A DNA stretch of 64,000 nucleotides from Fistulifera solaris (lineage: Eukaryota): assembly GCA_030295235.1 (NCBI GenBank), contig AP026162.1, positions 1,984,001 to 2,048,000 of the forward strand. Reading direction: 5' to 3'. Positions within the stretch are counted from its first letter, which is position 1; each line of letters starts with the position of its first letter. Shown piece after piece: positions 1 to 64,000 of this stretch. The notes beneath the pieces were generated by a model. It saw only the letters and a list, made by a program, of their open reading frames with translations. It did no database searches and had not been told where the DNA came from. Made by a program: the position numbers and the translations under genes.

Positions 1-218
1 GCGCCACAAAAACAATGCCACCGACAAGCACGCATCACACGCATCAGTGAAATACATGCTGATGACCGACTATGACTATCCACTTACTTCAACTACAGTA
101 ACTTAATTCTAAAAATAATCTAGCTCCAAACACATACGGAGTATTTTTTTATTTTTTAAAAAAAGTTAAGCAATACTGGTAGTCTCGTTTGTCATAGATG
201 ACTTCGTGCATCCTTGAA

Positions 219-1500
219 AATTTACTATGACACGGGGTGTTGGTTTACGCCTGCCAAGACTGGAATGTACAGTAGTCATGAACTGAACAACAAAGGAATA
301 TGTTTTGCGTCTCTCGCATCCGTCCATTGTCATTCAACTGCAATTATAATCATAATTACGCGGGTAAATAAAGCTGCAACAATGATGACTCTGAACTACT
401 TGTTAAGCGTTTCTATTATTTTCAAGTCGAAAATCCGAGGATCAATGCCTAGAATTTCCACTATGAACCGGAGTGTTGGTTTACGCCTGCCAAGACTGTG
501 TTGTACAGTAGTCACGAATCATGAACCGAACAACAAAGGATTATGTTTTGCGTCTCTCGCATCCGTCCATTGTCATTCAACTGCAAATATAATCATAATT
601 ACGGGTAAATAAAGTCGCAACAATGATGATTCTGAACTACTCACTCGTCTACGATTTTCTTTTCTTTTCACGTCTATAATCCGAGGATCGATGAATTAAT
701 TTTCCACTATGCAACGGCGTGTTGGTTTACGCCTGCCAAGACTGTGTTGTACAGTAGTCACGAATCATGAACCGAACAACAAAGGATTATGTTTTGCGTC
801 TCTCGCATCCGTCCATTGTCATTCAACTGCAAATATAATCATAATTACGGGTAAATAAAGTCGCAACAATGATGATTCTGAACTACTCACTCGTCTACGA
901 TTTTCTTTTCTTTTCACGTCTATAATCCGAGGATCGATGAATTAATTTTCCACTATGCAACGGCGTGTTGGTTTACGCCTGCCAAGACTGTGTTGTACAG
1001 TAGTCACGAATCATGAACCGAACAACAAAGGATTATGTTTTGCGTCTCTCGCATCCGTCCATTGTCATTCAACTGCAAATATAATCATAATTACGGGTAA
1101 ATAAAGTCGCAACAATGATGATTCTGAACTACTCACTCGTCTACGATTTTCTTTTCTTTTCACGTCTATAATCCGAGGATCAATGCCTCGAATTTCCACT
1201 ATGCAACGGCGTGTTGGTTTACGCCTGCCAAGACTGTGTTGTACAGTAGTCACGAATCATGAACCGAACAACAAAGGATTATGTTTTGCGTCTCTCGCAT
1301 CCGTCCATTGTCATTCAACTGCAAATATAATCATAATTACGGGTAAGTAAAGTCGCAACAATGATGATTCTGAACTACTTGTCTACGATTTTCTTTTCTT
1401 TTCACGTCTATAATCCGAGGATCGATGAATTAATTTTCCACTATGCAACGGCGTGTTGGTTTACGTCAGCCAAGACTGGATTGTACAGTAGTCATGAATC
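219..1500 (+). repeat. Tandem array 1, ~246-bp unit, 5 units plus a terminal core
   Basis: GTGTTGGTTTACG recurs at 237, 473, 719, 965, 1211 and 1453 (spacing 236, 246, 246, 246, 242). Central units are near-identical and terminal units more diverged. Confidence 0.97.
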
Positions 1501-2430
1501 ACAATTGTTTCACTTGTCGTGACGCTTGGTGACGATGCCTTTCACAAAAACAAAACGTCGCCTTTGACATAACAACAAAGCAATGTCGAGTTCATTACCA
1601 TCTTTGGCTCCTCTTACTATACTAAATGAAATCAATAAACAGGTGTTTCTGCTTCGTTTTCTCTTTAACAGCGGCTAAAGCAACAATCAACCGTCAAACA
1701 TCTTTGAAGCAGACGGAAATTCTGTATATACGTTGGAGCCTAGTTGACACAAACGCTTGCATAGATAACTGAGAAATGTGTGATGGCACGGAGAAGAAGA
1801 GAATCAGAAGCGTTGAAACCGAAGCCATGCACGGCTTATCGAAATCCGGCACCCCGGCCGGAGGCTGGCCGTCTTCTACAACTGTCCTGCATCAGAAGGT
1901 CGAGCATGTAGTTTCTCCGCGTACGCAAAAATGTGGGCATGTTATGTTTTCACCTCCACAGAGATTCAGGGTATTGGAATTGGAACCGATGGCTGATACC
2001 GTCTGCGTCATTTGTTGTTACTTTGCACTTTGCACTCACAGAAAATCTGAGGTCATTTTTCCAACGGCACTTAATTGCAGTCATGGTACGACATTTACGA
2101 TTTTTGGTGGCGGTTGAATTACTCTCTCCGCCCAAGAGTACATGCACCAACCCGCGGAGTGCACGCTCAAAAACACGGAGGGAGCAAAAAGGACGAAAAA
2201 GCCACGACGAAACGGACGCAAAGCTGTGATGACCGCAAGCTCACTGTTAAAGACAATAAAATTGGTCAATCAACAAGATCAGTCTTCCTTTCTTCTCTAG
2301 AGTAGCCTATTCTCATAGTGCGATTGCATACGCTTCGATAGGGAAACAGCGGAGCAAACCGAAGAGTTGCTTGGAGACTTTGCAATAGATCCTCTTTCTT
2401 TTCAGTTTCGAAGAATCATCGCCGTGCAAG

Positions 2431-4546
2431 ATGGATTTTTCTGTTGTGGCAGCAGTCGGCTCGTTTTTCATGTCAGAGCGTGTCTTAAAGCCTAAGGCGA
2501 CAGTCTTGGTTCTTCTGGGATGCGTACTGACGTATGACTTGACAACAAAGACTCACGACGTGGCCAGTTTGCGCGTCTACCGAGGTAAGTAGACCGTTGG
2601 CAGTATTTATTTTTATTTGAAAGACGCAAGCTAATTCAGTTCGAATACGAAAGGACCTGCACTGCTGGCCTTCACCTTGATGATGGTTGCATTCTCGTTA
2701 CGGACTTGGAGGCGAAATGGAGTTGCTTGTGATGAGTTATTATTTTTGCCGGGCACGTCCTATGCAGAATCACAAAGATCTAGTAACGAGGTGCCTTCGG
2801 CGGAAGGTGATCTAGCAGGTGGATCAGCATGGAACTTGGATTCGGCTGAGCCTATTTTGGAAATGACAAATCAGGTTACAAGTACGAGTCGCCATCGTCC
2901 CCGCTCATTGTCACGCGATAGCTCCCTTTCTTCGATTCGAGAGTTTGCAAAAGCTGGGACGACGAAGAAAACGCCCCAGAAAACGATCAAGAGCGCGTTC
3001 CACTAAGTGTTAATGAACAAGATATAAGGAGAACGGGAAGTAATGTTACAGTGGCAAGGAGTCCGGGCGGCTCCAATGAAATCGTGCACCCACCAGATGC
3101 CGTTGATCGTTTTCGCGAGAATCACCCGCGGATTACAGGTCTTGGAAGTTTCTTCTTTTTCGCAACTCGACAACTAGCACACAAAGTGCGGCGTACGCCC
3201 CCTCTGGCCCTTCGGTGGTCGGTGCTGCCCTTGATCTTTCAATGCCGATTTTGTTCAATTTTCATCTGTTCATTGAAGCTTTCAACCACTACGACAATCA
3301 CGGTGGACCCGAAACACCTGCAAAAATACTGCCTTTGATTTTCTTGAGTGTCTTGCTGGTACGGACAACCATACCACCCGGACGTCGAGGTCGGTTTTGG
3401 GGGACAATGATGTTCATTTTCATGGCGCCACTTCACGCCAGCCAATTTCGTGACTCCTATTTGGGCGACGTGGTGACATCTCTAGTGCGTCCATTGCAAG
3501 ACGTTATGTTTGCATTGGCTTATTATGTCACAGTTGTCTATGGTAGTTTGTCGGGGGACTATGGATTGTCGGACAGCGGCAGAATTCTCGGGTCGAGTCG
3601 CGTTCTACATAATGTTGTATTGCCATCGTGTTCTCTTCTGCCTCTTTGGTGGAAGTTTCTGCAAACATTGCGAGAGTGCTACGATACGGAGAAGCGCTGG
3701 CCTCATTTGGGAAACGCCTTCAAGTATTTGTCGGCAGCGTTAGTGATCATGTATGGAATGACCCATCCCGAGGAGCGATGGGGCCCGCAATGGATTTTTG
3801 CGTTCATAGTTGCGGTGCTTTATCAAATCTGGTGGGATACAATTATGGATTGGGAGCTCTTCGTAGTGGTGCCGCGACAAGAGGAGCATCTCGCAGAGAG
3901 CACCTGTTTCACGCGTATATCGTCAGTCAGACCCAACTCGTACATTCTATTGAATCTACAGCGTTACATCATTCAACCCACACGTGATATAATATGGCTT
4001 GCATTGAGCTATATACCGAGCTGGAAGCAGATTCAGCTAAGACCACAGAGACTTTACAAGGATGAGGCATTTTACTGGAGAATATTTGCCTACAACTGTG
4101 TTTTCCGAGCGGCATGGATGCTATGCTTCATTCCCTCATATCACCTCGACGGAAGAAGTTTCAGCGCTGACACCCACACATATGTCGGAGTCCTATTACC
4201 AGTCATTGAAATCTTACGACGAACATTTTGGGGCTTCTTGCTCTTGGAAGTCAAAACAATTCAAATGACTAATTCCACGGCAGCCTACAATTCTGTTGAA
4301 TGCCGAGAAGATGCAGATGTATCCGTAGACTCAGATGACAACAGCAAACACGGAGCGCGACAGTTTCTCCCTTCGTGGCTCGGTAATCAGCAGCAGCTAC
4401 ACCACGATGCTGCTACAATTTCGTCTAGGGTTAATATGAAAGATCTTTTTGATTTTGACGAAGCAACACGGCACAAGTTATTCCTTGCCGAGCTGTCGAC
4501 CTGGGCGCTTGCATTTATCGGATTGGGGCTGTGGGTAACAACGTGA
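2431..4546 (+). CDS. EXS (ERD1/XPR1/SYG1) family multi-pass membrane protein
   Basis: ORF 3215-4546 has EXS motifs (FRDSYLGDVVTS, LPLWWKFLQTLR, HLGNAFKY, WWDTIMDWEL, EILRRTFWGFL). A probable first exon runs from ATG 2431 with a GTAAGT donor at 2585. The 5' part is broken by frameshift(s) and the start is uncertain. Confidence 0.85.
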
Positions 4547-5033
4547 AGGGGAGCCTGTGGGATGCGAATTGAGATAGACGACTTGTGACAGAACAGTGCA
4601 AACGCTCGAACCAAACAAGATACTTACCCATGATTACTAACAATCATGCACGTTGTCTTTGACGAACCTAGTCAAATATCGAGCGGTTTCATTCCGTACA
4701 TTGTCGCGGTCGTCCAATTTCGAGCTCACTTGGACCACGTGTTGTGTGAAGGAGAAGTGTACTGGTATTGCTCCTGACGGAGTGTCACTTAAGGGTTGGA
4801 TTAGGCTTAGAATAAGAAGAAGATCGCCTGTTCAACGAACGGATCGAATAAGAGCGAATAAGCCGTCATAAGTCATAAGCGATTACCATCGCTTCGATAA
4901 AGGATGAGTTAGCCATCACTATTAACAACCGCTACAAATATGCTTCATTTGATCATCTTCAGCAGCATCAGGAAATTGTTAGGGCGTCGAAATTCCTTGC
5001 GAAATCGTATTCTTTCGTGCTATCCTAGTATTG

Positions 5034-5296
5034 ACTATAGGGCCAATATGTAGATTACTTATCTGCACGACTGCTTTTTAGCCATGAGTCAATATTACAC
5101 AGCACACTGCTCCGCAAACCCCTTTGCGTCGACAACCTGGTAAGCTACATTTATTATAAGATGATATCATATTCTTTAGCAGCAAGTGCAAACCTTTCTA
5201 AAGTAGTTACTGACGTCGAAGTTTTTCCGGGTCGTTGTCTTTCGTACTTACTATAAACCAAAGTGTACATTTAGCCATGACTGCACTTTAGTCACG
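5034..5296 (+). repeat. Degenerate two-core relic of the array family (cores 216 bp apart)
   Basis: ACTATAG-N28-GACTG..TTTAGCCATG at 5034 has the same spacing as the array 3 core. ACTATA..CAAAGTGTA..TGACTGCACTTTAGTCACG sits at 5250. Confidence 0.6.
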
Positions 5297-5402
5297 AGAA
5301 CGAATGACACACCAAGAACCAAGAATAAACTCGATATGCTTTGATGCTTTTGATGATGCATGGCAGTCGGCATGCTCAATGCTTTGTGTGCAATCTTTAA
5401 TC

Positions 5403-6470
5403 ATGCCCAAGATGAATCATCGCCTTCTGCATCAGAGACTAACGAAACTCGCAAAAGAATTTGTTCTCTTTCTCCTCATAGCCCTCTTCGAGCGCCCATG
5501 CGTGACATCTTTGTCTCTTTCGACGACACGACGACAAATTTTACTCCAGCCCATCGTCCTGGGGTCTTTGGCAGCACCACAAAACGCCAACGCCGCCAGA
5601 GGAGCAGCCGAACTGGATCTCGAGTTTTACGTTCGCGACTTTATCGGTGGCAACCGTCCCGAGGGGAATGTACAAGCTTCGACTCTTCCGATATTGGCAC
5701 CTCCCCGAACACTCTCGCCATTCTTTGAGAAAGTTTTGAACAAAGAATGCTCAATAGATTGCTTGGCCACGCAACAATTGATCGCACAGATCCAGAGACG
5801 AGACCAAAAACGTGAAACTGCCTTGTTAGAAAAAGAGATACACCGACAAGCGCATACAATCGGAGAAGGTGCTAGGAAGAGCTTCTATAGTAGAGCTCCG
5901 TGGGAGAGTGAAACCATGACAGATCAGTACTTTTTTGATTTGACAGCTTATTCATTTTGGAAAACTGCTGCTGTCCTGCTTCCTAATTTTGCGGATCGAG
6001 ACATGTTCGTGCGCAATTTAGGTCGCTCAATCTACCAAAGCCTCCGTGACGAACGCCTTCTCCAAACAAAATGCCGAGAGGAGAGTTTGTCGAGCTCCAT
6101 TCCCTGTGTCGTTGCGGTGCTAGACTGTTTCGTCTCCACCAACTTTTGCAAAGCCTATCGGCTGGGTGAAAAGATTGACGACGAGTATCTTTTTTTGGAC
6201 GACATTGACAACCAAGCGTGGTCGAACGGTGTCTCGGTGGATTGCTTACTGAGCATCTTTGAATCGGCCACACTGGGATCAAGCTTGCAAATTACCGGTG
6301 AGCAATCTCGATTCATTCCCGACCTCGTGGGTCCCACAATTGCCGCGGTATGGGATACACAATCGACCGTGCAATGGGAAAGTTACTTTGTGGACCCCGA
6401 GTACCGTCCCAATCCAAAGGATTACTTTCCAAACGAACAGCTATTTCAATACACTTTAGCGAAACGATGA
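5403..6470 (+). CDS. Conserved hypothetical protein, probably plastid/thylakoid-lumen targeted
   Basis: Long ORF (5304-6470, true start probably later). It has a hydrophobic signal segment, then TTRRQILL (twin-arginine), a hydrophobic stretch and an ANA|A lumenal peptidase-type site. Confidence 0.7.
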   Translation: MPKMNHRLLHQRLTKLAKEFVLFLLIALFERPCVTSLSLSTTRRQILLQPIVLGSLAAPQNANAARGAAELDLEFYVRDFIGGNRPEGNVQASTLPILAPPRTLSPFFEKVLNKECSIDCLATQQLIAQIQRRDQKRETALLEKEIHRQAHTIGEGARKSFYSRAPWESETMTDQYFFDLTAYSFWKTAAVLLPNFADRDMFVRNLGRSIYQSLRDERLLQTKCREESLSSSIPCVVAVLDCFVSTNFCKAYRLGEKIDDEYLFLDDIDNQAWSNGVSVDCLLSIFESATLGSSLQITGEQSRFIPDLVGPTIAAVWDTQSTVQWESYFVDPEYRPNPKDYFPNEQLFQYTLAKR

Positions 6471-6652
6471 TGACGACGTTGCAACAATCACATGTGCTAG
6501 TTACAACAGGATGATGTTACCACAATGCAATGACTATAATCGCTGCAAAATTCATTGTCTATAAACTTGCTATCGTCATCAATTTGTGCGTTTCTAATAA
6601 GGTCGTCTATAACTATTATTTTGCTTGAATTGTCTGATATTCAGCGCGTTCT

Positions 6653-7243
6653 TTATTTAACAGCGATGGGTGTAATCGCGGGGGCTGACATTGGTTGGTC
6701 TTTGGGTAAAGAAGCTTGACTGGTCGTCAGAGCCGGTCGTTGCAGGTTCCGACTCGCCTCACGTCCTCGATACGTTCCAGCCTTTACGACTGCTTGTACG
6801 TGATGCTCTAAATGCGTCGCATAAAACTTTCCTGCCTTGGTTCGATATCGAATGCTGGCATTGGGGGACGATCGACCAAGGTGATGACGATCAAAGAAGC
6901 CTTCCAATTGCGCGTTTCCTCCTTCCAGTAAACTCAAAATCTGCGCATGCGTCCAGGCGTCCATACCAATGGATCGCACAATCGATGTGCCGACTCCGTA
7001 CGAGCGGTGACGGCCACTGCATTGGAGACAGACGAGTGCCCCAAAGGTCACCGAAGCCCATTCCGGATGGTTGCGACCACAATCCATGCAACACTGATTG
7101 CCGGGGAGTGATCGTATGAAACGACGGCATGCGGGAGGAATGGGAGCCGCGCTGTCAGGACGGTTGTGGTGGATGCGAAAACGCTCCAATTCATTCGCCG
7201 CATCGGCGAGTAGTTGGGGGCACACGTTATTCTCGTTGGTCAT
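6653..7243 (-). CDS. ADP-ribosylation factor GTPase-activating protein (ArfGAP)
   Basis: CMDC-x16-CLQCSGRHR zinc finger, WASVTFG and VRSIGMDAW motifs. Confidence 0.95.
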   Translation of the reverse strand: MTNENNVCPQLLADAANELERFRIHHNRPDSAAPIPPACRRFIRSLPGNQCCMDCGRNHPEWASVTFGALVCLQCSGRHRSYGVGTSIVRSIGMDAWTHAQILSLLEGGNAQLEGFFDRHHLGRSSPNASIRYRTKAGKFYATHLEHHVQAVVKAGTYRGREASRNLQRPALTTSQASLPKDQPMSAPAITPIAVK

Positions 7244-7699
7244 GATAGTTGTTGTTGGCGTCGATCGTGGAGGAGAACTCGAATTGTGAGCTCAAAGGAT
7301 GGAGTCTTGTGTGGTCTCCAAGGGGTCCGGTTTTCTTAGATGAAAAACCTTTTCGAGTGTATTGTCGGTTTTATATTCGAGAGCAGTTTTCAAGAGACCA
7401 GTTTTCACCCAAATGTTAGTCGACTTTTGGTGCGAACGAAAACGTTTGGCGTTTTGACGTTTTCGCGGAGTGTCTTGGCTGGTCGGAGTTTCTTTCCCGT
7501 ATCACCTTCTTACACTTTATGAGTAGAGTGGAACAATTCCCGACTAAAAAGTTCCGCCGTTTGGGCGAGCCAAATTCTTCGTCCTTCCGTCCGTCGTCCG
7601 TCCACGTCGAAAGAATATGGGTGTAACAACGTAACTATGGTTGAGTCAGCGTGGTCTCACTTTTAGTTTTACTTCCACCAAAGCCTCCCATTAGCTCTA

Positions 7700-9466
7700 T
7701 TACATTATAATTGACGCTTGTTTGCTTTCAAAACGTGAAATAGCGTAAAGATATATTGCTTCGAATGTCTACGTGATTTCACGTAGGCCTATCGTAGGGA
7801 AACTTATCGACAGAGGGGAACCCGGATATCATTCAGTTCGAACAAACCATTCCTTCGCGATCTACCGTTTCCCTTCTGAGCGTACCAGATACGTCGTACA
7901 ACTGATCCTCGTGTTAGACAAGCATAGTAGAGAAAGTAATACTATAAAGGACAAGTTTCAAAAAAAAAATTTTTTGTTGCCGTTTGGTCCCCTTGTCAAT
8001 ATTTCACTTCTACCAACACCTCTCATGAATTTTATGACATTACAATTGACGATTGTTAGATTTCAAAACGTGAAATAGCGTAAAGACTCAATGCTTCGAA
8101 TGTCTACGTGATTTCACTTAGGCCTCGTAAGGAAATTTATCGACAGAGGGGGAACCCGGATATCATACAGTTCGAACAAACCATTCTGTGTGGCCGTTTA
8201 GGTCCCCTTGTCAATATTTCACTTCTACCAACACCTCTCATGAATTGTATTACATTAGGTCTACATGGGACGTTTGTTGGATTCAAAACGAGACGAAGAA
8301 CATAAACTCAATGCTTCGAAAGTCTACGTGATTTCACGTAGGCCTCGTGAGGAAATTTATCGACAGAGGGGGAACCCGGATATCATACAGTTCGAGCAAA
8401 CCATTTTGTGTGGCCGTTTAGGTCCCCTTGTCAATATTTCACTTCTACCAACACCTCTCATGAATTGTATTACATTAGGTCTACATGGGACGTTTGTTGG
8501 ATTCAAAACGAGACGAAGAACATAAACTCAATGCTTCGAAAGTCTACGTGATTTCACGTAGGCCTCGTGAGGAAATTTATCGACAGAGGGGGAACCCGGA
8601 TATCATACAGTTCGAGCAAACCATTTTGTGTGGCCGTTTAGGTCCCCTTGTCAATATTTCACTTCTACCAACACCTCTCATGAATTTTATGACATTACAA
8701 TTGACGATTGTTAGATTTCAAAACGTGAAATAGCGTCAAGACTCAATGCTTCGAATGTCTACGTGATTTCACTTAGGCCTCGTAAGGAAATTTATCGACA
8801 GAGGGGGAACCCGGATATCATACAGTTCGAGCAAACCATTTTGTGTGGCCGTTTTGGTCCCCTTGTCAATATTTCACTTCTACCAACACCTCTCATGAAT
8901 TGTATTACATTAGGTCTACATGGGACGTTTGTTGGATTCAAAACGAGACGAAGAACATAAACTCAATGCTTCGAAAGTCTACGTGATTTCACGTAGGCCT
9001 CGTAGGGAAATTTATCGACAGAGGGGGAACCCGGATATCATACAGTTCGAACAAACCATTTTGTGTCGCCGTTTAGGTCCCCTTGTCAATATTTCACTTC
9101 TACCAACACCTCTCATGAATTTTATGACATTACAATTGACGATTGTTAGATTTCAAAACGTGAAATAGCGTAAAGACTCAATGCTTCGAATGTCTACGTG
9201 ATTTCACTTAGGCCTCGTAAGGAAATTTATCGACAGAGGGGGAACCCGGATTTCATACAGTTCGAACAAACCATTCTGTGTGGCCGTTTAGGTCCCCTTG
9301 TCAATATTTCACTTCTACCAACACCTCTCATGAATTTTATGACATTACAATTGACGATTGTTAGATTTCAAAACGTGAAATAGCGTAAAGACTCAATGCT
9401 TCGAAAGTCTACGTGATATCACGTAGGCGTCGTAGGGAAATTTATCGACAGAGGGGGACCCCGGAT
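7700..9466 (+). repeat. Tandem array 2, 215/220-bp units of two variants, 8 cores
   Basis: Core TCGAAWGTCTACGTGATTTCACKTAGG at 7761, 8096, 8316, 8536, 8751, 8971, 9186 and 9401, containing the palindrome CTACGTGA-TT-TCACGTAG. Confidence 0.97.
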
Positions 9467-9551
9467 TGCGGCCGCACACGATCGAGAATAATTTTGTTGC
9501 ATTTCAAACGAACTTGCAATATAAGCAGGAAGACGAACGGAATATGTCAGA

Positions 9552-10697
9552 ATGACAAGCATTCATGACCTTATTGAACCTTTCGGTGAGGAAACTATTA
9601 CAGAGCTCTGTCGTTTCGGTAATGCGACGCTGACGCGAGGAGCGTTCGGCCATATTTCGCTCGCTTTGCGATCGACCGACCCGAAATATGAGCTGGTGGT
9701 GATCAAAACGATTCAAGTCAACAATCGAGAGACGGATGCCTTTCATGAAATTAAGACACTTCTTGCGTTACAAAGAACCGACCAGAATGAACCGCATCCC
9801 AATATAGTCAAACTGCTGGCCGTGTACGCCAAGAATCCATCGTCCTTGGCCTTGGCGTTCGAATACTGTCCCGTAGATCTGTCTTTGTCGTTGGAATGGA
9901 GACGTCGGCGAAGGAAACATCCGAGGTTGTTACAGATGAATATCATTCGACTCATTGCGCGGGATATTTTGAATGCTCTTTCCTTTTGTCATGAAAAGGG
10001 GATCGTTCATCGTGATGTCAAGCCCGGAAATCTACTCGTGTCGCAAGACGGATACGTACGACTCTGTGACTTTGGTTTGGCGCGATCGTGTGCTGATGAC
10101 GACTCCCAAGGCCTCTGTACATTGTTTTATAGGTCCCCCGAAAGTTTGTTGGGGGATACGCAAAACTGTCGTCCCGCATTGGATAGTTTCGCCGCCGGAC
10201 TTATTGTCGCCGAACTCTGTTTGGGTCGCACATTGTGGGAAGGTACCAATGAAATGGAGCAATTGGGATTCATCTTTCGTTCGCTGGGGACACCGCACGA
10301 GCATCATTGGCCGGGTGCGCTGCAGCTCGTGGAAACGTACCATTATGGGAGATTGCCGTTTGCGTCAACGGGTCCTCAGCTTTGGCGTTCCATGGTACCG
10401 CGTGTGATGGAAAGTGCTCATTTGGAAGATTTCGTGGCATTGACCGTGGCTTTGGATCCGGAGAAACGCATGTCTGCCAAACAGGCCATGGAACACCCAT
10501 GGTTGTGCCATGCCGCCGTGGTCGAGAGGACCAGTCTTCTTTGTGAACTAGTCCCCGACGAATTGGATGCCCCATTGTTTCTGTCTTCTCCAAACGAAGC
10601 GTCGTCCGCATTGGACGAAGTTCCAGTTCGTCAAGTATTGGGTTTAGCGGAGCGGAGGAGGGCGTTCCTCTCGCAATTTGACACATGGAAGGATTAA
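9552..10697 (+). CDS. CDK-related (CMGC) Ser/Thr protein kinase
   Basis: RGAFG, VIK, HPNIVKL, HRDVKPGN, DFGLAR, TLFYRSPE, LGTP..HWPG and LDPEKR motifs. Confidence 0.92.
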   Translation: MTSIHDLIEPFGEETITELCRFGNATLTRGAFGHISLALRSTDPKYELVVIKTIQVNNRETDAFHEIKTLLALQRTDQNEPHPNIVKLLAVYAKNPSSLALAFEYCPVDLSLSLEWRRRRRKHPRLLQMNIIRLIARDILNALSFCHEKGIVHRDVKPGNLLVSQDGYVRLCDFGLARSCADDDSQGLCTLFYRSPESLLGDTQNCRPALDSFAAGLIVAELCLGRTLWEGTNEMEQLGFIFRSLGTPHEHHWPGALQLVETYHYGRLPFASTGPQLWRSMVPRVMESAHLEDFVALTVALDPEKRMSAKQAMEHPWLCHAAVVERTSLLCELVPDELDAPLFLSSPNEASSALDEVPVRQVLGLAERRRAFLSQFDTWKD

Positions 10698-10810
10698 TGA
10701 CAGAGGACGTTCATCCCTTACTTCTACAGTACTGTAAAAATCAAGATTCTTTTCCACAGCGTTTACGCCCGTTCGTCTAATATTTACAAATTCTAGCTTG
10801 GAAACAATGG

Positions 10811-13800
10811 TCAGCTCTGGCCATTGTTATTTTGCGGCGGGTATAGATTGTTATTCATAAAGTTCTCGTAATTTTGATTCAGCCACTGGGAGCTAGGTGA
10901 TATCCCCTGCTGCGGTTGAGATCCTGCGTTCATCGTTGAATAATTGTTGTGAAGAGCTGGGGAAGTAAAAGCAGCCGAGTTCGGACTCTGATCCAATTTC
11001 GCCGGCGACGATCCAAAATTGATTTGAGCCTGTTGTTGCATGCCGGAATGACTTTGCTGCTGAAGGAGTGAATACCCGCTTTCCATATTGGTCGTCTGTT
11101 GAAATGTGTTGCTGGATTGTTGTGGGAGCTGCGATGAGGGTGTCAATGAGCTTTGTCGTTGAAGAGTCGAAAAATTTGATCCGGCCATAGTAACGTTTCT
11201 CTGTTGATACTGTCCTTGGGCCATGAACGATTGAGGAGCACTGAATTGCTGGTTTTGGTTATTAAACTGGGAATTCGACGGCTGAGATGCATTCTGGTTC
11301 GTGAATAATCCTGGAGGGGAAGGATAAGTCCGCATCGTGGTATTGTTTGTCTGTTCGAACTGAATTTGTCCAGTGCTAGCTTGAGATGCATTAAATCCAC
11401 TTTGCTGGGTCGGCCACATGCCTGTCGCCTGTTGCTGTATCGAGTGGTTAACCTGCATTTGACGATTTGTCATCGCGTTACAATTTTGTGTCATCCCCGG
11501 TTGAAATAGCTGCATGTTGTTGTACCCGACGCCTGGGAACTGACTATTGGAGTATGCGTTCATGTTCATGGTTGGATACATCGTCATACTACTCATACTT
11601 GGCATTGAACCCGACGCTTGCGATGCTCCACTAGAGCCTTGAAACATCATTCCAGTGTTTTGCACCGAGTTTGATGAGGGCGCGGTAACGTTGAAAGTCG
11701 GCGTCATCATTCCTGTCGCATTGTGCATCGAATTCGGTGCGGAGGACGCCGTCATCATATTTGTCGTATTTTGCATAGAATTCGATGGAGTTGACGTGCT
11801 GTTGAAGTTTGGCATGTACATCGGCATGGGATTCGATACCTGTGTCACTCCATCAAAAGATCCCATTGCATTTTCCGCCATATTCTGGATGGGATTTATC
11901 GCAGGTGGTTTTCCGCGAAAACTTTGAGTTGTCATCCCCGCCCCATTCGGTATCGGATTCGACGCGGGCACCATCGCACCCATCGTATGCTGCGCCGTCT
12001 TGGATGCAGGTGCTGTACTTCCCGGAGCACCCATCATCGAATTCGACACAGACATGTGACCATTCGAATTTTGATTCATCATGCTATGCATCATCATGTT
12101 TTGCATCACCATTCTTTGCATCATCATCATATTGTAAGCAGCGTTGTTTCCGCCGCTTGTCATCCCCTGGTTGTATTGGTCATAAAAGCCATTCTGCGCG
12201 GATGCGTTTCCGGTAGAAAAAGATTTTTTCGAACGGGGCATTGGAAGCGGTTTTGATTTCTCCAAAGTTGTTAAATCAGAGTTGGGCTTCGTAGATTTCA
12301 CCTTCGTTTCTAGGGTTTGTAATTTTGACGCTTGTCTTTGTGATTCTTCATACAATTGCCTTGACATCCTGCTTTTGTCCATTTGACTGTGAATTAATAC
12401 GGCCAGGTCGACAAAAGTTGTCGAATACCAGGTAGCGGTAGGATGCTTGTGTTTTGATACTAAATGTTCTATCAGGCCCGTGCGAAGGTCTCGATAACTC
12501 TCAATAATAGTTGCATTAGGATGATTCTTCCCTGAATTGAAGCGCTGCGCGTAAGAGGCAGCTCTTCGAATTGTCTGCGGGTCGATAAAGACAACACGTT
12601 AAAAAGAGAAACCTTTTTAATGTTCTCAAACCAAAAATACTTACCGGGCCATCCAGATATGTCTCGAGGGAACTCGCCAGTAAGAGGAATTCTTCGAACG
12701 ATCTGCACTCGACCATCCGTTTTCTCCAGACATGAAAATTTGCTACTTGACCGACTTCAAATTCATTCGAATATGTGACGAAAGGAGCAACTACACCACC
12801 CGCATTTCTTGCAAGGTACCGGGTCACTCCTTCGGGAAAGCTACCATAGGCCGGAAAAGGCCGACGGCCACATATTGGCCATAGAGGCTCAAAATTGAAT
12901 GACCCTGATAATTCGCTTCTTGTCTCCTCGAATTTCATTTTTCGTGGTATCGTGAAAGAAGCTTTAGTAGACTCAGAATCTGCAGTAGCATCAGTATTGC
13001 GGATACTTCCTAACGAATAGCGCGAGCTACGAAGCCTTTGACCGGTGGACCATCCACTTCGCCTTCATTGATAGAATTCAGTCCTAAGGCTTCCTTAGAG
13101 CTGTCGCCAAGATCTCCGCAATCAATCGAGCCGTTTGCCTTGGAAAACTTATTTATGAAACATTTCCTGCCTCTCTTTCTCATCGTCATCCCAAGCTCTG
13201 GATCCGATTCTTTGATCCAATCGATAAGAGAGTAGCTCGCTCGTCGAAGTAAGCAATGAATGGAAGCAACAGGACACGTTTGCCAACATCTCATAACTGC
13301 CAACATTGATACATCTCCGTCAACATCGTACTGAACGGTTTTGTTCTGGGTGTGAGTTAGCGATTTTTCTTGCCATGTTGTTTTTGTCCTTGAGCAGTTG
13401 AACCACGTCAGATCAAAAGCAAGAGGATGAGTTGCATCAATAAGCTTCACAAGCATCAAAGCTAACCTCCTCAGGGACTTGCACTTTTGTACAGCTTTTC
13501 TCCATTGCATTGAAATTTCTGTTGGTACTACGGCACCCCATTGAGGATCCAAGAGTGCCGATTTCATTAGCTTTGTCTCCAGGTCGAGCATAAATTTTCG
13601 CATTATCTCTAAAGGGTCGAATACTGATGTGTCGACCATGAGCGCATCCTTGAGAAGGTGATCCAGTGCCATATCTGGTCGCAAACAGTCCCACAGCTGG
13701 AAGGAAAAGGCATGGTGCCACCGTCCTTCGTATTCCACAGCGTCAGAGTCATTGGTATTTGCCGTCGGCGAGTACTTGTTCGCGTACAGGCAAGGATTGT

Positions 13801-16155
13801 AATTTTCATATGAACCGATGTACTTGAATCCAGCCGATGCTGGGAGGGCGTTGACATCTCTTAAAGTTGGGTCACTCAATGGGATTTGAACAAGGGGCCA
13901 CGCAGAACACACCTCAGTTCCGAATTTAGACAAACGCACTTTCAGATTGTCACTGAGTAGTGGCGCGGGGGTTTTATCAATGCTTCTCCCTTCGTTTTGC
14001 TAAATACGAAGCCATGCACGCATAGGTATTCCGAGTCATCTTCATCCAGTGCATGCTGATTTGATTCCAAAGTACCATACGCGTTGATAGGCAGCAATGC
14101 ATTACCGACGCCAGTATAGCGTCGATCGGTGTAGTTTTTAGCGCATTGCATCAGAGTATTCCCATCGGACCATCCAATACAAGGTTTTCGGCCTTTGTCT
14201 AAGGGCCCAAACATTGAGGGATCAACAAGTGTGCATTCGGGGCAAAACCACTTTCCCTCAGGCAAGGGACCGGATCTAGGTAGTCCAGAACATTCCCTGT
14301 GGTAACTTGAAATGCAACCATCACAACAAATAAGATCGCCTTCTTGTTTGCAAACGCTACACCAGTCCTCGTTATTCATATCCTCAAGCTCTCTCGCCGT
14401 GGGAAGTCGGCCGAACGGCAAAGCATAAGACGATGTGTTTTGATTTCGAATTGTCATCTCTGCAGAAACATCGTCGATCATCAATAGTTCGTCGAGTAGA
14501 AACTCCAAAATAAAGAGCTTGTTCTTCAGACTCAGCTTGTGGTAGGGGAGCCCTTGTCGTAGGCGCCGAAGTGGTCGAAAATGAGACCAAGCTACTTCCT
14601 CATTATTCTCCATAACAGATGCAGAGCCTGCATCCTCGTCGACGTCCATTTCATCTACGGAGGCTTGCTGTGTACCACTACCGGTAATGGGTTCGCTACG
14701 GATAAATTGCTGAACAACAAGATCAACGTCAATCGAACTTTTCACATTCAAAACTTCATTTTTACGGTCGTTCTCCATCGAAACGGGAGCTGGGTGAATA
14801 GTAGCCGGCGTGTCGGACACTTTTCTTTCCGGACAGGGAATTTCAGACGAGGAGAAGACTTCCTTCAATGACACATCGGATATGGGTTTCTTCAAATTCA
14901 ACTTTGCTGCATCCGTCGTCAATACCGAATTTTTAAAGTGGACGTGCTGTGATCCATCCATTATTATAGCATCCAGATTTTTAACCAATAACTCAGGCTT
15001 CTCGGGAGATTGCGATATCGAACGGTGTTCGTCAGGTGGAATTCTTTCTGTCCCCGGTTTTTCGCCTGCATCGCCAGTGTCGGTGTTTAGTAGAGGCTCG
15101 GCTGTAGTGGCTGCGTATTCAGACTCATGCGTCCCCAAATCGTAAATTGGCATTTCTGTGCCGTGGATGGCTGAAAAATGGCTTTTGTAAGGAGGTAGAG
15201 AGTGCCAGTAGCCATCCAACATCGTTCCTGCAAACTGAGGTTGCGTGAATGAACTTGGATAATAAAAACTCTCTTCTTGGCTGTGGTTGTATTGAAATGT
15301 TGTCTGAGGTATAGATGGCTGACTTGCGGGTACTTCCTCGCTTTTACTTCGGCGTGGACGTTTTTTAGAAACGTTTGATTTTTTCTTTGTTCGCTTCCAA
15401 GCACTCGTTATATTCCCATCATAACTGCCATCGGAGTCGTCGTCATTGACAAAAGATTCATCGTCACTTTCTACATCATTCTCTTCATACAGATACAGCG
15501 TTGAGGGAGCACGACTCGGACGAACGGTTTGCTTATTGTCTTCTTCCTCTTCTATATCGTCGGCGACTTCCTCCCTGACAGAACCCATGTTGCGATGGTC
15601 GTGATACAGCGTATCATCGTTCATGGAGTGATATAAAACATCCGCAGTCAGATGACAGTAATCATCGTAAAACACCGGCCAACTGATGGTATCGAGAAGT
15701 TGTAAATTATCCCCCGCCCGCAATTGCCACAAAATTCCGTCGATTTTCCGTTTCTTGGCCACCAAAAGGGGTTGATGTTTCTCACCAAAATGATATCCCA
15801 TCTTCAAATGAATCAACAATCTCCGAAGCAGCGCCACATGGACTCGTCCTATTAAATTACTGGGTATCGGAAGATAGAGTGCCCGCAGAAACGCCGTCGG
15901 GGCAAAGGGCGACAAGGCCAAATGCGTGCTCAAGGTTCGGAGCAAGGAATAAGCCGCCAGCGCACGGAACGCCAAATCTTCCGGAAACCCCGACGGCAAT
16001 GTTGAAGCCACGAAAGGGTCGGAGAATTCTTTTCCATGGATTTGGGTAATGGAGGTATTTCCTTCTTTGGTTTTTTCGTTGGTCGTTTCGATGGACGAAC
16101 CGCGCGTGGATCGTCGCCATGAGGGAGCATTGGCGGACCCTTTTGTTGGGTCCAT
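10811..16155 (-). CDS. DDT-WHIM-PHD chromatin protein (BPTF/PTM-like) with an M/N/Q-rich low-complexity C-terminus; probably one gene across several ORFs
   Basis: ORF 13942-16155 has DDT (YSLLRTLS..LSPF..FLRAL..HVALLRRLL; LLDTISWP), WHIM1 (PYHKLSLKNKLFILEFLLDELL) and PHD (CSVC..GDLICCDGC..YHREC..WFCPEC). Abutting same-strand ORFs 13010-13939, 12516-12938 and 10811-12382 follow, with a GT-AG intron near 12575-12644. Joining all of them is inferred. Confidence 0.75.
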
Positions 16156-16855
16156 AATATCTTTCCTGTAATAATAGAATGGATTCGTTCATTTTATTAA
16201 ATCAAATCCAATGATCTCGGATCGTAAAAGAATGCATACCTCTTGACGCCTTTTTGGTTTTTGCGTTGTTTCGGCAAGGAGAGCAATGCGCAACTGCACC
16301 ACAGTTTTTATGCCCAACCAAATTTCAAATATTTGAGTGTTTGTTGCATTCGAAATTCCACATTCCATCGTCTTTCTGCCGTCCGCAATCCGGGACTCGC
16401 TACACTTTGTAGAGAGTGTCATAATGATTCGTGAGTCGCCGCGCGCCGGGATCCGAAAACGTGTCCGTTTCCATAGTTTTTAGTCGTACGGTACTGAATA
16501 CTTATTGGCATAGAACAGTTTTGAACCGTTGACTTTAGACACTATGGCTAATAAGTACCAGAACGATTCATAATTGACTTTGGTGGCAGCCTGGATTGCG
16601 GCTTCACGGTTACGCAATCGACAATGGCGGCGATGCCAGTGATGCTGCTCACATCCCGCGCTGTCAAGAAAGGGAACCAGATAAGATTCAGCGCTGGACT
16701 GTTTCTACTCCTTTGCTAAGACAATGGATTGTAATTTGCACAGGAAACAGGGGTCGCCTGGCGGGCCGAAAGATTGCACTGCAAGGCGAACGTCATCATG
16801 TCACATGCCGGCACTTCAGCTCCTATCCCGAAAAAGTGGCTTTCCGTGGTTTCAA

Positions 16856-18802
16856 ATGAACAACACGACGGAAAGATCTTGTATATATGCCATTTCAAAG
16901 TGTCGGACTTTATTGATAGGGAGAGTCCCGAAGCTGCGGAAAAGCAATACGTTTTGTCGGCGTTCGACCGAGCCATGGCTTTTGCGACTGCTACTACTGA
17001 CGCTTTATTTTACAATCGGTCAAGCACAGCAAATAGATGCCCCACAAGCGACCACTTCGGCACCTGCCCCGATAGCTCTCCCTTCTTCAATAGCGCCCAG
17101 TTGGTTGCCGAGCATAATACCGTCCGTGAAACCTTCAACGTTTCCCTCCAGCTCGGCGCAGCCCACTTTGTCCTTCGTTCCATCGTCAGGACCATCGCAA
17201 TCCAAAATACCTTCTTCCCTACCATCGTTCGCTCCGACACTTTTTCCGACATTGACTGCCCTCTCCAGTCGACGAGCCAATTATCAGCAGGAGTTCATCA
17301 TGCCCGAAGATGACACCTTCTTTACTACCGATGAGCTCAGCAATATGACAGTGCTATTCAACAACTACACTATGAAATTTGCCCCGGAAGATGCTATGTA
17401 TTCGACCACCAATTGTACAGCTCTCATTGGGGATCAACAAAAGTTTAGCATAGAGGGAACGAACCGAGCCAGATTGATATTACTTTACAACTGTTTGTAT
17501 ACATCGCGGCGAATTTCGGTGCTGGATTTTCCCGATCGCTATGTTGCTTTCGTCAACGGTAACTTGAACAATTTTACAGCGAATGTTCAGGCGATTGTGC
17601 CCCGATTGTTTAGCGCGAATGCTGTCGTCAGCTTTGCCATTAGTACGGAAGCTCCCACGACGAGCCCGAATCCGACGTTCGTCCCCACCGAAGAACCGAC
17701 GTACTCGGACCAACCTTCGCTGGTCCCCAGTGAATTGCCGACCGAACAGCCGGTTCCTCCGACATCTTCTCCGACGGAAGTCTTACTTACCTTACAACCA
17801 GCGCCTCCACCGACGAGTCCCCCGGCCGATCGAAAGCCCGTGGGCCTGATTAGCGGCGTCGTTGTGGGAGCAGGAATGTTGGGCTTGGCGGCTCTGGTGG
17901 CTCTGTACTTTTACCTCAAAATGAAGCAACGACAAGAGAATGCCTCGAGACAAGCTGCACTCGACAAAGAACAAGTTGCTGCCGACGAACATCCATCGTA
18001 TGCTGCCAAAAGCGACGACGACAAAGAGGCGAACAATGTGAATTCGCCGATATCACCCAGTGATTCGTTGCTTTCTCAGAAATCGTTGCTGTCGCAAGGT
18101 GAGTCCGTGCTCGATGACGAATCGACAGAGGAACTGGATGGCACAAAAGGTCTACAAGATGAGTTTGATCAATTTCGAGACCAGACGTTGGAGCAATTCC
18201 GGTCGAACGTGGAAGGTAGCTTGGCAGGCTTTGAAGGAATAATGAGTGCGGCCGTCACCAAAGCCCTTATGGGCGATGATGATATTGACAGCAACCCTTC
18301 AATCTTACTCTGGGGCTGCCAACCAGATCCCAGTTCTGCCGAAATTGAAGCGAGCGCCCTGTGCGAAGTGAACGATTGGTTGAAACGAAACGAGTCTGCC
18401 TCCGCCGAGAAGAAACGTCTTTTCATGAACGACATCATCAATCGCATGCTGGCAACGACGCGGTCCGGCTATCTGCGGGCCGACGATGCATCACGAACGG
18501 TTCACGAATCCGCCGCTTTATTGGGTCTTCCTCTCGCGAACGAACTTTCCATGACCACTGTTCTCTTTAGCGGTATGCGCAAAACAATCGAAGCTTCCGA
18601 CATGGTGAAAGTCCTTCGTGAATTTGGTGATCTCGATGTCGCGGCCGTCGCGTCGGGTCAACGAGGTTTTGGACTCGTACGGTACCGCAACAGCAAATCG
18701 GTCGAAAAAGCCTTACGTCGGTATCGCGACGGCGAAATTGTGATACAGGATGTGGCGGTGCAAATGAAAGTTTTACAACCCAGTGGAACGGTCGATAGCT
18801 AG
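16856..18802 (+). CDS. Type I membrane protein: Pro/Ser/Thr-rich ectodomain, one TM helix, C-terminal RRM-like domain
   Basis: Hydrophobic signal (LLRLLLLTLYFTIGQA), PS/PT repeats, TM LISGVVVGAGMLGLAALVALYFYL, and C-terminal VLFSGM...RGFGLVRY (RNP2/RNP1-like). Start uncertain. Confidence 0.8.
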   Translation: MNNTTERSCIYAISKCRTLLIGRVPKLRKSNTFCRRSTEPWLLRLLLLTLYFTIGQAQQIDAPQATTSAPAPIALPSSIAPSWLPSIIPSVKPSTFPSSSAQPTLSFVPSSGPSQSKIPSSLPSFAPTLFPTLTALSSRRANYQQEFIMPEDDTFFTTDELSNMTVLFNNYTMKFAPEDAMYSTTNCTALIGDQQKFSIEGTNRARLILLYNCLYTSRRISVLDFPDRYVAFVNGNLNNFTANVQAIVPRLFSANAVVSFAISTEAPTTSPNPTFVPTEEPTYSDQPSLVPSELPTEQPVPPTSSPTEVLLTLQPAPPPTSPPADRKPVGLISGVVVGAGMLGLAALVALYFYLKMKQRQENASRQAALDKEQVAADEHPSYAAKSDDDKEANNVNSPISPSDSLLSQKSLLSQGESVLDDESTEELDGTKGLQDEFDQFRDQTLEQFRSNVEGSLAGFEGIMSAAVTKALMGDDDIDSNPSILLWGCQPDPSSAEIEASALCEVNDWLKRNESASAEKKRLFMNDIINRMLATTRSGYLRADDASRTVHESAALLGLPLANELSMTTVLFSGMRKTIEASDMVKVLREFGDLDVAAVASGQRGFGLVRYRNSKSVEKALRRYRDGEIVIQDVAVQMKVLQPSGTVDS

Positions 18803-18874
18803 AGTGTCACAGAAAAACACTAGGATAGTAATGATGATTTACTACGGTGTGTCATATTGACTTTACTATTTATG

Positions 18875-19447
18875 TTAAAGCGTAACCCACGGAGTAGATG
18901 CACTTCCTTCGAGATGATCAACAAAATCGTGAATTGTTGGTGAACTACTGGTACCTGTTTTCATTTGTTCGATGGCGGACGAGGCGTCCTTGATTGTACA
19001 CTCCAATGGTCGTACCCATTGACCGCCGAGGTCATCTTTCCCAAACGCCTTTAAAAGATTCTCCGCAGTTCCTTCTCCTTTCCGACACGCCGCTAATTTC
19101 TCATTCTGTAATACGAGAAGGACGGGTTCCACGTCATCAGTTTCCAAATTCGCCACCATGCGCAAGGCCACCGGTCCGGCTTTCGTGTCCTGAAGTAAGG
19201 CCGGAGCCGTATACCATCCCACAATCGTCTTCTGACCTATATTTGTCTGAATCAATCCCAGAGCTGTTTCGACCAAGGGTCGTGTGGGAGTTCCGTGACA
19301 GACCGGGATCGCCGCTTGAACGATACCGGCCCGGGGACCGATGAGTACCCCGTGGATGGCTTCGTACGGATGGGCGGCCGCGTGTTGTGTGATACACAAC
19401 AGCGCCGATGGTTCGACGGATACTGCTTGAACGGATTGTTTGGTCAT
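18875..19447 (-). CDS. EMC8: ER membrane protein complex subunit 8/9 (UPF0172, MPN-like)
   Basis: HAAAHPYEAIHGVLIG, AIPVCH..P..PLVETAL, IVGWY and IHDFVDHLE motifs. Confidence 0.85.
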   Translation of the reverse strand: MTKQSVQAVSVEPSALLCITQHAAAHPYEAIHGVLIGPRAGIVQAAIPVCHGTPTRPLVETALGLIQTNIGQKTIVGWYTAPALLQDTKAGPVALRMVANLETDDVEPVLLVLQNEKLAACRKGEGTAENLLKAFGKDDLGGQWVRPLECTIKDASSAIEQMKTGTSSSPTIHDFVDHLEGSASTPWVTL

Positions 19448-19751
19448 TCTTTGCTTCGACTTTGGAATAATATTGAATCGAATAATTCTTTTTCGATTTA
19501 GAGACTTTACTTTGTTGTATTCGTTTGTTGGCTGCTTCGTTCATTCTCATGCGCTCATTTTGTCGCAATTATTTCTGGAACGGCCACAAAACGGCTGTCT
19601 GGCGAAAAATGCCGATTCCAGAAATTCTGGAACGTGAACAAAATCTCCGCTCAACTCAAAATTTTTTTTTTTTAACCCATTCAAGTATCTCTTGAACTTG
19701 AACGACCGCAAAGAGTCGTCTGTCTGGCGGAAAATTCCGATTCAAATAACT

Positions 19752-20018
19752 CATGACTGAAATTTAGTCATGAAAAACGTCGTCTACAAGTTGCATCATA
19801 GTAAACCATGGTCGAGAAGCTCTGGGATGTTTTTTCAAATATTGAGGTCGGCATCGACCGTGTATTGAAACGTGAATCGTTTAAGAGTATGTGCAGCATT
19901 AAATTGATGTCAAAAGAGTGGTGGGGAACAAAATGTGGACTTTTACGTACGAACATACATGTTTGTGTCGTGACTGAAATCCAGTCACAAAGAACTTACA
20001 CTTTGAACTATAGTGCAA
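19752..20018 (-). repeat. Degenerate two-core relic of the array family, inverted (cores 216 bp apart)
   Basis: Palindromes TCATGACTGAAATTTAGTCATGA (19751) and GTGACTGAAATCCAGTCAC (19970) are each followed by ..ATAGT. Their reverse complement matches CACTATAG...GACTGAATTTCAGTCACG of array 3. Confidence 0.65.
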
Positions 20019-20337
20019 CTTGAGGTGCAGCATTACGCGGTTCGCACCTTTTTTTGACCTTATTTTTTTGCGTCGCATTTCTGTTATCGGCTGCCTGTTG
20101 TTGTCTTGGTTTCATCTTGAAAGCGATAAACTGTCCTTAGTTTGTGTTGTTGGTACAGGGTAGGATTGTTGAGGTATAGCGGCTTGAAAATTGGAAACAA
20201 TCGTGATCAAGGAGCTATTGTCACATCACGCCAACACCCAACATCACATCATCATCATCCTACGACATTTGTGCACAAACACCCGAAATTTTGTGCACCA
20301 AAGTTTCTTGTATTTTTGAAATCTCTTTACCAGCCCC

Positions 20338-21229
20338 ATGAAAGGAACAGAACCATTCCGTCCACGCGAAAAGAGCGATGCAACAAAGAACAAGAAGCAT
20401 CACCATTGGTTCACCCGACCATCATCCTTTTTCACAATCCATCCTGGCACGCCGCGACACTATTACCCAATCTATCTGTTTGTTTCCAAAATAGCATTGG
20501 GAATCACTACTACGCTTTATATTCTCAATCAGAGTCATTTGTTACCCAAGCCGCTTTCAGCGGTTGTCAGTAAAACGTTGTTTTGGCCGACGTTGCCAAT
20601 CACTGTCTTGAAGCGATTGGGACGATGGACCACTTGTGTCGATGAGACTGTAATAATGGGAGGTGCTCCGTTTGGTTTTGCGGGTCTTCCCGAATCACTT
20701 CACGACAATCATGGGGTGAGTTTCCTTTCCTTGGTGTCACATTTCTTTTGTTTTTAGAACCGGTCACGAAGGTCTCACTGTTGCATAACAAAACGTTAGG
20801 TTCGTGGTGTCATCAACATGTGCGAAGAGTATCGCGGACCTCTACGAGAATACAATAGGCTAGGAATGAAAGAACTTTGGCTTCCCACGGTGGATCACTT
20901 TGAACCATCGATCAAAGATCTGAATCGAGCCGTGCGGTTCATTGAGCGACATCGGCAAATGGGGTCGAAAGTTTATGTTCATTGTCGCGCGGGACACGGA
21001 CGCTCCGCGGCAGCCGTGTTTGCTTGGTTACTTTCGAAAGATCCCACCGTGGACCGAAAAACGCTCAATGAAGATTTGTGCAAACTTCGAGATGTGAGAA
21101 CAACTCTCTGGCAACAACCGAATATCATCCAATTCCATGCTTCGTTATTGCCGGGGGGATGACGACGGCACTGGGTGGACTGGCGAGGAAGCACATGACA
21201 ACAAACCTGATTGCGATGATGATTTTTGA
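20338..21229 (+). CDS. PTPMT1: PTPMT1-like dual-specificity (phosphatidylglycerophosphate) phosphatase
   Basis: LFWPTLP, VRGVINMCEEY, LPTVDHFEPS and VYVHCRAGHGRSA motifs. Intron 20716-20799 is in frame. As assembled it stops at 21162; removing one G from the run at 21153-21158 extends it to 21229. Confidence 0.88.
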
Positions 21230-22030
21230 TAGAATAACTCAACCTTGACCATTTGCATCGCGTGAAAGTGGAAAGGTGAATCTGGAACAAAGCATTTTTT
21301 GATCGAAGGTAGGATCGGCGAGATATTGAACGACCATATGTAAGGACCAGATTGCAAACGCAGCTAGAATGTGATAGCAGCTCTATCTAGGTTAGATCTA
21401 CTCCAAGAAATAGTCGGTATTTTTGAAGGGACTTTAGTTCCAGTTCAAATTCAAAGCAACCGTCATTTTTTTAATAATTTGATAGCGGGTCGTCATTTCC
21501 CATGTATAAGGATATTTCTTGCGCTCGATAATACCTAGCTTGGTAAGTCAGACTTGTTAATTGATTTCATTTCGGAGTACAACAAATCTATCTGCTATCT
21601 GTAGCAGCATTTGCAAATTCAATCGCGGCCGAGTACAATAATCACCAAATCAAGGATCCAAGAGCCAGCCTATTGCCTAACCACAAATTGCCCCGCTAGT
21701 TTAATAATCAAATCTTCTTTTCATTGAAATACAAGAGTCTAGCTTTCGTCGGCACTTGCAATGCACGCCTTAACAGTTTACGTCGACATCCTTGCGGGAA
21801 TGTTGTCTTCCGCATTTACTATGGCCCAAAGTGTTGCCCGTTTTCGCCCCTACTGCTTTTCAGCATTACTCATTGCTTTTCAGTCATGAATCATCATCAC
21901 GACCTTATTAATTACCAGTATTCATTCACACTGTTTGACTTTTCATCACAATTTTTTATTCGCTTAACTTTGGATGCAAAACACGGCGTAATAGTTGTTT
22001 TCAACAATTTCGAGTTATTTATATTATAAT

Positions 22031-22470
22031 ATGGGTTTTACAAAAGAAGTCATTCGCCAAGGAAACGGGCAAAAGCCTCAGCGCGGCCAGACCGTCACGG
22101 TACGTTGTTTCAGGTTTGTTCGTTTGCCCCCTCTTGAGGTCGCTGTTATCGCGTATCCCTGATTCTTGCTCTCCTATCTTATCCCGCTCTCGCACGAAAG
22201 GTGCACTGTACCGGCTATGGCAAAGACCGCGACCTTTCAAAGAAGTTCTGGTCGACGAAAGATCCAGGGCAAGAACCGTTCTCATTCAAAGTTGGCATGG
22301 GGCAAGTCATCAAAGGTTGGGACGAAAGTGTGATTGATATGAGCTTGGGAGAGATTGCGAAAATTCATTGTTCTCCGGATTATGCGTACGGTGCCGATGG
22401 ATTCCCTGCCTGGGGAATCATGCAAAACAGCGAGTTGATCTTTGAAATTGAAGTCTTACAGTATTCCTAA
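22031..22470 (+). CDS. FKBP12: FKBP12-type peptidyl-prolyl isomerase
   Basis: Exon 22031-22099 (MGFTKEVIRQGNGQKPQRGQTVT), GT-AG intron 22100-22200, then exon VHCTGYGKDRDLSKKFWSTKDPGQ...GQVIKGWDE...PDYAYG...LIFEIEVL. Confidence 0.95.
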
Positions 22471-22511
22471 ATCGACCATTATTTATTTTTTTAGCCATTA
22501 CTTCGTTTCTT

Positions 22512-24941
22512 TTAGATATCCTGCCACAGAAATAGCTTACCATCCGCTCCGCCGGTGAACAACCACGGCTGAGTCGGGTGGAACACGTTGGCCAAGACAC
22601 CCAACTTATTCGTCACAGCGTGTCCGCGCAGGATCTTGACCGGCACAATGAGCGGGTTTCGCATCAAATCGCTGTAGACCATGCTATGGAAGACATGGAC
22701 CGTTCCATCATCCGAGGCACTGGCCATGAGAGGATAACGATGGTGGTATCGGCAGGAACGGATGGCGCGTTCGTGATACTTTAACGTTTTAAAGGGAGTC
22801 GCGCTCAAATCAAGATCAAACCAAACCACACGACGATCTAGACTGCCCACGATGAGATGATCTCCCGATGGATGAATATCCAAAGATGAGATCCAGCGGC
22901 AACCCGACATGAGGCGCTTGATCATACTTTGTTTTACAAGATGATAGACTCGCACATGTTGCTGACTCGCGACGAACAAGAATGGCTTGTTGGGATGAAA
23001 GCAAGCCAGTTGCGTTTCACCTTTCGCCTTGCTAAAGGGCTGCTGGGATACACCCTTGCTGAGCTGATGGATCAACACAGCAGCAGCACCAGCTTTGGGA
23101 CTAATGGAAACAAAGTAGTCGCCCTTGGCCTGCCACCGGACGCTGGCCACGTCTCGGGAAGTACGCAAAACACAAATAGGTCCTGCGCTACCAGCAGCCG
23201 CGCTGAGCGGTTGTTCGCCTCGTGTGGCGTCACCTTTCACGGGATGCCACTGAACTGCTTTACCAGCTTTGGCGTTGCTGACATTACCGCCTTGTAGCGC
23301 TGCCGCAAGTAATGCTTGGGTCAGATCGGCATTTGTACGACTGGCTGTGCCCGTCGCAACAACTACGACAGAAGATCCAACGGTAGCCAATAGACAATGA
23401 TGCTCCGGATTAGGATTCCATTCCACGCAAACTACAGGGCGCGTCGAAGGTTGTTCTTCTCCCTCTGCTTTGTCTACTTCGAAACCAGCCACCAAAGAAG
23501 AAAGATCCCAGCTACGTAGCAACCGACCAGTCTGTACTTCCCAAATGCGAAGATATCCATCCGACGCCCCACTTGCCATGTACTGACCGTCTGGACTGGC
23601 GCTGATCGAGCGGATTGCCGGAGCTGTCTCGCCGTCAAAGGGCGTGACATACTCTACGCATTTCGCTGTTGGAAAAGGTTTCAAGTCGCTGGCACGAGGT
23701 AACTTAGGGACAAGACTCTCCGGATCGATATTCAAGCGGCGCTTCATGACACGAGGGCAAAGATAGAGATCCAAGCAGCGTTCAAATGCTTCGCGGACGG
23801 AGTGCTCGTATGCACCAACAGAACGCAAGTTCGGATACTTCTTCGGTATAAGAAGACCATGTGGTCTATCCTGAGGCTCCATGTCCTTCCATTCTTCAAG
23901 TTCTTTTTCACTAGGAAGATATTCATCCGGCGGAATGTAACTTTCGGCATGACCCGGCGGAGGTAGCTTGGGTGCAGCAATGTGTTGCGGCCCCTTTCGC
24001 ATGTTGAGTAAATCCTCATCATCTGCAGTCCAAATTGTGAATGGCAAATTCGGATCAGATTTCTTGTTCGCGTCGTTCATGTCTCGTATTTTTCCGGTCA
24101 AGTAATCCATATTGATGTCACCGCGCTCCAATCTTTCAAGAAGCTTGTCGACTTGCATCTTTTCGTATTGGTTTGGCTGGAAATGTGATTTTGGCTTGTA
24201 GCGATCCGCGTTCAAGCCTGATACTTCCTTATCTACACCCGAAAAGTAATCGATGTAATCCGGGTTGGCGTCGTGTTCGGGGTGGGCGAATGCACCAGCT
24301 CGAACACGTCGAATCAGTTCCAGCTGACGAGCGGAAAGTTCGACATTACGATCATTCAAAGCGTCATGAACAACAAACTTCCCCTTGGCAATATTATCTT
24401 GTTGGGCTAATGCTTGATCAATAAGATCGCCCGATTCTCCCAAACTGGCTGATTTTCCGATTTTCTTTCCATGCGCGTCATAACCGATGTGATCAAATTC
24501 ATCGTACCAATGAAGAGGTACTCGTCCGATGCGATTACCGATTCCGTCAGGATCGTCTTCATCCGAAGAAAGATCGTCTGTGTGAATAAACTCCGCAGCT
24601 TTTTCTCCGCCGTCTCCGGTTCGCTTTGCAGTTCTTTCTTTCTTCCAAGCTCGAGGAGCCTTTTCGTACGCTACAGCTATTTCGTCGTCCGAATCGTCGT
24701 CATTTTTCTGCTTTTCCAGTAAATCTTCGTCTTCATCAGAAGATCCCTGGTCTTCAAAATCATCGTCACTCTCTTCTTCGCTTTCGTTGGCATCTCCGTA
24801 ATGCAGCCCATCTTCCGAATCATAGACGCTGTCCTCGTCGTCATCCGATGACGAAGCTACGGCCTCGAGGTCGGGTGAATCATCCTCCTCGTCATCACGA
24901 GCAGTCACTTTTTCATCTTTCTTGGTTCCTTTTCTTGCCAT
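22512..24941 (-). CDS. BOP1: Ribosome biogenesis protein BOP1/Erb1
   Basis: NRIGRVPLHWYDEFDHIGYD, APKLPPPGHAESYIPPDEYL, FERCLDLYLCPR and C-terminal WD40 repeats (FHPTQPWLFTGGADG). Confidence 0.97.
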   Translation of the reverse strand: MARKGTKKDEKVTARDDEEDDSPDLEAVASSSDDDEDSVYDSEDGLHYGDANESEEESDDDFEDQGSSDEDEDLLEKQKNDDDSDDEIAVAYEKAPRAWKKERTAKRTGDGGEKAAEFIHTDDLSSDEDDPDGIGNRIGRVPLHWYDEFDHIGYDAHGKKIGKSASLGESGDLIDQALAQQDNIAKGKFVVHDALNDRNVELSARQLELIRRVRAGAFAHPEHDANPDYIDYFSGVDKEVSGLNADRYKPKSHFQPNQYEKMQVDKLLERLERGDINMDYLTGKIRDMNDANKKSDPNLPFTIWTADDEDLLNMRKGPQHIAAPKLPPPGHAESYIPPDEYLPSEKELEEWKDMEPQDRPHGLLIPKKYPNLRSVGAYEHSVREAFERCLDLYLCPRVMKRRLNIDPESLVPKLPRASDLKPFPTAKCVEYVTPFDGETAPAIRSISASPDGQYMASGASDGYLRIWEVQTGRLLRSWDLSSLVAGFEVDKAEGEEQPSTRPVVCVEWNPNPEHHCLLATVGSSVVVVATGTASRTNADLTQALLAAALQGGNVSNAKAGKAVQWHPVKGDATRGEQPLSAAAGSAGPICVLRTSRDVASVRWQAKGDYFVSISPKAGAAAVLIHQLSKGVSQQPFSKAKGETQLACFHPNKPFLFVASQQHVRVYHLVKQSMIKRLMSGCRWISSLDIHPSGDHLIVGSLDRRVVWFDLDLSATPFKTLKYHERAIRSCRYHHRYPLMASASDDGTVHVFHSMVYSDLMRNPLIVPVKILRGHAVTNKLGVLANVFHPTQPWLFTGGADGKLFLWQDI

Positions 24942-25755
24942 TATTGAGTTAAGTTGTTGCTGGATAAGAAAGACATGCACGACAACTATGGAATGAAGAA
25001 TAACATACTTTTGTTGGGTCGAGAAGATCGATGGGTGGTTCATTCTTCGAACTGGTCATGAGCCACAACAACAATTATTGCTCGATTATGGTTAGGTTAT
25101 GAATGAAGTTGTTCGTCGCTCGCCACTCGCCAGTCCGTCAGTCGTCACGGAGGTTCGACGGATACTGAATACTATGATCTATGATCTACGTATACAATAG
25201 TAAACCGTGAGTTGACCAAGACTGACTCAACATTCAACCTTCAACAGTCAGTGAGAAACCGGACTACAGAATAGGCGTAGAGTAGCTTTGAAATCATAAG
25301 TCATAAGTCGTTCTATACGTCATGTATTATGTCGTTCGTCTTATTGTTTCTTCTCGTAATGCCAGCGAGAGACTACTTTACTATTTACAGTGAATTTAAC
25401 ACTCAATACTGCAATGTACTCATTCAAGCTTCAAAGAGTAATAACAACTTCTAGATTTGTCAGCGGAAGAGACAGCCGGTTTTTGAATCTCACAGATTCA
25501 CAGCTATACCATGAACTGTAGCCGAACCCCGAAATCTTGACAGTGTTTTCGGTTCTCGTCGTGCTTTTTTCGAGAGACCGTGCAAGAGCCGTGCCACATG
25601 CCAAATGCCAAGCGATTGTTGCACTGTTGTTGCGCCAATCTGTCCGAACTCCTCTCAGAATTAGACTAGTAAAAGGAAAGGATCATAACAAACAGAATCG
25701 CTTCATTTCAATCCATTGATTAGAAACAAGACGCTACGTTAAATTGATCATCAGC

Positions 25756-26418
25756 ATGTCATTCCGTCACAACAAGAGAAGCAAACGAAGGAGAACGATG
25801 GTAACTGCGCTGCTTTTCGATCACGATGAATCGAGCTGTGAGCTTGCGAACGATGCTGTTCCGGATCTTGTTCATGATTCGGATAGCAGTAGCTGCAGTA
25901 GTTTTTCTCCTGTCAAGTCATCTTTAACGAGTATAACGTCAGTGGCGAGTCATGATGATGAATTACTACGAATCATCAGCGATGCAGCGGATGCACGTGA
26001 TGATAGTTGTGCAATAAAGAAAGATACATGTTCCGAACCCTACCACCGTGCCAAACAAGTATCGTGGGGAACGCTCAATATCAAAATGTACCCCATTATA
26101 TGCGGCGATCATCCGGATTGCGTACATGGACCCCCGCTAACGATAGCATGGGATCATGTCGCGGAAGTCACCAAATCCATTGACGAGGTTGAACTGCAAC
26201 GCTCCAGTCCATCCAGTCCAGCAACACGTCTCAACTGGCTCGCTCGTCGTCAGCTCGTTCGAAGTCTTGGTGCTACGTACGAAGACATTGATGAAGCCCA
26301 GAAAGAGTCACGGCGATGCCGGTTGCAGCGCGAAGCGACTCTGGCGCGGCTCCGCTTTCATGATTGGCGAGAAAAAATCTTTCGGCGACTCGGGCGCACA
26401 TTTCATGTGAAAGCCTAA
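25756..26418 (+). CDS. Diatom-type hypothetical protein (VxW/F...Y...GDHP...GPPLTIxW family)
   Basis: KQVSWGTLNIKMYPIICGDHPDCVHGPPLTIAWD followed by RR..L...G.T..DI, a pattern I recognise as common in diatom hypothetical proteins. Confidence 0.65.
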   Translation: MSFRHNKRSKRRRTMVTALLFDHDESSCELANDAVPDLVHDSDSSSCSSFSPVKSSLTSITSVASHDDELLRIISDAADARDDSCAIKKDTCSEPYHRAKQVSWGTLNIKMYPIICGDHPDCVHGPPLTIAWDHVAEVTKSIDEVELQRSSPSSPATRLNWLARRQLVRSLGATYEDIDEAQKESRRCRLQREATLARLRFHDWREKIFRRLGRTFHVKA

Positions 26419-27591
26419 AACTCCAGGAACAAACGAATTGCATCTTGAACATAGAATACACAAAGCAAACAATTGTTTTACATGATAGAAAAAGTTATGT
26501 ATCATTGATACAAGTCTCTCACTTTCGAACTAATTCTCATCTACGTTACTAACTTATCTTGTCAAAGTATCTGAGAAGTAAGGCTATCTATCTAGACTGG
26601 TACAGGCAGTTGTTGTTAATCGAATACTGTGAATCGCGCGTCAATCGATGATTGATGATATCGGCGTTCGAGAGAGACCAGAGTAACACAAAGAACAATA
26701 TCATTTTGTCGACGTATCACGCGAGAGAAAGAAGCGGGATATCGAAATCTTCTAAGAAAGAATCACGCTTACGGATCATTTTTTAGCATGGCAATCAGTG
26801 CATAATTTCCTTTTCGATTGTGTAAAAGACGAAAAATGGAATGTGAGAAACTAAATACAGCATGTTCCGCCGTTATGACTCGATCAATTCTCAATCAAGG
26901 AAGCAAAGATTTGCGTTCTGACTGTCAAGTCATGAGAATCAGCCTTAAGGACAGCGAGACGAATGAATCGACTGGACCAGCAAAACGCCAGTGTAAAGTC
27001 AATCCTCGTACATTTTGTTCTTCCAAAGTGTCTGGGCGTTGCAGTTACGGCTCTCTATGTTCGCCAAAGAAAGCGATCCACAGAGGTCCTGAACGCAATG
27101 ATCTCTGGAGTCGAATCTTTTTCAGTCAAGAGTTTCACGTACCAAACAATTGTGAATTCGAGAGAAGCATCACCTTTGAGTCAAGAAGTTTCTACCGTCA
27201 CTACTGGTGCATGCGATCCTCTTTCTCTGGGAACAAGCTTTAGAGCCTTCACTCATATCGGCATCGTTTGCGGATATAACGTTATTGATCCTTTTGTCAT
27301 TCTACTTTCCGCAAAATGGCATGGTGGTTCGGTGTTATTTTTTGTGAGGATCGAGGATTGCTTGGTTGTCAATTTTCGTCCGGATACCCACTCTCTAAGA
27401 GATAGTCATAAGGACCGGTGCGACTCTTGTCCTGTCAGCCGTCCGCCGCTCTAGACGATGCGGTTTGCGACCCCGCCGCGCATTGTCGACCATGATGATG
27501 AGCCGCGAGCGCTTGTTATTAATAAAAATAGACCATTATCATTCGTTCTGTTCGTTATCTACCAAATACGATCGATTGATTAAGCAGCATC

Positions 27592-30500
27592 ATGAGCAAG
27601 AAATTCTTTCGACCCACTGCGGAAAATTTTGAAGACTCCGACGATGACGATGATGAATCGGACCAGGACGAGGCATTGGGAGAGGATGCCGCCCCCAAGC
27701 GCAGTGTCAATGCGAATCTCAGTGACGATGACGAAGATGATGAAGACGAAGACGACGATGATGAAGACGACGACGAAGAGGAAGATAAAAATCAAAAGAA
27801 ACGGAAAGCGTCTTCCGGAGGTGCTAGAGACAAGAAACGATCAAAAGCCATGTCCTTTTTTTGAACTGGAAGCCGAAGCCAGCGATGATGACGACGACGA
27901 TGATGACGGATACAGGGGAAAGAACAAAGACGACGAAAACATGGATGCTGAAGCGCAGGAAATAATTCGACAGCAAGATCGCCGTCGTGCGCAAGCGGGC
28001 CGCTTTGGTGAACGGTCCGTGGCCGATATTGCTCGAGATCTCGAAGAACGCCACCGCATGCAGAACCGGACGGTGCATCGCTCTCGCATTGTGGATCATC
28101 CTGTAAGTGCAGTGCCGGCGAAGGGAGGGTCTCGACCTACCGCTATGCCTCGAGTTTCCCAGACGACCGCAGCCGATCTGGCGGAAGAAGCGCCGGAAAT
28201 GTACACCAACGCTGTCGCACAACAAAGTCTAGTTCCGTCCGTCAAGGATCCAAGCTTCTGGATGGTTTCCTGTGCGAACGGAAAGGAGCAGGAGCTGGTC
28301 ATGCAGCTTATGAATAAATGCGTCGCCATGGCCAGACAAGGCAACCCTCTGGGTATTACCGGTGCCATTGCGGCGCAGAGCAAGGGAAAAATTTACGTCG
28401 AGAGTTTCAGTGAACCCGCTGTCATGGAAGCGATACAGGGTGTGAGAGGTTTACTTCAATACACCATGCGCCTTGTACCGATCCAGGATATGACTACCGT
28501 CATGACAGTGGTTTCCAAGAAGAAACCGGTGAAAAAGAATGAATGGGTACGGATGACACGTGGTCACTACAAAGGAGATTTAGCTCTAGTGAAAGATGTC
28601 AAGGAATCTGGACTCAAATGCATCATTCAATGCATCCCCCGTCTTGACCTTACTCTTGCGGATTTGCCGCCGGAAGAAGCACGTATTCGTCGCAAAACAA
28701 TCCGTCCTCCGAAAAGGTTCTTCAATCCGCAAGAGCTTGCATCCTTGGGACGGCAGAGCTTACGTCGTCAGCGCTTTCCAGGTCTCGATGTGTACTGTGA
28801 CTATTTCGAGGGAAATTTTTACCAGGATGGCTATTTGCTCAAGGAGATGACGGTGGGATCTATGGTCAAGCCGTGTTCTGAAGAAGATCCACCGACTTTG
28901 GAAGAGCTTCAGAGCTTTCAGCGCCGCAAGTCCAAAAAGGATTCTGAATACGATGACTACGATGATGGTGAAGAGGAGAATGAGGGATCGAAAGTTGCTG
29001 CTTCTCTTTTGGACGAGTTATCCGACCTTCAGGGCAAAACAGGTCTTGGAAGCAAGACCTCCGATGGTGGATTAATGATTGGTGATACTGTTGAAGTGAT
29101 TGAGGGTGATCTGATTGGTATGAGAGGAAAATTGATCAGTTTAGACGGGTCCACTGTTAAAATAAAGCCACATGCTGCCAATATTGACCTTGGAGGCATG
29201 GACGAAGTTGAATTTTTGATTGGTCAGGTGCGAAAATATATCCCAGTCGGAGCGCATGTGAAAGTCACCGACGGTCGCTACGCGAATGAAACAGGAGTTG
29301 TTGTAGCTGTGGAAAAGTTGGATGGCGAGTCAGATTTCACTGCTGTTGTTTTGACGGATGTTACGAATAAAGAAGTATCGGTTCGCACTTCACAGTTGCG
29401 TGAATCAGCGGAAATTGCATCTGGTCAGGATAGACTATCGGGCTATGAACTGTATGATTTGGTCGTATTGAGTGGAGGTGGATCGGCAAATGAAGTTGGT
29501 GTGATCGTTAGAGTTGGAAGAGAAGATTTCACTGTAATTAACAACCATGGCCTGGCTCGTGAAGTACGACCTGAAGAGCTTCGAGGAAAACGGAACTCCA
29601 CCTCTGTTCGTGCGGTGGCGCTAGATGTCCAAGGAAATCAAATTAGGTGCGGAGATACAGTGAACGTCGCGGAGGGACCTCACAAGGGCAAATCTGCAAC
29701 CATCAAGCGCATGAGCCGAGCCCAGCTCTTTTACATTCACAGACACGATCGGAGCATGCTGGTATTTTTGTCGTCCGAAGTCGAAGCTGTGTTCTTTCCG
29801 GTTCTAGACAACAGAGCAGAGGTCCAGGAATGGATGGAGGTGTAAGTCCCTTTGCTACGCCTCAGTCACAGACAACACGAGGCCCTGTGGGCGGACGTGG
29901 TAACAAAGATGACGGACTCATTGGAAAAACAGTTCGGGTGCAGGCAGGTCAATGGAAAGGCTATATTGGCACTGTGACTGATACTACAGCAACACATGTG
30001 CAAGTAGAATTGCACTCTCGCTTGAAGAAGGTTCTAGTTGTTCGGGAAAAAGTCATCGTCGTGGGTGACAAGTTTGGCGCAACCTCTGCTGAATCTCAGG
30101 CAATAGATTCAATGGAATCGAACCATATTTCTCAAGCAATGGCAACACCCATGCACACTGTTGGCGGTGCAACACCTGCTCATGGATTTGGTGGAGCGAC
30201 GCCTTCCCACGATTCAGGAGTGTCCGACGAAGTGTGGCGCCCTGGAGGAGCTGTCGATCAAGAAGCAATTAAAGACGACGGATGGGGTTCCTCCGCTGCG
30301 TACGGAGGCGTCTCTGACAGCTATCACGACAACGGGACAGTGTATTCTGATATACCGCGAGACGATGGATGGGGCGCTCCAGCTAATACAGGATGGGGCT
30401 CTGCACCGTCTACTGCTCCAACAAGAGACTCGCAGTCGGCTAGTTCTCGAGCTCCAGTTAAACACGAGCAAGCAGATGATATGGAAGAGACTCCTGTGTG

Positions 30501-30807
30501 GTTCATGGAACGAGTTTGGATCAAGTTGAAGGGTTCTGATGCTGTTGCAGTTATTAAAGACATCAATCCGGACAAGTCTGCACTTGTCGAGTTAGAAGAC
30601 AAAAGTACTCGAACAATTAGATCAAGTGAGGCCATGATGGTTCCGCCAGTTGAACACGACACTGTATTAGTGACGGGTGGCAACGAAATCGGTTTGGAAG
30701 GGTCGCTTGTGTGTGTCGATGGAACTGATGCTATTCTCAAAATCATGAACGATGAGTTTAAGATCATCGACTTCGTCCATCTGGTAAAAATATCCGCAGA
30801 CAATTAA
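27592..30807 (+). CDS. SPT5: Transcription elongation factor SPT5
   Basis: Acidic N-terminus with FFELEAE, LVPSVKDPSFWMVSC NGN domain, multiple KOW motifs and GGATP repeats. Single-base indels fall in T runs at 27856-27862 and 29729-29732. Confidence 0.96.
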
Positions 30808-30851
30808 CAGACGAAAAAGATTTATGAACTATAAGTTTGCCTCAATTCTGG

Positions 30852-32768
30852 TTACTCGTAAAAGTTCTTATGCTTTTTTAGGCTCTTTGCAATTATCTTC
30901 TGCATCAAAAGAAAGTGATCAAAGTGTTCCCATATCTTGGTATGGGCGTACCAGTTGGTCAGCGAGTGCTCGTCCGTACCGGCCCAAAATGTCCGTATCT
31001 TTCCGAACCGATGCGTCCAAAAAGCATCCGTTTGGACAGGTTCCCCAGCTGGTTGGATGTTCAATTCTAGACTACCCCTACGAACATTGGCGCAGCGAAA
31101 GTATACGCACCGTTCTGACTCCAGAAAATCCTGAAGTGGCGAAGTGTTTTCTTTCTCCACTTGACTGGTGACTGAGTTGGCAACTGCAAATAAGGATCGC
31201 GAATGATGAGCGCTAGGAGCGGCGTTTGCCTTTTTCTTGGTCCACTGAATATTGTGTGTTGAATCGGTAAAGGCTATGGCGCGGAAATGTGTCAGCACCT
31301 CCTCCGACTTGTCCAGCAAGTAGCGGGCCATGTGGCCACCGGAAGCTGAATGCGATACGACATAAAGACCGGTTGCGTGCAAAGAATCCTTCATTCTGTG
31401 ATAGTAATAATCCATGCATTTCGTAAAGGTAATAAATCCATTCGTATCGCCGTGCACATTTGGATCCAATACTATGACATGAATGCCTCGAGCTGCTGCT
31501 TCCCTGACCAAGGGAATCGCTGTTGCTGATTCCAGTCCCGAGCACATCATATGCCTACGCGAGAAAATGCCCGCCCGCACCTTGCCTCGACCGGTTGCAA
31601 TTAATAACGTGGGACGATCTTCTTCCTCCGCATCTGCCGTACTCTCCTCTTTTGACACTGTATGTCCTTTGCTGACCATCATGCGAATGTCCTCTTTCTG
31701 ACCACTGGCAGATACTGTCTCTACGGTGAGCCATTCAAGGTCCCCTTCTTGACACATGCAATCCTGTGCGTACTCCTGACACAGCCGAGTCACTTCTTCG
31801 TACATGTCTCCGTCAGCACAAAACTGTTTGCGATTTTCTTCAGTGACGACGAGGCCACTGGGGATATGGAAAAGCCGCTGCATGCATTCATGGCATAGAA
31901 GTTTGTCATGATGAATCACAAGGCTGTCTTCTCCGTCATTTTGTGACGAGGATTGCGAACCAATAGGCTCCGACGTACAGCATAGATCGCTTGGTTGATC
32001 TGCAGCATAGGCCGCAGCAGGGTGCTCTTCCTTGTGTCGGTCACAAGGGACTAACCGATATTCCAAATCCAAAGCTTTCAAGCCTTCTTTTCCGTGCAAA
32101 AGACGGATACGCTCTGTTTGATCCTTTATCTTTTGATGATGCTCCTCCACCGATTGGCACCCATACAGCAGTACAGCCTCCTTCTTTTCGGGAACGTGCT
32201 GCTTTTCGTGATGGTTTCTAGAATGAGAATGATGTCGCTGAAACAAAAAGTCATCAACTGCCTTGAAGAAATGTAGAAATGCGTTTCCTTTGGTCGGTCT
32301 GACCAAAGCATTATGATGCCGGCCATCTTGGGACTCATCGTTGTCGATTGACGGCGGTGGTGGTTCTTCATCTACTGTTGGCATGTTTGTTTGATTCTGC
32401 GATGTTAATTGATCGTCTCTTATTGTTTGATCCTCTTTGTCGGAAGTGAGCTGATCATCATGGAGCGAGACCGTTGGTTCTCGATCGTGATGAAAGAAAT
32501 GCATTCGTTTGAGACCTCCATGCCAGGAATTGGCTCTCCGGCGCTGCCTTTCCTTCCGTTGCAGTGGAGGAGACATGGCATGTTTGGATAAAAAAATTTC
32601 TATCCGACGACGATGGCGCTTCGGAGATGATAGCGAGGGTATTTCAGGAGAAGTCGGCTGTTCTGCGCACAGTTTCGATTCGACGCCGGCCCCGGAATCG
32701 GTTATTTCACCCGTGTTTCCATTCTCGTGACGTTGAACAGCTGCCGCTTTGTGATGAAGCAAGCGCAT
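30852..32768 (-). CDS. FAM172/Arb2-domain alpha/beta-hydrolase-fold protein
   Basis: GRGKVRAGIFSRR, VIVLDPN, SHSASGG, AIAFTDSTH and WAGTDEHSLTN match FAM172/Arb2 motifs. Confidence 0.8.
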   Translation of the reverse strand: MRLLHHKAAAVQRHENGNTGEITDSGAGVESKLCAEQPTSPEIPSLSSPKRHRRRIEIFLSKHAMSPPLQRKERQRRRANSWHGGLKRMHFFHHDREPTVSLHDDQLTSDKEDQTIRDDQLTSQNQTNMPTVDEEPPPPSIDNDESQDGRHHNALVRPTKGNAFLHFFKAVDDFLFQRHHSHSRNHHEKQHVPEKKEAVLLYGCQSVEEHHQKIKDQTERIRLLHGKEGLKALDLEYRLVPCDRHKEEHPAAAYAADQPSDLCCTSEPIGSQSSSQNDGEDSLVIHHDKLLCHECMQRLFHIPSGLVVTEENRKQFCADGDMYEEVTRLCQEYAQDCMCQEGDLEWLTVETVSASGQKEDIRMMVSKGHTVSKEESTADAEEEDRPTLLIATGRGKVRAGIFSRRHMMCSGLESATAIPLVREAAARGIHVIVLDPNVHGDTNGFITFTKCMDYYYHRMKDSLHATGLYVVSHSASGGHMARYLLDKSEEVLTHFRAIAFTDSTHNIQWTKKKANAAPSAHHSRSLFAVANSVTSQVEKENTSPLQDFLESERCVYFRCANVRRGSLELNIQPAGEPVQTDAFWTHRFGKIRTFWAGTDEHSLTNWYAHTKIWEHFDHFLLMQKIIAKSLKKHKNFYE

Positions 32769-33185
32769 AATGGCAAAGCTCCTCTATTGCGTATTTGTAA
32801 GAAAAAATGGTCCGATAGTTCTCTTGGTGCTTTAGTGGTTATTTATTCATTCACATCTAAAAGCAATGCAAAAGTCGAAAAACCGAAGCACGGCTTCAAT
32901 ATTTTGACGTGTTCAAGTCAGTCACGAGCTTTGAGTACCGTAAGGGGGAAGAATCTCTTGGAAAGAGTATGGGTGAAGTTTCCGACTACTCCGTATGTTG
33001 TTCCGACTAATTGTTCATTTTGGCAATTGTAGCATTCATTATTCATTTTAAAACCTTTGGTAACAAACCAAAAGGAATGTTTCATCGGTCTCAATCGTTG
33101 TTGCTATTCTTTTGGATGAAAATTGGTAGCCGCGGTTTTGGAATCAGTTCAAGACTTCGTCAACAGCGGCATCCAGTTTGAAAAA

Positions 33186-33335
33186 ACGCCCATATTTTCT
33201 GAAAACGTGAAAGCATCACACCCCCATTTTTTCTGGAGACGTGAAAACACCACACTCCCATTTTTTCTGGGTACGTGGAAGCCACGCCCATTTTTTGGAC
33301 ACCCATATTTTCCGGAGAAGTGAAAATACAACATC
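33186..33335 (+). repeat. Short degenerate tandem repeat (~30-35 bp unit CCCAT(A/T)TTTTCTG...ACGTGAAA..CA)
   Basis: Five CCCAT(A/T)TTTT starts within ~150 bp, three followed by ACGTG. Confidence 0.8.
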
Positions 33336-33632
33336 AAGGGGTATGCACCACGCACCACGCTCCCAGACCTTTGGCCCAGACTTTCTGTGGACTTGAGGAC
33401 AACAAATATCCAGATTTTCTGTAAAATTTTTTTGCCTTCTTTTGTCACTGGCGTCCGTCCGTCATCGCGTCGGTCTCGTTGATCGAGCACTTCCGCGGTT
33501 TGCTCCTTTCCCTCCACTCAAAAAGATTCATTCTTTGGCTTTTTTGTTGTCGTTGTGGTGCGCGTCTTTCTTTTGCATCATATAGACTACTGTTTCATTT
33601 TTTGTTATCAGTCACAATTTTCTTTTGCGAAA

Positions 33633-36600
33633 ATGGCGGACGAGTTAGAGGATCTGTTCGGTGCATTTGACGGCGACAACGATCATGCGTCGACTCATGA
33701 ACAGGAACCGGATTTGAAGAAGCCTCGCGTCGCTCAAGAGCATTCAAACGAAACTAATAATGTTACGGAAAAACAAAAACCATTTTCCAACTTTGCTTCG
33801 ATCATGTCGCAGCCGATTGTATCGCATCTGTCTTTAACAACTACTGTAGCAAAACCTGCGGCTTCGGGGGCAGCCCACGTGACTGAAGGTGAAACGAAAC
33901 GAGAAATCGCTACGGGTACTTCACACGATAAATCAGTACGATCGTATTCCGCATATCCCAAGAATCTACCTCCTGGCCACGAATTACCCAAAGTAGAACC
34001 ACCGAAAGAACCGGCAAAAACCTATTCGTTTGAACTCGATCCCTTCCAGGCACAAGCAGTTGGTTACATTGATAAGGAGGAATCCGTCCTCGTCGCCGCC
34101 CACACATCCGCCGGTAAAACGGCAGTGGCTGAATATGCCGTCGCCAAGAGTTTAAAACAGGGACAACGTGTCGTCTACACGTCTCCCATTAAAGCATTGT
34201 CGAATCAAAAGTTCCGTGACTTGCAGGAAGAATTTTCCGATGTCGGGCTAATGACGGGTGATATCACCATCAATCCGACCGCCACGGCACTGGTCATGAC
34301 GACCGAAATTTTGCGATCCATGCTGTATCGGGGGAGTGAACTGATGCGTGAAGTTGCGTGGGTAATATACGATGAAGTGCATTACATGCGTGATTCAGAG
34401 CGCGGTGTCGTGTGGGAAGAATCCATCATTCTTTTGCCCCACCGCGTGCGGTTCGTCTTTTGTCCGCCACCATTCCCAATGCGAGTCAGTTTGCGGAATG
34501 GATCGCGGCGATTCATCATCAGCCGTGTCATGTAGTGTATACCAATTATCGTCCGACGCCTCTGCAACATTACATTTTTCCTTCGGGTGGTGAGGGCCTT
34601 CACTTGGTCGTCGATGAAAAAGGAGCGTTCCGGCAAGCCAATTTTCAAAAAAGCCATGGCATCGTTGCAATCTGGGTCCGTAAATGTGGCGGCTGCAGAG
34701 GCTATGCTGAATTCGGGAAACGGAAAGAAAAACAGTAAGAGGAATGGCGGCAAGAAAGGTAGTGGAACCTTTCATGATCTTAAGCGAATTGTAAAACTCG
34801 TCATGGAACGGAATTTGAATCCTGTCATTGTCTTCTCTTTCTCGAAGAAAGATTGCGAAAAGTTTGCACTGGCGCTCAAGGAAGAGGAATATAATGACGA
34901 TGTTGAAAAAGACTTGATCTCGCGGGTATATCACAATGCAATTGACTCCCTGAGCGAGGACGACCAGAAACTTCCTCAAGTGCAAGCTCTGTTGCCTTTA
35001 CTGAAGAAAGGAATTGGTATTCATCACGGTGGCTTACTGCCGATCTTGAAAGAAATTGTGGAGATTCTATTCTCCGAAGGACTGATCAAAATTCTTTTTG
35101 CAACCGAAACATTTGCCATCGGTATTAACATGCCCGCCAAGACTGTCGTCTTCACGAACACGCGCAAATGGGACGGTAAAGACATGCGATGGCTCACAAG
35201 TGGAGAATACATTCAAATGTCGGGTCGAGCAGGCCGTCGTGGGAAAGATGACCGCGGCATCGTTATACAAATGTTGGATGAGAAGATGGAACCGGCAGTT
35301 TGTAAATCCATTTTGTACGGCGACCCTGATCCTCTCAACTCGAGTTATAGGATCTCGTACAATATGTTGCTAAACTTGATGAGAGTTGAAGATGTGGACC
35401 CCGAATATCTATTGCGCGCATCGTTTCATCAGTTTCAACGTGAACAGGACGCACCAGCTCTTTTGTCTCAAGCCGATGAATTGGAGCAAGAGGCCGAGAA
35501 AATAACGGTCGGCGATAATGACTATGAAAATAGACTAGCTAGCGAATACTACAATATGGAGCATCAGCTGTTTCTGACACGGCAAAGTATTACCAAAACA
35601 ATTCAAAATCCGGACTATATTTGGAAGTTTCTGAATACTCCTGGGCGCGTATTGGATGTCTCTATCGACGGCGAATTTTATGGTTGGGGCGTGCTCATAT
35701 CGTCGTCGAGTAAGCGGATCCCTGGTACACCTCACCAACAGTATTCTCTCGATGTTTTACTAGGATGCATCGATCGTCAGTTCGATACGGATATTTCAAA
35801 GCGGAAGGGGAGCCGATGAGGACGCTGAGAACGTTTCTTTACTTTGGAGGGGGAATCCTGCCACTTGTCGCCCGGTGACGACTGCCGATAAGGAAGACCT
35901 TGTCAAGAAGAAGCTAATATCCATGCGCGTCTTTACTATCGGATTACAGCAACTCCAAAGACTGTCTGCCATTCGAATTCACGTCCCACAGAATATTCAG
36001 CTTCCCGAGGCACGAAACAAGGTTGCCAAGGCCGTTGAAGAAGTTATGAAGCGCTTTCCTGAAGGCATACCTTTGTTAGATGCTGTGGAAGATTTGGGAA
36101 TCAAAGACGATGCATTTCAAGCGCATCTCAAGCGAGCAGAGACGTTGTCGGAGCTCATGTCCAAACACGCTTTATCGACAGATTTCGATGAGGCGAAGCG
36201 TACTTTGCTCATCCGAACCTACGAGAAGAAGCTGGACATTCAGAAACAAGCAAAAGCGTATCGTGACGAAGCACGAGGTTTTCAAACTATGGCAATGAAG
36301 GATGATCTGAAACGCATGAAAAGAGTGCTAAAGAAGCTTGGGCATGTTGACGCCTCAGGAGTAATTCAAACGAAAGGAAGAGCAGCATGCGAGATAAACA
36401 CAGCCAATGAGCTTGTCGTCGTGGAAATGATTTTTGCTGGAGTATTCAACGATTTGTCACCCGAGCAGTGTGTTTCCTTGCTATCCTGCCTCACTTTTTC
36501 TGAACCATCAAAAGACGAGGGAGACCCGGCCCAGGGCTTGAAAAGCTTCCTCTCCAACCCCTTTTACAAACTACAAGACATTGCAAGAACTGTGGTCCGC

Positions 36601-37126
36601 GTAGAAGCTTCCTGTGGTATTGAAGTTGACGAAGATGAGTTTGTCGATCAATTTAACCCCGGCATGTAAGTAATCGGTGCACATGCCTCGATCTTGTGCG
36701 ATGATTATTGTTTTCTGTCGTTCCTTTCGACTTGTTGGAGCCGCGGTTTTTTACTGGAGCTCGCAAGGAGAAGCCGGGGGCGATCCTATTTTTATGAGGA
36801 ATATAAAGCGACCATACTCTCTGAGCACTTGAAAGGTTTGCTATACATTTGTTTCGACGGTGCTTCTGTGCTCACTTTGTTGCTTTAATCACAGGATGGA
36901 AGCCGTATTCGCGTGGTGCAAGGGGGTGAAATTCGTTGAAGTGCAAAAGCTTACCGAGTCCTTTGAGGGTACCACGATCAGAACCCTTCGTCGGGTGGAA
37001 GAACTTGTTCGACAAATCGCTGTTGCGGCAAAATCGATAGGTAACTATGAGCTACAGTCCAAGTTTGAAAAGGGAAGTGAACTCGTCAAGCGCGATATCG
37101 TATTTTGCAGTTCATTGTACCTTTAA
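33633..37126 (+). CDS. MTR4: Exosome RNA helicase MTR4 (SKIV2L2)
   Basis: [59 protein letters not shown] and [12 protein letters not shown] motifs. Indels fall in homopolymers at ~34458, ~34647 and ~35807. Intron 36666-36894. Confidence 0.97.
36696..36828 (+). ncRNA. Probable intronic box C/D snoRNA guiding 18S rRNA 2'-O-methylation
   Basis: Lies in the unusually long MTR4 intron. GTGC/GCAC terminal stem, C-like GCGATGA (36698), C'-like ATGAGGA (36794) and D box CTGA (36821). GCGACCATACTC lies one base upstream of the D box and is complementary to the conserved SSU rRNA sequence GAGTATGGTCGC. Confidence 0.75.
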
Positions 37127-37251
37127 TTTTAGCTGTTTACATGATAAGCCTTTCTTTGTACTTCTAAGACGTAGCTTTACAATCAATCCTTTTTGAACTG
37201 TGACTCTTCGTTTTCGCACTGCTTTGCAAGTTTCCAGACAAAACTGACAAA

Positions 37252-39379
37252 CTACCAGTCCTTCTGCATTTCTATTGTTTTTTGCAATCGCCCTGGTCGT
37301 TTAAGAGCGGCATCAATCAATGAGGAATTGTGTGTGATTCCTATAACTGCAATTCCACCTTCATGTTGACTGTTGCCGTGAACACCGTCCATTTCTGTAA
37401 GGAGCGTTGCGAGTACACGATCAAGCGTTCCTTCCGTAGTCGGATCATTTCCGCGAACTGCCGCAATGTTTTCGATACCTTCAAGAAGAAGGATACACGG
37501 CGACGCTTTCCTCGCGCTGTCAAAGAGTCTCTGAACTGCTCGTTCAGATCCACCGACTTCCTTATGAATCAATGATGTACAACTCACATCAAGTATCTTG
37601 ATCGATGGCAAAGAGAAACAGCATACTGACCGCAGTCCATTGCGATGCGTGTTTTGCCACTGCCCGATTCTCCGGTTAACAGCACCCCGCCAACAACAAC
37701 TCTCGATGTGGAAACACTAGATCCGACAAGTAACCTTTTCAGTTCCTTAGCTCGACACATTGGTATGACAATGGACTCCACCAAAACTTTCCAAGCTGAT
37801 TTAGCAGCATCCCCTTTCATAGAGAACAAAAAGCGCTCATTTGTATTGATGGCAAAATCTCGAGCAGCCAAAACACGCATGTCAACAGAGTCGGCGAGAA
37901 CTCCAGTCTGAAGCGACAACGGAGCAAAGGTATTCAATCTGTTTTTCAAGGAATGGAAAAATAGTCGAGCAGAAATGTCCCTCATTCCCTGGTTCGACAA
38001 ATCTTCGAGGGCCTGTCGGCAACACAATACGAGCTCAGCGTAGTTCTTTCCTAAGGTGGCCTCCACCAAATCGTCCAGAATTTGTTCTCGATTCTCATCC
38101 CGCATTGAGACATCATTCTCAAAAATCGGCACAAGAGAAGTCAATAGCTGTCTGCGCACTTCTTCATTGGGAGGTTGCAGATGATGAACGCAATCAAACC
38201 TGTGGTAGAGGACATCGGTTTTTCTCGTGGACGTGCAGAGAACAAAAATGTTGCTTCCTCGCTCGGGACGCTCTCTCATCGCATCAAGGACGCTAAGAAA
38301 AGTTGCCGTGGATCGCCTTAATAACGCACTGGTGTTTTCCATGGATGATGCCGACTGTTTCGTAGACACTTCCAACAGGATATGATCCAGGCCATCCAAT
38401 ACGATCACCATGGGCTTTGTCGAGACGCGAGCAGCGTGAAATACTGCAACAATAGTGTCTTCCGCTTCTCCCACCGAGCTTCCTAGAATATCCAGTGGCA
38501 AACGAGGTTGTATTACTGCAGTCATTGTGAGCTTCTCGTCGTTGCAAGAGGGCGTGATGCACGAGAAGAATTACCTTGACAGGACGCTTCTTTCACCAAA
38601 GACGAAACTTGATCACAAAGATGAGTTTTACCGGATCCCTCTGGACCCACCACCAGAAGTGTAGTAAACGACGCAGTAACTGTTTCCTTCGCCTCTTGCA
38701 TGAAGCAACGTACGGCATCGAGAACTCCGTCGGCAGACGTTACTGCTGGACTCAACCTCGCGTTACCTCCATCCGAACGGATTGTGCTTTCCGTGACCTT
38801 TGTTTCGCTTCCTTTAAACAATTGCTGCGTTACTGCAGAGTTCTGGCGGTGACAAATGGCCAAAACTTCCTGAAAATCGACTCGATGCAACATACTATAT
38901 CTGTGGAGACATTGGATTGTCGACTCGATACAGTGGTCGAAGGACTGGTCGTTTGGATCGGTACTACAATATATTCGATCCAAAGCCGCTGTCATGTTTC
39001 GCAAAGCCGTAAGCTCCAGTGCATGCTGCGTTCGGTAACTGGAACACAAGGATTCTTTAATGTAAGCAAAAGCAGTCGGGACCGCCATCTTGGACAATTC
39101 GGTAAATTCCACATAATCGGCTGTCAATTTTGTTTCGTATTGTATCATCTGTTCCCGACATTTCGCCATGAGTTCTTCCAACTCTAACATTTCTTGTGCT
39201 GCAAATGAATTCACATCCCACCAATTGTGACGCGAATAACGAATCCGCAGTGCTTCCAGTAAATCAATAAGGGTCATCCGCGTCGCATCCTCGTAAAATC
39301 CGCACAGATCGAGGAGGGCCAAAATTGTATCATTTGTCTCATTGTGGCTTTCTGCCTTGCTGGCTTTTCGCTTGCCCAT
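37252..39379 (-). CDS. Divergent double-domain AAA+ ATPase (CDC48/PEX/SPATA5-like)
   Basis: Walker A GPEGSGKT and GESGSGKT, VGGSERAVQRLFDSAR, RVLATLLTEMDG and IDAALKRPGRL. Split over three ORFs by a probable intron (~38520-38575) and a frameshift (~37610). Confidence 0.82.
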
Positions 39380-39510
39380 AATGGCGCCTCTTTGAACAAT
39401 GGTCAATATAATGCTAAACAACACTCCTCCGTTTTACGTCTTTGAAACTTTGTTTTGAAAAGCTTTCGGATCGAATGAATGAAGAAAAGATCTCCGTTTG
39501 ACGTTATAAT

Positions 39511-40454
39511 CACTATAGGCTCAATGTGTTGGTTTACGGAGACCGCGACTGAATTTCAGTCACGCTCCAATTACGGAAAACGAATAGAACGGTGACGAGG
39601 AGGGCCACAAATGACAGTGCAAAGTGTTGAATCAATATTTTGATACTTTTATGAGTGTAAAGGTATATTACGGTCTTCATTTGAAACGCAGCATTTCGCC
39701 TTGAAAAGCTTCCGGTGCGTCGACCGCTAATTTCACTATAGGCTCAATGTGTTGGTTTACGGAGACCGCGACTGAATTTCAGTCACGCTCCAATTACGGA
39801 AAACGAATAGAACGGTGACGAGGAGGGCCACAAATGACAGTGCAAAGTGTTGAATCAATATTTTGATACTTTTATGAGTGTAAGCTATATTACGGTCTTC
39901 ATTTGAAACGCAGCATTTCGCCTTGAAAAGCTTCCGGTGCGTCGACCGCTAATTTCACTATAGGCTCAATGTGTTGGTTTACGGAGACCGCGACTGAATT
40001 TCAGTCACGTTCCAATTACGGAAAACGAATAGAACGGTGACGAGGAGGGCCACAAATGACAGTGCAAAGTGTTGAATCAATATTTTGATACTTTTATGAG
40101 TGTAAGCTATATTACGGTCTTCATTTGAAACGCAGCATTTCGCCTTGAAAAGCTTCCGGTGCGTCGACCGCTAATTTCACTATAGGCTCAATGTATTGGT
40201 TTACGGAGACCGCGACTGAATTTCACTCACGCTCCAATTACGGAAAACGAATAGAACGGTGACGAGGAGGGCCACAAATGACAGTGCAAAGTGTTGAATC
40301 AATATTTTGATACTTTTATGAGTGTAAGCTGTATTACGGTCTTCATTTGAAACGCAGAATTTCGCCTTGAAAAGCTTCCGGTGCGTCGACCGCTAATTTC
40401 ACTATAGGCTCAATGTGTTGGTTTACGGAGACCGCGACTGAATTTCACTCACGC
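39511..40454 (+). repeat. Tandem array 3, 222-bp unit, 4 units plus a terminal core
   Basis: CACTATAGGCTCAATGTRTTGGTTTACGGAGACCGCGACTGAATTTCA at 39511, 39734, 39956, 40178 and 40400, with the palindrome GACTGAA-T-TTCAGTC. Confidence 0.97.
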
Positions 40455-40714
40455 ACCAAGATGCATAAATTATACACTTTACTACATCGCCGTACCGGCA
40501 ATGATGTATTCTAGAGTATAAAGTAGGAATGAGTACCGGGGTACAAAGCCGTTAAACTACTTAAGAGTACAGTGTACCCTGCCTTACGCGTCTGCTTGCG
40601 GCGACAATTTTTTGCGATGTGCGACTGTGCGATCAAATGCGTTTGACCATGACCTTTTGTTGAAAAGCGGTCGATCTTTGCCATTCCTACCAGGTATTTC
40701 TTTTCTCTAGCACG

Positions 40715-43239
40715 ATGGCCACTCCACAACCCCCACCACCGCAACAACAACCGGGAGGTCCTCCCGGAGATAGCTACTTCACCGAGTCACGCAAGGGTGA
40801 AATCAATGAGTTGCGCAACTTGTTGCGGGGCTTTGCGACCGAGCGTGATCCGATGCGCAAGCGTGATATTATCAAGAAAGTGCTGGCTTATATGACGTTA
40901 GGTATCGATGTGTCGCGTTTGTTTACGGAAATGATGCTGGCGATTGAAACTAGGTACGTGTAAGAAAGATAAAGAGGGACACGGTCTCGAAGCGTCCGTC
41001 ATCAAGAATAAGGACATGACTCTCACTTCCACACTTCCGTCATTGACAGGGATTTGGTCATTAAGAAAATGATTTATCTGTATTTGACGAATTACGCTCG
41101 AACGCACCCCGAATTGGCACAGATGTGTACCAACACACTCACGAAAGATTGTGCCAATGATGATCCGATGGTACGGGGACTCGCGTTGCGCGCCTTGTGC
41201 GGTCTCAATTTACCCCAGATGGTCGAATACATTAGTGAACCCTTGCGCCGTTCTCTATCGGATGGTCATGCTTACGTTCGGAAAACAGCCGTCATGGGAG
41301 TGCTGAAGCTGTATCATTTGGATCGTGAAACGTTCGAATCCTGCGGATTTGTCGATATTCTCTACGATATGTTACGGGATCCGGATGCCAGCGTGGTCGT
41401 CAATTGTGTCATTTGTCTCAATGAAGTTATGCAAAAGTCTCCGGCGGGAGGAATGACGATCAATAGGGCCATTATGTTGCATTTGCTCAATCGCATTCAT
41501 GAATTCAACGAATTTGCTCAAGTACAAATTCTCGAATTGGTGCCTCGTTACATTCCTGCCAATGAAGAAGAAGGTTATCAAATTATGAACCTGTTGGATC
41601 CGGTACTATCGACTTCGGGAAGTGGTGCGGTTATGGCGACCGTTCGTGCTTTTTTAAGCTTGGCCGATCAAGTGGTCGGTGACGATGAACATAAACTGCA
41701 AATGAAACGACAAATTGTGGAGCGAGTCAAGCCGTCTCTGGTCACCCAAATTTCATCCGGTTCATCCGAGATGATGTATACGCTTCTTAAGCATGTCGAA
41801 ACGTTGGCCGAGGCGTGCCCAGGTGTCTTTGATGATGAGTATCGTCAGTTTTACGTGCGATACAATGAACCGACGCACGTCAAGTACCTGAAATTGGCGG
41901 TTTTACCTCGTCTAGCGAATCCGGATACAGCACCCGATATTGTGTCCGAGTTGGCAGAATGCGTGCACGACTCGAATGTGAAAATGAGCCGTCTGGCGGT
42001 TCGGAGCATGGCGCGGATCGCCTGTGGAGGAACGGGCGGTCCAGGTGCCGCAGAAGCCATTGCTCGCCGATTGCTGGAGCTTTTGGATCTGAATGTAGAG
42101 CATGTTAGTAGTGAAGCGGCTTCCGCTTTGACGCTTATTGTCCGCAAGCACCCCACCTTGAAACCAATGGTAGCACCACCGCTCACGCGGAGTCTCAAAT
42201 ACATTACAGAACCCAGCGGCCGTGCTTCAGTTCTGTATCTGTTGGGTGATTGTGGCGACATTGTTCCTGCCGCGCCGTATGCATTAGAGAAATTGATTGA
42301 CTCGTACGATAGATTGGAAGATGCGGGGGTAAAGCTGGCGCTTTTGACAACCACGATGAAACTCTTCTTACAGCAGAATCGAGCACCTGAAGTACAACGC
42401 ATGCTGGGTAGACTTTTGGCGAAAGCATGCGACGATGTATCTTCCCAGGATTTACACGATCGGGCGCTACAATACTACCGACTTCTTCGGAACACGGATC
42501 TTCACACTCTACAAACGACCATACCCCAGCTGAAAGCCAACTATATACCCGAGCACGTTCCTTTTGCCGAAGAAGATGACAGCGCCCGTCAAAAACTACT
42601 TATGGAAGAATTCAACACATTATCAGTTTTGTACGGGAAACCATCTGTTCACTTCATTGCTCCCGAATACCAGGTGAAGTATGTTAAGATGCCGGCAGAA
42701 CATCCACTCAGTCCTGGGGCTCCTCCAGCACAGCAACTTGAAACGTCAGTACCTCACCAAGAACAGCCGATCGGCGCTAGCGCACCTGCTTATGCGGATG
42801 TTGATCTGCTGGGCTTTGGAGATGGTCCATCTCCATCACATACGCCCAGCGTAACACAATCGATTTCGTCTTTGTCCCTGAATCCGTCGGTAAATTTAAG
42901 TGGTGACGATTATCAAAGTCGATGGGAGGGAATATCTGACAATGATGCCCACGTCTCTGCCATTCCGATGGGAATGAACAGCATTACTACGGATTCGGTC
43001 GAAGCTGCCCTAGCTAGTGTTCATGTGCGGACGATTGCCAGCGGAGAACTGCCGACGGAATTCAAGTTCTTTTGTATGCACAGGAGTCGACTTCAGGAAT
43101 GCTGTTCTTGATCCAGGGCAATATCGAGAAACAATCCGCAGAGCCGCTCATGATTGCTACTATCAAAGTTACGGGAGACATGGCGAGTAGTGAATTGATC
43201 AACCAGTTGATAAGCACTATGACGACAGCTTTGCAGTAA
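40715..43239 (+). CDS. AP4B1: AP-4 complex beta subunit (beta-adaptin)
   Basis: KKVLAYMTLGIDVS, DLVIKKMIYLYL, DPMVRGLALRALCGL, YVRKTAVMGVLKLYH, DLHDRALQYYRLL and EEFNTLSVLYGKP motifs. Intron ~40954-41049, and an indel in a T run at ~43070. Confidence 0.88.
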
Positions 43240-43299
43240 ATGCGGTGCAGTTAACAGCAAAAGTTATAAACATTTTGGCTTTATCCTAAAATTCGTTAC

Positions 43300-45094
43300 T
43301 CAAGCTCGCTCCATGTTCTGCAAAATCGCAGACGCTATGTACCTACCCCAAAAATCATATCTGGAAGAGCGTCGGAAAGAAAGATGTTTTAGAGCTTTCA
43401 CATTATCGTCACCAAGCCGGCGAATGTATTTACTTACCCATGGTCACTAGGGTGAATTCCGTCGCACGATACCATGGAAGAGCCAAAACTGGCGGTGTTT
43501 CCGTTGAAGTAATTTGATACTTCTACTTCGTCGTCCACAAGCTCGTAGAAGACCAACTCATCGGCTTCTTCTGCCCCCAAGAACCAATTGTGATAGTGTT
43601 TCCGCATCAAAAGCTCGACCGCACTTTTGCGTCCGGCATCAGAAGTCTCGTTCAATTGCAATAACACCACACTTTTGTTGAAAAGATCCCATAGTGGTCC
43701 ATGACCTAATTCTATCTCTGCTACCTCCTCTTTTGAAGGGGCATCTACGAAAAGCACCAAGTCAGGATACATTTTTGACATGAGATACTTGACGTGATCC
43801 ATTCTGCGGAAAACAAAGCCAAACAACCAGCCCAATGGAGCGATCTGATATGGTTCGATGGGTATTATTGGAAGGGCTGGGAATACCACCAAAGGATAGG
43901 GCGAATGTTCACCTAACCGTTTTCTTAGGACATGTCGAATTTGTTCATTCTGCGTTTGACATTCCTCTATATCTAAAATCGGTGGGAGAGGGATTTTAAT
44001 GCCCATTTTTTGTTGTAGAGCGTTCACTATACGAATCAAGGTACCTTTGAAGCCTTTCAACTGATCGTCCGGATCCGACTCGATAGCTTTTCTGATTTCT
44101 CTGGCTCGCTCGGCTGACATCATAAATGGCAGAAACGCATCTTTGATATCATTCAAACCTGTAAGAACCACAGCAATATCATACTGACCCACTACATGCG
44201 GGTCTAGAGTTGTACGGCGTATCAATGATCGTCTCTTCTGCAACTCTTCTGCGGGTGGTATCGGTTGCTGCATACGACGAAATCTCTGTAAGACACGTTG
44301 CAAATCTTGCTTTATTCTTCGCTTGATCCATCGACGATACCGACGACCGTTCGCCCCATCCTCTTTATCGGATTCATCTTCGTCTCTACTAAATTCCTCG
44401 AGCCACTCCTCTGCACTTTTCTGCGCAGCCTCCAAACGCTTCCGAGCGCGCTCTCGCGATTCGCCCTGCCATTGCGCTAAACGGTTTAGCACCGGAGGAA
44501 AACCTCTTTCTCTCTCTTCATCAGCAGTACCCGACGAATGACTCCCAAGTTTTCGAATGTCCTCGATCAATAAGGCGGAAGGAAGACCGGGAGTCCCTAT
44601 GCACGTCCAGTAAACAGCTCTCCCATTCATCGCCTGAGACAAGACCTGAGCGATCGAATCCGGTAATATTGGCGAATGAGATTCTCGAATCCCTACTCCA
44701 GCCGCTAGCGAATCTCCAATAACAAGTAATCGTAACGGCTTTTCATGTCGGTGATCCGGAGCTTTTTTGAATGCTTTATTATTGAACGACAGATTCGACA
44801 GGTCTCTCTTACCGGAACTGATATTGTCGCTATGATCCGGATCATACGGATTGGAACTTACAACCACGAGTCCGCTACACGGAACATCCGGTCTGGGTGC
44901 ATCTCCATGATTTCTGCGGTATTCTTGGAATAGTTGAGAACTTACTTGAAAGAACGAGAAAAGAGGATGCGAGATTCGTTGCACTTCTTACCGTACAAAA
45001 GCAACGCGCCCTGCAGAATGGAAATGGTTGGAATGGAGATCGCCATACCCAAAGACCAGCTCTTCAAGGCTTCCCGAAAAGCAGCATGGTTCAT
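43300..45094 (-). CDS. SGNH/GDSL hydrolase family protein
   Basis: LLVIGDSLAAGVG (block I), GLND (block III) and DGIHP (block V). First exon MNHAAF..LQGALLLY ends at a GTAAG donor (~44991). The last exon is YDFWGRYIA. Confidence 0.85.
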
Positions 45095-45254
45095 TGTTTG
45101 ATGCTTCTAAAGTTGTGAAGACGCATGGGTATATTCTAAAGAAAGGTAAAGCGTTTGTTGTGTTGTTGATGGTCGCGGTTTTTTTCCTCTTCGAAAAACG
45201 GTGGGTTTCTGGACTCGTGAATGGAGACCCGGGAAGACCTCAGCTAAGATTCAA

Positions 45255-45770
45255 CATCCGGGTACCCCTTCAGAGATAAATTTCCTACGGCGGCTACGTC
45301 AAACTTGCGTAGACATTCGAACCGGTGCATCTTTCATCCTTGTTGCGAAATGATTTCAAATTGTTGCCGACCGTCGTTGGCTATCATAAATTTTACATGT
45401 TGGTGAAAGTAAAAGAGACGTTGTTGCAACATTGATCCCCAAAATGGGCACCACAAACAATTACCGCACATCCGGGCTTGCCTCTGTCGACTCCGTGTGT
45501 CGATAAATTTCCTTACGGGGGCCTACGTACAACTTACGTTGATTTTCGAAGCGTTGCGTCTGTTATCTTTACATTGCGTATTTCTTGCCAATTATTGCTG
45601 ATCATCGATTGTGGACATGCGTCATCATGTTGGGGAATGAAAACGAGACATTGTTGCAGAATTGAATTGGGAAAGGTTGTGAAAGAATTTCATTATTTCC
45701 GGGTCCCCCTGCAGAGATAAATTTCCTACGGCGGCTACGTCAAACTTGCGTAGACTTTCAAAGCATAGTG
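45255..45770 (-). repeat. Tandem array 4: three diverged inverted copies of the array 2 core
   Basis: The reverse complement TTCGAATGTCTACGCAAGTTTGACGTAGCCGCCGTAGGAAATTTATCTCTGAAGGGGTACCCGGATG aligns to the array 2 core. Copies end at ~45321, 45550 and 45762 (spacing 229, 212). Confidence 0.85.
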
Positions 45771-45829
45771 ACCCTTTGCACTCTTCCATGTTCTCCATTC
45801 CTCCCTATTCTTTACACCTGTTAATCACA

Positions 45830-46518
45830 ATGATCGTCGCTTCACTATTCGTTCTATATTTATTCAACAATCTACTGACTGCGACTGCGTCCAGCCAACC
45901 CGTTGAACTCGGGACAACGCTGGTGGCTTTGCGATATCGTGACGGTGTCATTGTCGGCGCCGACAGCCGCACTTCGGTAGGTTCCTACGTCAGTCATCGT
46001 GCTGCCCAAAAGCTCGACACAATCGGTGATTACTGTATCATGGCGCGATCCGGAAGTGCCGCCGATACGCAAGCTTTGGCGGTTGCGGCGAATCAACATT
46101 TTCAGGCACGATCTTATGGGGTTGTCCACCCACCGTATCGCAGATTGCCCATTGGTTGCGACAAAAAACGTACGGGAAAGACAAATCGGTAAGCTTGATA
46201 TTAGCAGGCTACGATCCTATCGAAAAACGGAACTGTTTGTTTTCGATAGCACAAACCGGTGCTTTACTGGCACATACAGAGCCATTTGTTGCGGCCGGAT
46301 CTGGGTCGTCCCTCATCATGGGATTTTTGGATCACGCGTGTAGCAGGGAACTGGACGAAAGTGAAGCCATAAAATTATGCGTGACAGCGTTGAAATTAGC
46401 AATGGATAGAGACGGAAGTTCGGGCGGATTGTGTAGACTTGCAGTTATCACTTCAGAAGGGACCAGGCAGCTGACTTTTCTCCCAGATGATATCGAAACT
46501 ACATTGAAGATTCGGTAG
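45830..46518 (+). CDS. 20S proteasome beta-1-like subunit with a hydrophobic N-terminal leader
   Basis: LG|TTLVALRYRDGVIVGADSRTSVGSYV, RSGSAADTQ, GSGS and AMDRDGSSGG motifs. One frameshift at ~46105-46150. Confidence 0.88.
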
Positions 46519-46588
46519 AGCAATGCAATCGCAGTCTAACTGGCGACGATTGTCATAAAGTTTTTTTTATTTTACATACACTGACGTT

Positions 46589-49500
46589 TCACCTACAAGG
46601 CGCTGCTATAAATTCACGCGAAAGGGACGGGAAAACACGGAATCGTCCTCGTCCTCTCCGTCGCTTCCCCCTGTCACGATCTTCTGAATTGCTCCGTTCA
46701 TCTTCGATAAAAAGGATTTCGGATTCTTCTTCATCATCATCGTCATTTAAATAATACCCACCGGCAGGTACCGAATATTCGTACACGGACGATATTGCAG
46801 ATTTTGTGCCTGAAAACAGTTGACCAGATGATCTTGATTTCTTCGAGGAACCTTTCGACGACACTGAATACGACTGAAGTGACGCAGACATGGAATCAAC
46901 TTGACTCGCTATCATTCTAGAGATCTCGTCACTGCGCTTGGCTCGAATGTAATAAACACCCAACATGGACAGTGCTGTGATTATGGACACGACCAGCATA
47001 GCCACGACGAGACTATTGTTCGATGTTTCCTTTTTGATTTGTCATGTACCAACATATCTCCTCCCGCCATTCTACCAGTAGGCAAACTTCCGGAGTCAAG
47101 ATCCTCTTCTAGTGTTGTTGAGACGGTCGTTGAAAAAATATTGTCTTCACCGAGCGCCTGTAACAATATGACGGCATCCTCATTCGCAGGAGGATTCATC
47201 GCAGTGAAGAAAATGGAAAACAAAGCCTCCAGCGGAACGAGCTCTTTTCCTTCTCCAAGTTGGATGTCGAGGTCAAGAACGACTCTAGCTTCTCCATTTG
47301 ATGCATCGGAAAATGTCGCGACTGTACCACAATCCAGAGATATGAACTCTACTTCGAGATTCTGAGCAAAAAGTCCCTGAAAAATGTTCGAAGGTGCTCA
47401 CACGTTTCTATGATCGCTTCCGCCCACTCTTCTTGATCTATCGTATCATCTGGTGCTTCATCGAAAAAGTATACAACTGTCCCTCTTACGATTCCTGGAC
47501 CAACAGGAGGGAGAAGGATATCATCATCAGTTTGCGACTCATCGGTGGGCGACTCCACAGTGGTGGGCTGTCCTGTTGCCGAAGGCGGCAAAGCGACCGG
47601 CAAGGAAGAGACGATTGCCAGTGATGGCGCTGCAGATTGTGGTGCTGGTTCATTCGATCCAGTTTCTTCTATTGAGGTCGGTGCCGGTGATGATGACTCA
47701 CTGCCTGGTGCCTCCGAGGCTGGCGAGTCTGCTGGAGCTGGTGTCGCTGGCTCGGCACCTGGTTCCGCTGTGGCTGGTGAGTCTGCAGGAGCTGATGTCG
47801 CTGGCTCAGCACCAGGTTCCGCCGTGGCTGGTGAATCAGCTGGAGCTGGTGTAGCTGGCTCTCCGCCGTCCACTGGAGCTGGTGAAGCTGGTTCACCACC
47901 GTCCACTGGAGCCGGCGAAGCCGTTTCAGAACCGGGCTCTTCTGATGAGGGTGACTCTGCGGGAGCCCTTGAGCTTGGTAATATATCTACTGACGGGATC
48001 ATCGGAATTGGTTTTGCGGACGCCGACGCAATCGAAGGCATTGCCGTGATGGTCGGTCTCACAGTCCCTGCTGATGCCGGGGCATTACTTCCGTCTGTTA
48101 CACCAGAAGGTGGAGACGTGACGGTCGGTACCAAAGTACTTGTTGAAACAGGGCCACCACTTCCTACAGACGTGTTCGAAGGCGATGCCGTGACAGTTGG
48201 AACCTGCATCTCTGTTGGCGCCGGAGCGGTACTTCCCCCCGAAGCACTCGTAGGCGATGCAGTAACGGTCGGAGCGGAGGTTCTTGTTGCATCAGGAGCA
48301 GTACTACCTCCCGACGCACCCGAAGGCGATGCTGTGACCGACGGTTCCAAATTGCCTGTTGGCACAGGGGCGAAGCTTCCCCCCGAAGGACCAGCAGGCG
48401 ACGCCGTCAGAGTCGGTGCCAATGTATTAGTCGAAGCAGGGGGATCACTGCCCTCCGAAGCACCTGAAGGTGATGCCGTGATAGTCGGTTCCAGATTTCC
48501 TGTTGGCACCGGAGCGGAGCTTCCTCCTGAAGGACCCGCCGGTGACGCCGTGAGAGCCGGTGCCAGGGTCGTCGCTGAAGCAGGAAAAGTAGTTTCCCCG
48601 ACGCCACCGAAGGTGATGACGTGACAGTCGGCTCTAAAGTACCTGTTGGTACCGGAGCAGAACTTTCTCCCGGAGCACCCGCCGGCGACGCCGTCAGAGT
48701 AGGTGCCAAGGTGGTAGCTGAAGCAGGCGAACTAGTTCCTCCCGACACATTAGACGGTGATGTTGTGACAGTGGGCTCTAAATTTCCTGTTGGTGCTGGT
48801 GCAATAGGTCCCTCCGATCCACCGGCGGGTGATGCCGTCAGAGTTGGTGCCGAAGTCCTCGTCGATGCTGGACCGACACTCCCTCCCGATACAATCGAAG
48901 GCGGTGAAGTAATAGTCGGCACTAATGTGTCTGTAGAAGCCGGGGCAGTGGTTCCCGATGAACTCATTGACGTCGGCGCAGCACTAGTCGTAGGCGAGGC
49001 AGTTATGGTCGGCATTATGGTTTCATCCAAAGCAGTAGGAGACGAAGTCGTATCACGCGAAAGTGTGGGCGCAATAGTCTGTAAACCAACAGGCGAAGTA
49101 GCAGGCTGTGCAGGTACAGGTGCAGAGACTGGAGACGGCGCATTTGGTGTTACCACGGGTTGCGAAGGTACCGGAGCAGTAACCGGTGAAGTCGGCCCGA
49201 CGGGCATAGGTGGCATAGTGATTTTATCTTTGCTACTTTTCGATCCTTTGCCACTTTTCTTTGATTTCTTATAGGAAGCCTTTCCTTTCCCCTTCTTCGC
49301 TTTTGATTCTCCTTTCCCTGTCGACGATCCTTTCCCTTTTCCCGATCCTTTTCCTGTCGATGTTTCTGTTCCTTTTCCCGATCCTTTCCCTGTCGACGAT
49401 CCTTTTCCTTTCCCCGACCCTTTTCCTTTTTTCGATCCTTTTCCTTTCCCTGATCCATTTTCTTCTGATGTGATGAAATGATTATTTATGTCAATAATAT

Positions 49501-49810
49501 TTTCAAATGCGACATGAATTAAACCATGCAGTTTCCCCTTACCTTCTTCTTCTCCGATCACCCAAGTATTCGGAACCTTAAATGGTGATAGTGCATCTCG
49601 TTGTGCAGTCTCCTCAGTGAGCGTAAAATCGGATCCTGTTTCGGATGGATTGTTGATGGACATGATACTAATGGGTTCGACTGACAGTACATGCCTTCTG
49701 TCGTATCGTCCCAACTGTCTACGTCGTGTGGCTCCATCCGCCCCACCAAACAACAGGGACGTGAGACCAAGCACTAATATTCTTTCTCGCAGAAACATAT
49801 TTCGTTTCAT
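46589..49810 (-). CDS. Large mucin-like cell-surface protein: signal peptide, RRQL, Lys/Gly/Ser repeat, PT/PS repeats, C-terminal TM
   Basis: Overlapping same-strand ORFs 48407-49843, 47349-48509, 46981-47223 and 46589-47005. Contains (GKGSGKGKGSST)n, repeats such as TLAPTLTASPAG, and TM LVVSIITALSMLGVYYI. Frameshifts link the ORFs. Confidence 0.75.
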
Positions 49811-50213
49811 GTTAACTGTTATGAACAGTTCTTGTCGCAGCAATTGTTCATTTCGAAAATGGGGTTTGGTGGCAAAAAGTGAACCGTTGGATGCACAATT
49901 TCTGAGCGCACCTCAAGAGGAGAAAACAGTTATTTGACGTTATAACCAACTTTAAGTATGATAGTACACGAAAGTTATCCTATAGGGAATGACGCAACGC
50001 AACGGTAATAATCCGTTGCCTGTCTGTGGCCCGTTTCTCACCGCCGCACCGATCGATCCGCATCAACATCGCAAACATCAAACGACGAGACGACGAGACA
50101 CCATGGCCAAAATAACAATACCAGGTAACAATACCAAATACGAATCGATAGGTAAAAGGTACTAGACTACAAAACCCGCCGTTCATTTCACTGGTGTCAC
50201 AGCTTCGCGAAGA

Positions 50214-52029
50214 ATGATGTTTTCTAGCCCCAGAAGGCGTAGCATTTTTCGCCTACTCATTTCAATAGTCGCTATCGATGTAACGATATGTCGCCTGATC
50301 GACTTGAGCTTTCGACATAACATTGGGGCTGACATTTTGCTACGGGCTATTCCCAATGATGAAGAGGTAACCGTTGATGTGAGCAGTTCGGCTCTCAGAG
50401 ATGAAAGCGTACTGAAAATAGTGGAAAAATTACTATTGTCATCCTCCAACGCGGCTAACAATTCGCTGATTGCTCAATCCAACCAACTGTCTACAAAAAG
50501 GAGCCATACAAGTACTTCAATGTCTTCTAAAGACACAAAATACAACGAATCTCCGTTGTTTGGATTTGAGCTGGAACCACTTGGATTCCGAGGAAAGCGG
50601 TGCGCATACCCGCGAGAAGTTGTACGATACGTTCGAACAGTTGCTGGGCAATGCTACGACATGCCCCGCCTCCTTGCGCCTGGATCGATGCGGACTCGGT
50701 CCGGCCGCGATGCGTGCCATAGGAATCGGTATCATTCATCGTTATACGCATAATGACCAGCAAGGTCACAAAAGGCCGTTGACACTGTCGCTCTGCGGAA
50801 ATCCGGTCGGCGATGCCGGGGCAGCCGCGTTGGCGGCGGCGGTTCGATTCGTGGCGACATCCGAAGATGCTGTAGAAAAGTTGCAGTGTCCTTTGTTTGA
50901 TGTATTGGATCTGTCGGCCTGTGGTATTGGAGACGCCGGAGCTGAAGCGATCGCATTAGCGCTCGAGAGTGCGGATTATTGCATGATCCAGCACTTGGAT
51001 CTGAGCAACAATGAACTCACCGAGCGCGGAGTAGAAGCAATTTGTCGGGGACTGGCGGCTGCGGGGAAGAGGAGAGACGGATTTAACCCACTCTTACTAT
51101 CGCTGGATTTAAGTAACAACAAAATAGGTGACGCTGGGGCCAAAGCCATCGGCGAGTGCCTCGTCGGGAGCGACATTGTCCCAACCATTATCCTTCGAAG
51201 CTGCAACATCCAAGCGGATGGAGCGTCGGCTCTCGGAGCAGCCCTTCGCACCTTTGCGTTATCGGCTTCATCGTCGGAACTTTCGCTGGACCTCAGTGGG
51301 AACCCCTTCGGAATTCTTCGCGGAAAGACAAAGCAGGGAGGAGGAAAATACTCAGTCGGTCACTTGAAGAGCAAAGCTAGTGCTACTGCGGCATCATATA
51401 TGAATCAAGGCTTTAGTTTTATAAAAAAAGGTCTCAAGGATGTCGGAGTCGAAATCATTCCATCGTCCGGGGAAAGCGACGATGAAGAAGAAGAGCTGGG
51501 TCGTGCTGAATCGACTTTGCTCGATGGTGATATCGACCCGTCACGTGCAAAGTGCGGAGGCAAAGCGCTTTCTACTGCCTTTACAAGCTCGGCTTCTAGC
51601 GATAAGAGGACTAGGGACGTTGTGAGCATGTCGTCAGCTGGTCGATCAATCCGATTAGGACTGCGGCATTGTTTTTTTGATCATGCGGCAGCCGATGCAT
51701 TAGCTGATATGATACTGACGGGGAAAGATGAGTTTGGAGTTACTTTTGAGCTTGATATTGACATGAATGACGTTCTCGAAGAGCAGATGGTGTCAGCTCT
51801 GCATGGAGATGATGACGATTACCTTCGCGAAATGGCGGAGTCCCACGCAGATAAGATGTCTTATATCAAAGAAGCACAGAAGCGCGCTCGGGCAGCTACA
51901 CAAAACGATTTGGACTCTGGATTCAATGATCCATGGGCCGATTCAGCGGTGTACGGCGAAGTCGACGAAGAACCGGATGAGCAAGAATGGGATTCGGATG
52001 CCGACTATGAAAACGAAGACGAGATATAG
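50214..52029 (+). CDS. Leucine-rich repeat protein (RNI-like)
   Basis: Repeated LDLSxNxxGDAGAxAL motifs, with one extra A in the run at 50495-50499. Confidence 0.88.
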
Positions 52030-52171
52030 ATCATAGGAGCGTTTAGCTCAACATCACCCCTTGATGCGTCCAATACAAATTATGGGGGAAATAAGTTCTA
52101 ACATAATAATATAGAATGTTTTACCATAAAAATATACAGTCCTGCAGCTTTATCGTTCTTCGACAAGCCAA

Positions 52172-53923
52172 TTATTCCTGTGACTCCACAAATTCACAAT
52201 ACATCCACGCCAAATGGCCCCAGTGACGCGGATCGGTTAGCGTGGCAGGAACAGGGAGACGAAACACGGGGAACAACGAGTGGTTTGCGGGCCATTGTTC
52301 TGAGGTTTCATCCTTGGTTTCGAACGGGAAAACTCTATCCGAGTCAAGGTTTAAAACCTTGCTTGGATCACGTGCCGGTCCTTGGCTGAAGTATTGGTCA
52401 AGATCCAACCCACAATAAGAGGTCACAACAACAATCGTATTCGCATAGTTTTCTACCAATGCCTTCTCTCGCCCGAAGGAGTTACAAAAAGTTTTACTGT
52501 ACGACATAAGCAAGAACGAGCTACAAAGCATTTTCCAGTCATAGGGTGTCAAGTCTTCCCAATTCGGCGGTGACATGTCAGAAAAATCCACTCCCGCATC
52601 CATATCTTCGCTCCTTGGCGCATGCTCGAAAATGTAAAGCAAAGGGTAGCGAACTAGCTTGCGCATGCGCGCGAGCGCTTTTTCCTGATCCTCTTGTAAA
52701 TTTGCCTTTTGAGCCACGGCACAGAAGATTTTTAGCTCGTTCATGGCTTCCGCTAGGACGCTCACAGAAGTAGGACAGTTGCTCGAGTTTCTCGTAATTG
52801 GACCAAAAGTTATCACAAAATCTAGCCGATGCCATCCCCAGAATCTCCGAGTTTTCATAGATGGACGTGAACTGGTTCGCCAAGCCTCGTTGGGGCGATA
52901 GATGCTTGAGCGCCACAGAGAGTTGATCCTTGATAGTCGCCATCTGGTCTTGTTCGTTCCCAATCGCGTACCTTAAAGCACCTAGAAACTTGTCAAAGTT
53001 GGTCGCCTCGAGCCGCTCTTTGTACTGCGCATCCTCACTGACTACACGGTGTACCGCTTCGTAGCGCTCATCCTGGTTGAGCGTCTTCAACTTGAATTTA
53101 CCCACTTCTTCGCGCCCAATCATTTCAATAAGATCCTTATCAAACTTCTTGAATTGATCGAGGTTCATGAGAGAAGCCGTCCGGTAAAAGTATGCATGCA
53201 TAGCTGAAGTCGGAATCAAAACAGGAGGAAACTTCCCGCTGCTGCGGCTTCTCTTGGTAGGAGACGGTTGCAGCATTTCTTCCAGTACTCTCAAGTTGTT
53301 TCGGAGGGAGAACAAGCGCCCCAACTCTTTGCGGGATTCTTCCACCAATACTGACTGTTCACTATCGTCCGGATCGTCCACTTTATTAAGAAGAATGATG
53401 AGAGGAATTTCCCTGCGTTCTCTTGATTCTCCTTGACAAACTGCAGCATCTTGATTTGTTCCTCCGTGTTGACGCCTTGTTTTCCATCCATTACCAAGAC
53501 CACGACGTCAAAGGTATGCCACTTTTGTGCGACAAAGTTTCGGTATTTACTACCTGCACCGGCTTCATTGATTCCCGGAATATCAACCATTACGAGATTG
53601 GCATCGTCTCGCATTGTACACAAGGGTTCGTCGAGTTCAATCTCAAAGACTTTTTCGTGAATTTCGTTCGAGTTGCGAAAGTTCTGATTGTCGGCCGTAA
53701 TCTCCGTGAGCACCGTATCGGCTGATTGTGTGCCTCGAGTCAGTAAAACGCTGTTTTCGTCGTTCGCTGCGTCTTGATTTGGAAGGAGACGAAAGTAGTT
53801 GATACCAGCGGTCGTTCGTTTCATGGATACTTCGCCGTACTTGTCGCGAAACAAAGCATTCAACACTGTTGTCTTCCCGACGGAGACATGCCCTACAATG
53901 GCGATATTGATATCCGTCATCAT
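52172..53923 (-). CDS. Dynamin-like P-loop GTPase (Dynamin_N/Era-like), no intron evident
   Basis: G1 GHVSVGKTT, G2 RTT, G3 DIPG and G4 NKVD (after a frameshift at ~53415), followed by a helical C-terminal region. A second frameshift lies at ~52775. Confidence 0.82.
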
Positions 53924-55160
53924 TGTGAGTATTTAGTTCTTATTATTTGATGATGTGATAGACACTTTAGCCTCAAAAGCGCAACAGATGCGGTGCTGTC
54001 GATAAAACGCAAAAAGATCGCGTCAATCCTCCCTTTTTCTCGTCTTTCCCAGCGCCATAGTAAAAATCGAGCTTTCAAAAGATACTTAAAGAGGTATGTA
54101 CCGAACATAGCCAGTCCGATATTTTATCAATTTTTACTATGTGGGTAACGGAACATGGAAGATGAGCACTCATTTTTTCGTTTTTATCCGTCGTCTATCG
54201 ACCATGGCATTGTTATCCATCACAAAAAAGGTCTGCCTATTACTATGTCATTGTCCAAGGTACGTTGATACTTGGAAAGTGAATAAATTAAGCCGCGGAC
54301 CGCTTACTCATCGATTGATTGCACAAAATTCACAACAATCATCTGGCCAAACGAAGAACGCGAACGGACTAGTTAGGAACATGTTACCGGTACTTTGCTG
54401 ACAGGCTTTTCCGATGCCGAAAGATGATGAATATGTCCTTTGGCACGATCATTCCACCTCCTTGTGAGCTGTTTCAACTTGATGAATATATGATATGTTA
54501 GTCGGAAAGATGATGACATACACATCGAAAACATCTGCAAATCCATTTGGAAGAAAAATGGAAATGAAGACGTTCTGTTTCATAAATTTCACCGTCTCGC
54601 AGCTGTAGTGCAACTATCATTGTCTTTGAATGAAAGGTCTTCACGAACCAAACGGTAAAAGAGATCTGGGTTGACTCGTGCGACACGCATCGCACTTCTT
54701 AGATTGTCGTCCATTAATTCGAAAGTGTTCTTACTTTGTTTGCTTTTCAAAGCCTGCTGAATAGGAACTGGAATCATTGCAAAAGACAACAACTGCCATG
54801 GCCCTTATGATAATAATTATTCGCTAGGTATAGCTCGTATATAATTCAGTTGGTCATACTCCTTAATATCATAAAGAAGTTTGTCGGGCTATCCTCTGGA
54901 ATTTCTCAGAATTTTCGGTCTTGACATTGGCTCTATACCTACATCTACTCTTAGCGGCTTTCTTCAGCTATCTTTGTTATTAGTATCATTTTATCTCGGC
55001 CTAAGGCCTCACTCAAACACTCTGTGCTTTTTAAAGATAGCTCTCGTTGCTTCACAGCGACAAACACTCAAAACACCCATGTCACTGACAGAAGGGTGCT
55101 GATTTCATTGTCAAGTTCCGTGTCAGTTGACCCGGTCATTGCAAACAGTTAGTTGTGCTT

Positions 55161-58100
55161 TCAAGACTTTGCACGAGAGGAGCCACGTGGAGGAGCTTTT
55201 GCTGGGATAGGTGCACACTTACGGTCGTCTGAGTAGTCGCTGTTCTCGAGATGAAGAGGATCTAACTCTTGTTCGGTTGCTCGTTCGTCCTCGGCTTCAT
55301 AAGTGACAGTATTATTTAAAACTTCATCCACTGCAGTAGAAGGGGGAGGCGTAGGGAGCAGCCTTTCGCTGCAACGGATCTGCATCGTCTAGCTGCGATG
55401 TCGGAAGAGGAAGAAGCTTGCCATCCTGGATCATGCCTTGAACTACCTCCAGCTCAAACTCCGAGTCCGTTCGAGAATCCTTTAAGGATCTGTACTTGTC
55501 TTTCAGGAGTTGATATCTGTCGATTATATTCTTTGCTTGTGCTAGCGCAACTGATTTCCGAAGATAGTCTTCTCGGTGGTGCTCTACATCAGGTAACATT
55601 GCACATTCCTCTGCTGTATAACGTCCTTTAAACCCCGTCACCTTCAACTTGGCACAGAGCAGGTTCAACCTTTTACGCTGACACATAAACAGAAGTTTTT
55701 CTTTCTCTACTCCCCCCTTCTTCTTGGACGTCACTGGCTTGGATTGTTTTGCTAACGTAGCAGGAGGTCTGCCCTGAACTACTTCCGTTTCCAGTTCCTT
55801 TCGAGCAACTTCCTGAGCTTCCCCCTTCAGTTCATGTAGAATGCTAAACTTTGCTTCGAGACACTGAAACTTTTTAATGACATCCTCGACTTCTGCGGGG
55901 ACGCTTTTCGGCGCAGATAGTCTTCTCCATGGTGCACCAAACCAGGTAATAATGCACATTCCTCTTCTGTATAGCTTCCTTTGAAACGCTCCCGACCCAG
56001 TTTGTCACAAAGCTTGTTCAGCCGCTTACAGCTGACCAACAAGCGAATTTTGTTCAACTTTTTCTTTAGCTTGAGTTCCATCCTTGCGGTACTTGTCTGT
56101 GCTACGTTTATTATTCGCACTTTCCAGGGAAGAGAGCGACGGCTAGATTTTCAAAAGAATTGTTTGTCCGGTCTCGGTCGATGTGATCCACAATCTCACA
56201 GTCCGTCAACAATTCGCCGGTATAAGCCTCAACTGCCACTCGATAAAAGATGTATATTTTTCCACCAATCGTCACGGTCACTTTGACAACCGGGACGTGT
56301 GACTTGTGCTTCTTCTTGTAAGTTACGATTGTAATATCGTGAGAAACATTTGGTACGCTTATCACAGACAAGGGTTCCTTTGGCGTTGAACATAATCGGG
56401 AGATCTGGATCGGGATAGTCAAACCAGATTTCGTCAGGGTCACATTCAGATAAAGTCTTGTACTTGCTTTTCAAAATTACCGTGGACTCTCGGCGGCCAA
56501 GATCATTTCTGAAAATTGAAAAGAAGTTGTTTGAGTTAATCATCAACCGTTGTAAGAACTAAAGTATTTGTTTACTCACCCCGGTACGCAATTCTTCAAC
56601 TGCAAGTTTTCGCTCTGTGTCAGCCATTCCAGGTCGTCCACGTTATTGTCCCACTGCATAGATTTGTGGTGGATGACATGGGTCAAACTAGGCCGAGGAC
56701 CAATAAAAATGGCTGCAAGTGCCCCCCGAGGGAAAAGCTTGACTCTCGTCCCACTACAGTCTTCGCCGACAAAGTTGATCTGCCGATAGCCTTGTGCATC
56801 AGGGGTAGATATCATAAGCTTGAAGCTTACCACGCAATATCGTTTTACTCTTCGTGAGTTTCGATGAATTCGACGACCGATTATAATACCAATTCTACGG
56901 GTCGCGTGAACCGCGCGATTTCATCTTTCGATTTCTACGTACACGTAGAATCTACAGAACTCTGGTACAAAAAACATCGGTCGGCATTTTTACATCACGT
57001 CGTATCACGTCGTGGTGGCCCATTTTGTTGATAATAACGAAACCGTTTATGTAATCGAATAAATAAACAATTCAGTATGACTAAACTTAATAATGCTGAG
57101 AACGGGGGGTAAGCCGCAGCGCGCTTTTGTCCATGGTTCGGGCGCATTTTGTCATTTTGCTCACGACTGTGCGACGCCTCATTTTCACAGAAAACTCGAA
57201 ATGTCGAGCATTTAGCTCTAAATCGAAGCACTTTTACCACAGGTAGCATAATAAATGTAAGGTTTGTTACATGGGGCATCGAGCGGGCGTGGTACGCCTG
57301 GGATGGCGACATTATTCGCGAATATGGTGTTTTCTTGAGCCGGTCGTCGGTCGAATATGTCAATTATAATCATAATATGCCTTGATCGCCTCACCGCAAG
57401 CTCTTCTCAGTGCAATATGAGAGCTAACTATAGTAGGAACGGTATTTTATTTGGCGAAACAACAATCAACCCCAGTTTTATATCAATTATAAGGAAGGGG
57501 TCAAAACTTTCACTTCTGAAATCCGCTTGAATAAGTAGCGACACAGGATGGCCTAGGATGCTTCGAATTGCGGAGCATTTTCTCTTAATCGATATTGCTG
57601 ACTGTGTTTGAATTCGCATCTCAATGAGCATTTTTCAATGAGATTGAACGGCTGAACTTCCGTAGTTTGCTATGTTGGGTGGGGCGTTCAGTATCTTGTA
57701 TCGTCATCAAAGAACCATCAAACCCAATTTTAAGTGATATAATATTAAACTGCACATTAAAGTTATCACATAACTGTATTTTCGAAAGAGAACTGTGGCA
57801 AAAGAATTGACTTTGCGCTATTCATCGAATGGGACATGCCGAAAGTTGCTGGTAAACCAAAATGCGTATAACTGACAACTCAAGCGCTACCTCGATGCAC
57901 AAAGTCGCCGATCTTCTTCCCATCTTACTTGTCTTGTGTTGTGTATACTTTGTGCATCCAACCATCCATGAATAATAGAGATCTCACTACGGAATTCGGC
58001 CGACTTGCGATACAATGGGAAGATTTTCGTCTCCCGCTCGGACGCGAAAACTGCGCACTGTGTCGAAACGCTCGAAGAGAAAAAAATTTGCAAGATTCCA

Positions 58101-59421
58101 TATTCCGTGTGACATTGATCCGGCACTAACAATTTTACGAAATACCGTGAAAGATGAAATGCACGGTTCACGCGACCCGTAAATTCCCTATTCGGCGATA
58201 GCTGTCGTCTTGGGCTTGAGCCAATCGCTGATGAAAAGCGATAAAGAAGCCATGCTTGCAGCCATAATAAACCACAGCGAGATTACCTTTCCCTCTCTTA
58301 TCGATCACAACATGCTTGCTTTTGTTCATATCACCGTGTATCCCACGAGTTGTATTTTCGGGAAAACAAACAAAACCATGATACTGTGCAACTTGCAGGC
58401 ATTGCTCAGCTGTCAGTTTTGTTCGCTTGGTAGCAAGAATAGCTTGAATGTTTCGTGGCAAACGCTTCAATTCCCCCTGATCGTAGCAAGGCCATCGCAA
58501 TGTCAGCCGAAGGTAATACTCTCCCCCTTCCATTTGAAAGCCGGTCCCTTCTATGTTGGATTCTTTTATCATAATCAAGAAGTCCACCATTTTCCAAAAA
58601 GGTGCACACTCCACAGGAATGTTATTGGACGCTGACACCTGTGGGCTGTAAGTCACCAGCCCCATCACCTTCAAATGATTCAGGATATGGGACAGAGGGG
58701 ACTGATGGGCATAAAGGAATCATCGTGATCTCGGTATCAAAGTCAGCGGTGACATCGCATACTGCAGCATCAGTGGCCTTTAGATCAGCATCATCCACGG
58801 AGGCAACGTCGCTCTCAGAAGATTGGGAATCAATACCCGTACGGCGATGATGCTCGGCAATTACTGCGGTCTCGGCTTCAACAACATTAGCGGCAGAGAC
58901 CGTGAACTTGGAGTCATACATTAAGCCATCGACGGCCTTGACGGCAGATTTATCATTGCACTCAACATCGGCATGGGAATCAAGATCCGAGACTTCGACT
59001 TCTGTACCTGAATCTCCCACGGATTTGAAATCGGAGCTCTCATATATGGAAATCACCGAAGAGTCATCGTCGGAGGTCTCGCAATCGTCGTCGGCAGTCC
59101 GGTAATCAGAATCATTCTCTGAGCCAACATCAGTGGCCTCGAATTCTGAATCATCCATCGATTCGTCATTGCTTACATCCAAAGCGACCTCTGGTACTTT
59201 TTCTGCAGGGAGAATGGTCGAGGATCGTTCTCGAGTAGGGGCGACAATTCACGTCCTTCAGCGGACACTTCCGTATCATTTCCAATCTCTTTCTTACAGA
59301 ACTCCTGGTGACTCGAAAATGATCTTCATGCTCGGGTTCTTTTGTAACACGGCAATTTTCCTTCGGAGCAGGTTTGGTTTTTAGACTCGCAATCGTCTGT
59401 CTTAGCAGTCACGGAACTCAT
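55161..59421 (-). pseudogene. Disrupted gene: acidic N-terminus, unknown domain, HNH, intron, NUMOD4-like/HNH, two copies of an unknown ~100-aa domain
   Basis: HNH motifs GYRQI..LAAIFIGPRP..VIHH..DNNVDDLEWLTQSEN and FYRVAVEAY..IVDHIDRDRTNNSFENL. In-frame GTGAGT..TTTTCAG intron 56579-56509. About 7 frameshifts and a TIR-element insertion. The 5' end is uncertain. Confidence 0.75.
56896..58181. mobile_element. Non-autonomous TIR DNA transposon (1286 bp)
   Basis: 33/34-bp TIRs: TACGGGTCGCGTGAACCG(C/T)GC(G)ATTTCATCTTTC at 56896-56929 and inverted at 58149-58181. Flanked by the direct repeat AATTC (56891-56895, 58182-58186). No transposase ORF seen inside. Confidence 0.88.
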
Positions 59422-62050
59422 GCTGATTCTTGACGTCTTGCAAGATCAATGATAACTTCTCAACAGCTTTCTGGTCAATTAGACAATACTGCATAGTCGT
59501 TAGAACATCAGTTAGTGCAAGGTAGGCGATTGATACGAGGGAACGCGATTCGTTCCGTCAGCATTGATCTGTCGCATTTGATTAGCCCCATCATAAAAAA
59601 AAACTCTTGACTAGTTCGCCGGACACCGGCGATCATCTGGAAACGTACCTAAATCTAGCCTGAAAAATCACGCTTTTTCTATGACAACAAGAATTAATGA
59701 ACAGACAGAATGCGTTTTCCATAAGGAAGTGACAACCTGGGATGGTTTTCAAACAAAAGTTTGGTGCCTCAAAGAAAGTTTGATGTTTGATTTCGGTCGA
59801 GTGCCGTGGGAGCGGTGTAACGGTTTTTTGCGCGCAATTCATCATAGTTCAAAATATCTTCAAAACCACTGCGACCTGAAATACAGAGGGCTCCCTGTGC
59901 GATGTTTACGTTTAGATTTGGCATCTCGTGCATTTCAATTGCTTGTTCAAGCTGTCTACTGGTTAGACGATCAATGAGCTGACATCAACCAAGCTCTCAA
60001 AGGAAAGATTACCATGGCAGACATAGACTGCAAGTATCCTTTTCGGTGACGACGGAGAGTGGTGAAGTGCGTTCGATGACGCCGGAAGAGATTAACGCAT
60101 TTGTTCGGCAACAACCGCCATGCGCACATAAGATCATCCTCAAAAGTCTTCATGAGGAAAAGTAAGCAAACCTCCTTTGTTGGTGTCATCGCCCTACATC
60201 CAAATGCAAGAATTCCATGAATGTCAACAGCAATCTCTACCTTTTCACTACTTTGTACCATCGAAACAATTATCGCTTGTTGTCGATATCACATTAACTA
60301 GGATCATGGTGTCCCAAATTACGTTTCGAGCTCAAGAGTTATGGTACCGCGCCGGCGAGAGCACGATTTCAAGCCAAATCCAGATGTCTTGTAAAGCTGC
60401 CACTGTCTCCTTTCAATTCGTAATGCCACCATCCAGCATCTAGTTACCAACAAGATGTTTACCCTTTCCTTAAACAGTCTTTGCCCATCCGACATGAGCC
60501 CCGTCTTCTCTTAAAAACGCTTCTCAGGGGATTGTTTGAGTGATACAGACACGGTAAGGCATACAATTCGACGAAGCCTTTTGAACAAGTTCTGAATTTC
60601 CCTTTCCTGCTAACATTTTTGGAATTCTCAAGCGGCATCAATTCTTGATTGTTTGTCCAATGATAGCGTCATTGACTATCAAGCTACGGACCCGCATTCG
60701 AATGGATCCAAAGAACATGGAATACGAGAGAAGTTCGTTCTAAGCAAGCTATCTTGACTCCCTCATTTTCGATCGCCATTGATGCCATTCCGCAAGTCGA
60801 ATTCACTTCCCCTTGATAATATCCAAAATTGCCGCGCATAGAACATTTTCATGTGTATGAAATGAAGGCGATGAATGATGAATGATGAAAAGAAGTGAAA
60901 ATGAAGTTCGGATCATATGCGGGGAAGGACGCGAGAGACGAGAGCGGCGGAGTTTCGTCGTCGAGCAGAGCGACACAGCGACGCGAGCGAGGAGTGTCGC
61001 AGTGTCGAGTGAGAAGTGGAAGTGAACCCAGGCGCCTGTCCGCTGTACGAGAAGAAGTTGGTTAACCTCACTCATAGCTCGTACCGGTACTCACATCTTG
61101 TCTTTTGTCTTTTCACAACCTTTCATTTTTTTTTGTTTATGAGTCATCTCGACCATGGCCTGTATATCGTGTATTTATCTGTTTTATCTTCTTTCTTCTT
61201 TCAAACAAGCGACAACTTATTAACTTTGCAATATTCTGGAAGTAATTGATCGAAGGTTTGTAGTCTAAAATTGATTTCCGCTGATCATATGAGAAACGTA
61301 ACGTAAGCTGAGTGTTCACGACGCAAGTCTTCGCAGCGAAAATGAACGTGGAGAAGCAAGCTAAAACTCAATTAAAGCATCATTTATTGGAAGATTTTAC
61401 TGACATTGATTGTGCCGAAAACGAGAGGTCTTTTCCTTTCATATATTACCGACATCCATTTCTACAAGACGGCCTCATCATCAGTTTTCTATGTCTTGCT
61501 CCACTTTTGCCTCAAAGGCAAAGATTATTGTTGATAGAAGTACTTCCTTTTGAGAAGTTTGCGGCATACCCGCTCCGCTTTCTCGTCCCGCTTGTACAGT
61601 AGTAGACTGGGCACGAACGACATGCTTCTCTCAAGACGAGCGACGATGCATCAATCAGTCAAACAAATTATCTCTAGTATTATCAGAGAGAAGAAATCCC
61701 ATTTTTACAACGCTGCTGAAACAGAATAATCCCGAGAAAGCTCACTAGAAAGGGTAGTACACGTAATTGTTTTAGTAATTGACGCATCATGCAACACGGG
61801 CTGAAACGTAAAACGTAGTGGCTTACTAGAGCTAAACATGTTTTTCTCTTTGAAAAAATCTGAAAAATAGGCTACCGTACCAGGTACCAGTGCTGTAGAC
61901 TAAAGACCCCCTTAGATAGGTCGATTTTTTGGTCGCATCCAAAGCCTCGACACCGAAAATTGAGTGAAGCAGAAACGATGACGTCAACAAAAATACTAAG
62001 CAGTTAGATACAAAAACAAACTTTTATTAATACCAAGGAACATAGCACAC

Positions 62051-62121
62051 GCACCCTTGGTGTAGTGGTAACATAATTGCCTTCCAAGCAATTGCCCTGG
62101 GTTCGATTCCCGGAGGGTGCA
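62051..62121 (+). tRNA. tRNA-Gly (anticodon TCC)
   Basis: Acceptor stem GCACCCT/AGGGTGC, D arm TGGTGTAGTGGTAAC, anticodon arm ATTGC-CTTCCAA-GCAAT, T loop GTTCGATTC, followed by a TTTTT Pol III terminator. Confidence 0.96.
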
Positions 62122-62454
62122 TTTTTGCCTCATGATGAGGAGATTTTATTGATGGAATTAAAGCGCCATGGTCGAATTTTTGTGCCTCGAAAAATTTGTA
62201 CACAAAAACCTATAGTACTTTGGTCTGCACTTCTTCCGTACGACATGAGGTACCGGTGCGACATAGACGGGTATCGTCTCGCGTCGTACGTCTTCACGAA
62301 CGATCTCTTTTGTAGCGCCTACGGCGAGGCAGAATTTAACGCCTTTTCTCATCAACATCAACATCAACGCAAACGCCCATCTACTGGTAGAACAACGCAA
62401 CCAAGGGCAATCTCGTCATCACTATTAATCGCCTCAATCACACAATAGAATCAG

Positions 62455-63441
62455 ATGAGTCTCCCTATTCCTAGCCTCGGCTCTGGCACAGCCAACATCG
62501 ACCCCAAAGAACAAGAAGCCATTGACAATATTTTGATTGCGCTGGCCAGTCGCAGTAACGGCGATCTTCGCAAACTGTTGCATTCATTTTTCAGCTTCCT
62601 TCATCGTCGAACGGATTTTTACATTGTACCGCACGAAGACGATGTGCACACTAAGATGGGATTTCGAGAAGGTGATGCCGAGAAGGTCCTGCTTGCCGCA
62701 TTTCGTCAGTTTCCTCTCCGAAAGATGCCTCGTCAAGCCGATATCGTGGCAGCCAAGAAAACACAAGCACCAAAGAATACTACAACCAGCGGGCCACCTT
62801 CGAACGAAACTCCTGTTAAAGAATCGAAACTCAACCAGCCGCGAAAATCAGAGGACGACAACCAAATACGGTTGACGGAGAAAGGTCTCCAGATACCCGT
62901 GGGGAACGGCGGAGCGACAGAGAAATACAAGTGGACACAAACCATTGATGAATGTACGGTAATGATTCAAGTTCCCGTAGGGATTCGAGGGAAGGAGTTG
63001 GATGTCAGCATTACTGCGTCGTCAATTGAAGTCAAACCGAAAAAGCCGTTGGAAGATGGGACGGATCTGTTTGTGAGAGGTCCTTTAACCGAGAGTATAG
63101 ATCCCAGCGAGTCGACCTGGAGTTTGGAAGGTGGTGTAGTGGTTCTAGTATTGTATAAAAAGCAAAAGAAATTTTGGGACACAATTCTAGTGGGCGACAG
63201 TAAGATTGACACATCCATGGTAGACTCGAGACGGAATATAAGCGAATACGATGAAACGACACAGGCACAGGTTCGCAAAATGATCTTTGATCAGAATCAG
63301 GTGCAGAAAGGATCGCCCACGTCGGACGAAATCGCTGGGATAAAACCTCCCATTCCTCCGTTACCTCCTGGAGTAGAATACATCAACCAGGAGAAACTGG
63401 ACGAAGCGTTCAAACTTGATGCACCGAATAAAGGTGATTGA
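62455..63441 (+). CDS. NUDC: Nuclear migration protein NudC (NudC-N + CS domain)
   Basis: FFSFLHRRTDFY, GNGGATEKYKWTQT, ESTWSLE and ETTQAQVRKMIFDQNQVQKGSPTSDE motifs. Confidence 0.93.
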   Translation: MSLPIPSLGSGTANIDPKEQEAIDNILIALASRSNGDLRKLLHSFFSFLHRRTDFYIVPHEDDVHTKMGFREGDAEKVLLAAFRQFPLRKMPRQADIVAAKKTQAPKNTTTSGPPSNETPVKESKLNQPRKSEDDNQIRLTEKGLQIPVGNGGATEKYKWTQTIDECTVMIQVPVGIRGKELDVSITASSIEVKPKKPLEDGTDLFVRGPLTESIDPSESTWSLEGGVVVLVLYKKQKKFWDTILVGDSKIDTSMVDSRRNISEYDETTQAQVRKMIFDQNQVQKGSPTSDEIAGIKPPIPPLPPGVEYINQEKLDEAFKLDAPNKGD

Positions 63442-64000
63442 TCAATATTTAGACGGGGAAGATCGTGGTTTGTATAATTAGTTCATCTAGAGTCATTTGC
63501 TGGTCAATGTGTAGCTTCAAAGTTAAGTTTTTGGTTTCGAAAATGAGCCGCTTCTAATTTGCAGAGTACGGCCAAAGTGAAAAATACGAGTTCATTGGTG
63601 CACCGGTGCAGAGATTTGATGCATTTTGGGTATATTTAGATGCTCTTGACGGAGGGATGTAGTTTTAGTCAACAGAAAGTCGTGAAACTCATCACACACT
63701 ACTACATACGACTCAACTTAATTCAGTCCCGGGATTCTTCGTCGAACTTTCTTCCCTTAAACTGATGCGCACTCGATGCCACTGCTTTCAATAAAAGCAT
63801 GGTCAAAGAACATTACATTGTCATGATGGACGCGGTGTTAACGCTGTTTATGAACCATCATCTTGGAGGTGTGAATAATGACGGCCATTGCCAGTCGTAA
63901 AACATTTGTTAGCGTTTTACTATCCTGTAAATTGTAGAATACTTTTTCTGAGACACCTCGGGTGGTTTTCAGTCCCGAACGTTGTTTTTAGTCTTTATAG

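Follow-up and report, generated by a model that had tools for sequence, protein, structure and literature searches.

The sites of general regulatory or barrier factors, such as those of Abf1 and Reb1 in yeast, are 7-14 bp long, position nucleosomes and are not copied as units of site plus spacer. The repeats of Meloidogyne, as presented in the account available, carry a 19-bp GC-rich dyad box bound by CenH3 in monomers of 45-84 bp (PMC8097292). For the euchromatic satellites Cast1-Cast9 of Tribolium castaneum, spread by eccDNA or by transposition has been proposed (PMC11610590). Replitron-1 ends in a 6-bp repeat, has a fixed left end and carries a Rep gene, and Replitrons are given in the same source as undetected in diatoms (PMC10288648).

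A stretch of 64,000 nucleotides of the diatom Fistulifera solaris (contig AP026162.1, positions 1,984,001 to 2,048,000; hereafter the window) carries rows of repeats with a conserved core. Like the sites of Abf1 and Reb1, these cores lie in promoter DNA in either orientation, are conserved in place and probably adjoin a nucleosome. They share with the Meloidogyne repeats the dispersed short arrays, the divergent monomers with a conserved dyad box and the mosaic arrays, and differ from them, as far as that account describes them, in a core of 70-80 bp with four spaced boxes, in units of ~215 bp and in a promoter-side location (PMC8097292). Cast1-Cast9 resemble them in arrays that burst through gene-rich DNA, in interchromosomal exchange and in irregular junctions; those satellites are described without a core conserved in place, whereas the loci studied here are mostly single or paired old orthologous cores, and three families of unrelated sequence have arrived at the same period (PMC11610590). 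Short dispersed satellite-like arrays with a palindrome are likewise formed by the Helentron-associated HINE of the Pacific oyster, which one type II subfamily also recalls in its common right-hand module; unlike HINE as reported there, the present arrays have no left subTIR/microsatellite module, carry a palindrome in every unit and show no clean TT insertion (PMC7492417). Terminal direct repeats and a hairpin are shared with Replitrons, in contrast to which, on that description, the repeated part is 60-80 bp and the ends are unfixed (PMC10288648).

The original prediction envisaged one dispersed family at six loci, with cores that align by eye. All six arrays and relics exist, and the alignment of the cores holds within families (arrays 1 and 3, p=0.002; arrays 2 and 4, p=0.001; p<0.03 in five of six type I pairs), but not across them. 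Between arrays 1/3 and 2/4 the cores align no better than shuffled controls, the profile-profile alignment giving p=0.77 in the forward and 0.41 in the reverse direction; all eight cross-family core pairs have p>=0.15, and none of 114 type I HMM matches overlaps any of 117 type II matches. A single family is thus rejected. The window instead contains two families of short multi-box DNA module with no relation to each other: 16 cores of type I, found in arrays 1 and 3, in the two relic pairs and singly at 21791, and 11 of type II, found in arrays 2 and 4. The unit bodies are largely unrelated, as had been proposed: those of the six loci cannot be aligned, with p<0.02 in none of 15 pairs and p of 0.02-0.03, uncorrected, in three. 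An imperfect palindrome is present in every core, again as anticipated.

The type I core of ~80 bp has a GGATCG box upstream, followed at fixed spacing by ACTAT, AAGTGT and the dyad GACTG-N5-CAGTC; the dyad spacer is constant in 101 of 111 cores and the distance from ACTAT to AGTGT is 12-13 in 106 of 111. The type II core of ~72 bp consists of ATCCGGG, GATAAATTT, the dyad CTACGT-N6-ACGTAG and TTCGAAG. A third palindrome family, type III, is unrelated to both; it forms arrays of 206-217 bp at other sites and is represented in the window by a tract with a 34-bp period at 33184..33281, to which no strand is assigned. Types I and II are linked in that type II rows can lead in phase into a type I core, by way of a right module common to six type II loci, complete in L039 (a duplicate of a C34 locus) and L043 and absent from arrays 2 and 4. 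Being short dispersed arrays of divergent monomers with a conserved box, these repeats fall under the description of a dispersed satellite-like repeat. Likenesses to the T7 promoter, CACTA ends, LTR ends and heat-shock elements were dropped because the relevant bases vary among copies.

Among the type I loci, array 1 (212..1501, + strand) has six cores in a young row of 5.3 copies of a 246-bp unit; the tandem array was found at 224-1501 with the predicted period (246 bp, at 219-1500), and its homoeologous site is without a type I core, the gap there carrying type III. Array 3 (39455..40459, + strand) has five cores and a 222-bp unit with 98% matches, its tandem array at 39510-40459 agreeing with the prediction (39511-40454, 222 bp). 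No core was detected at the homoeologous site; a possible decayed minus-strand core can be seen there by eye in C2, with no HMM match. The relic pair at 5027..5298 (+ strand; cores at 5027 and 5214, predicted at 5034 and 5250) is 216 bp apart as expected, lies in a tandem gap and has both its cores present in the homoeolog. The pair at 19749..20026 (- strand), in the UPF0172/DSPc divergent gap, also exists, although its cores (19749 and 19963, predicted at 19753 and 19969) are 212 bp apart by anchor or 217 by hairpin rather than 216; the homoeolog has an orthologous pair and a third core. A single core at 21791..21893 (+ strand), with an orthologous core in the homoeolog, had been overlooked. 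Of the type II loci, array 2 (7758..9466, - strand), in the ArfGap/kinase divergent gap, comprises seven cores in a 215/220 array at 7969-9466 (periods 220/435) and a detached core at 7758-7829, eight in all, and faces one decayed core in the homoeolog. Array 4 (45254..45766, + strand), in the GDSL-like/proteasome divergent gap, has three cores with diverged bodies and two decayed cores in the homoeolog; its location was correctly predicted, its spacing being 227/214 and not 229/212.

Both families occur genome-wide, and exact four-box matches to type I number 339, with none in the control. In a 464-kb sample, 31 of 200 intergenic gaps hold a core (~one locus per 15 kb), and called genes contain no type I core nor, in the window, any type II core. 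Convergent gaps are avoided (0 of 31 occupied gaps against 4.4 expected, p=0.005), so that the cores are promoter-side. The four divergent gene pairs of the original prediction were recovered with Pfam as ArfGap/Pkinase, UPF0172/DSPc, AAA/Adaptin_N and GDSL-like/Proteasome; the proposed preference for head-to-head promoters was not upheld, since gap length predicts 12.8 divergent gaps among the 31 occupied ones (p=0.24) and promoter count 17.5, and 15 were observed. A per-gap Fisher test was borderline (p 0.02-0.06 at three gene-calling thresholds), and the enrichment is gone under the length and promoter-count nulls; the gene calls are rough and lack the ArfGap gene, with the consequence that one or more of the 'tandem' gaps are in fact divergent. 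Of the three results named beforehand as refuting the original prediction, two were thus obtained, the other being the shuffled-level alignment across families. A metagenome search with the four-box pattern gave no match, and a dyad-only pattern gave 18 loci, 13 of them in one sequence cluster and none with a convincing full core; as close relatives may be absent from that collection, these nulls do not establish restriction to the lineage.

The orientation of the cores to the nearest gene start is random by these rough gene calls (7 toward and 8 away in 15 tandem gaps), by which a core promoter of the adjacent gene is rejected. The same counts speak against type I as a TATA-type promoter of a short non-coding RNA starting at the dyad, or the core as a structured RNA, a reading that appears very improbable. 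It could draw on a TATA-like box ~30 bp ahead of the dyad and on one dyad pair that alternates between A-T and G-C (35 vs 25 of 95 rows), which may be a single subfamily event. Folding of the cores gave z-scores of -0.1 to -1.7, not significant, and an Rfam search of the window returned only a tRNA and no core match. A U6-type (snRNA) promoter is rejected, two U6 genes having no type I match upstream at E<=10. Two sequencing runs, whose contigs lie mainly on genes (in one run with a spliced intron), placed none on arrays 3 and 4 and are uninformative on expression.

Comparison of the homoeologous contigs C1 and C2 indicates that most cores are old. Among 77 mapped gaps, cores are present in both subgenomes in 12, in C1 only in 2, in C2 only in 1 and in neither in 62 (Fisher 3e-11), a count that omits three unmapped occupied C1 gaps, of which two have C2 cores and the third none seen; 12 of the 15 occupied gaps agree in family and strand. 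In 16 orthologous type I pairs, to which the measurement of constraint is confined, the boxes are identical at 368 of 407 positions (0.904) and the spacers at 296 of 396 (0.747), against 8691 of 10906 (0.797) at four-fold sites (p=4e-9 for the boxes against the neutral rate). When neutral evolution was simulated and the same HMM filter applied, only 141 of 384 pairs were retained, and their boxes reached 0.82. Identity of 90% against 80% and 82% points to selection on the type I boxes in place. Spacer identity falls a little short of that at four-fold sites (p=0.017), which may therefore be an imperfect neutral yardstick. Conversion among random paralogs cannot account for the orthologous value, since paralogous boxes reach only 0.79 and spacers 0.38, compared with 0.61 for orthologous spacers in the same HMM-guided alignment. 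Thus the contention that the arrays are not ordinary satellite DNA is borne out insofar as the type I boxes are constrained in place. In C2 the type II cores have decayed and contain insertions, and at one locus the C1 units match paralogs at 83-87% over their full length and the ortholog at ~77% with many gaps; type II therefore looks converted or refreshed rather than selected. With no core detectable in most gaps, and with both losses and newly gained arrays tolerated, individual sites can do without any function that the cores may have.

Young arrays arise by local duplication from core to core or arrive at new sites. A 219-bp duplication specific to C2 has its breakpoints directly upstream of two old cores, and a 4.0-kb piece that comprises a type II row, a type I core and a RING gene truncated at its 3' end has been copied out of C34 into C1, where 112-bp direct repeats flank it. 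At the homoeologous sites of the four young type I arrays tested, there is no core and 150-750 bp of other, unrelated DNA. Replacement between families is seen at C34/C35, with a type II row in a gap where the homoeolog carries a type I core. Array ends fall in a core in 27 of 44 type I and 16 of 24 type II cases, against 40% by chance (p=0.004 and 0.007, respectively), and are spread around the dyad over ~100 bp or more; the claim that arrays begin and end on a core thus stands as a tendency and not as a fixed end. The homoeolog comparison, the duplications, the spacing and the array ends all support the proposal that a cis-acting core with a conserved period drives local amplification.

These data also bear on the possibility, which we consider unlikely, that the repeats are non-autonomous selfish DNA, mobilised by a so far unrecognised rolling-circle (HUH) enzyme or recombinase for which the boxes and the hairpin are the recognition signal, old copies seeming conserved because active subfamilies overwrite them. 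Bodies do travel: that of array 3 recurs (69-83%) at 10 other loci among those sampled, and many contigs carry type II a/b dimers of 425-431 bp. Young subfamilies have their best matches on odd-numbered contigs (41 of 42 and 33 of 40) and seem confined to one subgenome. Array ends favour cores, a downstream gene fragment was carried along once, and similarity among paralogs ends abruptly at the 5' edge of type II (loose ends at 45252-45256). Dyad mismatches are biased to one strand (123 A.C vs 28 G.T), on which the dyad pairs better, a pattern that a single-stranded hairpin would also give. Yet the scattered ends offer no fixed terminus, nick site or crossover, and orthologous type I cores retain their own spacers, and so were not overwritten. 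No clean TT insertion without target duplication was seen, the new sites showing replacement or, once, the 112-bp direct repeat, although with a homoeolog ~20% diverged old junctions may be blurred. A Helentron/HINE left module (subTIR, inverted repeat, microsatellite) common to the 60 flanks of 30 arrays was not found, the flank matches being a MITE, partial units or local duplication. Weak searches of the F. solaris genome with Helitron_like_N (PF14214; control silent), PIF1 (PF05970; control 3/14, host Pif1 likewise not found) and Phage_integrase (PF00589; controls 14/14, all prokaryotic) returned no match. The Helitron/Helentron/HUH-type or recombinase candidates first put forward thus gain no support from ends, insertions or enzyme searches. 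A MITE is rejected too, since the two flanks of array 1, of array 3 and of L023 have no repeat in common. The genome separately contains an 85-bp MITE-like element and an element, HINE-like by our own reading, which inserts into these arrays.

Somewhat more improbable still is that the dyads are break-prone or recombination-promoting sites of no benefit to the host, at which repair makes and spreads rows in the manner of minisatellite cores. All three unrelated families are centred on imperfect dyads, of five new-arrival sites examined, three are within or next to tracts of type III dyads, and the junctions are imprecise and repair-like; a site that breaks should erode, however, yet the type I boxes are better conserved than neutrality predicts, and the non-dyad boxes, the fixed box spacing and the shared period are left unexplained.

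The conserved period itself, predicted as ~212-246 bp, is confirmed by a spacing of 195-250 bp in 26 of 31 type I and all 19 type II clusters, and five of seven core-less arrays, mostly type III, have periods of 206-217. The median body is 141 bp in each family (40 and 24 distinct bodies), a figure that depends on the chosen core edges. This length fits the suggested nucleosome module, and the unit, with a body close to one nucleosome, is probably 'bound site plus one nucleosome'; no 10.4-bp AA/TT/TA periodicity was seen in the bodies, and no value for the nucleosome repeat length of diatoms was found among the papers listed by a literature search.

A role of the cores as origins of replication, or as centromere-type sites in dispersed form, seems slightly less probable than break-prone dyads. 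Such sites would suit their orientation-free, non-coding placement, their several boxes at fixed spacing and their density, and the centromeric repeats of Meloidogyne also have a dyad box common to divergent monomers (PMC8097292). ORC in Phaeodactylum is, on the other hand, described without a shared motif (10.1101/2024.07.07.602421), and the F. solaris centromere and ARS motifs given in the source differ from the cores by eye, except for a short ATTCAGTCG stretch (10.1101/2021.11.10.468027).

The most likely reading of the cores is as binding sites for protein, and not as part of a known mobile element. We give an about even chance to constrained protein-binding modules that, each with one nucleosome, are spread by repair-type copying. 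The core would be a lineage-specific multi-box module bound by one or more host proteins in promoter-side intergenic DNA, and the ~141-bp body between cores would carry one nucleosome. Rows would grow by unequal exchange or break repair between adjacent cores, and occasionally templated repair, or a small circle, may carry a copy of a row into a different promoter gap, displacing some local DNA, the copying being the work of repair and not of a dedicated enzyme. In a bolder and doubtful extension, part of the promoter chromatin would be built from portable 'bound site plus one nucleosome' cassettes, a mobile and interchangeable chromatin-organising module that is neither transposon nor plain satellite; three unrelated families would have converged on a 210-bp unit, replacing one another in the same gap and spreading within each parental genome, sometimes with a neighbouring gene.

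To our knowledge, few sequence rules are known for diatom promoters. The conserved multi-box element, probably present in thousands of copies, is a concrete target for finding its binding protein. Young subfamilies apparently differ between the parental genomes, so that a possible contribution of the arrays to homoeolog expression bias in this hybrid can be put to the test. If chromatin sets the shared period, nucleosome geometry can fix the repeat length in unrelated families.

Tandem arrays are present in the window where the original prediction had placed them, arrays 1 (224-1501, 246-bp period), 2 (7969-9466, 220-bp period, dimer 435 bp) and 3 (39510-40459, 222-bp period) being recovered by Tandem Repeats Finder and array 4 (45254-45766, three cores), which is too diverged for that program, by profile HMM. 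The repeats are two families rather than the single one proposed: an alignment of the type I with the type II profile scores no higher than one of shuffled columns (p=0.77 forward, 0.41 reverse), each of the eight cross-family core pairs gave p of at least 0.15 in pairwise alignment, and a comparison of 114 type I with 117 type II HMM hits found no overlapping match. Within families, five of six type I core pairs aligned at p<0.03 and the cores of arrays 2 and 4 at p=0.001. Profile HMMs seeded with cores from the window identify there 16 type I cores (arrays 1 and 3, relic pairs at 5027-5298 and 19749-20026, and a new single core at 21791-21893) and 11 type II cores (arrays 2 and 4), while shuffled and reversed sequences yielded 0 hits in one run and, in another that covered 928 kb, 0 and 1. 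Unit bodies, the DNA between neighbouring cores, look largely unrelated among the six window loci, as had been noted, relatedness being unconvincing in alignments. Type II frequently alternates two subtypes as a 425-431 bp dimer. Of 23 type II clusters, 7 have a type I core, on either strand, no more than 380 bp downstream of their last type II core (two of the 7 entered the sample because of that type I hit), and a right-hand module in which a type II body runs into a type I core is common to six loci.

The eukaryotic genome (G000) to which the window's contig, C1, belongs comprises 51.7 Mb. DNA similarity searches with the two cores gave 125 and 597 candidates, and exact matches to the four-box type I pattern number 339 in the genome against none in the reversed control. 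In a 464-kb sample, the type I HMM (E<=0.05) found 60 hits, 49 in the 264 kb round the window and the rest in two independent 100-kb samples (9 and 2), from which roughly 3,000-6,500 type I copies may be extrapolated; all 16 type II hits of the sample lie in the region round the window. In the portions of the literature consulted, which include the Fistulifera solaris genome preprint (10.1101/2021.11.10.468027), no description of these cores was found; a supplementary figure of that preprint has unexplained repeated elements between tandem genes, which may overlap these families. As far as the available text goes, Meloidogyne repeats (PMC8097292) resemble them as dispersed satellite-like repeats with a conserved box and Tribolium satellites (PMC11610590) as dispersed satellite-like repeats, and the cores do not fit the definition of HINEs (PMC7492417), as they have no left module and no clean insertion, or that of Replitrons (PMC10288648), as array ends are not fixed.

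The region has a second copy on C2, its counterpart from the other parental genome of the hybrid (adaptin is 99% identical between copies). Among 77 mapped gaps, cores occur in both copies in 12, always of the same family and on the same strand, in C1 only in 2 (arrays 1 and 3), in C2 only in 1 and in neither in 62 (p=3e-11), three more occupied, unmappable gaps being left out. Across 16 pairs of type I orthologs, identity reaches 368/407 positions (0.904) in the four boxes and 296/396 (0.747) in the spacers, the neutral yardstick, four-fold sites of 51 genes, standing at 0.797; core-free gaps give 0.87 of aligned columns, a figure that includes UTRs, introns and missed exons. A neutral simulation under the same detection filter gave a box identity of 0.82, with 141 of 384 pairs surviving. 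That the cores are neutral, break-prone dyads is distinctly unlikely. In HMM-guided alignments, orthologous boxes and spacers (0.90 and 0.61) exceed paralogous ones (0.79 and 0.38), which argues that old cores were inherited in place and that type I boxes are, on this sequence comparison, under constraint at orthologous sites. Distances between boxes are fixed. Type II cores in C2 are decayed, and at one locus the C1 units, 83-87% identical to paralogs, are closer to these than to the ortholog, which suggests conversion or refreshing within one subgenome.

Other differences and features were seen as well. Palindromic TAC...GTA insertions of 7-9 bp, frequently in stacks, break up both cores and flanks and occupy many intergenic sites (window 40691-40699 and C2 homoeolog cores, for example), varying between homoeologs, and an 85-bp MITE-like element with inverted ends of ~25 bp and a central CTACGTAG, likewise polymorphic, occupies at least six places in the 464-kb sample (e.g. 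L057:4583-4669, a fetched genome piece) and is also found within a type II core in the piece L042. The homoeologous stretch of C2 has nothing that matches about 6.7 kb at window ~53650-60310; repeats of 27/54, 72/144 and 18/36 bp within coding sequence, in long ORFs that overlap (window 47349-49912), are found in both copies, and a tRNA gene lies at 62051-62121.

The proposal that the core drives local amplification gained support from a duplication private to C2 (219 bp, 97% identical), which lies within an old chain of three cores and has its breakpoints immediately upstream of two cores, and from core numbers exceeding those of the homoeolog in arrays 2 (8 vs 1) and 4 (3 vs 2). Arrays 1, 3 and 4 were also said to begin and end on a core; in a wider set, 27 of 44 type I and 16 of 24 type II ends do fall inside one, against 40% expected, but at scattered positions. 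Units also travel as a whole: the array 3 body recurs at 10 further fetched loci, which were chosen by core similarity. Four young type I arrays were compared with the homoeolog, namely arrays 1 and 3, an array 1 relative at C1:2124.4-2126 kb and an array of ten cores on C11; in every case the homoeologous site carries 150-750 bp of other DNA and lacks a core. A 4.0-kb piece at C1:988-992 kb (L039:2347-6368 compared with L141), flanked by 112-bp direct repeats, copies a C34 locus at 89-94% and holds 14 type II cores, one type I core and a RING-finger gene truncated at its 3' end; the C35 homoeolog of the source has two type I cores and lacks type II. Junctions of this kind would be more readily explained by templated repair of a break, or by a circle that reinserts, than by a transposase. 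A selfish element moved by an enzyme not found is unlikely; searches of the genome for Rep/helicase and recombinase (Helitron_like_N, PIF1, Phage_integrase) came back empty, although their sensitivity is weak. Best hits of the young subfamilies are mostly on odd-numbered contigs (41/42 in one, 33/40 in the other, the rest on C30 and C34), which, given the homoeologous pairing of C1/C2, C3/C4 and C11/C12, suggests that they spread inside a single parental genome. An insertion of 330 bp that contains a CA microsatellite and is HINE-like by eye lies in a type I body at C1 ~2124.95-2125.27 kb (L069), pieces related to it occurring in L137, in L039 and in the C2 region, and a 362-bp-period array without either core lies between type I cores at L027:3386-4541.

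Intergenic gaps were defined with a rough codon-model gene caller that missed ArfGap. Cores occupy 31 of 200 gaps in the 464-kb sample: 15/66 divergent, 16/95 tandem and 0/39 convergent. Pfam backs the flanking-gene labels of the four loci described as divergent, and by these rough calls array 1 and the first relic pair sit in tandem-oriented gaps; the suggested preference for divergent promoters does not hold (15 occupied, 12.8 expected by gap length, p=0.24, and 17.5 by promoter count). Convergent gaps are avoided (4.4 expected by gap length, p=0.005), and the cores point towards the gene start in seven tandem gaps and away from it in eight (the gap with the missed ArfGap excluded), so that cores are promoter-side and orientation-free. 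Replication origins or sites of centromere type are a quite improbable explanation. Dyad mismatches are strand-biased (123 A.C vs 28 G.T), and the better pairing of one strand keeps a single-stranded hairpin in play; a small-RNA promoter or structured RNA is highly improbable, two U6 genes having no type I core and Rfam no match for the core.

Median spacing is 195-250 bp in 26/31 type I and 19/19 type II clusters. With core lengths set at 80 and 72 bp, both families have bodies with a median of 141 bp, close to the 147 bp that a nucleosome covers. A 10.4-bp dinucleotide signal was not seen in the bodies, so the proposed link to one nucleosome per body comes from length. A third family, unrelated to types I and II, has a TCCAGA-N3-TCTGGA dyad, 34- and ~52-bp subunits and arrays with 206-217 bp higher-order units (L055:2816-4167, C1 ~1926.8-1928.2 kb; window 33184-33281 and ~19613-19632), its strict sites lying in 8 gaps, none convergent. 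The reading we favour, with about an even chance of being correct, is that the cores are candidate modules in promoter-side DNA which one or more host proteins would bind, with one nucleosome between neighbours, and whose rows would multiply by homology-driven repair. The original observation is confirmed in part and its interpretation supported in part. What sets these sequences beyond an ordinary repeat is the constraint that the boxes of orthologous type I cores show, together with the one period common to three unrelated families.

What the first reader, a model, noticed from the sequence alone, without database searches (positions are those of the whole stretch)
55161..59421. Eukaryotised tandem NUMOD4/HNH nuclease gene, reconstructable across an intron and a transposon
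Seen: removing 56896-58181 plus one AATTC joins ORF 58168-58674 (..SYRRIG) in frame to NWYYNRSSNSSKLTKSKTILRGKLQAYDIY. A one-base fix in CCCC then gives PDAQGYRQINF..LAAIFIGPRPSLTHVIHHKSMQWDNNVDDLEWLTQSEN (HNH 1). A 71-bp GT-AG intron splices in frame to NDLGRRE..DEIWFDYPDPDLPIMFNAKGTLV (NUMOD4-like) and then ..RVAVEAY..VDHIDRDRTNNSFENL (HNH 2). Established: NUMOD4-HNH is the I-HmuI-type homing endonuclease layout of phages and large DNA viruses. Inference: a roughly 900-aa nuclear gene with a spliceosomal intron and two nickase-type modules that could together cut both strands. It could belong to an undescribed selfish or defence element, with intact copies possibly elsewhere.
Basis: partly seen in the sequence, partly recalled or inferred. 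Interest (0 to 1): 0.75.

Follow-up and report, generated by a model that had tools for sequence, protein, structure and literature searches.

The report
Diatom tRNA-targeting selfish nuclease cassettes
This gene is an aged copy of a family of virus-type DNA-cutting genes in a diatom nucleus that all sit at transfer-RNA genes, and several of them have broken the host tRNA gene while bringing an altered replacement, which looks like a natural cut-and-rescue selfish element.

Summary
The gene is real: two HNH modules, a 71-bp intron at a conserved position, and a 1,286-bp TIR element with a 5-bp duplication. Most frameshifts are assembly errors, and a transposon-free allele exists.

The family is the main result. 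All 15 copies found by three searches lie within 3.8 kb of a tRNA gene (14 by ARAGORN/Rfam, one permuted tRNA found post hoc), against 0 of 20 control stretches. At five sites the other subgenome has an unbroken tRNA gene, while the occupied chromosome holds host tRNA pieces plus a cassette-side tRNA, recoded at the Gly and Pro sites. Related copies tend to sit at tRNAs for the same amino acid.

Best reading: homing cassettes that cut tRNA genes and restore them, like yeast WHO elements but with an HNH-HNH-AP2-like enzyme. The window copy is old: no AP2-like part, no tRNA scar, nearest tRNA-Gly 2.6 kb away. Cleavage and homing are untested.

The scan noted one such split locus in this genome and similar phage cassettes before; three earlier notes saw no link to the neighbouring tRNA.

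The parts
58182..59421 (-). 5' part of the tandem-HNH gene: acidic low-complexity stretch, then the family's conserved N-terminal region. True start not fixed; no ubiquitin domain, unlike the C3 paralog.
   Evidence: tblastn with paralog exon 2, 42-58% identity; frame open from at least 59325 once bases absent from both read sets are dropped
56896..58181 (.). Non-coding DNA transposon, 18-bp TIR, 5-bp target duplication (56891-56895 and 58182-58186); superfamily not assigned; polymorphic
   Evidence: one contig of run X2 joins 56895 to 58206
56580..56895 (-). Rest of the exon carrying HNH module 1 (motif about 56707-56603)
   Evidence: Pfam HNH_3 E 9.7e-4; PHROG E 4.5e-8; 54% identity to paralog
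56509..56579 (-). 71-bp GT-AG intron, phase 2, position shared with paralogs
   Evidence: splicing inferred
55161..56508 (-). Last exon: HNH module 2 (about 56242-56138), AP2-like DNA-binding region missing, duplicated C-terminal repeat (55559-55676 / 55912-56029)
   Evidence: HNH_3 E 1.3e-8; P0151 is this exon in open frame; alignment; repeat D1
   Evidence: the sister copy sits in tRNA-Gly(GCC); shares all 6 cassette-specific bases; identical in the other subgenome
53649..60311 (.). Stretch missing from the homeologous contig C2, a deletion with microhomology that also removes the 5' end of the neighbouring dynamin-like GTPase gene, so C2 is not an empty site
59927..60114 (.). 188-bp polymorphic insertion upstream of the gene (MITE-like)
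   Evidence: 99% copy on C15; X2 contig joins 59926 to 60115

Best explanation
The gene is one copy of a family of free-standing nuclear homing cassettes that target tRNA genes. SHOWN: the protein layout (N-terminal region, HNH1, HNH2, AP2-like region in complete copies), the position of every copy found at a tRNA gene, filled/empty site pairs with split host tRNAs, and recoded cassette tRNAs. INFERRED: the enzyme binds a conserved tRNA-gene motif and nicks or cuts a sensitive allele; repair from the cassette-bearing chromosome copies in the nuclease gene with a complete or partial resistant tRNA gene; the old halves are pushed apart and decay; rare jumps go mostly to related tRNA genes. The window copy is an old insertion at tRNA-Gly(TCC) that has lost its AP2-like region, carries a transposon in some strains and probably no longer homes.
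For: tRNA within 96-3,778 bp of 14 of 15 copies vs 0 of 20 control 10-kb stretches (Fisher 6e-9, 9e-8 with homeologous pairs collapsed); the 15th has a permuted tRNA-Ile about 1.3 kb away; a uniform T-arm scan gives 15 of 15 vs 1 of 20. Filled vs empty homeologs: Gly-GCC C3:1878k/C4:1836k and C3:1673k/C4:1792k, Leu-AAG C19/C20, Arg-TCT C24/C23, Pro-TGG C21/C22. The cassette tRNA-Gly(GCC) is identical at two loci and differs from the nearer host gene at 6 of 71 positions, one a compensated D-stem pair. Nearest relatives share the tRNA amino acid for 6 of 11 independent copies (permutation p 0.002; 4 of 10, p 0.027, without one C21 neighbour). 9 of 13 homeologous tRNA pairs at cassette sites differ in the mature sequence vs 0 of 2 control pairs. 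Best solved-structure match is I-HmuI. Precedents: yeast WHO elements (PMC7282813), T4 SegB (PMC2330249).
Against: No cleavage, homing or expression data. At the window itself no orphan tRNA half beats shuffled controls; only 3 of 14 loci tested do (C19 was not in that test, its pieces are). The window's tRNA is identical in both subgenomes and 3.4 kb from the nearest HNH-matching stretch. Break points differ between sites (D-loop, anticodon region, T-loop) and all four gene/tRNA orientations occur. Copies are 27-82% identical, so there is no recent burst. 4 of 13 tRNA pairs show no recoding. HNH2 lacks the Asn96 equivalent in the window and C3 copies. Controls are few. An allodiploid with little meiosis would give little chance to home now (inference).
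Confidence: 0.7

Rival explanations
1. Passive hitch-hiking: a resident HNH gene beside a tRNA gene was spread by ectopic recombination between tRNA genes; the nuclease plays no part in targeting.
For: Explains Gly-Gly, Leu-Leu and Pro-Pro pairing, duplicated tRNA pieces with flanks (C24, C21) and variable break points.
Against: Eight amino-acid classes of tRNA are occupied; 0 of 6 other tRNA genes checked have a copy nearby; the only gene seen in the 5.8-kb C3 cassette is a phage-type nuclease; cassette tRNAs are recoded but conserved.
Confidence: 0.14
2. Insertion near tRNA genes by tethering to RNA polymerase III factors (Ty1/Ty3/TRE-like, recalled) or by a separate transposase or integrase acting in trans (Dada-like), with the HNH gene as cargo.
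For: Copies lie on either side of the tRNA and in both orientations; about two thirds of sites show no split tRNA.
Against: Introns are kept; no LTR, poly(A), short target duplication or shared terminal repeat at the mapped junctions; no DDE transposase or recombinase among the cassette ORFs scanned (the one reverse transcriptase, in C19, lies in a separate high-copy element); the tree tracks tRNA identity.
Confidence: 0.08
3. Domesticated host genes (DNA-binding regulators or anti-virus nucleases) that arrived by homing long ago and are now kept for a host function.
For: Spliceosomal introns, a ubiquitin domain in 2 copies, open frames in public alleles even of the AP2-less window copy, copies shared by both subgenomes.
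Against: Presence/absence between subgenomes at 7 sites, truncated and deleted copies, transposon insertion in this copy. It does not explain the tRNA link, only later survival.
Confidence: 0.08

Closest known systems
WHO elements of Torulaspora and Lachancea yeasts (PMC7282813; abstract and passages read)
   Same: Nuclear, free-standing nuclease; homes into an essential gene without splicing; brings a resistant replacement part; leaves fragments of the old gene; speeds up the target's evolution; old copies decay.
   Different: WHO is a LAGLIDADG intein-like protein with a zinc finger and targets the aldolase gene FBA1. Here: tandem HNH plus AP2-like, spliceosomal introns, many different tRNA genes, often a whole replacement gene. 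WHO cleavage is shown; this is not.
Phage T4 SegB (PMC2330249 abstract; PMC2988022 passages)
   Same: Free-standing homing endonuclease that recognises a conserved tRNA motif and spreads with tRNA genes.
   Different: GIY-YIG enzyme in a phage tRNA cluster; the passages read describe no split host tRNA with a recoded rescue copy.
I-HmuI (PDB 1u3e) and HNH_3 / HNH-AP2 proteins of phages, giant viruses and polinton-like viruses (PMC12220804 passages)
   Same: Fold and motif of each module.
   Different: I-HmuI is a single-module intron-encoded nickase. Pfam NUMOD4 is not detected here; identity to viral proteins is 10-23% in the fold search and tblastn of phage records finds nothing.
Fungal mitochondrial mobile ORFs that replace a gene's 3' end (Allomyces atp6, Glomus; PMC3630166 passages)
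   Same: Endonuclease plus a foreign replacement piece, native piece displaced.
   Different: Organellar, LAGLIDADG or GIY-YIG, protein-gene targets.
Dada DNA transposons (PMC3706591; parts 1-2 of 4 read)
   Same: Eukaryotic nuclear DNA elements inserted inside tRNA genes, some in the A box.
   Different: DDE transposase, 6-7-bp target duplication, high-copy targets, no replacement tRNA in the parts read.

Membership tests
HNH_3 / I-HmuI-type nucleases | HNH_3 motif and beta-beta-alpha-metal fold | tested here: met
   model of GAX20255.1 (HNH2 region pLDDT mostly 82-98, HNH1 55-75) has 1u3e as top PDB match, prob 1.00, E 8.6e-3
HNH_3 / I-HmuI-type nucleases | N-terminal NUMOD4 domain | tested here: inconclusive
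   No Pfam NUMOD4 hit; the top viral fold match is annotated NUMOD4
HNH_3 / I-HmuI-type nucleases | Active-site D74, H75, N83, N96 equivalents (roles recalled) | tested here: inconclusive
   HNH1: H-H, N, N; HNH2: D-H, N, but Ser at the N96 column in window and C3 copies, Asn in GAX20255.1
HNH-AP2 endonucleases | AP2 domain after the HNH | tested here: inconclusive
   Below-cut-off AP2 hit in the C11 copy (E 3.5e-4) and distant relatives; three strands plus helix in the model; region absent from the window copy
WHO-like unorthodox homing elements | Filled and empty alleles at a conserved target gene | tested here: met
   five sites with split or duplicated tRNA pieces; not testable for the window copy, whose homeolog is deleted
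WHO-like unorthodox homing elements | Replacement copy of the target plus displaced old fragment | tested here: met
   Gly-GCC twice and Pro-TGG with recoded whole tRNA; Arg and Leu with partial duplicates; not seen at the window
WHO-like unorthodox homing elements | Allele-specific cleavage and biased inheritance | not testable with these tools
   needs biochemistry and crosses
WHO elements proper | LAGLIDADG intein-like plus zinc-finger protein targeting FBA1 | tested here: not met
   HNH protein, tRNA targets
Dada transposons | DDE transposase and 6-7-bp target duplication | tested here: not met
   No DDE family; junctions show small losses or long duplications
Endogenous virus / polinton-like virus | Capsid, packaging ATPase, polymerase or integrase genes around the nuclease | tested here: not met
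   Cassettes of 3.1-9.1 kb lie among host genes; none found among ORFs listed and scanned, which did not cover every ORF of every locus

The most novel reading that the evidence does not exclude
A still-active family of nuclear 'home-and-rescue' elements in diatoms: paired HNH nickases cut single-copy tRNA genes, cassettes occupy roughly a fifth of the tRNA loci, and the arms race drives both the rapid compensatory recoding of tRNA genes and unusual tRNA architectures (a circularly permuted tRNA-Ile, a 71-nt GT-AG insert in a tRNA-Leu D-loop) as ways to escape cutting.
Probability: 0.3. Interest if true: 0.9.

Novelty: new variant of a known kind. Interest (0 to 1): 0.72.

Why it matters
Free-standing homing with a rescue allele is known in the nucleus from the yeast WHO elements. 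A second, unrelated case with a phage-type HNH enzyme and essential tRNA genes as targets would show that this strategy arose more than once in eukaryotes. It gives a testable cause for fast, compensated tRNA-gene change and perhaps for split or permuted tRNA genes. It also supplies matched sensitive/resistant substrate pairs for a family of site-specific nucleases. None of 10 full-text searches listed a description of it; most subscription papers and Repbase were not searchable.

Tried and rejected
Association with the 220-bp arrays: 2 of 15 vs 3 of 20, rejected. Pseudogene by many frameshifts, my first reading: mostly assembly errors. C2 as the empty site of the window copy: it is a deletion cutting a host gene. 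Orphan tRNA halves near the window gene: none above shuffles. Expression: no RNA holder listed; all four runs laid were contigs, so no verdict on transcription or splicing. Word-index protein searches found nothing or only GAX20255.1, weak evidence. Metagenome scan: 8 weak loci (35-59% over about 30-70 residues), 1 of 8 with tRNA genes; not taken as family members. IMG/VR scan with P0151: none. Phage records: none. Atlas: generic HNH clusters at 0.89-0.90. ARAGORN at relaxed score gave noise and was not used for counts. A clear bulge-helix-bulge fold for the C19 D-loop insert was not found. Supplements of the papers were not read.
Full report
1. The observation. The window holds, on the minus strand, a gene with two HNH_3 segments, interrupted by a 1,286-bp element with 18-bp terminal inverted repeats and a 5-bp duplication. 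Two more long copies of that element lie on contig C1 at 79-80% identity, one with its own 5-bp duplication. The 71-bp GT-AG intron is at 56579-56509. The same position is an intron boundary in the paralog on C3 and in GenBank protein GAX20255.1, which matches the C19 copy of this genome at 100% over its first 315 residues. The genome is therefore Fistulifera solaris or extremely close to it, with paired homeologous contigs about 85-90% alike.

2. The assembly has many one-base insertions. Contigs of two independent studies lack them: 23 gaps in a 4,380-bp contig and 21 in a 1,824-bp contig of run X1 (12 of 52 indel rows shown). Public protein P0151 is the last exon in one open frame. Dropping the bases that both runs lack brings FHRDWLKPKT into frame, matching the paralog; the frame after the transposon is IGIIIGRR...STPDAQGY. 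So NWYYNRSS... is off-frame and CCCC needs no fix. One contig of run X2 (depth 10.9, 54 letters on the short side, laid at 90% likeness) joins 56895 to 58206: a transposon-free allele exists. NUMOD4 is not detected by Pfam. The window copy lacks the roughly 110 residues after HNH2 that other copies have; these give a weak AP2 hit in one copy and fold as three strands and a helix. It also lacks the ubiquitin domain of the C3 copy.

3. The family. Three searches of the genome converge on 15 loci; the third added none. They are not exhaustive: a 16th, partial copy on C6 turned up later, and a remnant with no HNH left on C3. Copies are 27-82% identical to their nearest relatives. Outside this species only unnamed proteins at 42-50% identity (P0002, P0004) and short viral-type HNH or HNH-AP2 proteins near 30-38% were found. 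The model of GAX20255.1 has mean pLDDT 53.5, confident only over the HNH and AP2-like parts; its best PDB match is I-HmuI and its viral matches are HNH endonucleases.

4. Every copy sits at a tRNA gene. ARAGORN finds a tRNA in 13 of 15 neighbourhoods and Rfam finds the 14th, on C19; distances are 96-3,778 bp. Twenty 10-kb stretches taken at preset positions have none, nor do three transposon loci or window 1-52000. Neighbourhoods were 10-30 kb, but all distances fit within a 10-kb stretch centred on the gene. The 15th locus has a circularly permuted tRNA-Ile(TAT) about 1.3 kb away, found by eye afterwards (fold z -2.8). To offset that, one T-arm pattern was run on all: 15 of 15 neighbourhoods vs 1 of 20 controls. 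Six other tRNA genes have no copy within about 3.5 kb. The targets cover eight amino acids: Gly, Leu, Pro, Ser, Gln, Thr, Arg, Ile. The C11 tRNA is called Leu by ARAGORN and Pro in its homeolog; I label it Pro from its sequence.

5. Filled and empty sites. C3:1878k: the homeolog C4 has an unbroken tRNA-Gly(GCC); on C3 its first 18 and last 52 bases lie 5.8 kb apart, and between them are the nuclease gene and a complete, different tRNA-Gly(GCC). C3:1673k holds the same left junction and the same cassette tRNA with the gene deleted; its homeolog is empty. C21:289k: host tRNA-Pro(TGG) bases 1-36 and its last 22 bases flank a 5.7-kb insert with its own tRNA-Pro, recoded in both stems. C24: a 5' piece of tRNA-Arg lies 3.4 kb from the whole gene, the nuclease between, C23 empty. 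C19: host tRNA-Leu(AAG) 5' part, a 71-nt GT..AG insert holding a T-arm, a copy of the 3' part, the cassette, and the host 3' part 9 kb on; C20 empty. C11 has a 14-base 3' remnant seen by eye that does not pass the shuffle test. C3:205k is absent from C4 but shows no halves. The other sites, the window included, show no halves.

6. Signs of a resistance race. The cassette tRNA-Gly(GCC) is identical at its two loci while the surrounding cassette end is about 78% alike. It differs from the nearer host gene at 6 of 71 positions, and at all 6 it has the base of the window's tRNA-Gly(TCC). The window copy is also the sister of the C3 copy (bootstrap 92). Nearest neighbours share the amino acid for 6 of 11 independent copies (p 0.002; 4 of 10, p 0.027, with one of the two C21 neighbours left out; one copy of each homeologous pair and the Ile copy were left out). 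Of 13 homeologous tRNA pairs at cassette sites 9 differ in the mature sequence, often by compensated pairs; Thr, Arg, Leu-AAG and the window's Gly-TCC do not. Two control pairs are identical. [quoted passage not shown]

7. Mechanism. Most likely the complete protein binds a tRNA-gene motif, probably through the AP2-like part, and nicks or cuts a sensitive allele with one or both HNH modules. Repair from the occupied chromosome copies in the nuclease with a resistant tRNA. This is the logic shown for yeast WHO elements at FBA1 (PMC7282813, abstract and passages), and T4 SegB shows that a homing enzyme can read the tRNA T-loop motif (PMC2330249, abstract). All catalytic and homing steps here are inferred. 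Against it: varied break points and orientations, no recent burst, and no scar at the window. For the window copy the link to its tRNA rests on the family pattern, the tree and the shared bases.

8. Novelty. It works like a WHO element but is not one; it is not Dada and not a provirus (membership table). Ten searches of the held library listed no account of nuclear tRNA-targeted HNH cassettes or of permuted tRNAs in diatoms; a 2014 and a 2026 review, searched by passage, mention neither. HNH genes in phage tRNA clusters are in print (PMC6409571, passages). Unchecked notes of this scan describe HNH-plus-replacement-tRNA cassettes in phages and the C21 Pro split in this genome; three notes saw no link between a copy and its tRNA neighbour, which the genome-wide count contradicts. 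Verdict: new variant of a known kind, interest 0.72.

Noticed in passing
L064:3670-3790 minus (G000:C5 about 1467670-1467790); homeolog C6 about 1401300-1401430: Circularly permuted tRNA-Ile(TAT): 3' half, 8-9-nt linker, 5' half, with paired leader and trailer; the two homeologs differ by compensated stem changes. Missed by ARAGORN and Rfam; not seen for diatoms listing or passages.
   Followed up: partly
L029:2140-2290 (G000:C19:582640-582790): tRNA-Leu(AAG) with a 71-nt GTAAG...CAG insert in the D-loop that holds a perfect T-arm; whether it is removed, and by which machinery, is unknown.
   Followed up: partly
L025:4719-6593 and L064:8438-9775: Two copies from different clades carry an upstream ubiquitin domain (Pfam E 3e-23 and 4e-17); in L025 it appears spliced to the HNH exons.
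   Followed up: partly
L092:4621-4718 (G000:C1:2603621-2603718): 98-bp, 99% identical copy of the second-intron region of the C3 nuclease gene in unrelated sequence; suggests capture by another element or repair-linked copying.
   Followed up: no
G000:C4 about 852400-855750 vs C3 about 917650-921030: The cassette at tRNA-Gln is inverted between the two subgenomes; the C21:266k/C22 pair also shows an inversion.
   Followed up: no
window 52172-53932 minus: Dynamin-like GTPase gene next to the cassette; its 5' end is deleted on C2 in this assembly, but a contig of run X2 suggests a second haplotype that keeps it.
   Followed up: partly
window 224-1501, 7969-9466, 39510-40459: Three different 220-246-bp tandem arrays; no Rfam family; related arrays occur in 3 of 20 control stretches.
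   Followed up: partly
L090:7770-7864 and L091:1708-1802: SNORD14-like snoRNA, below gathering score, 2.6 kb from the second tRNA-Gly(GCC) locus.
   Followed up: no
whole window: High rate of one-base insertion errors in this assembly; frameshifts called from it should be checked against reads.
   Followed up: yes
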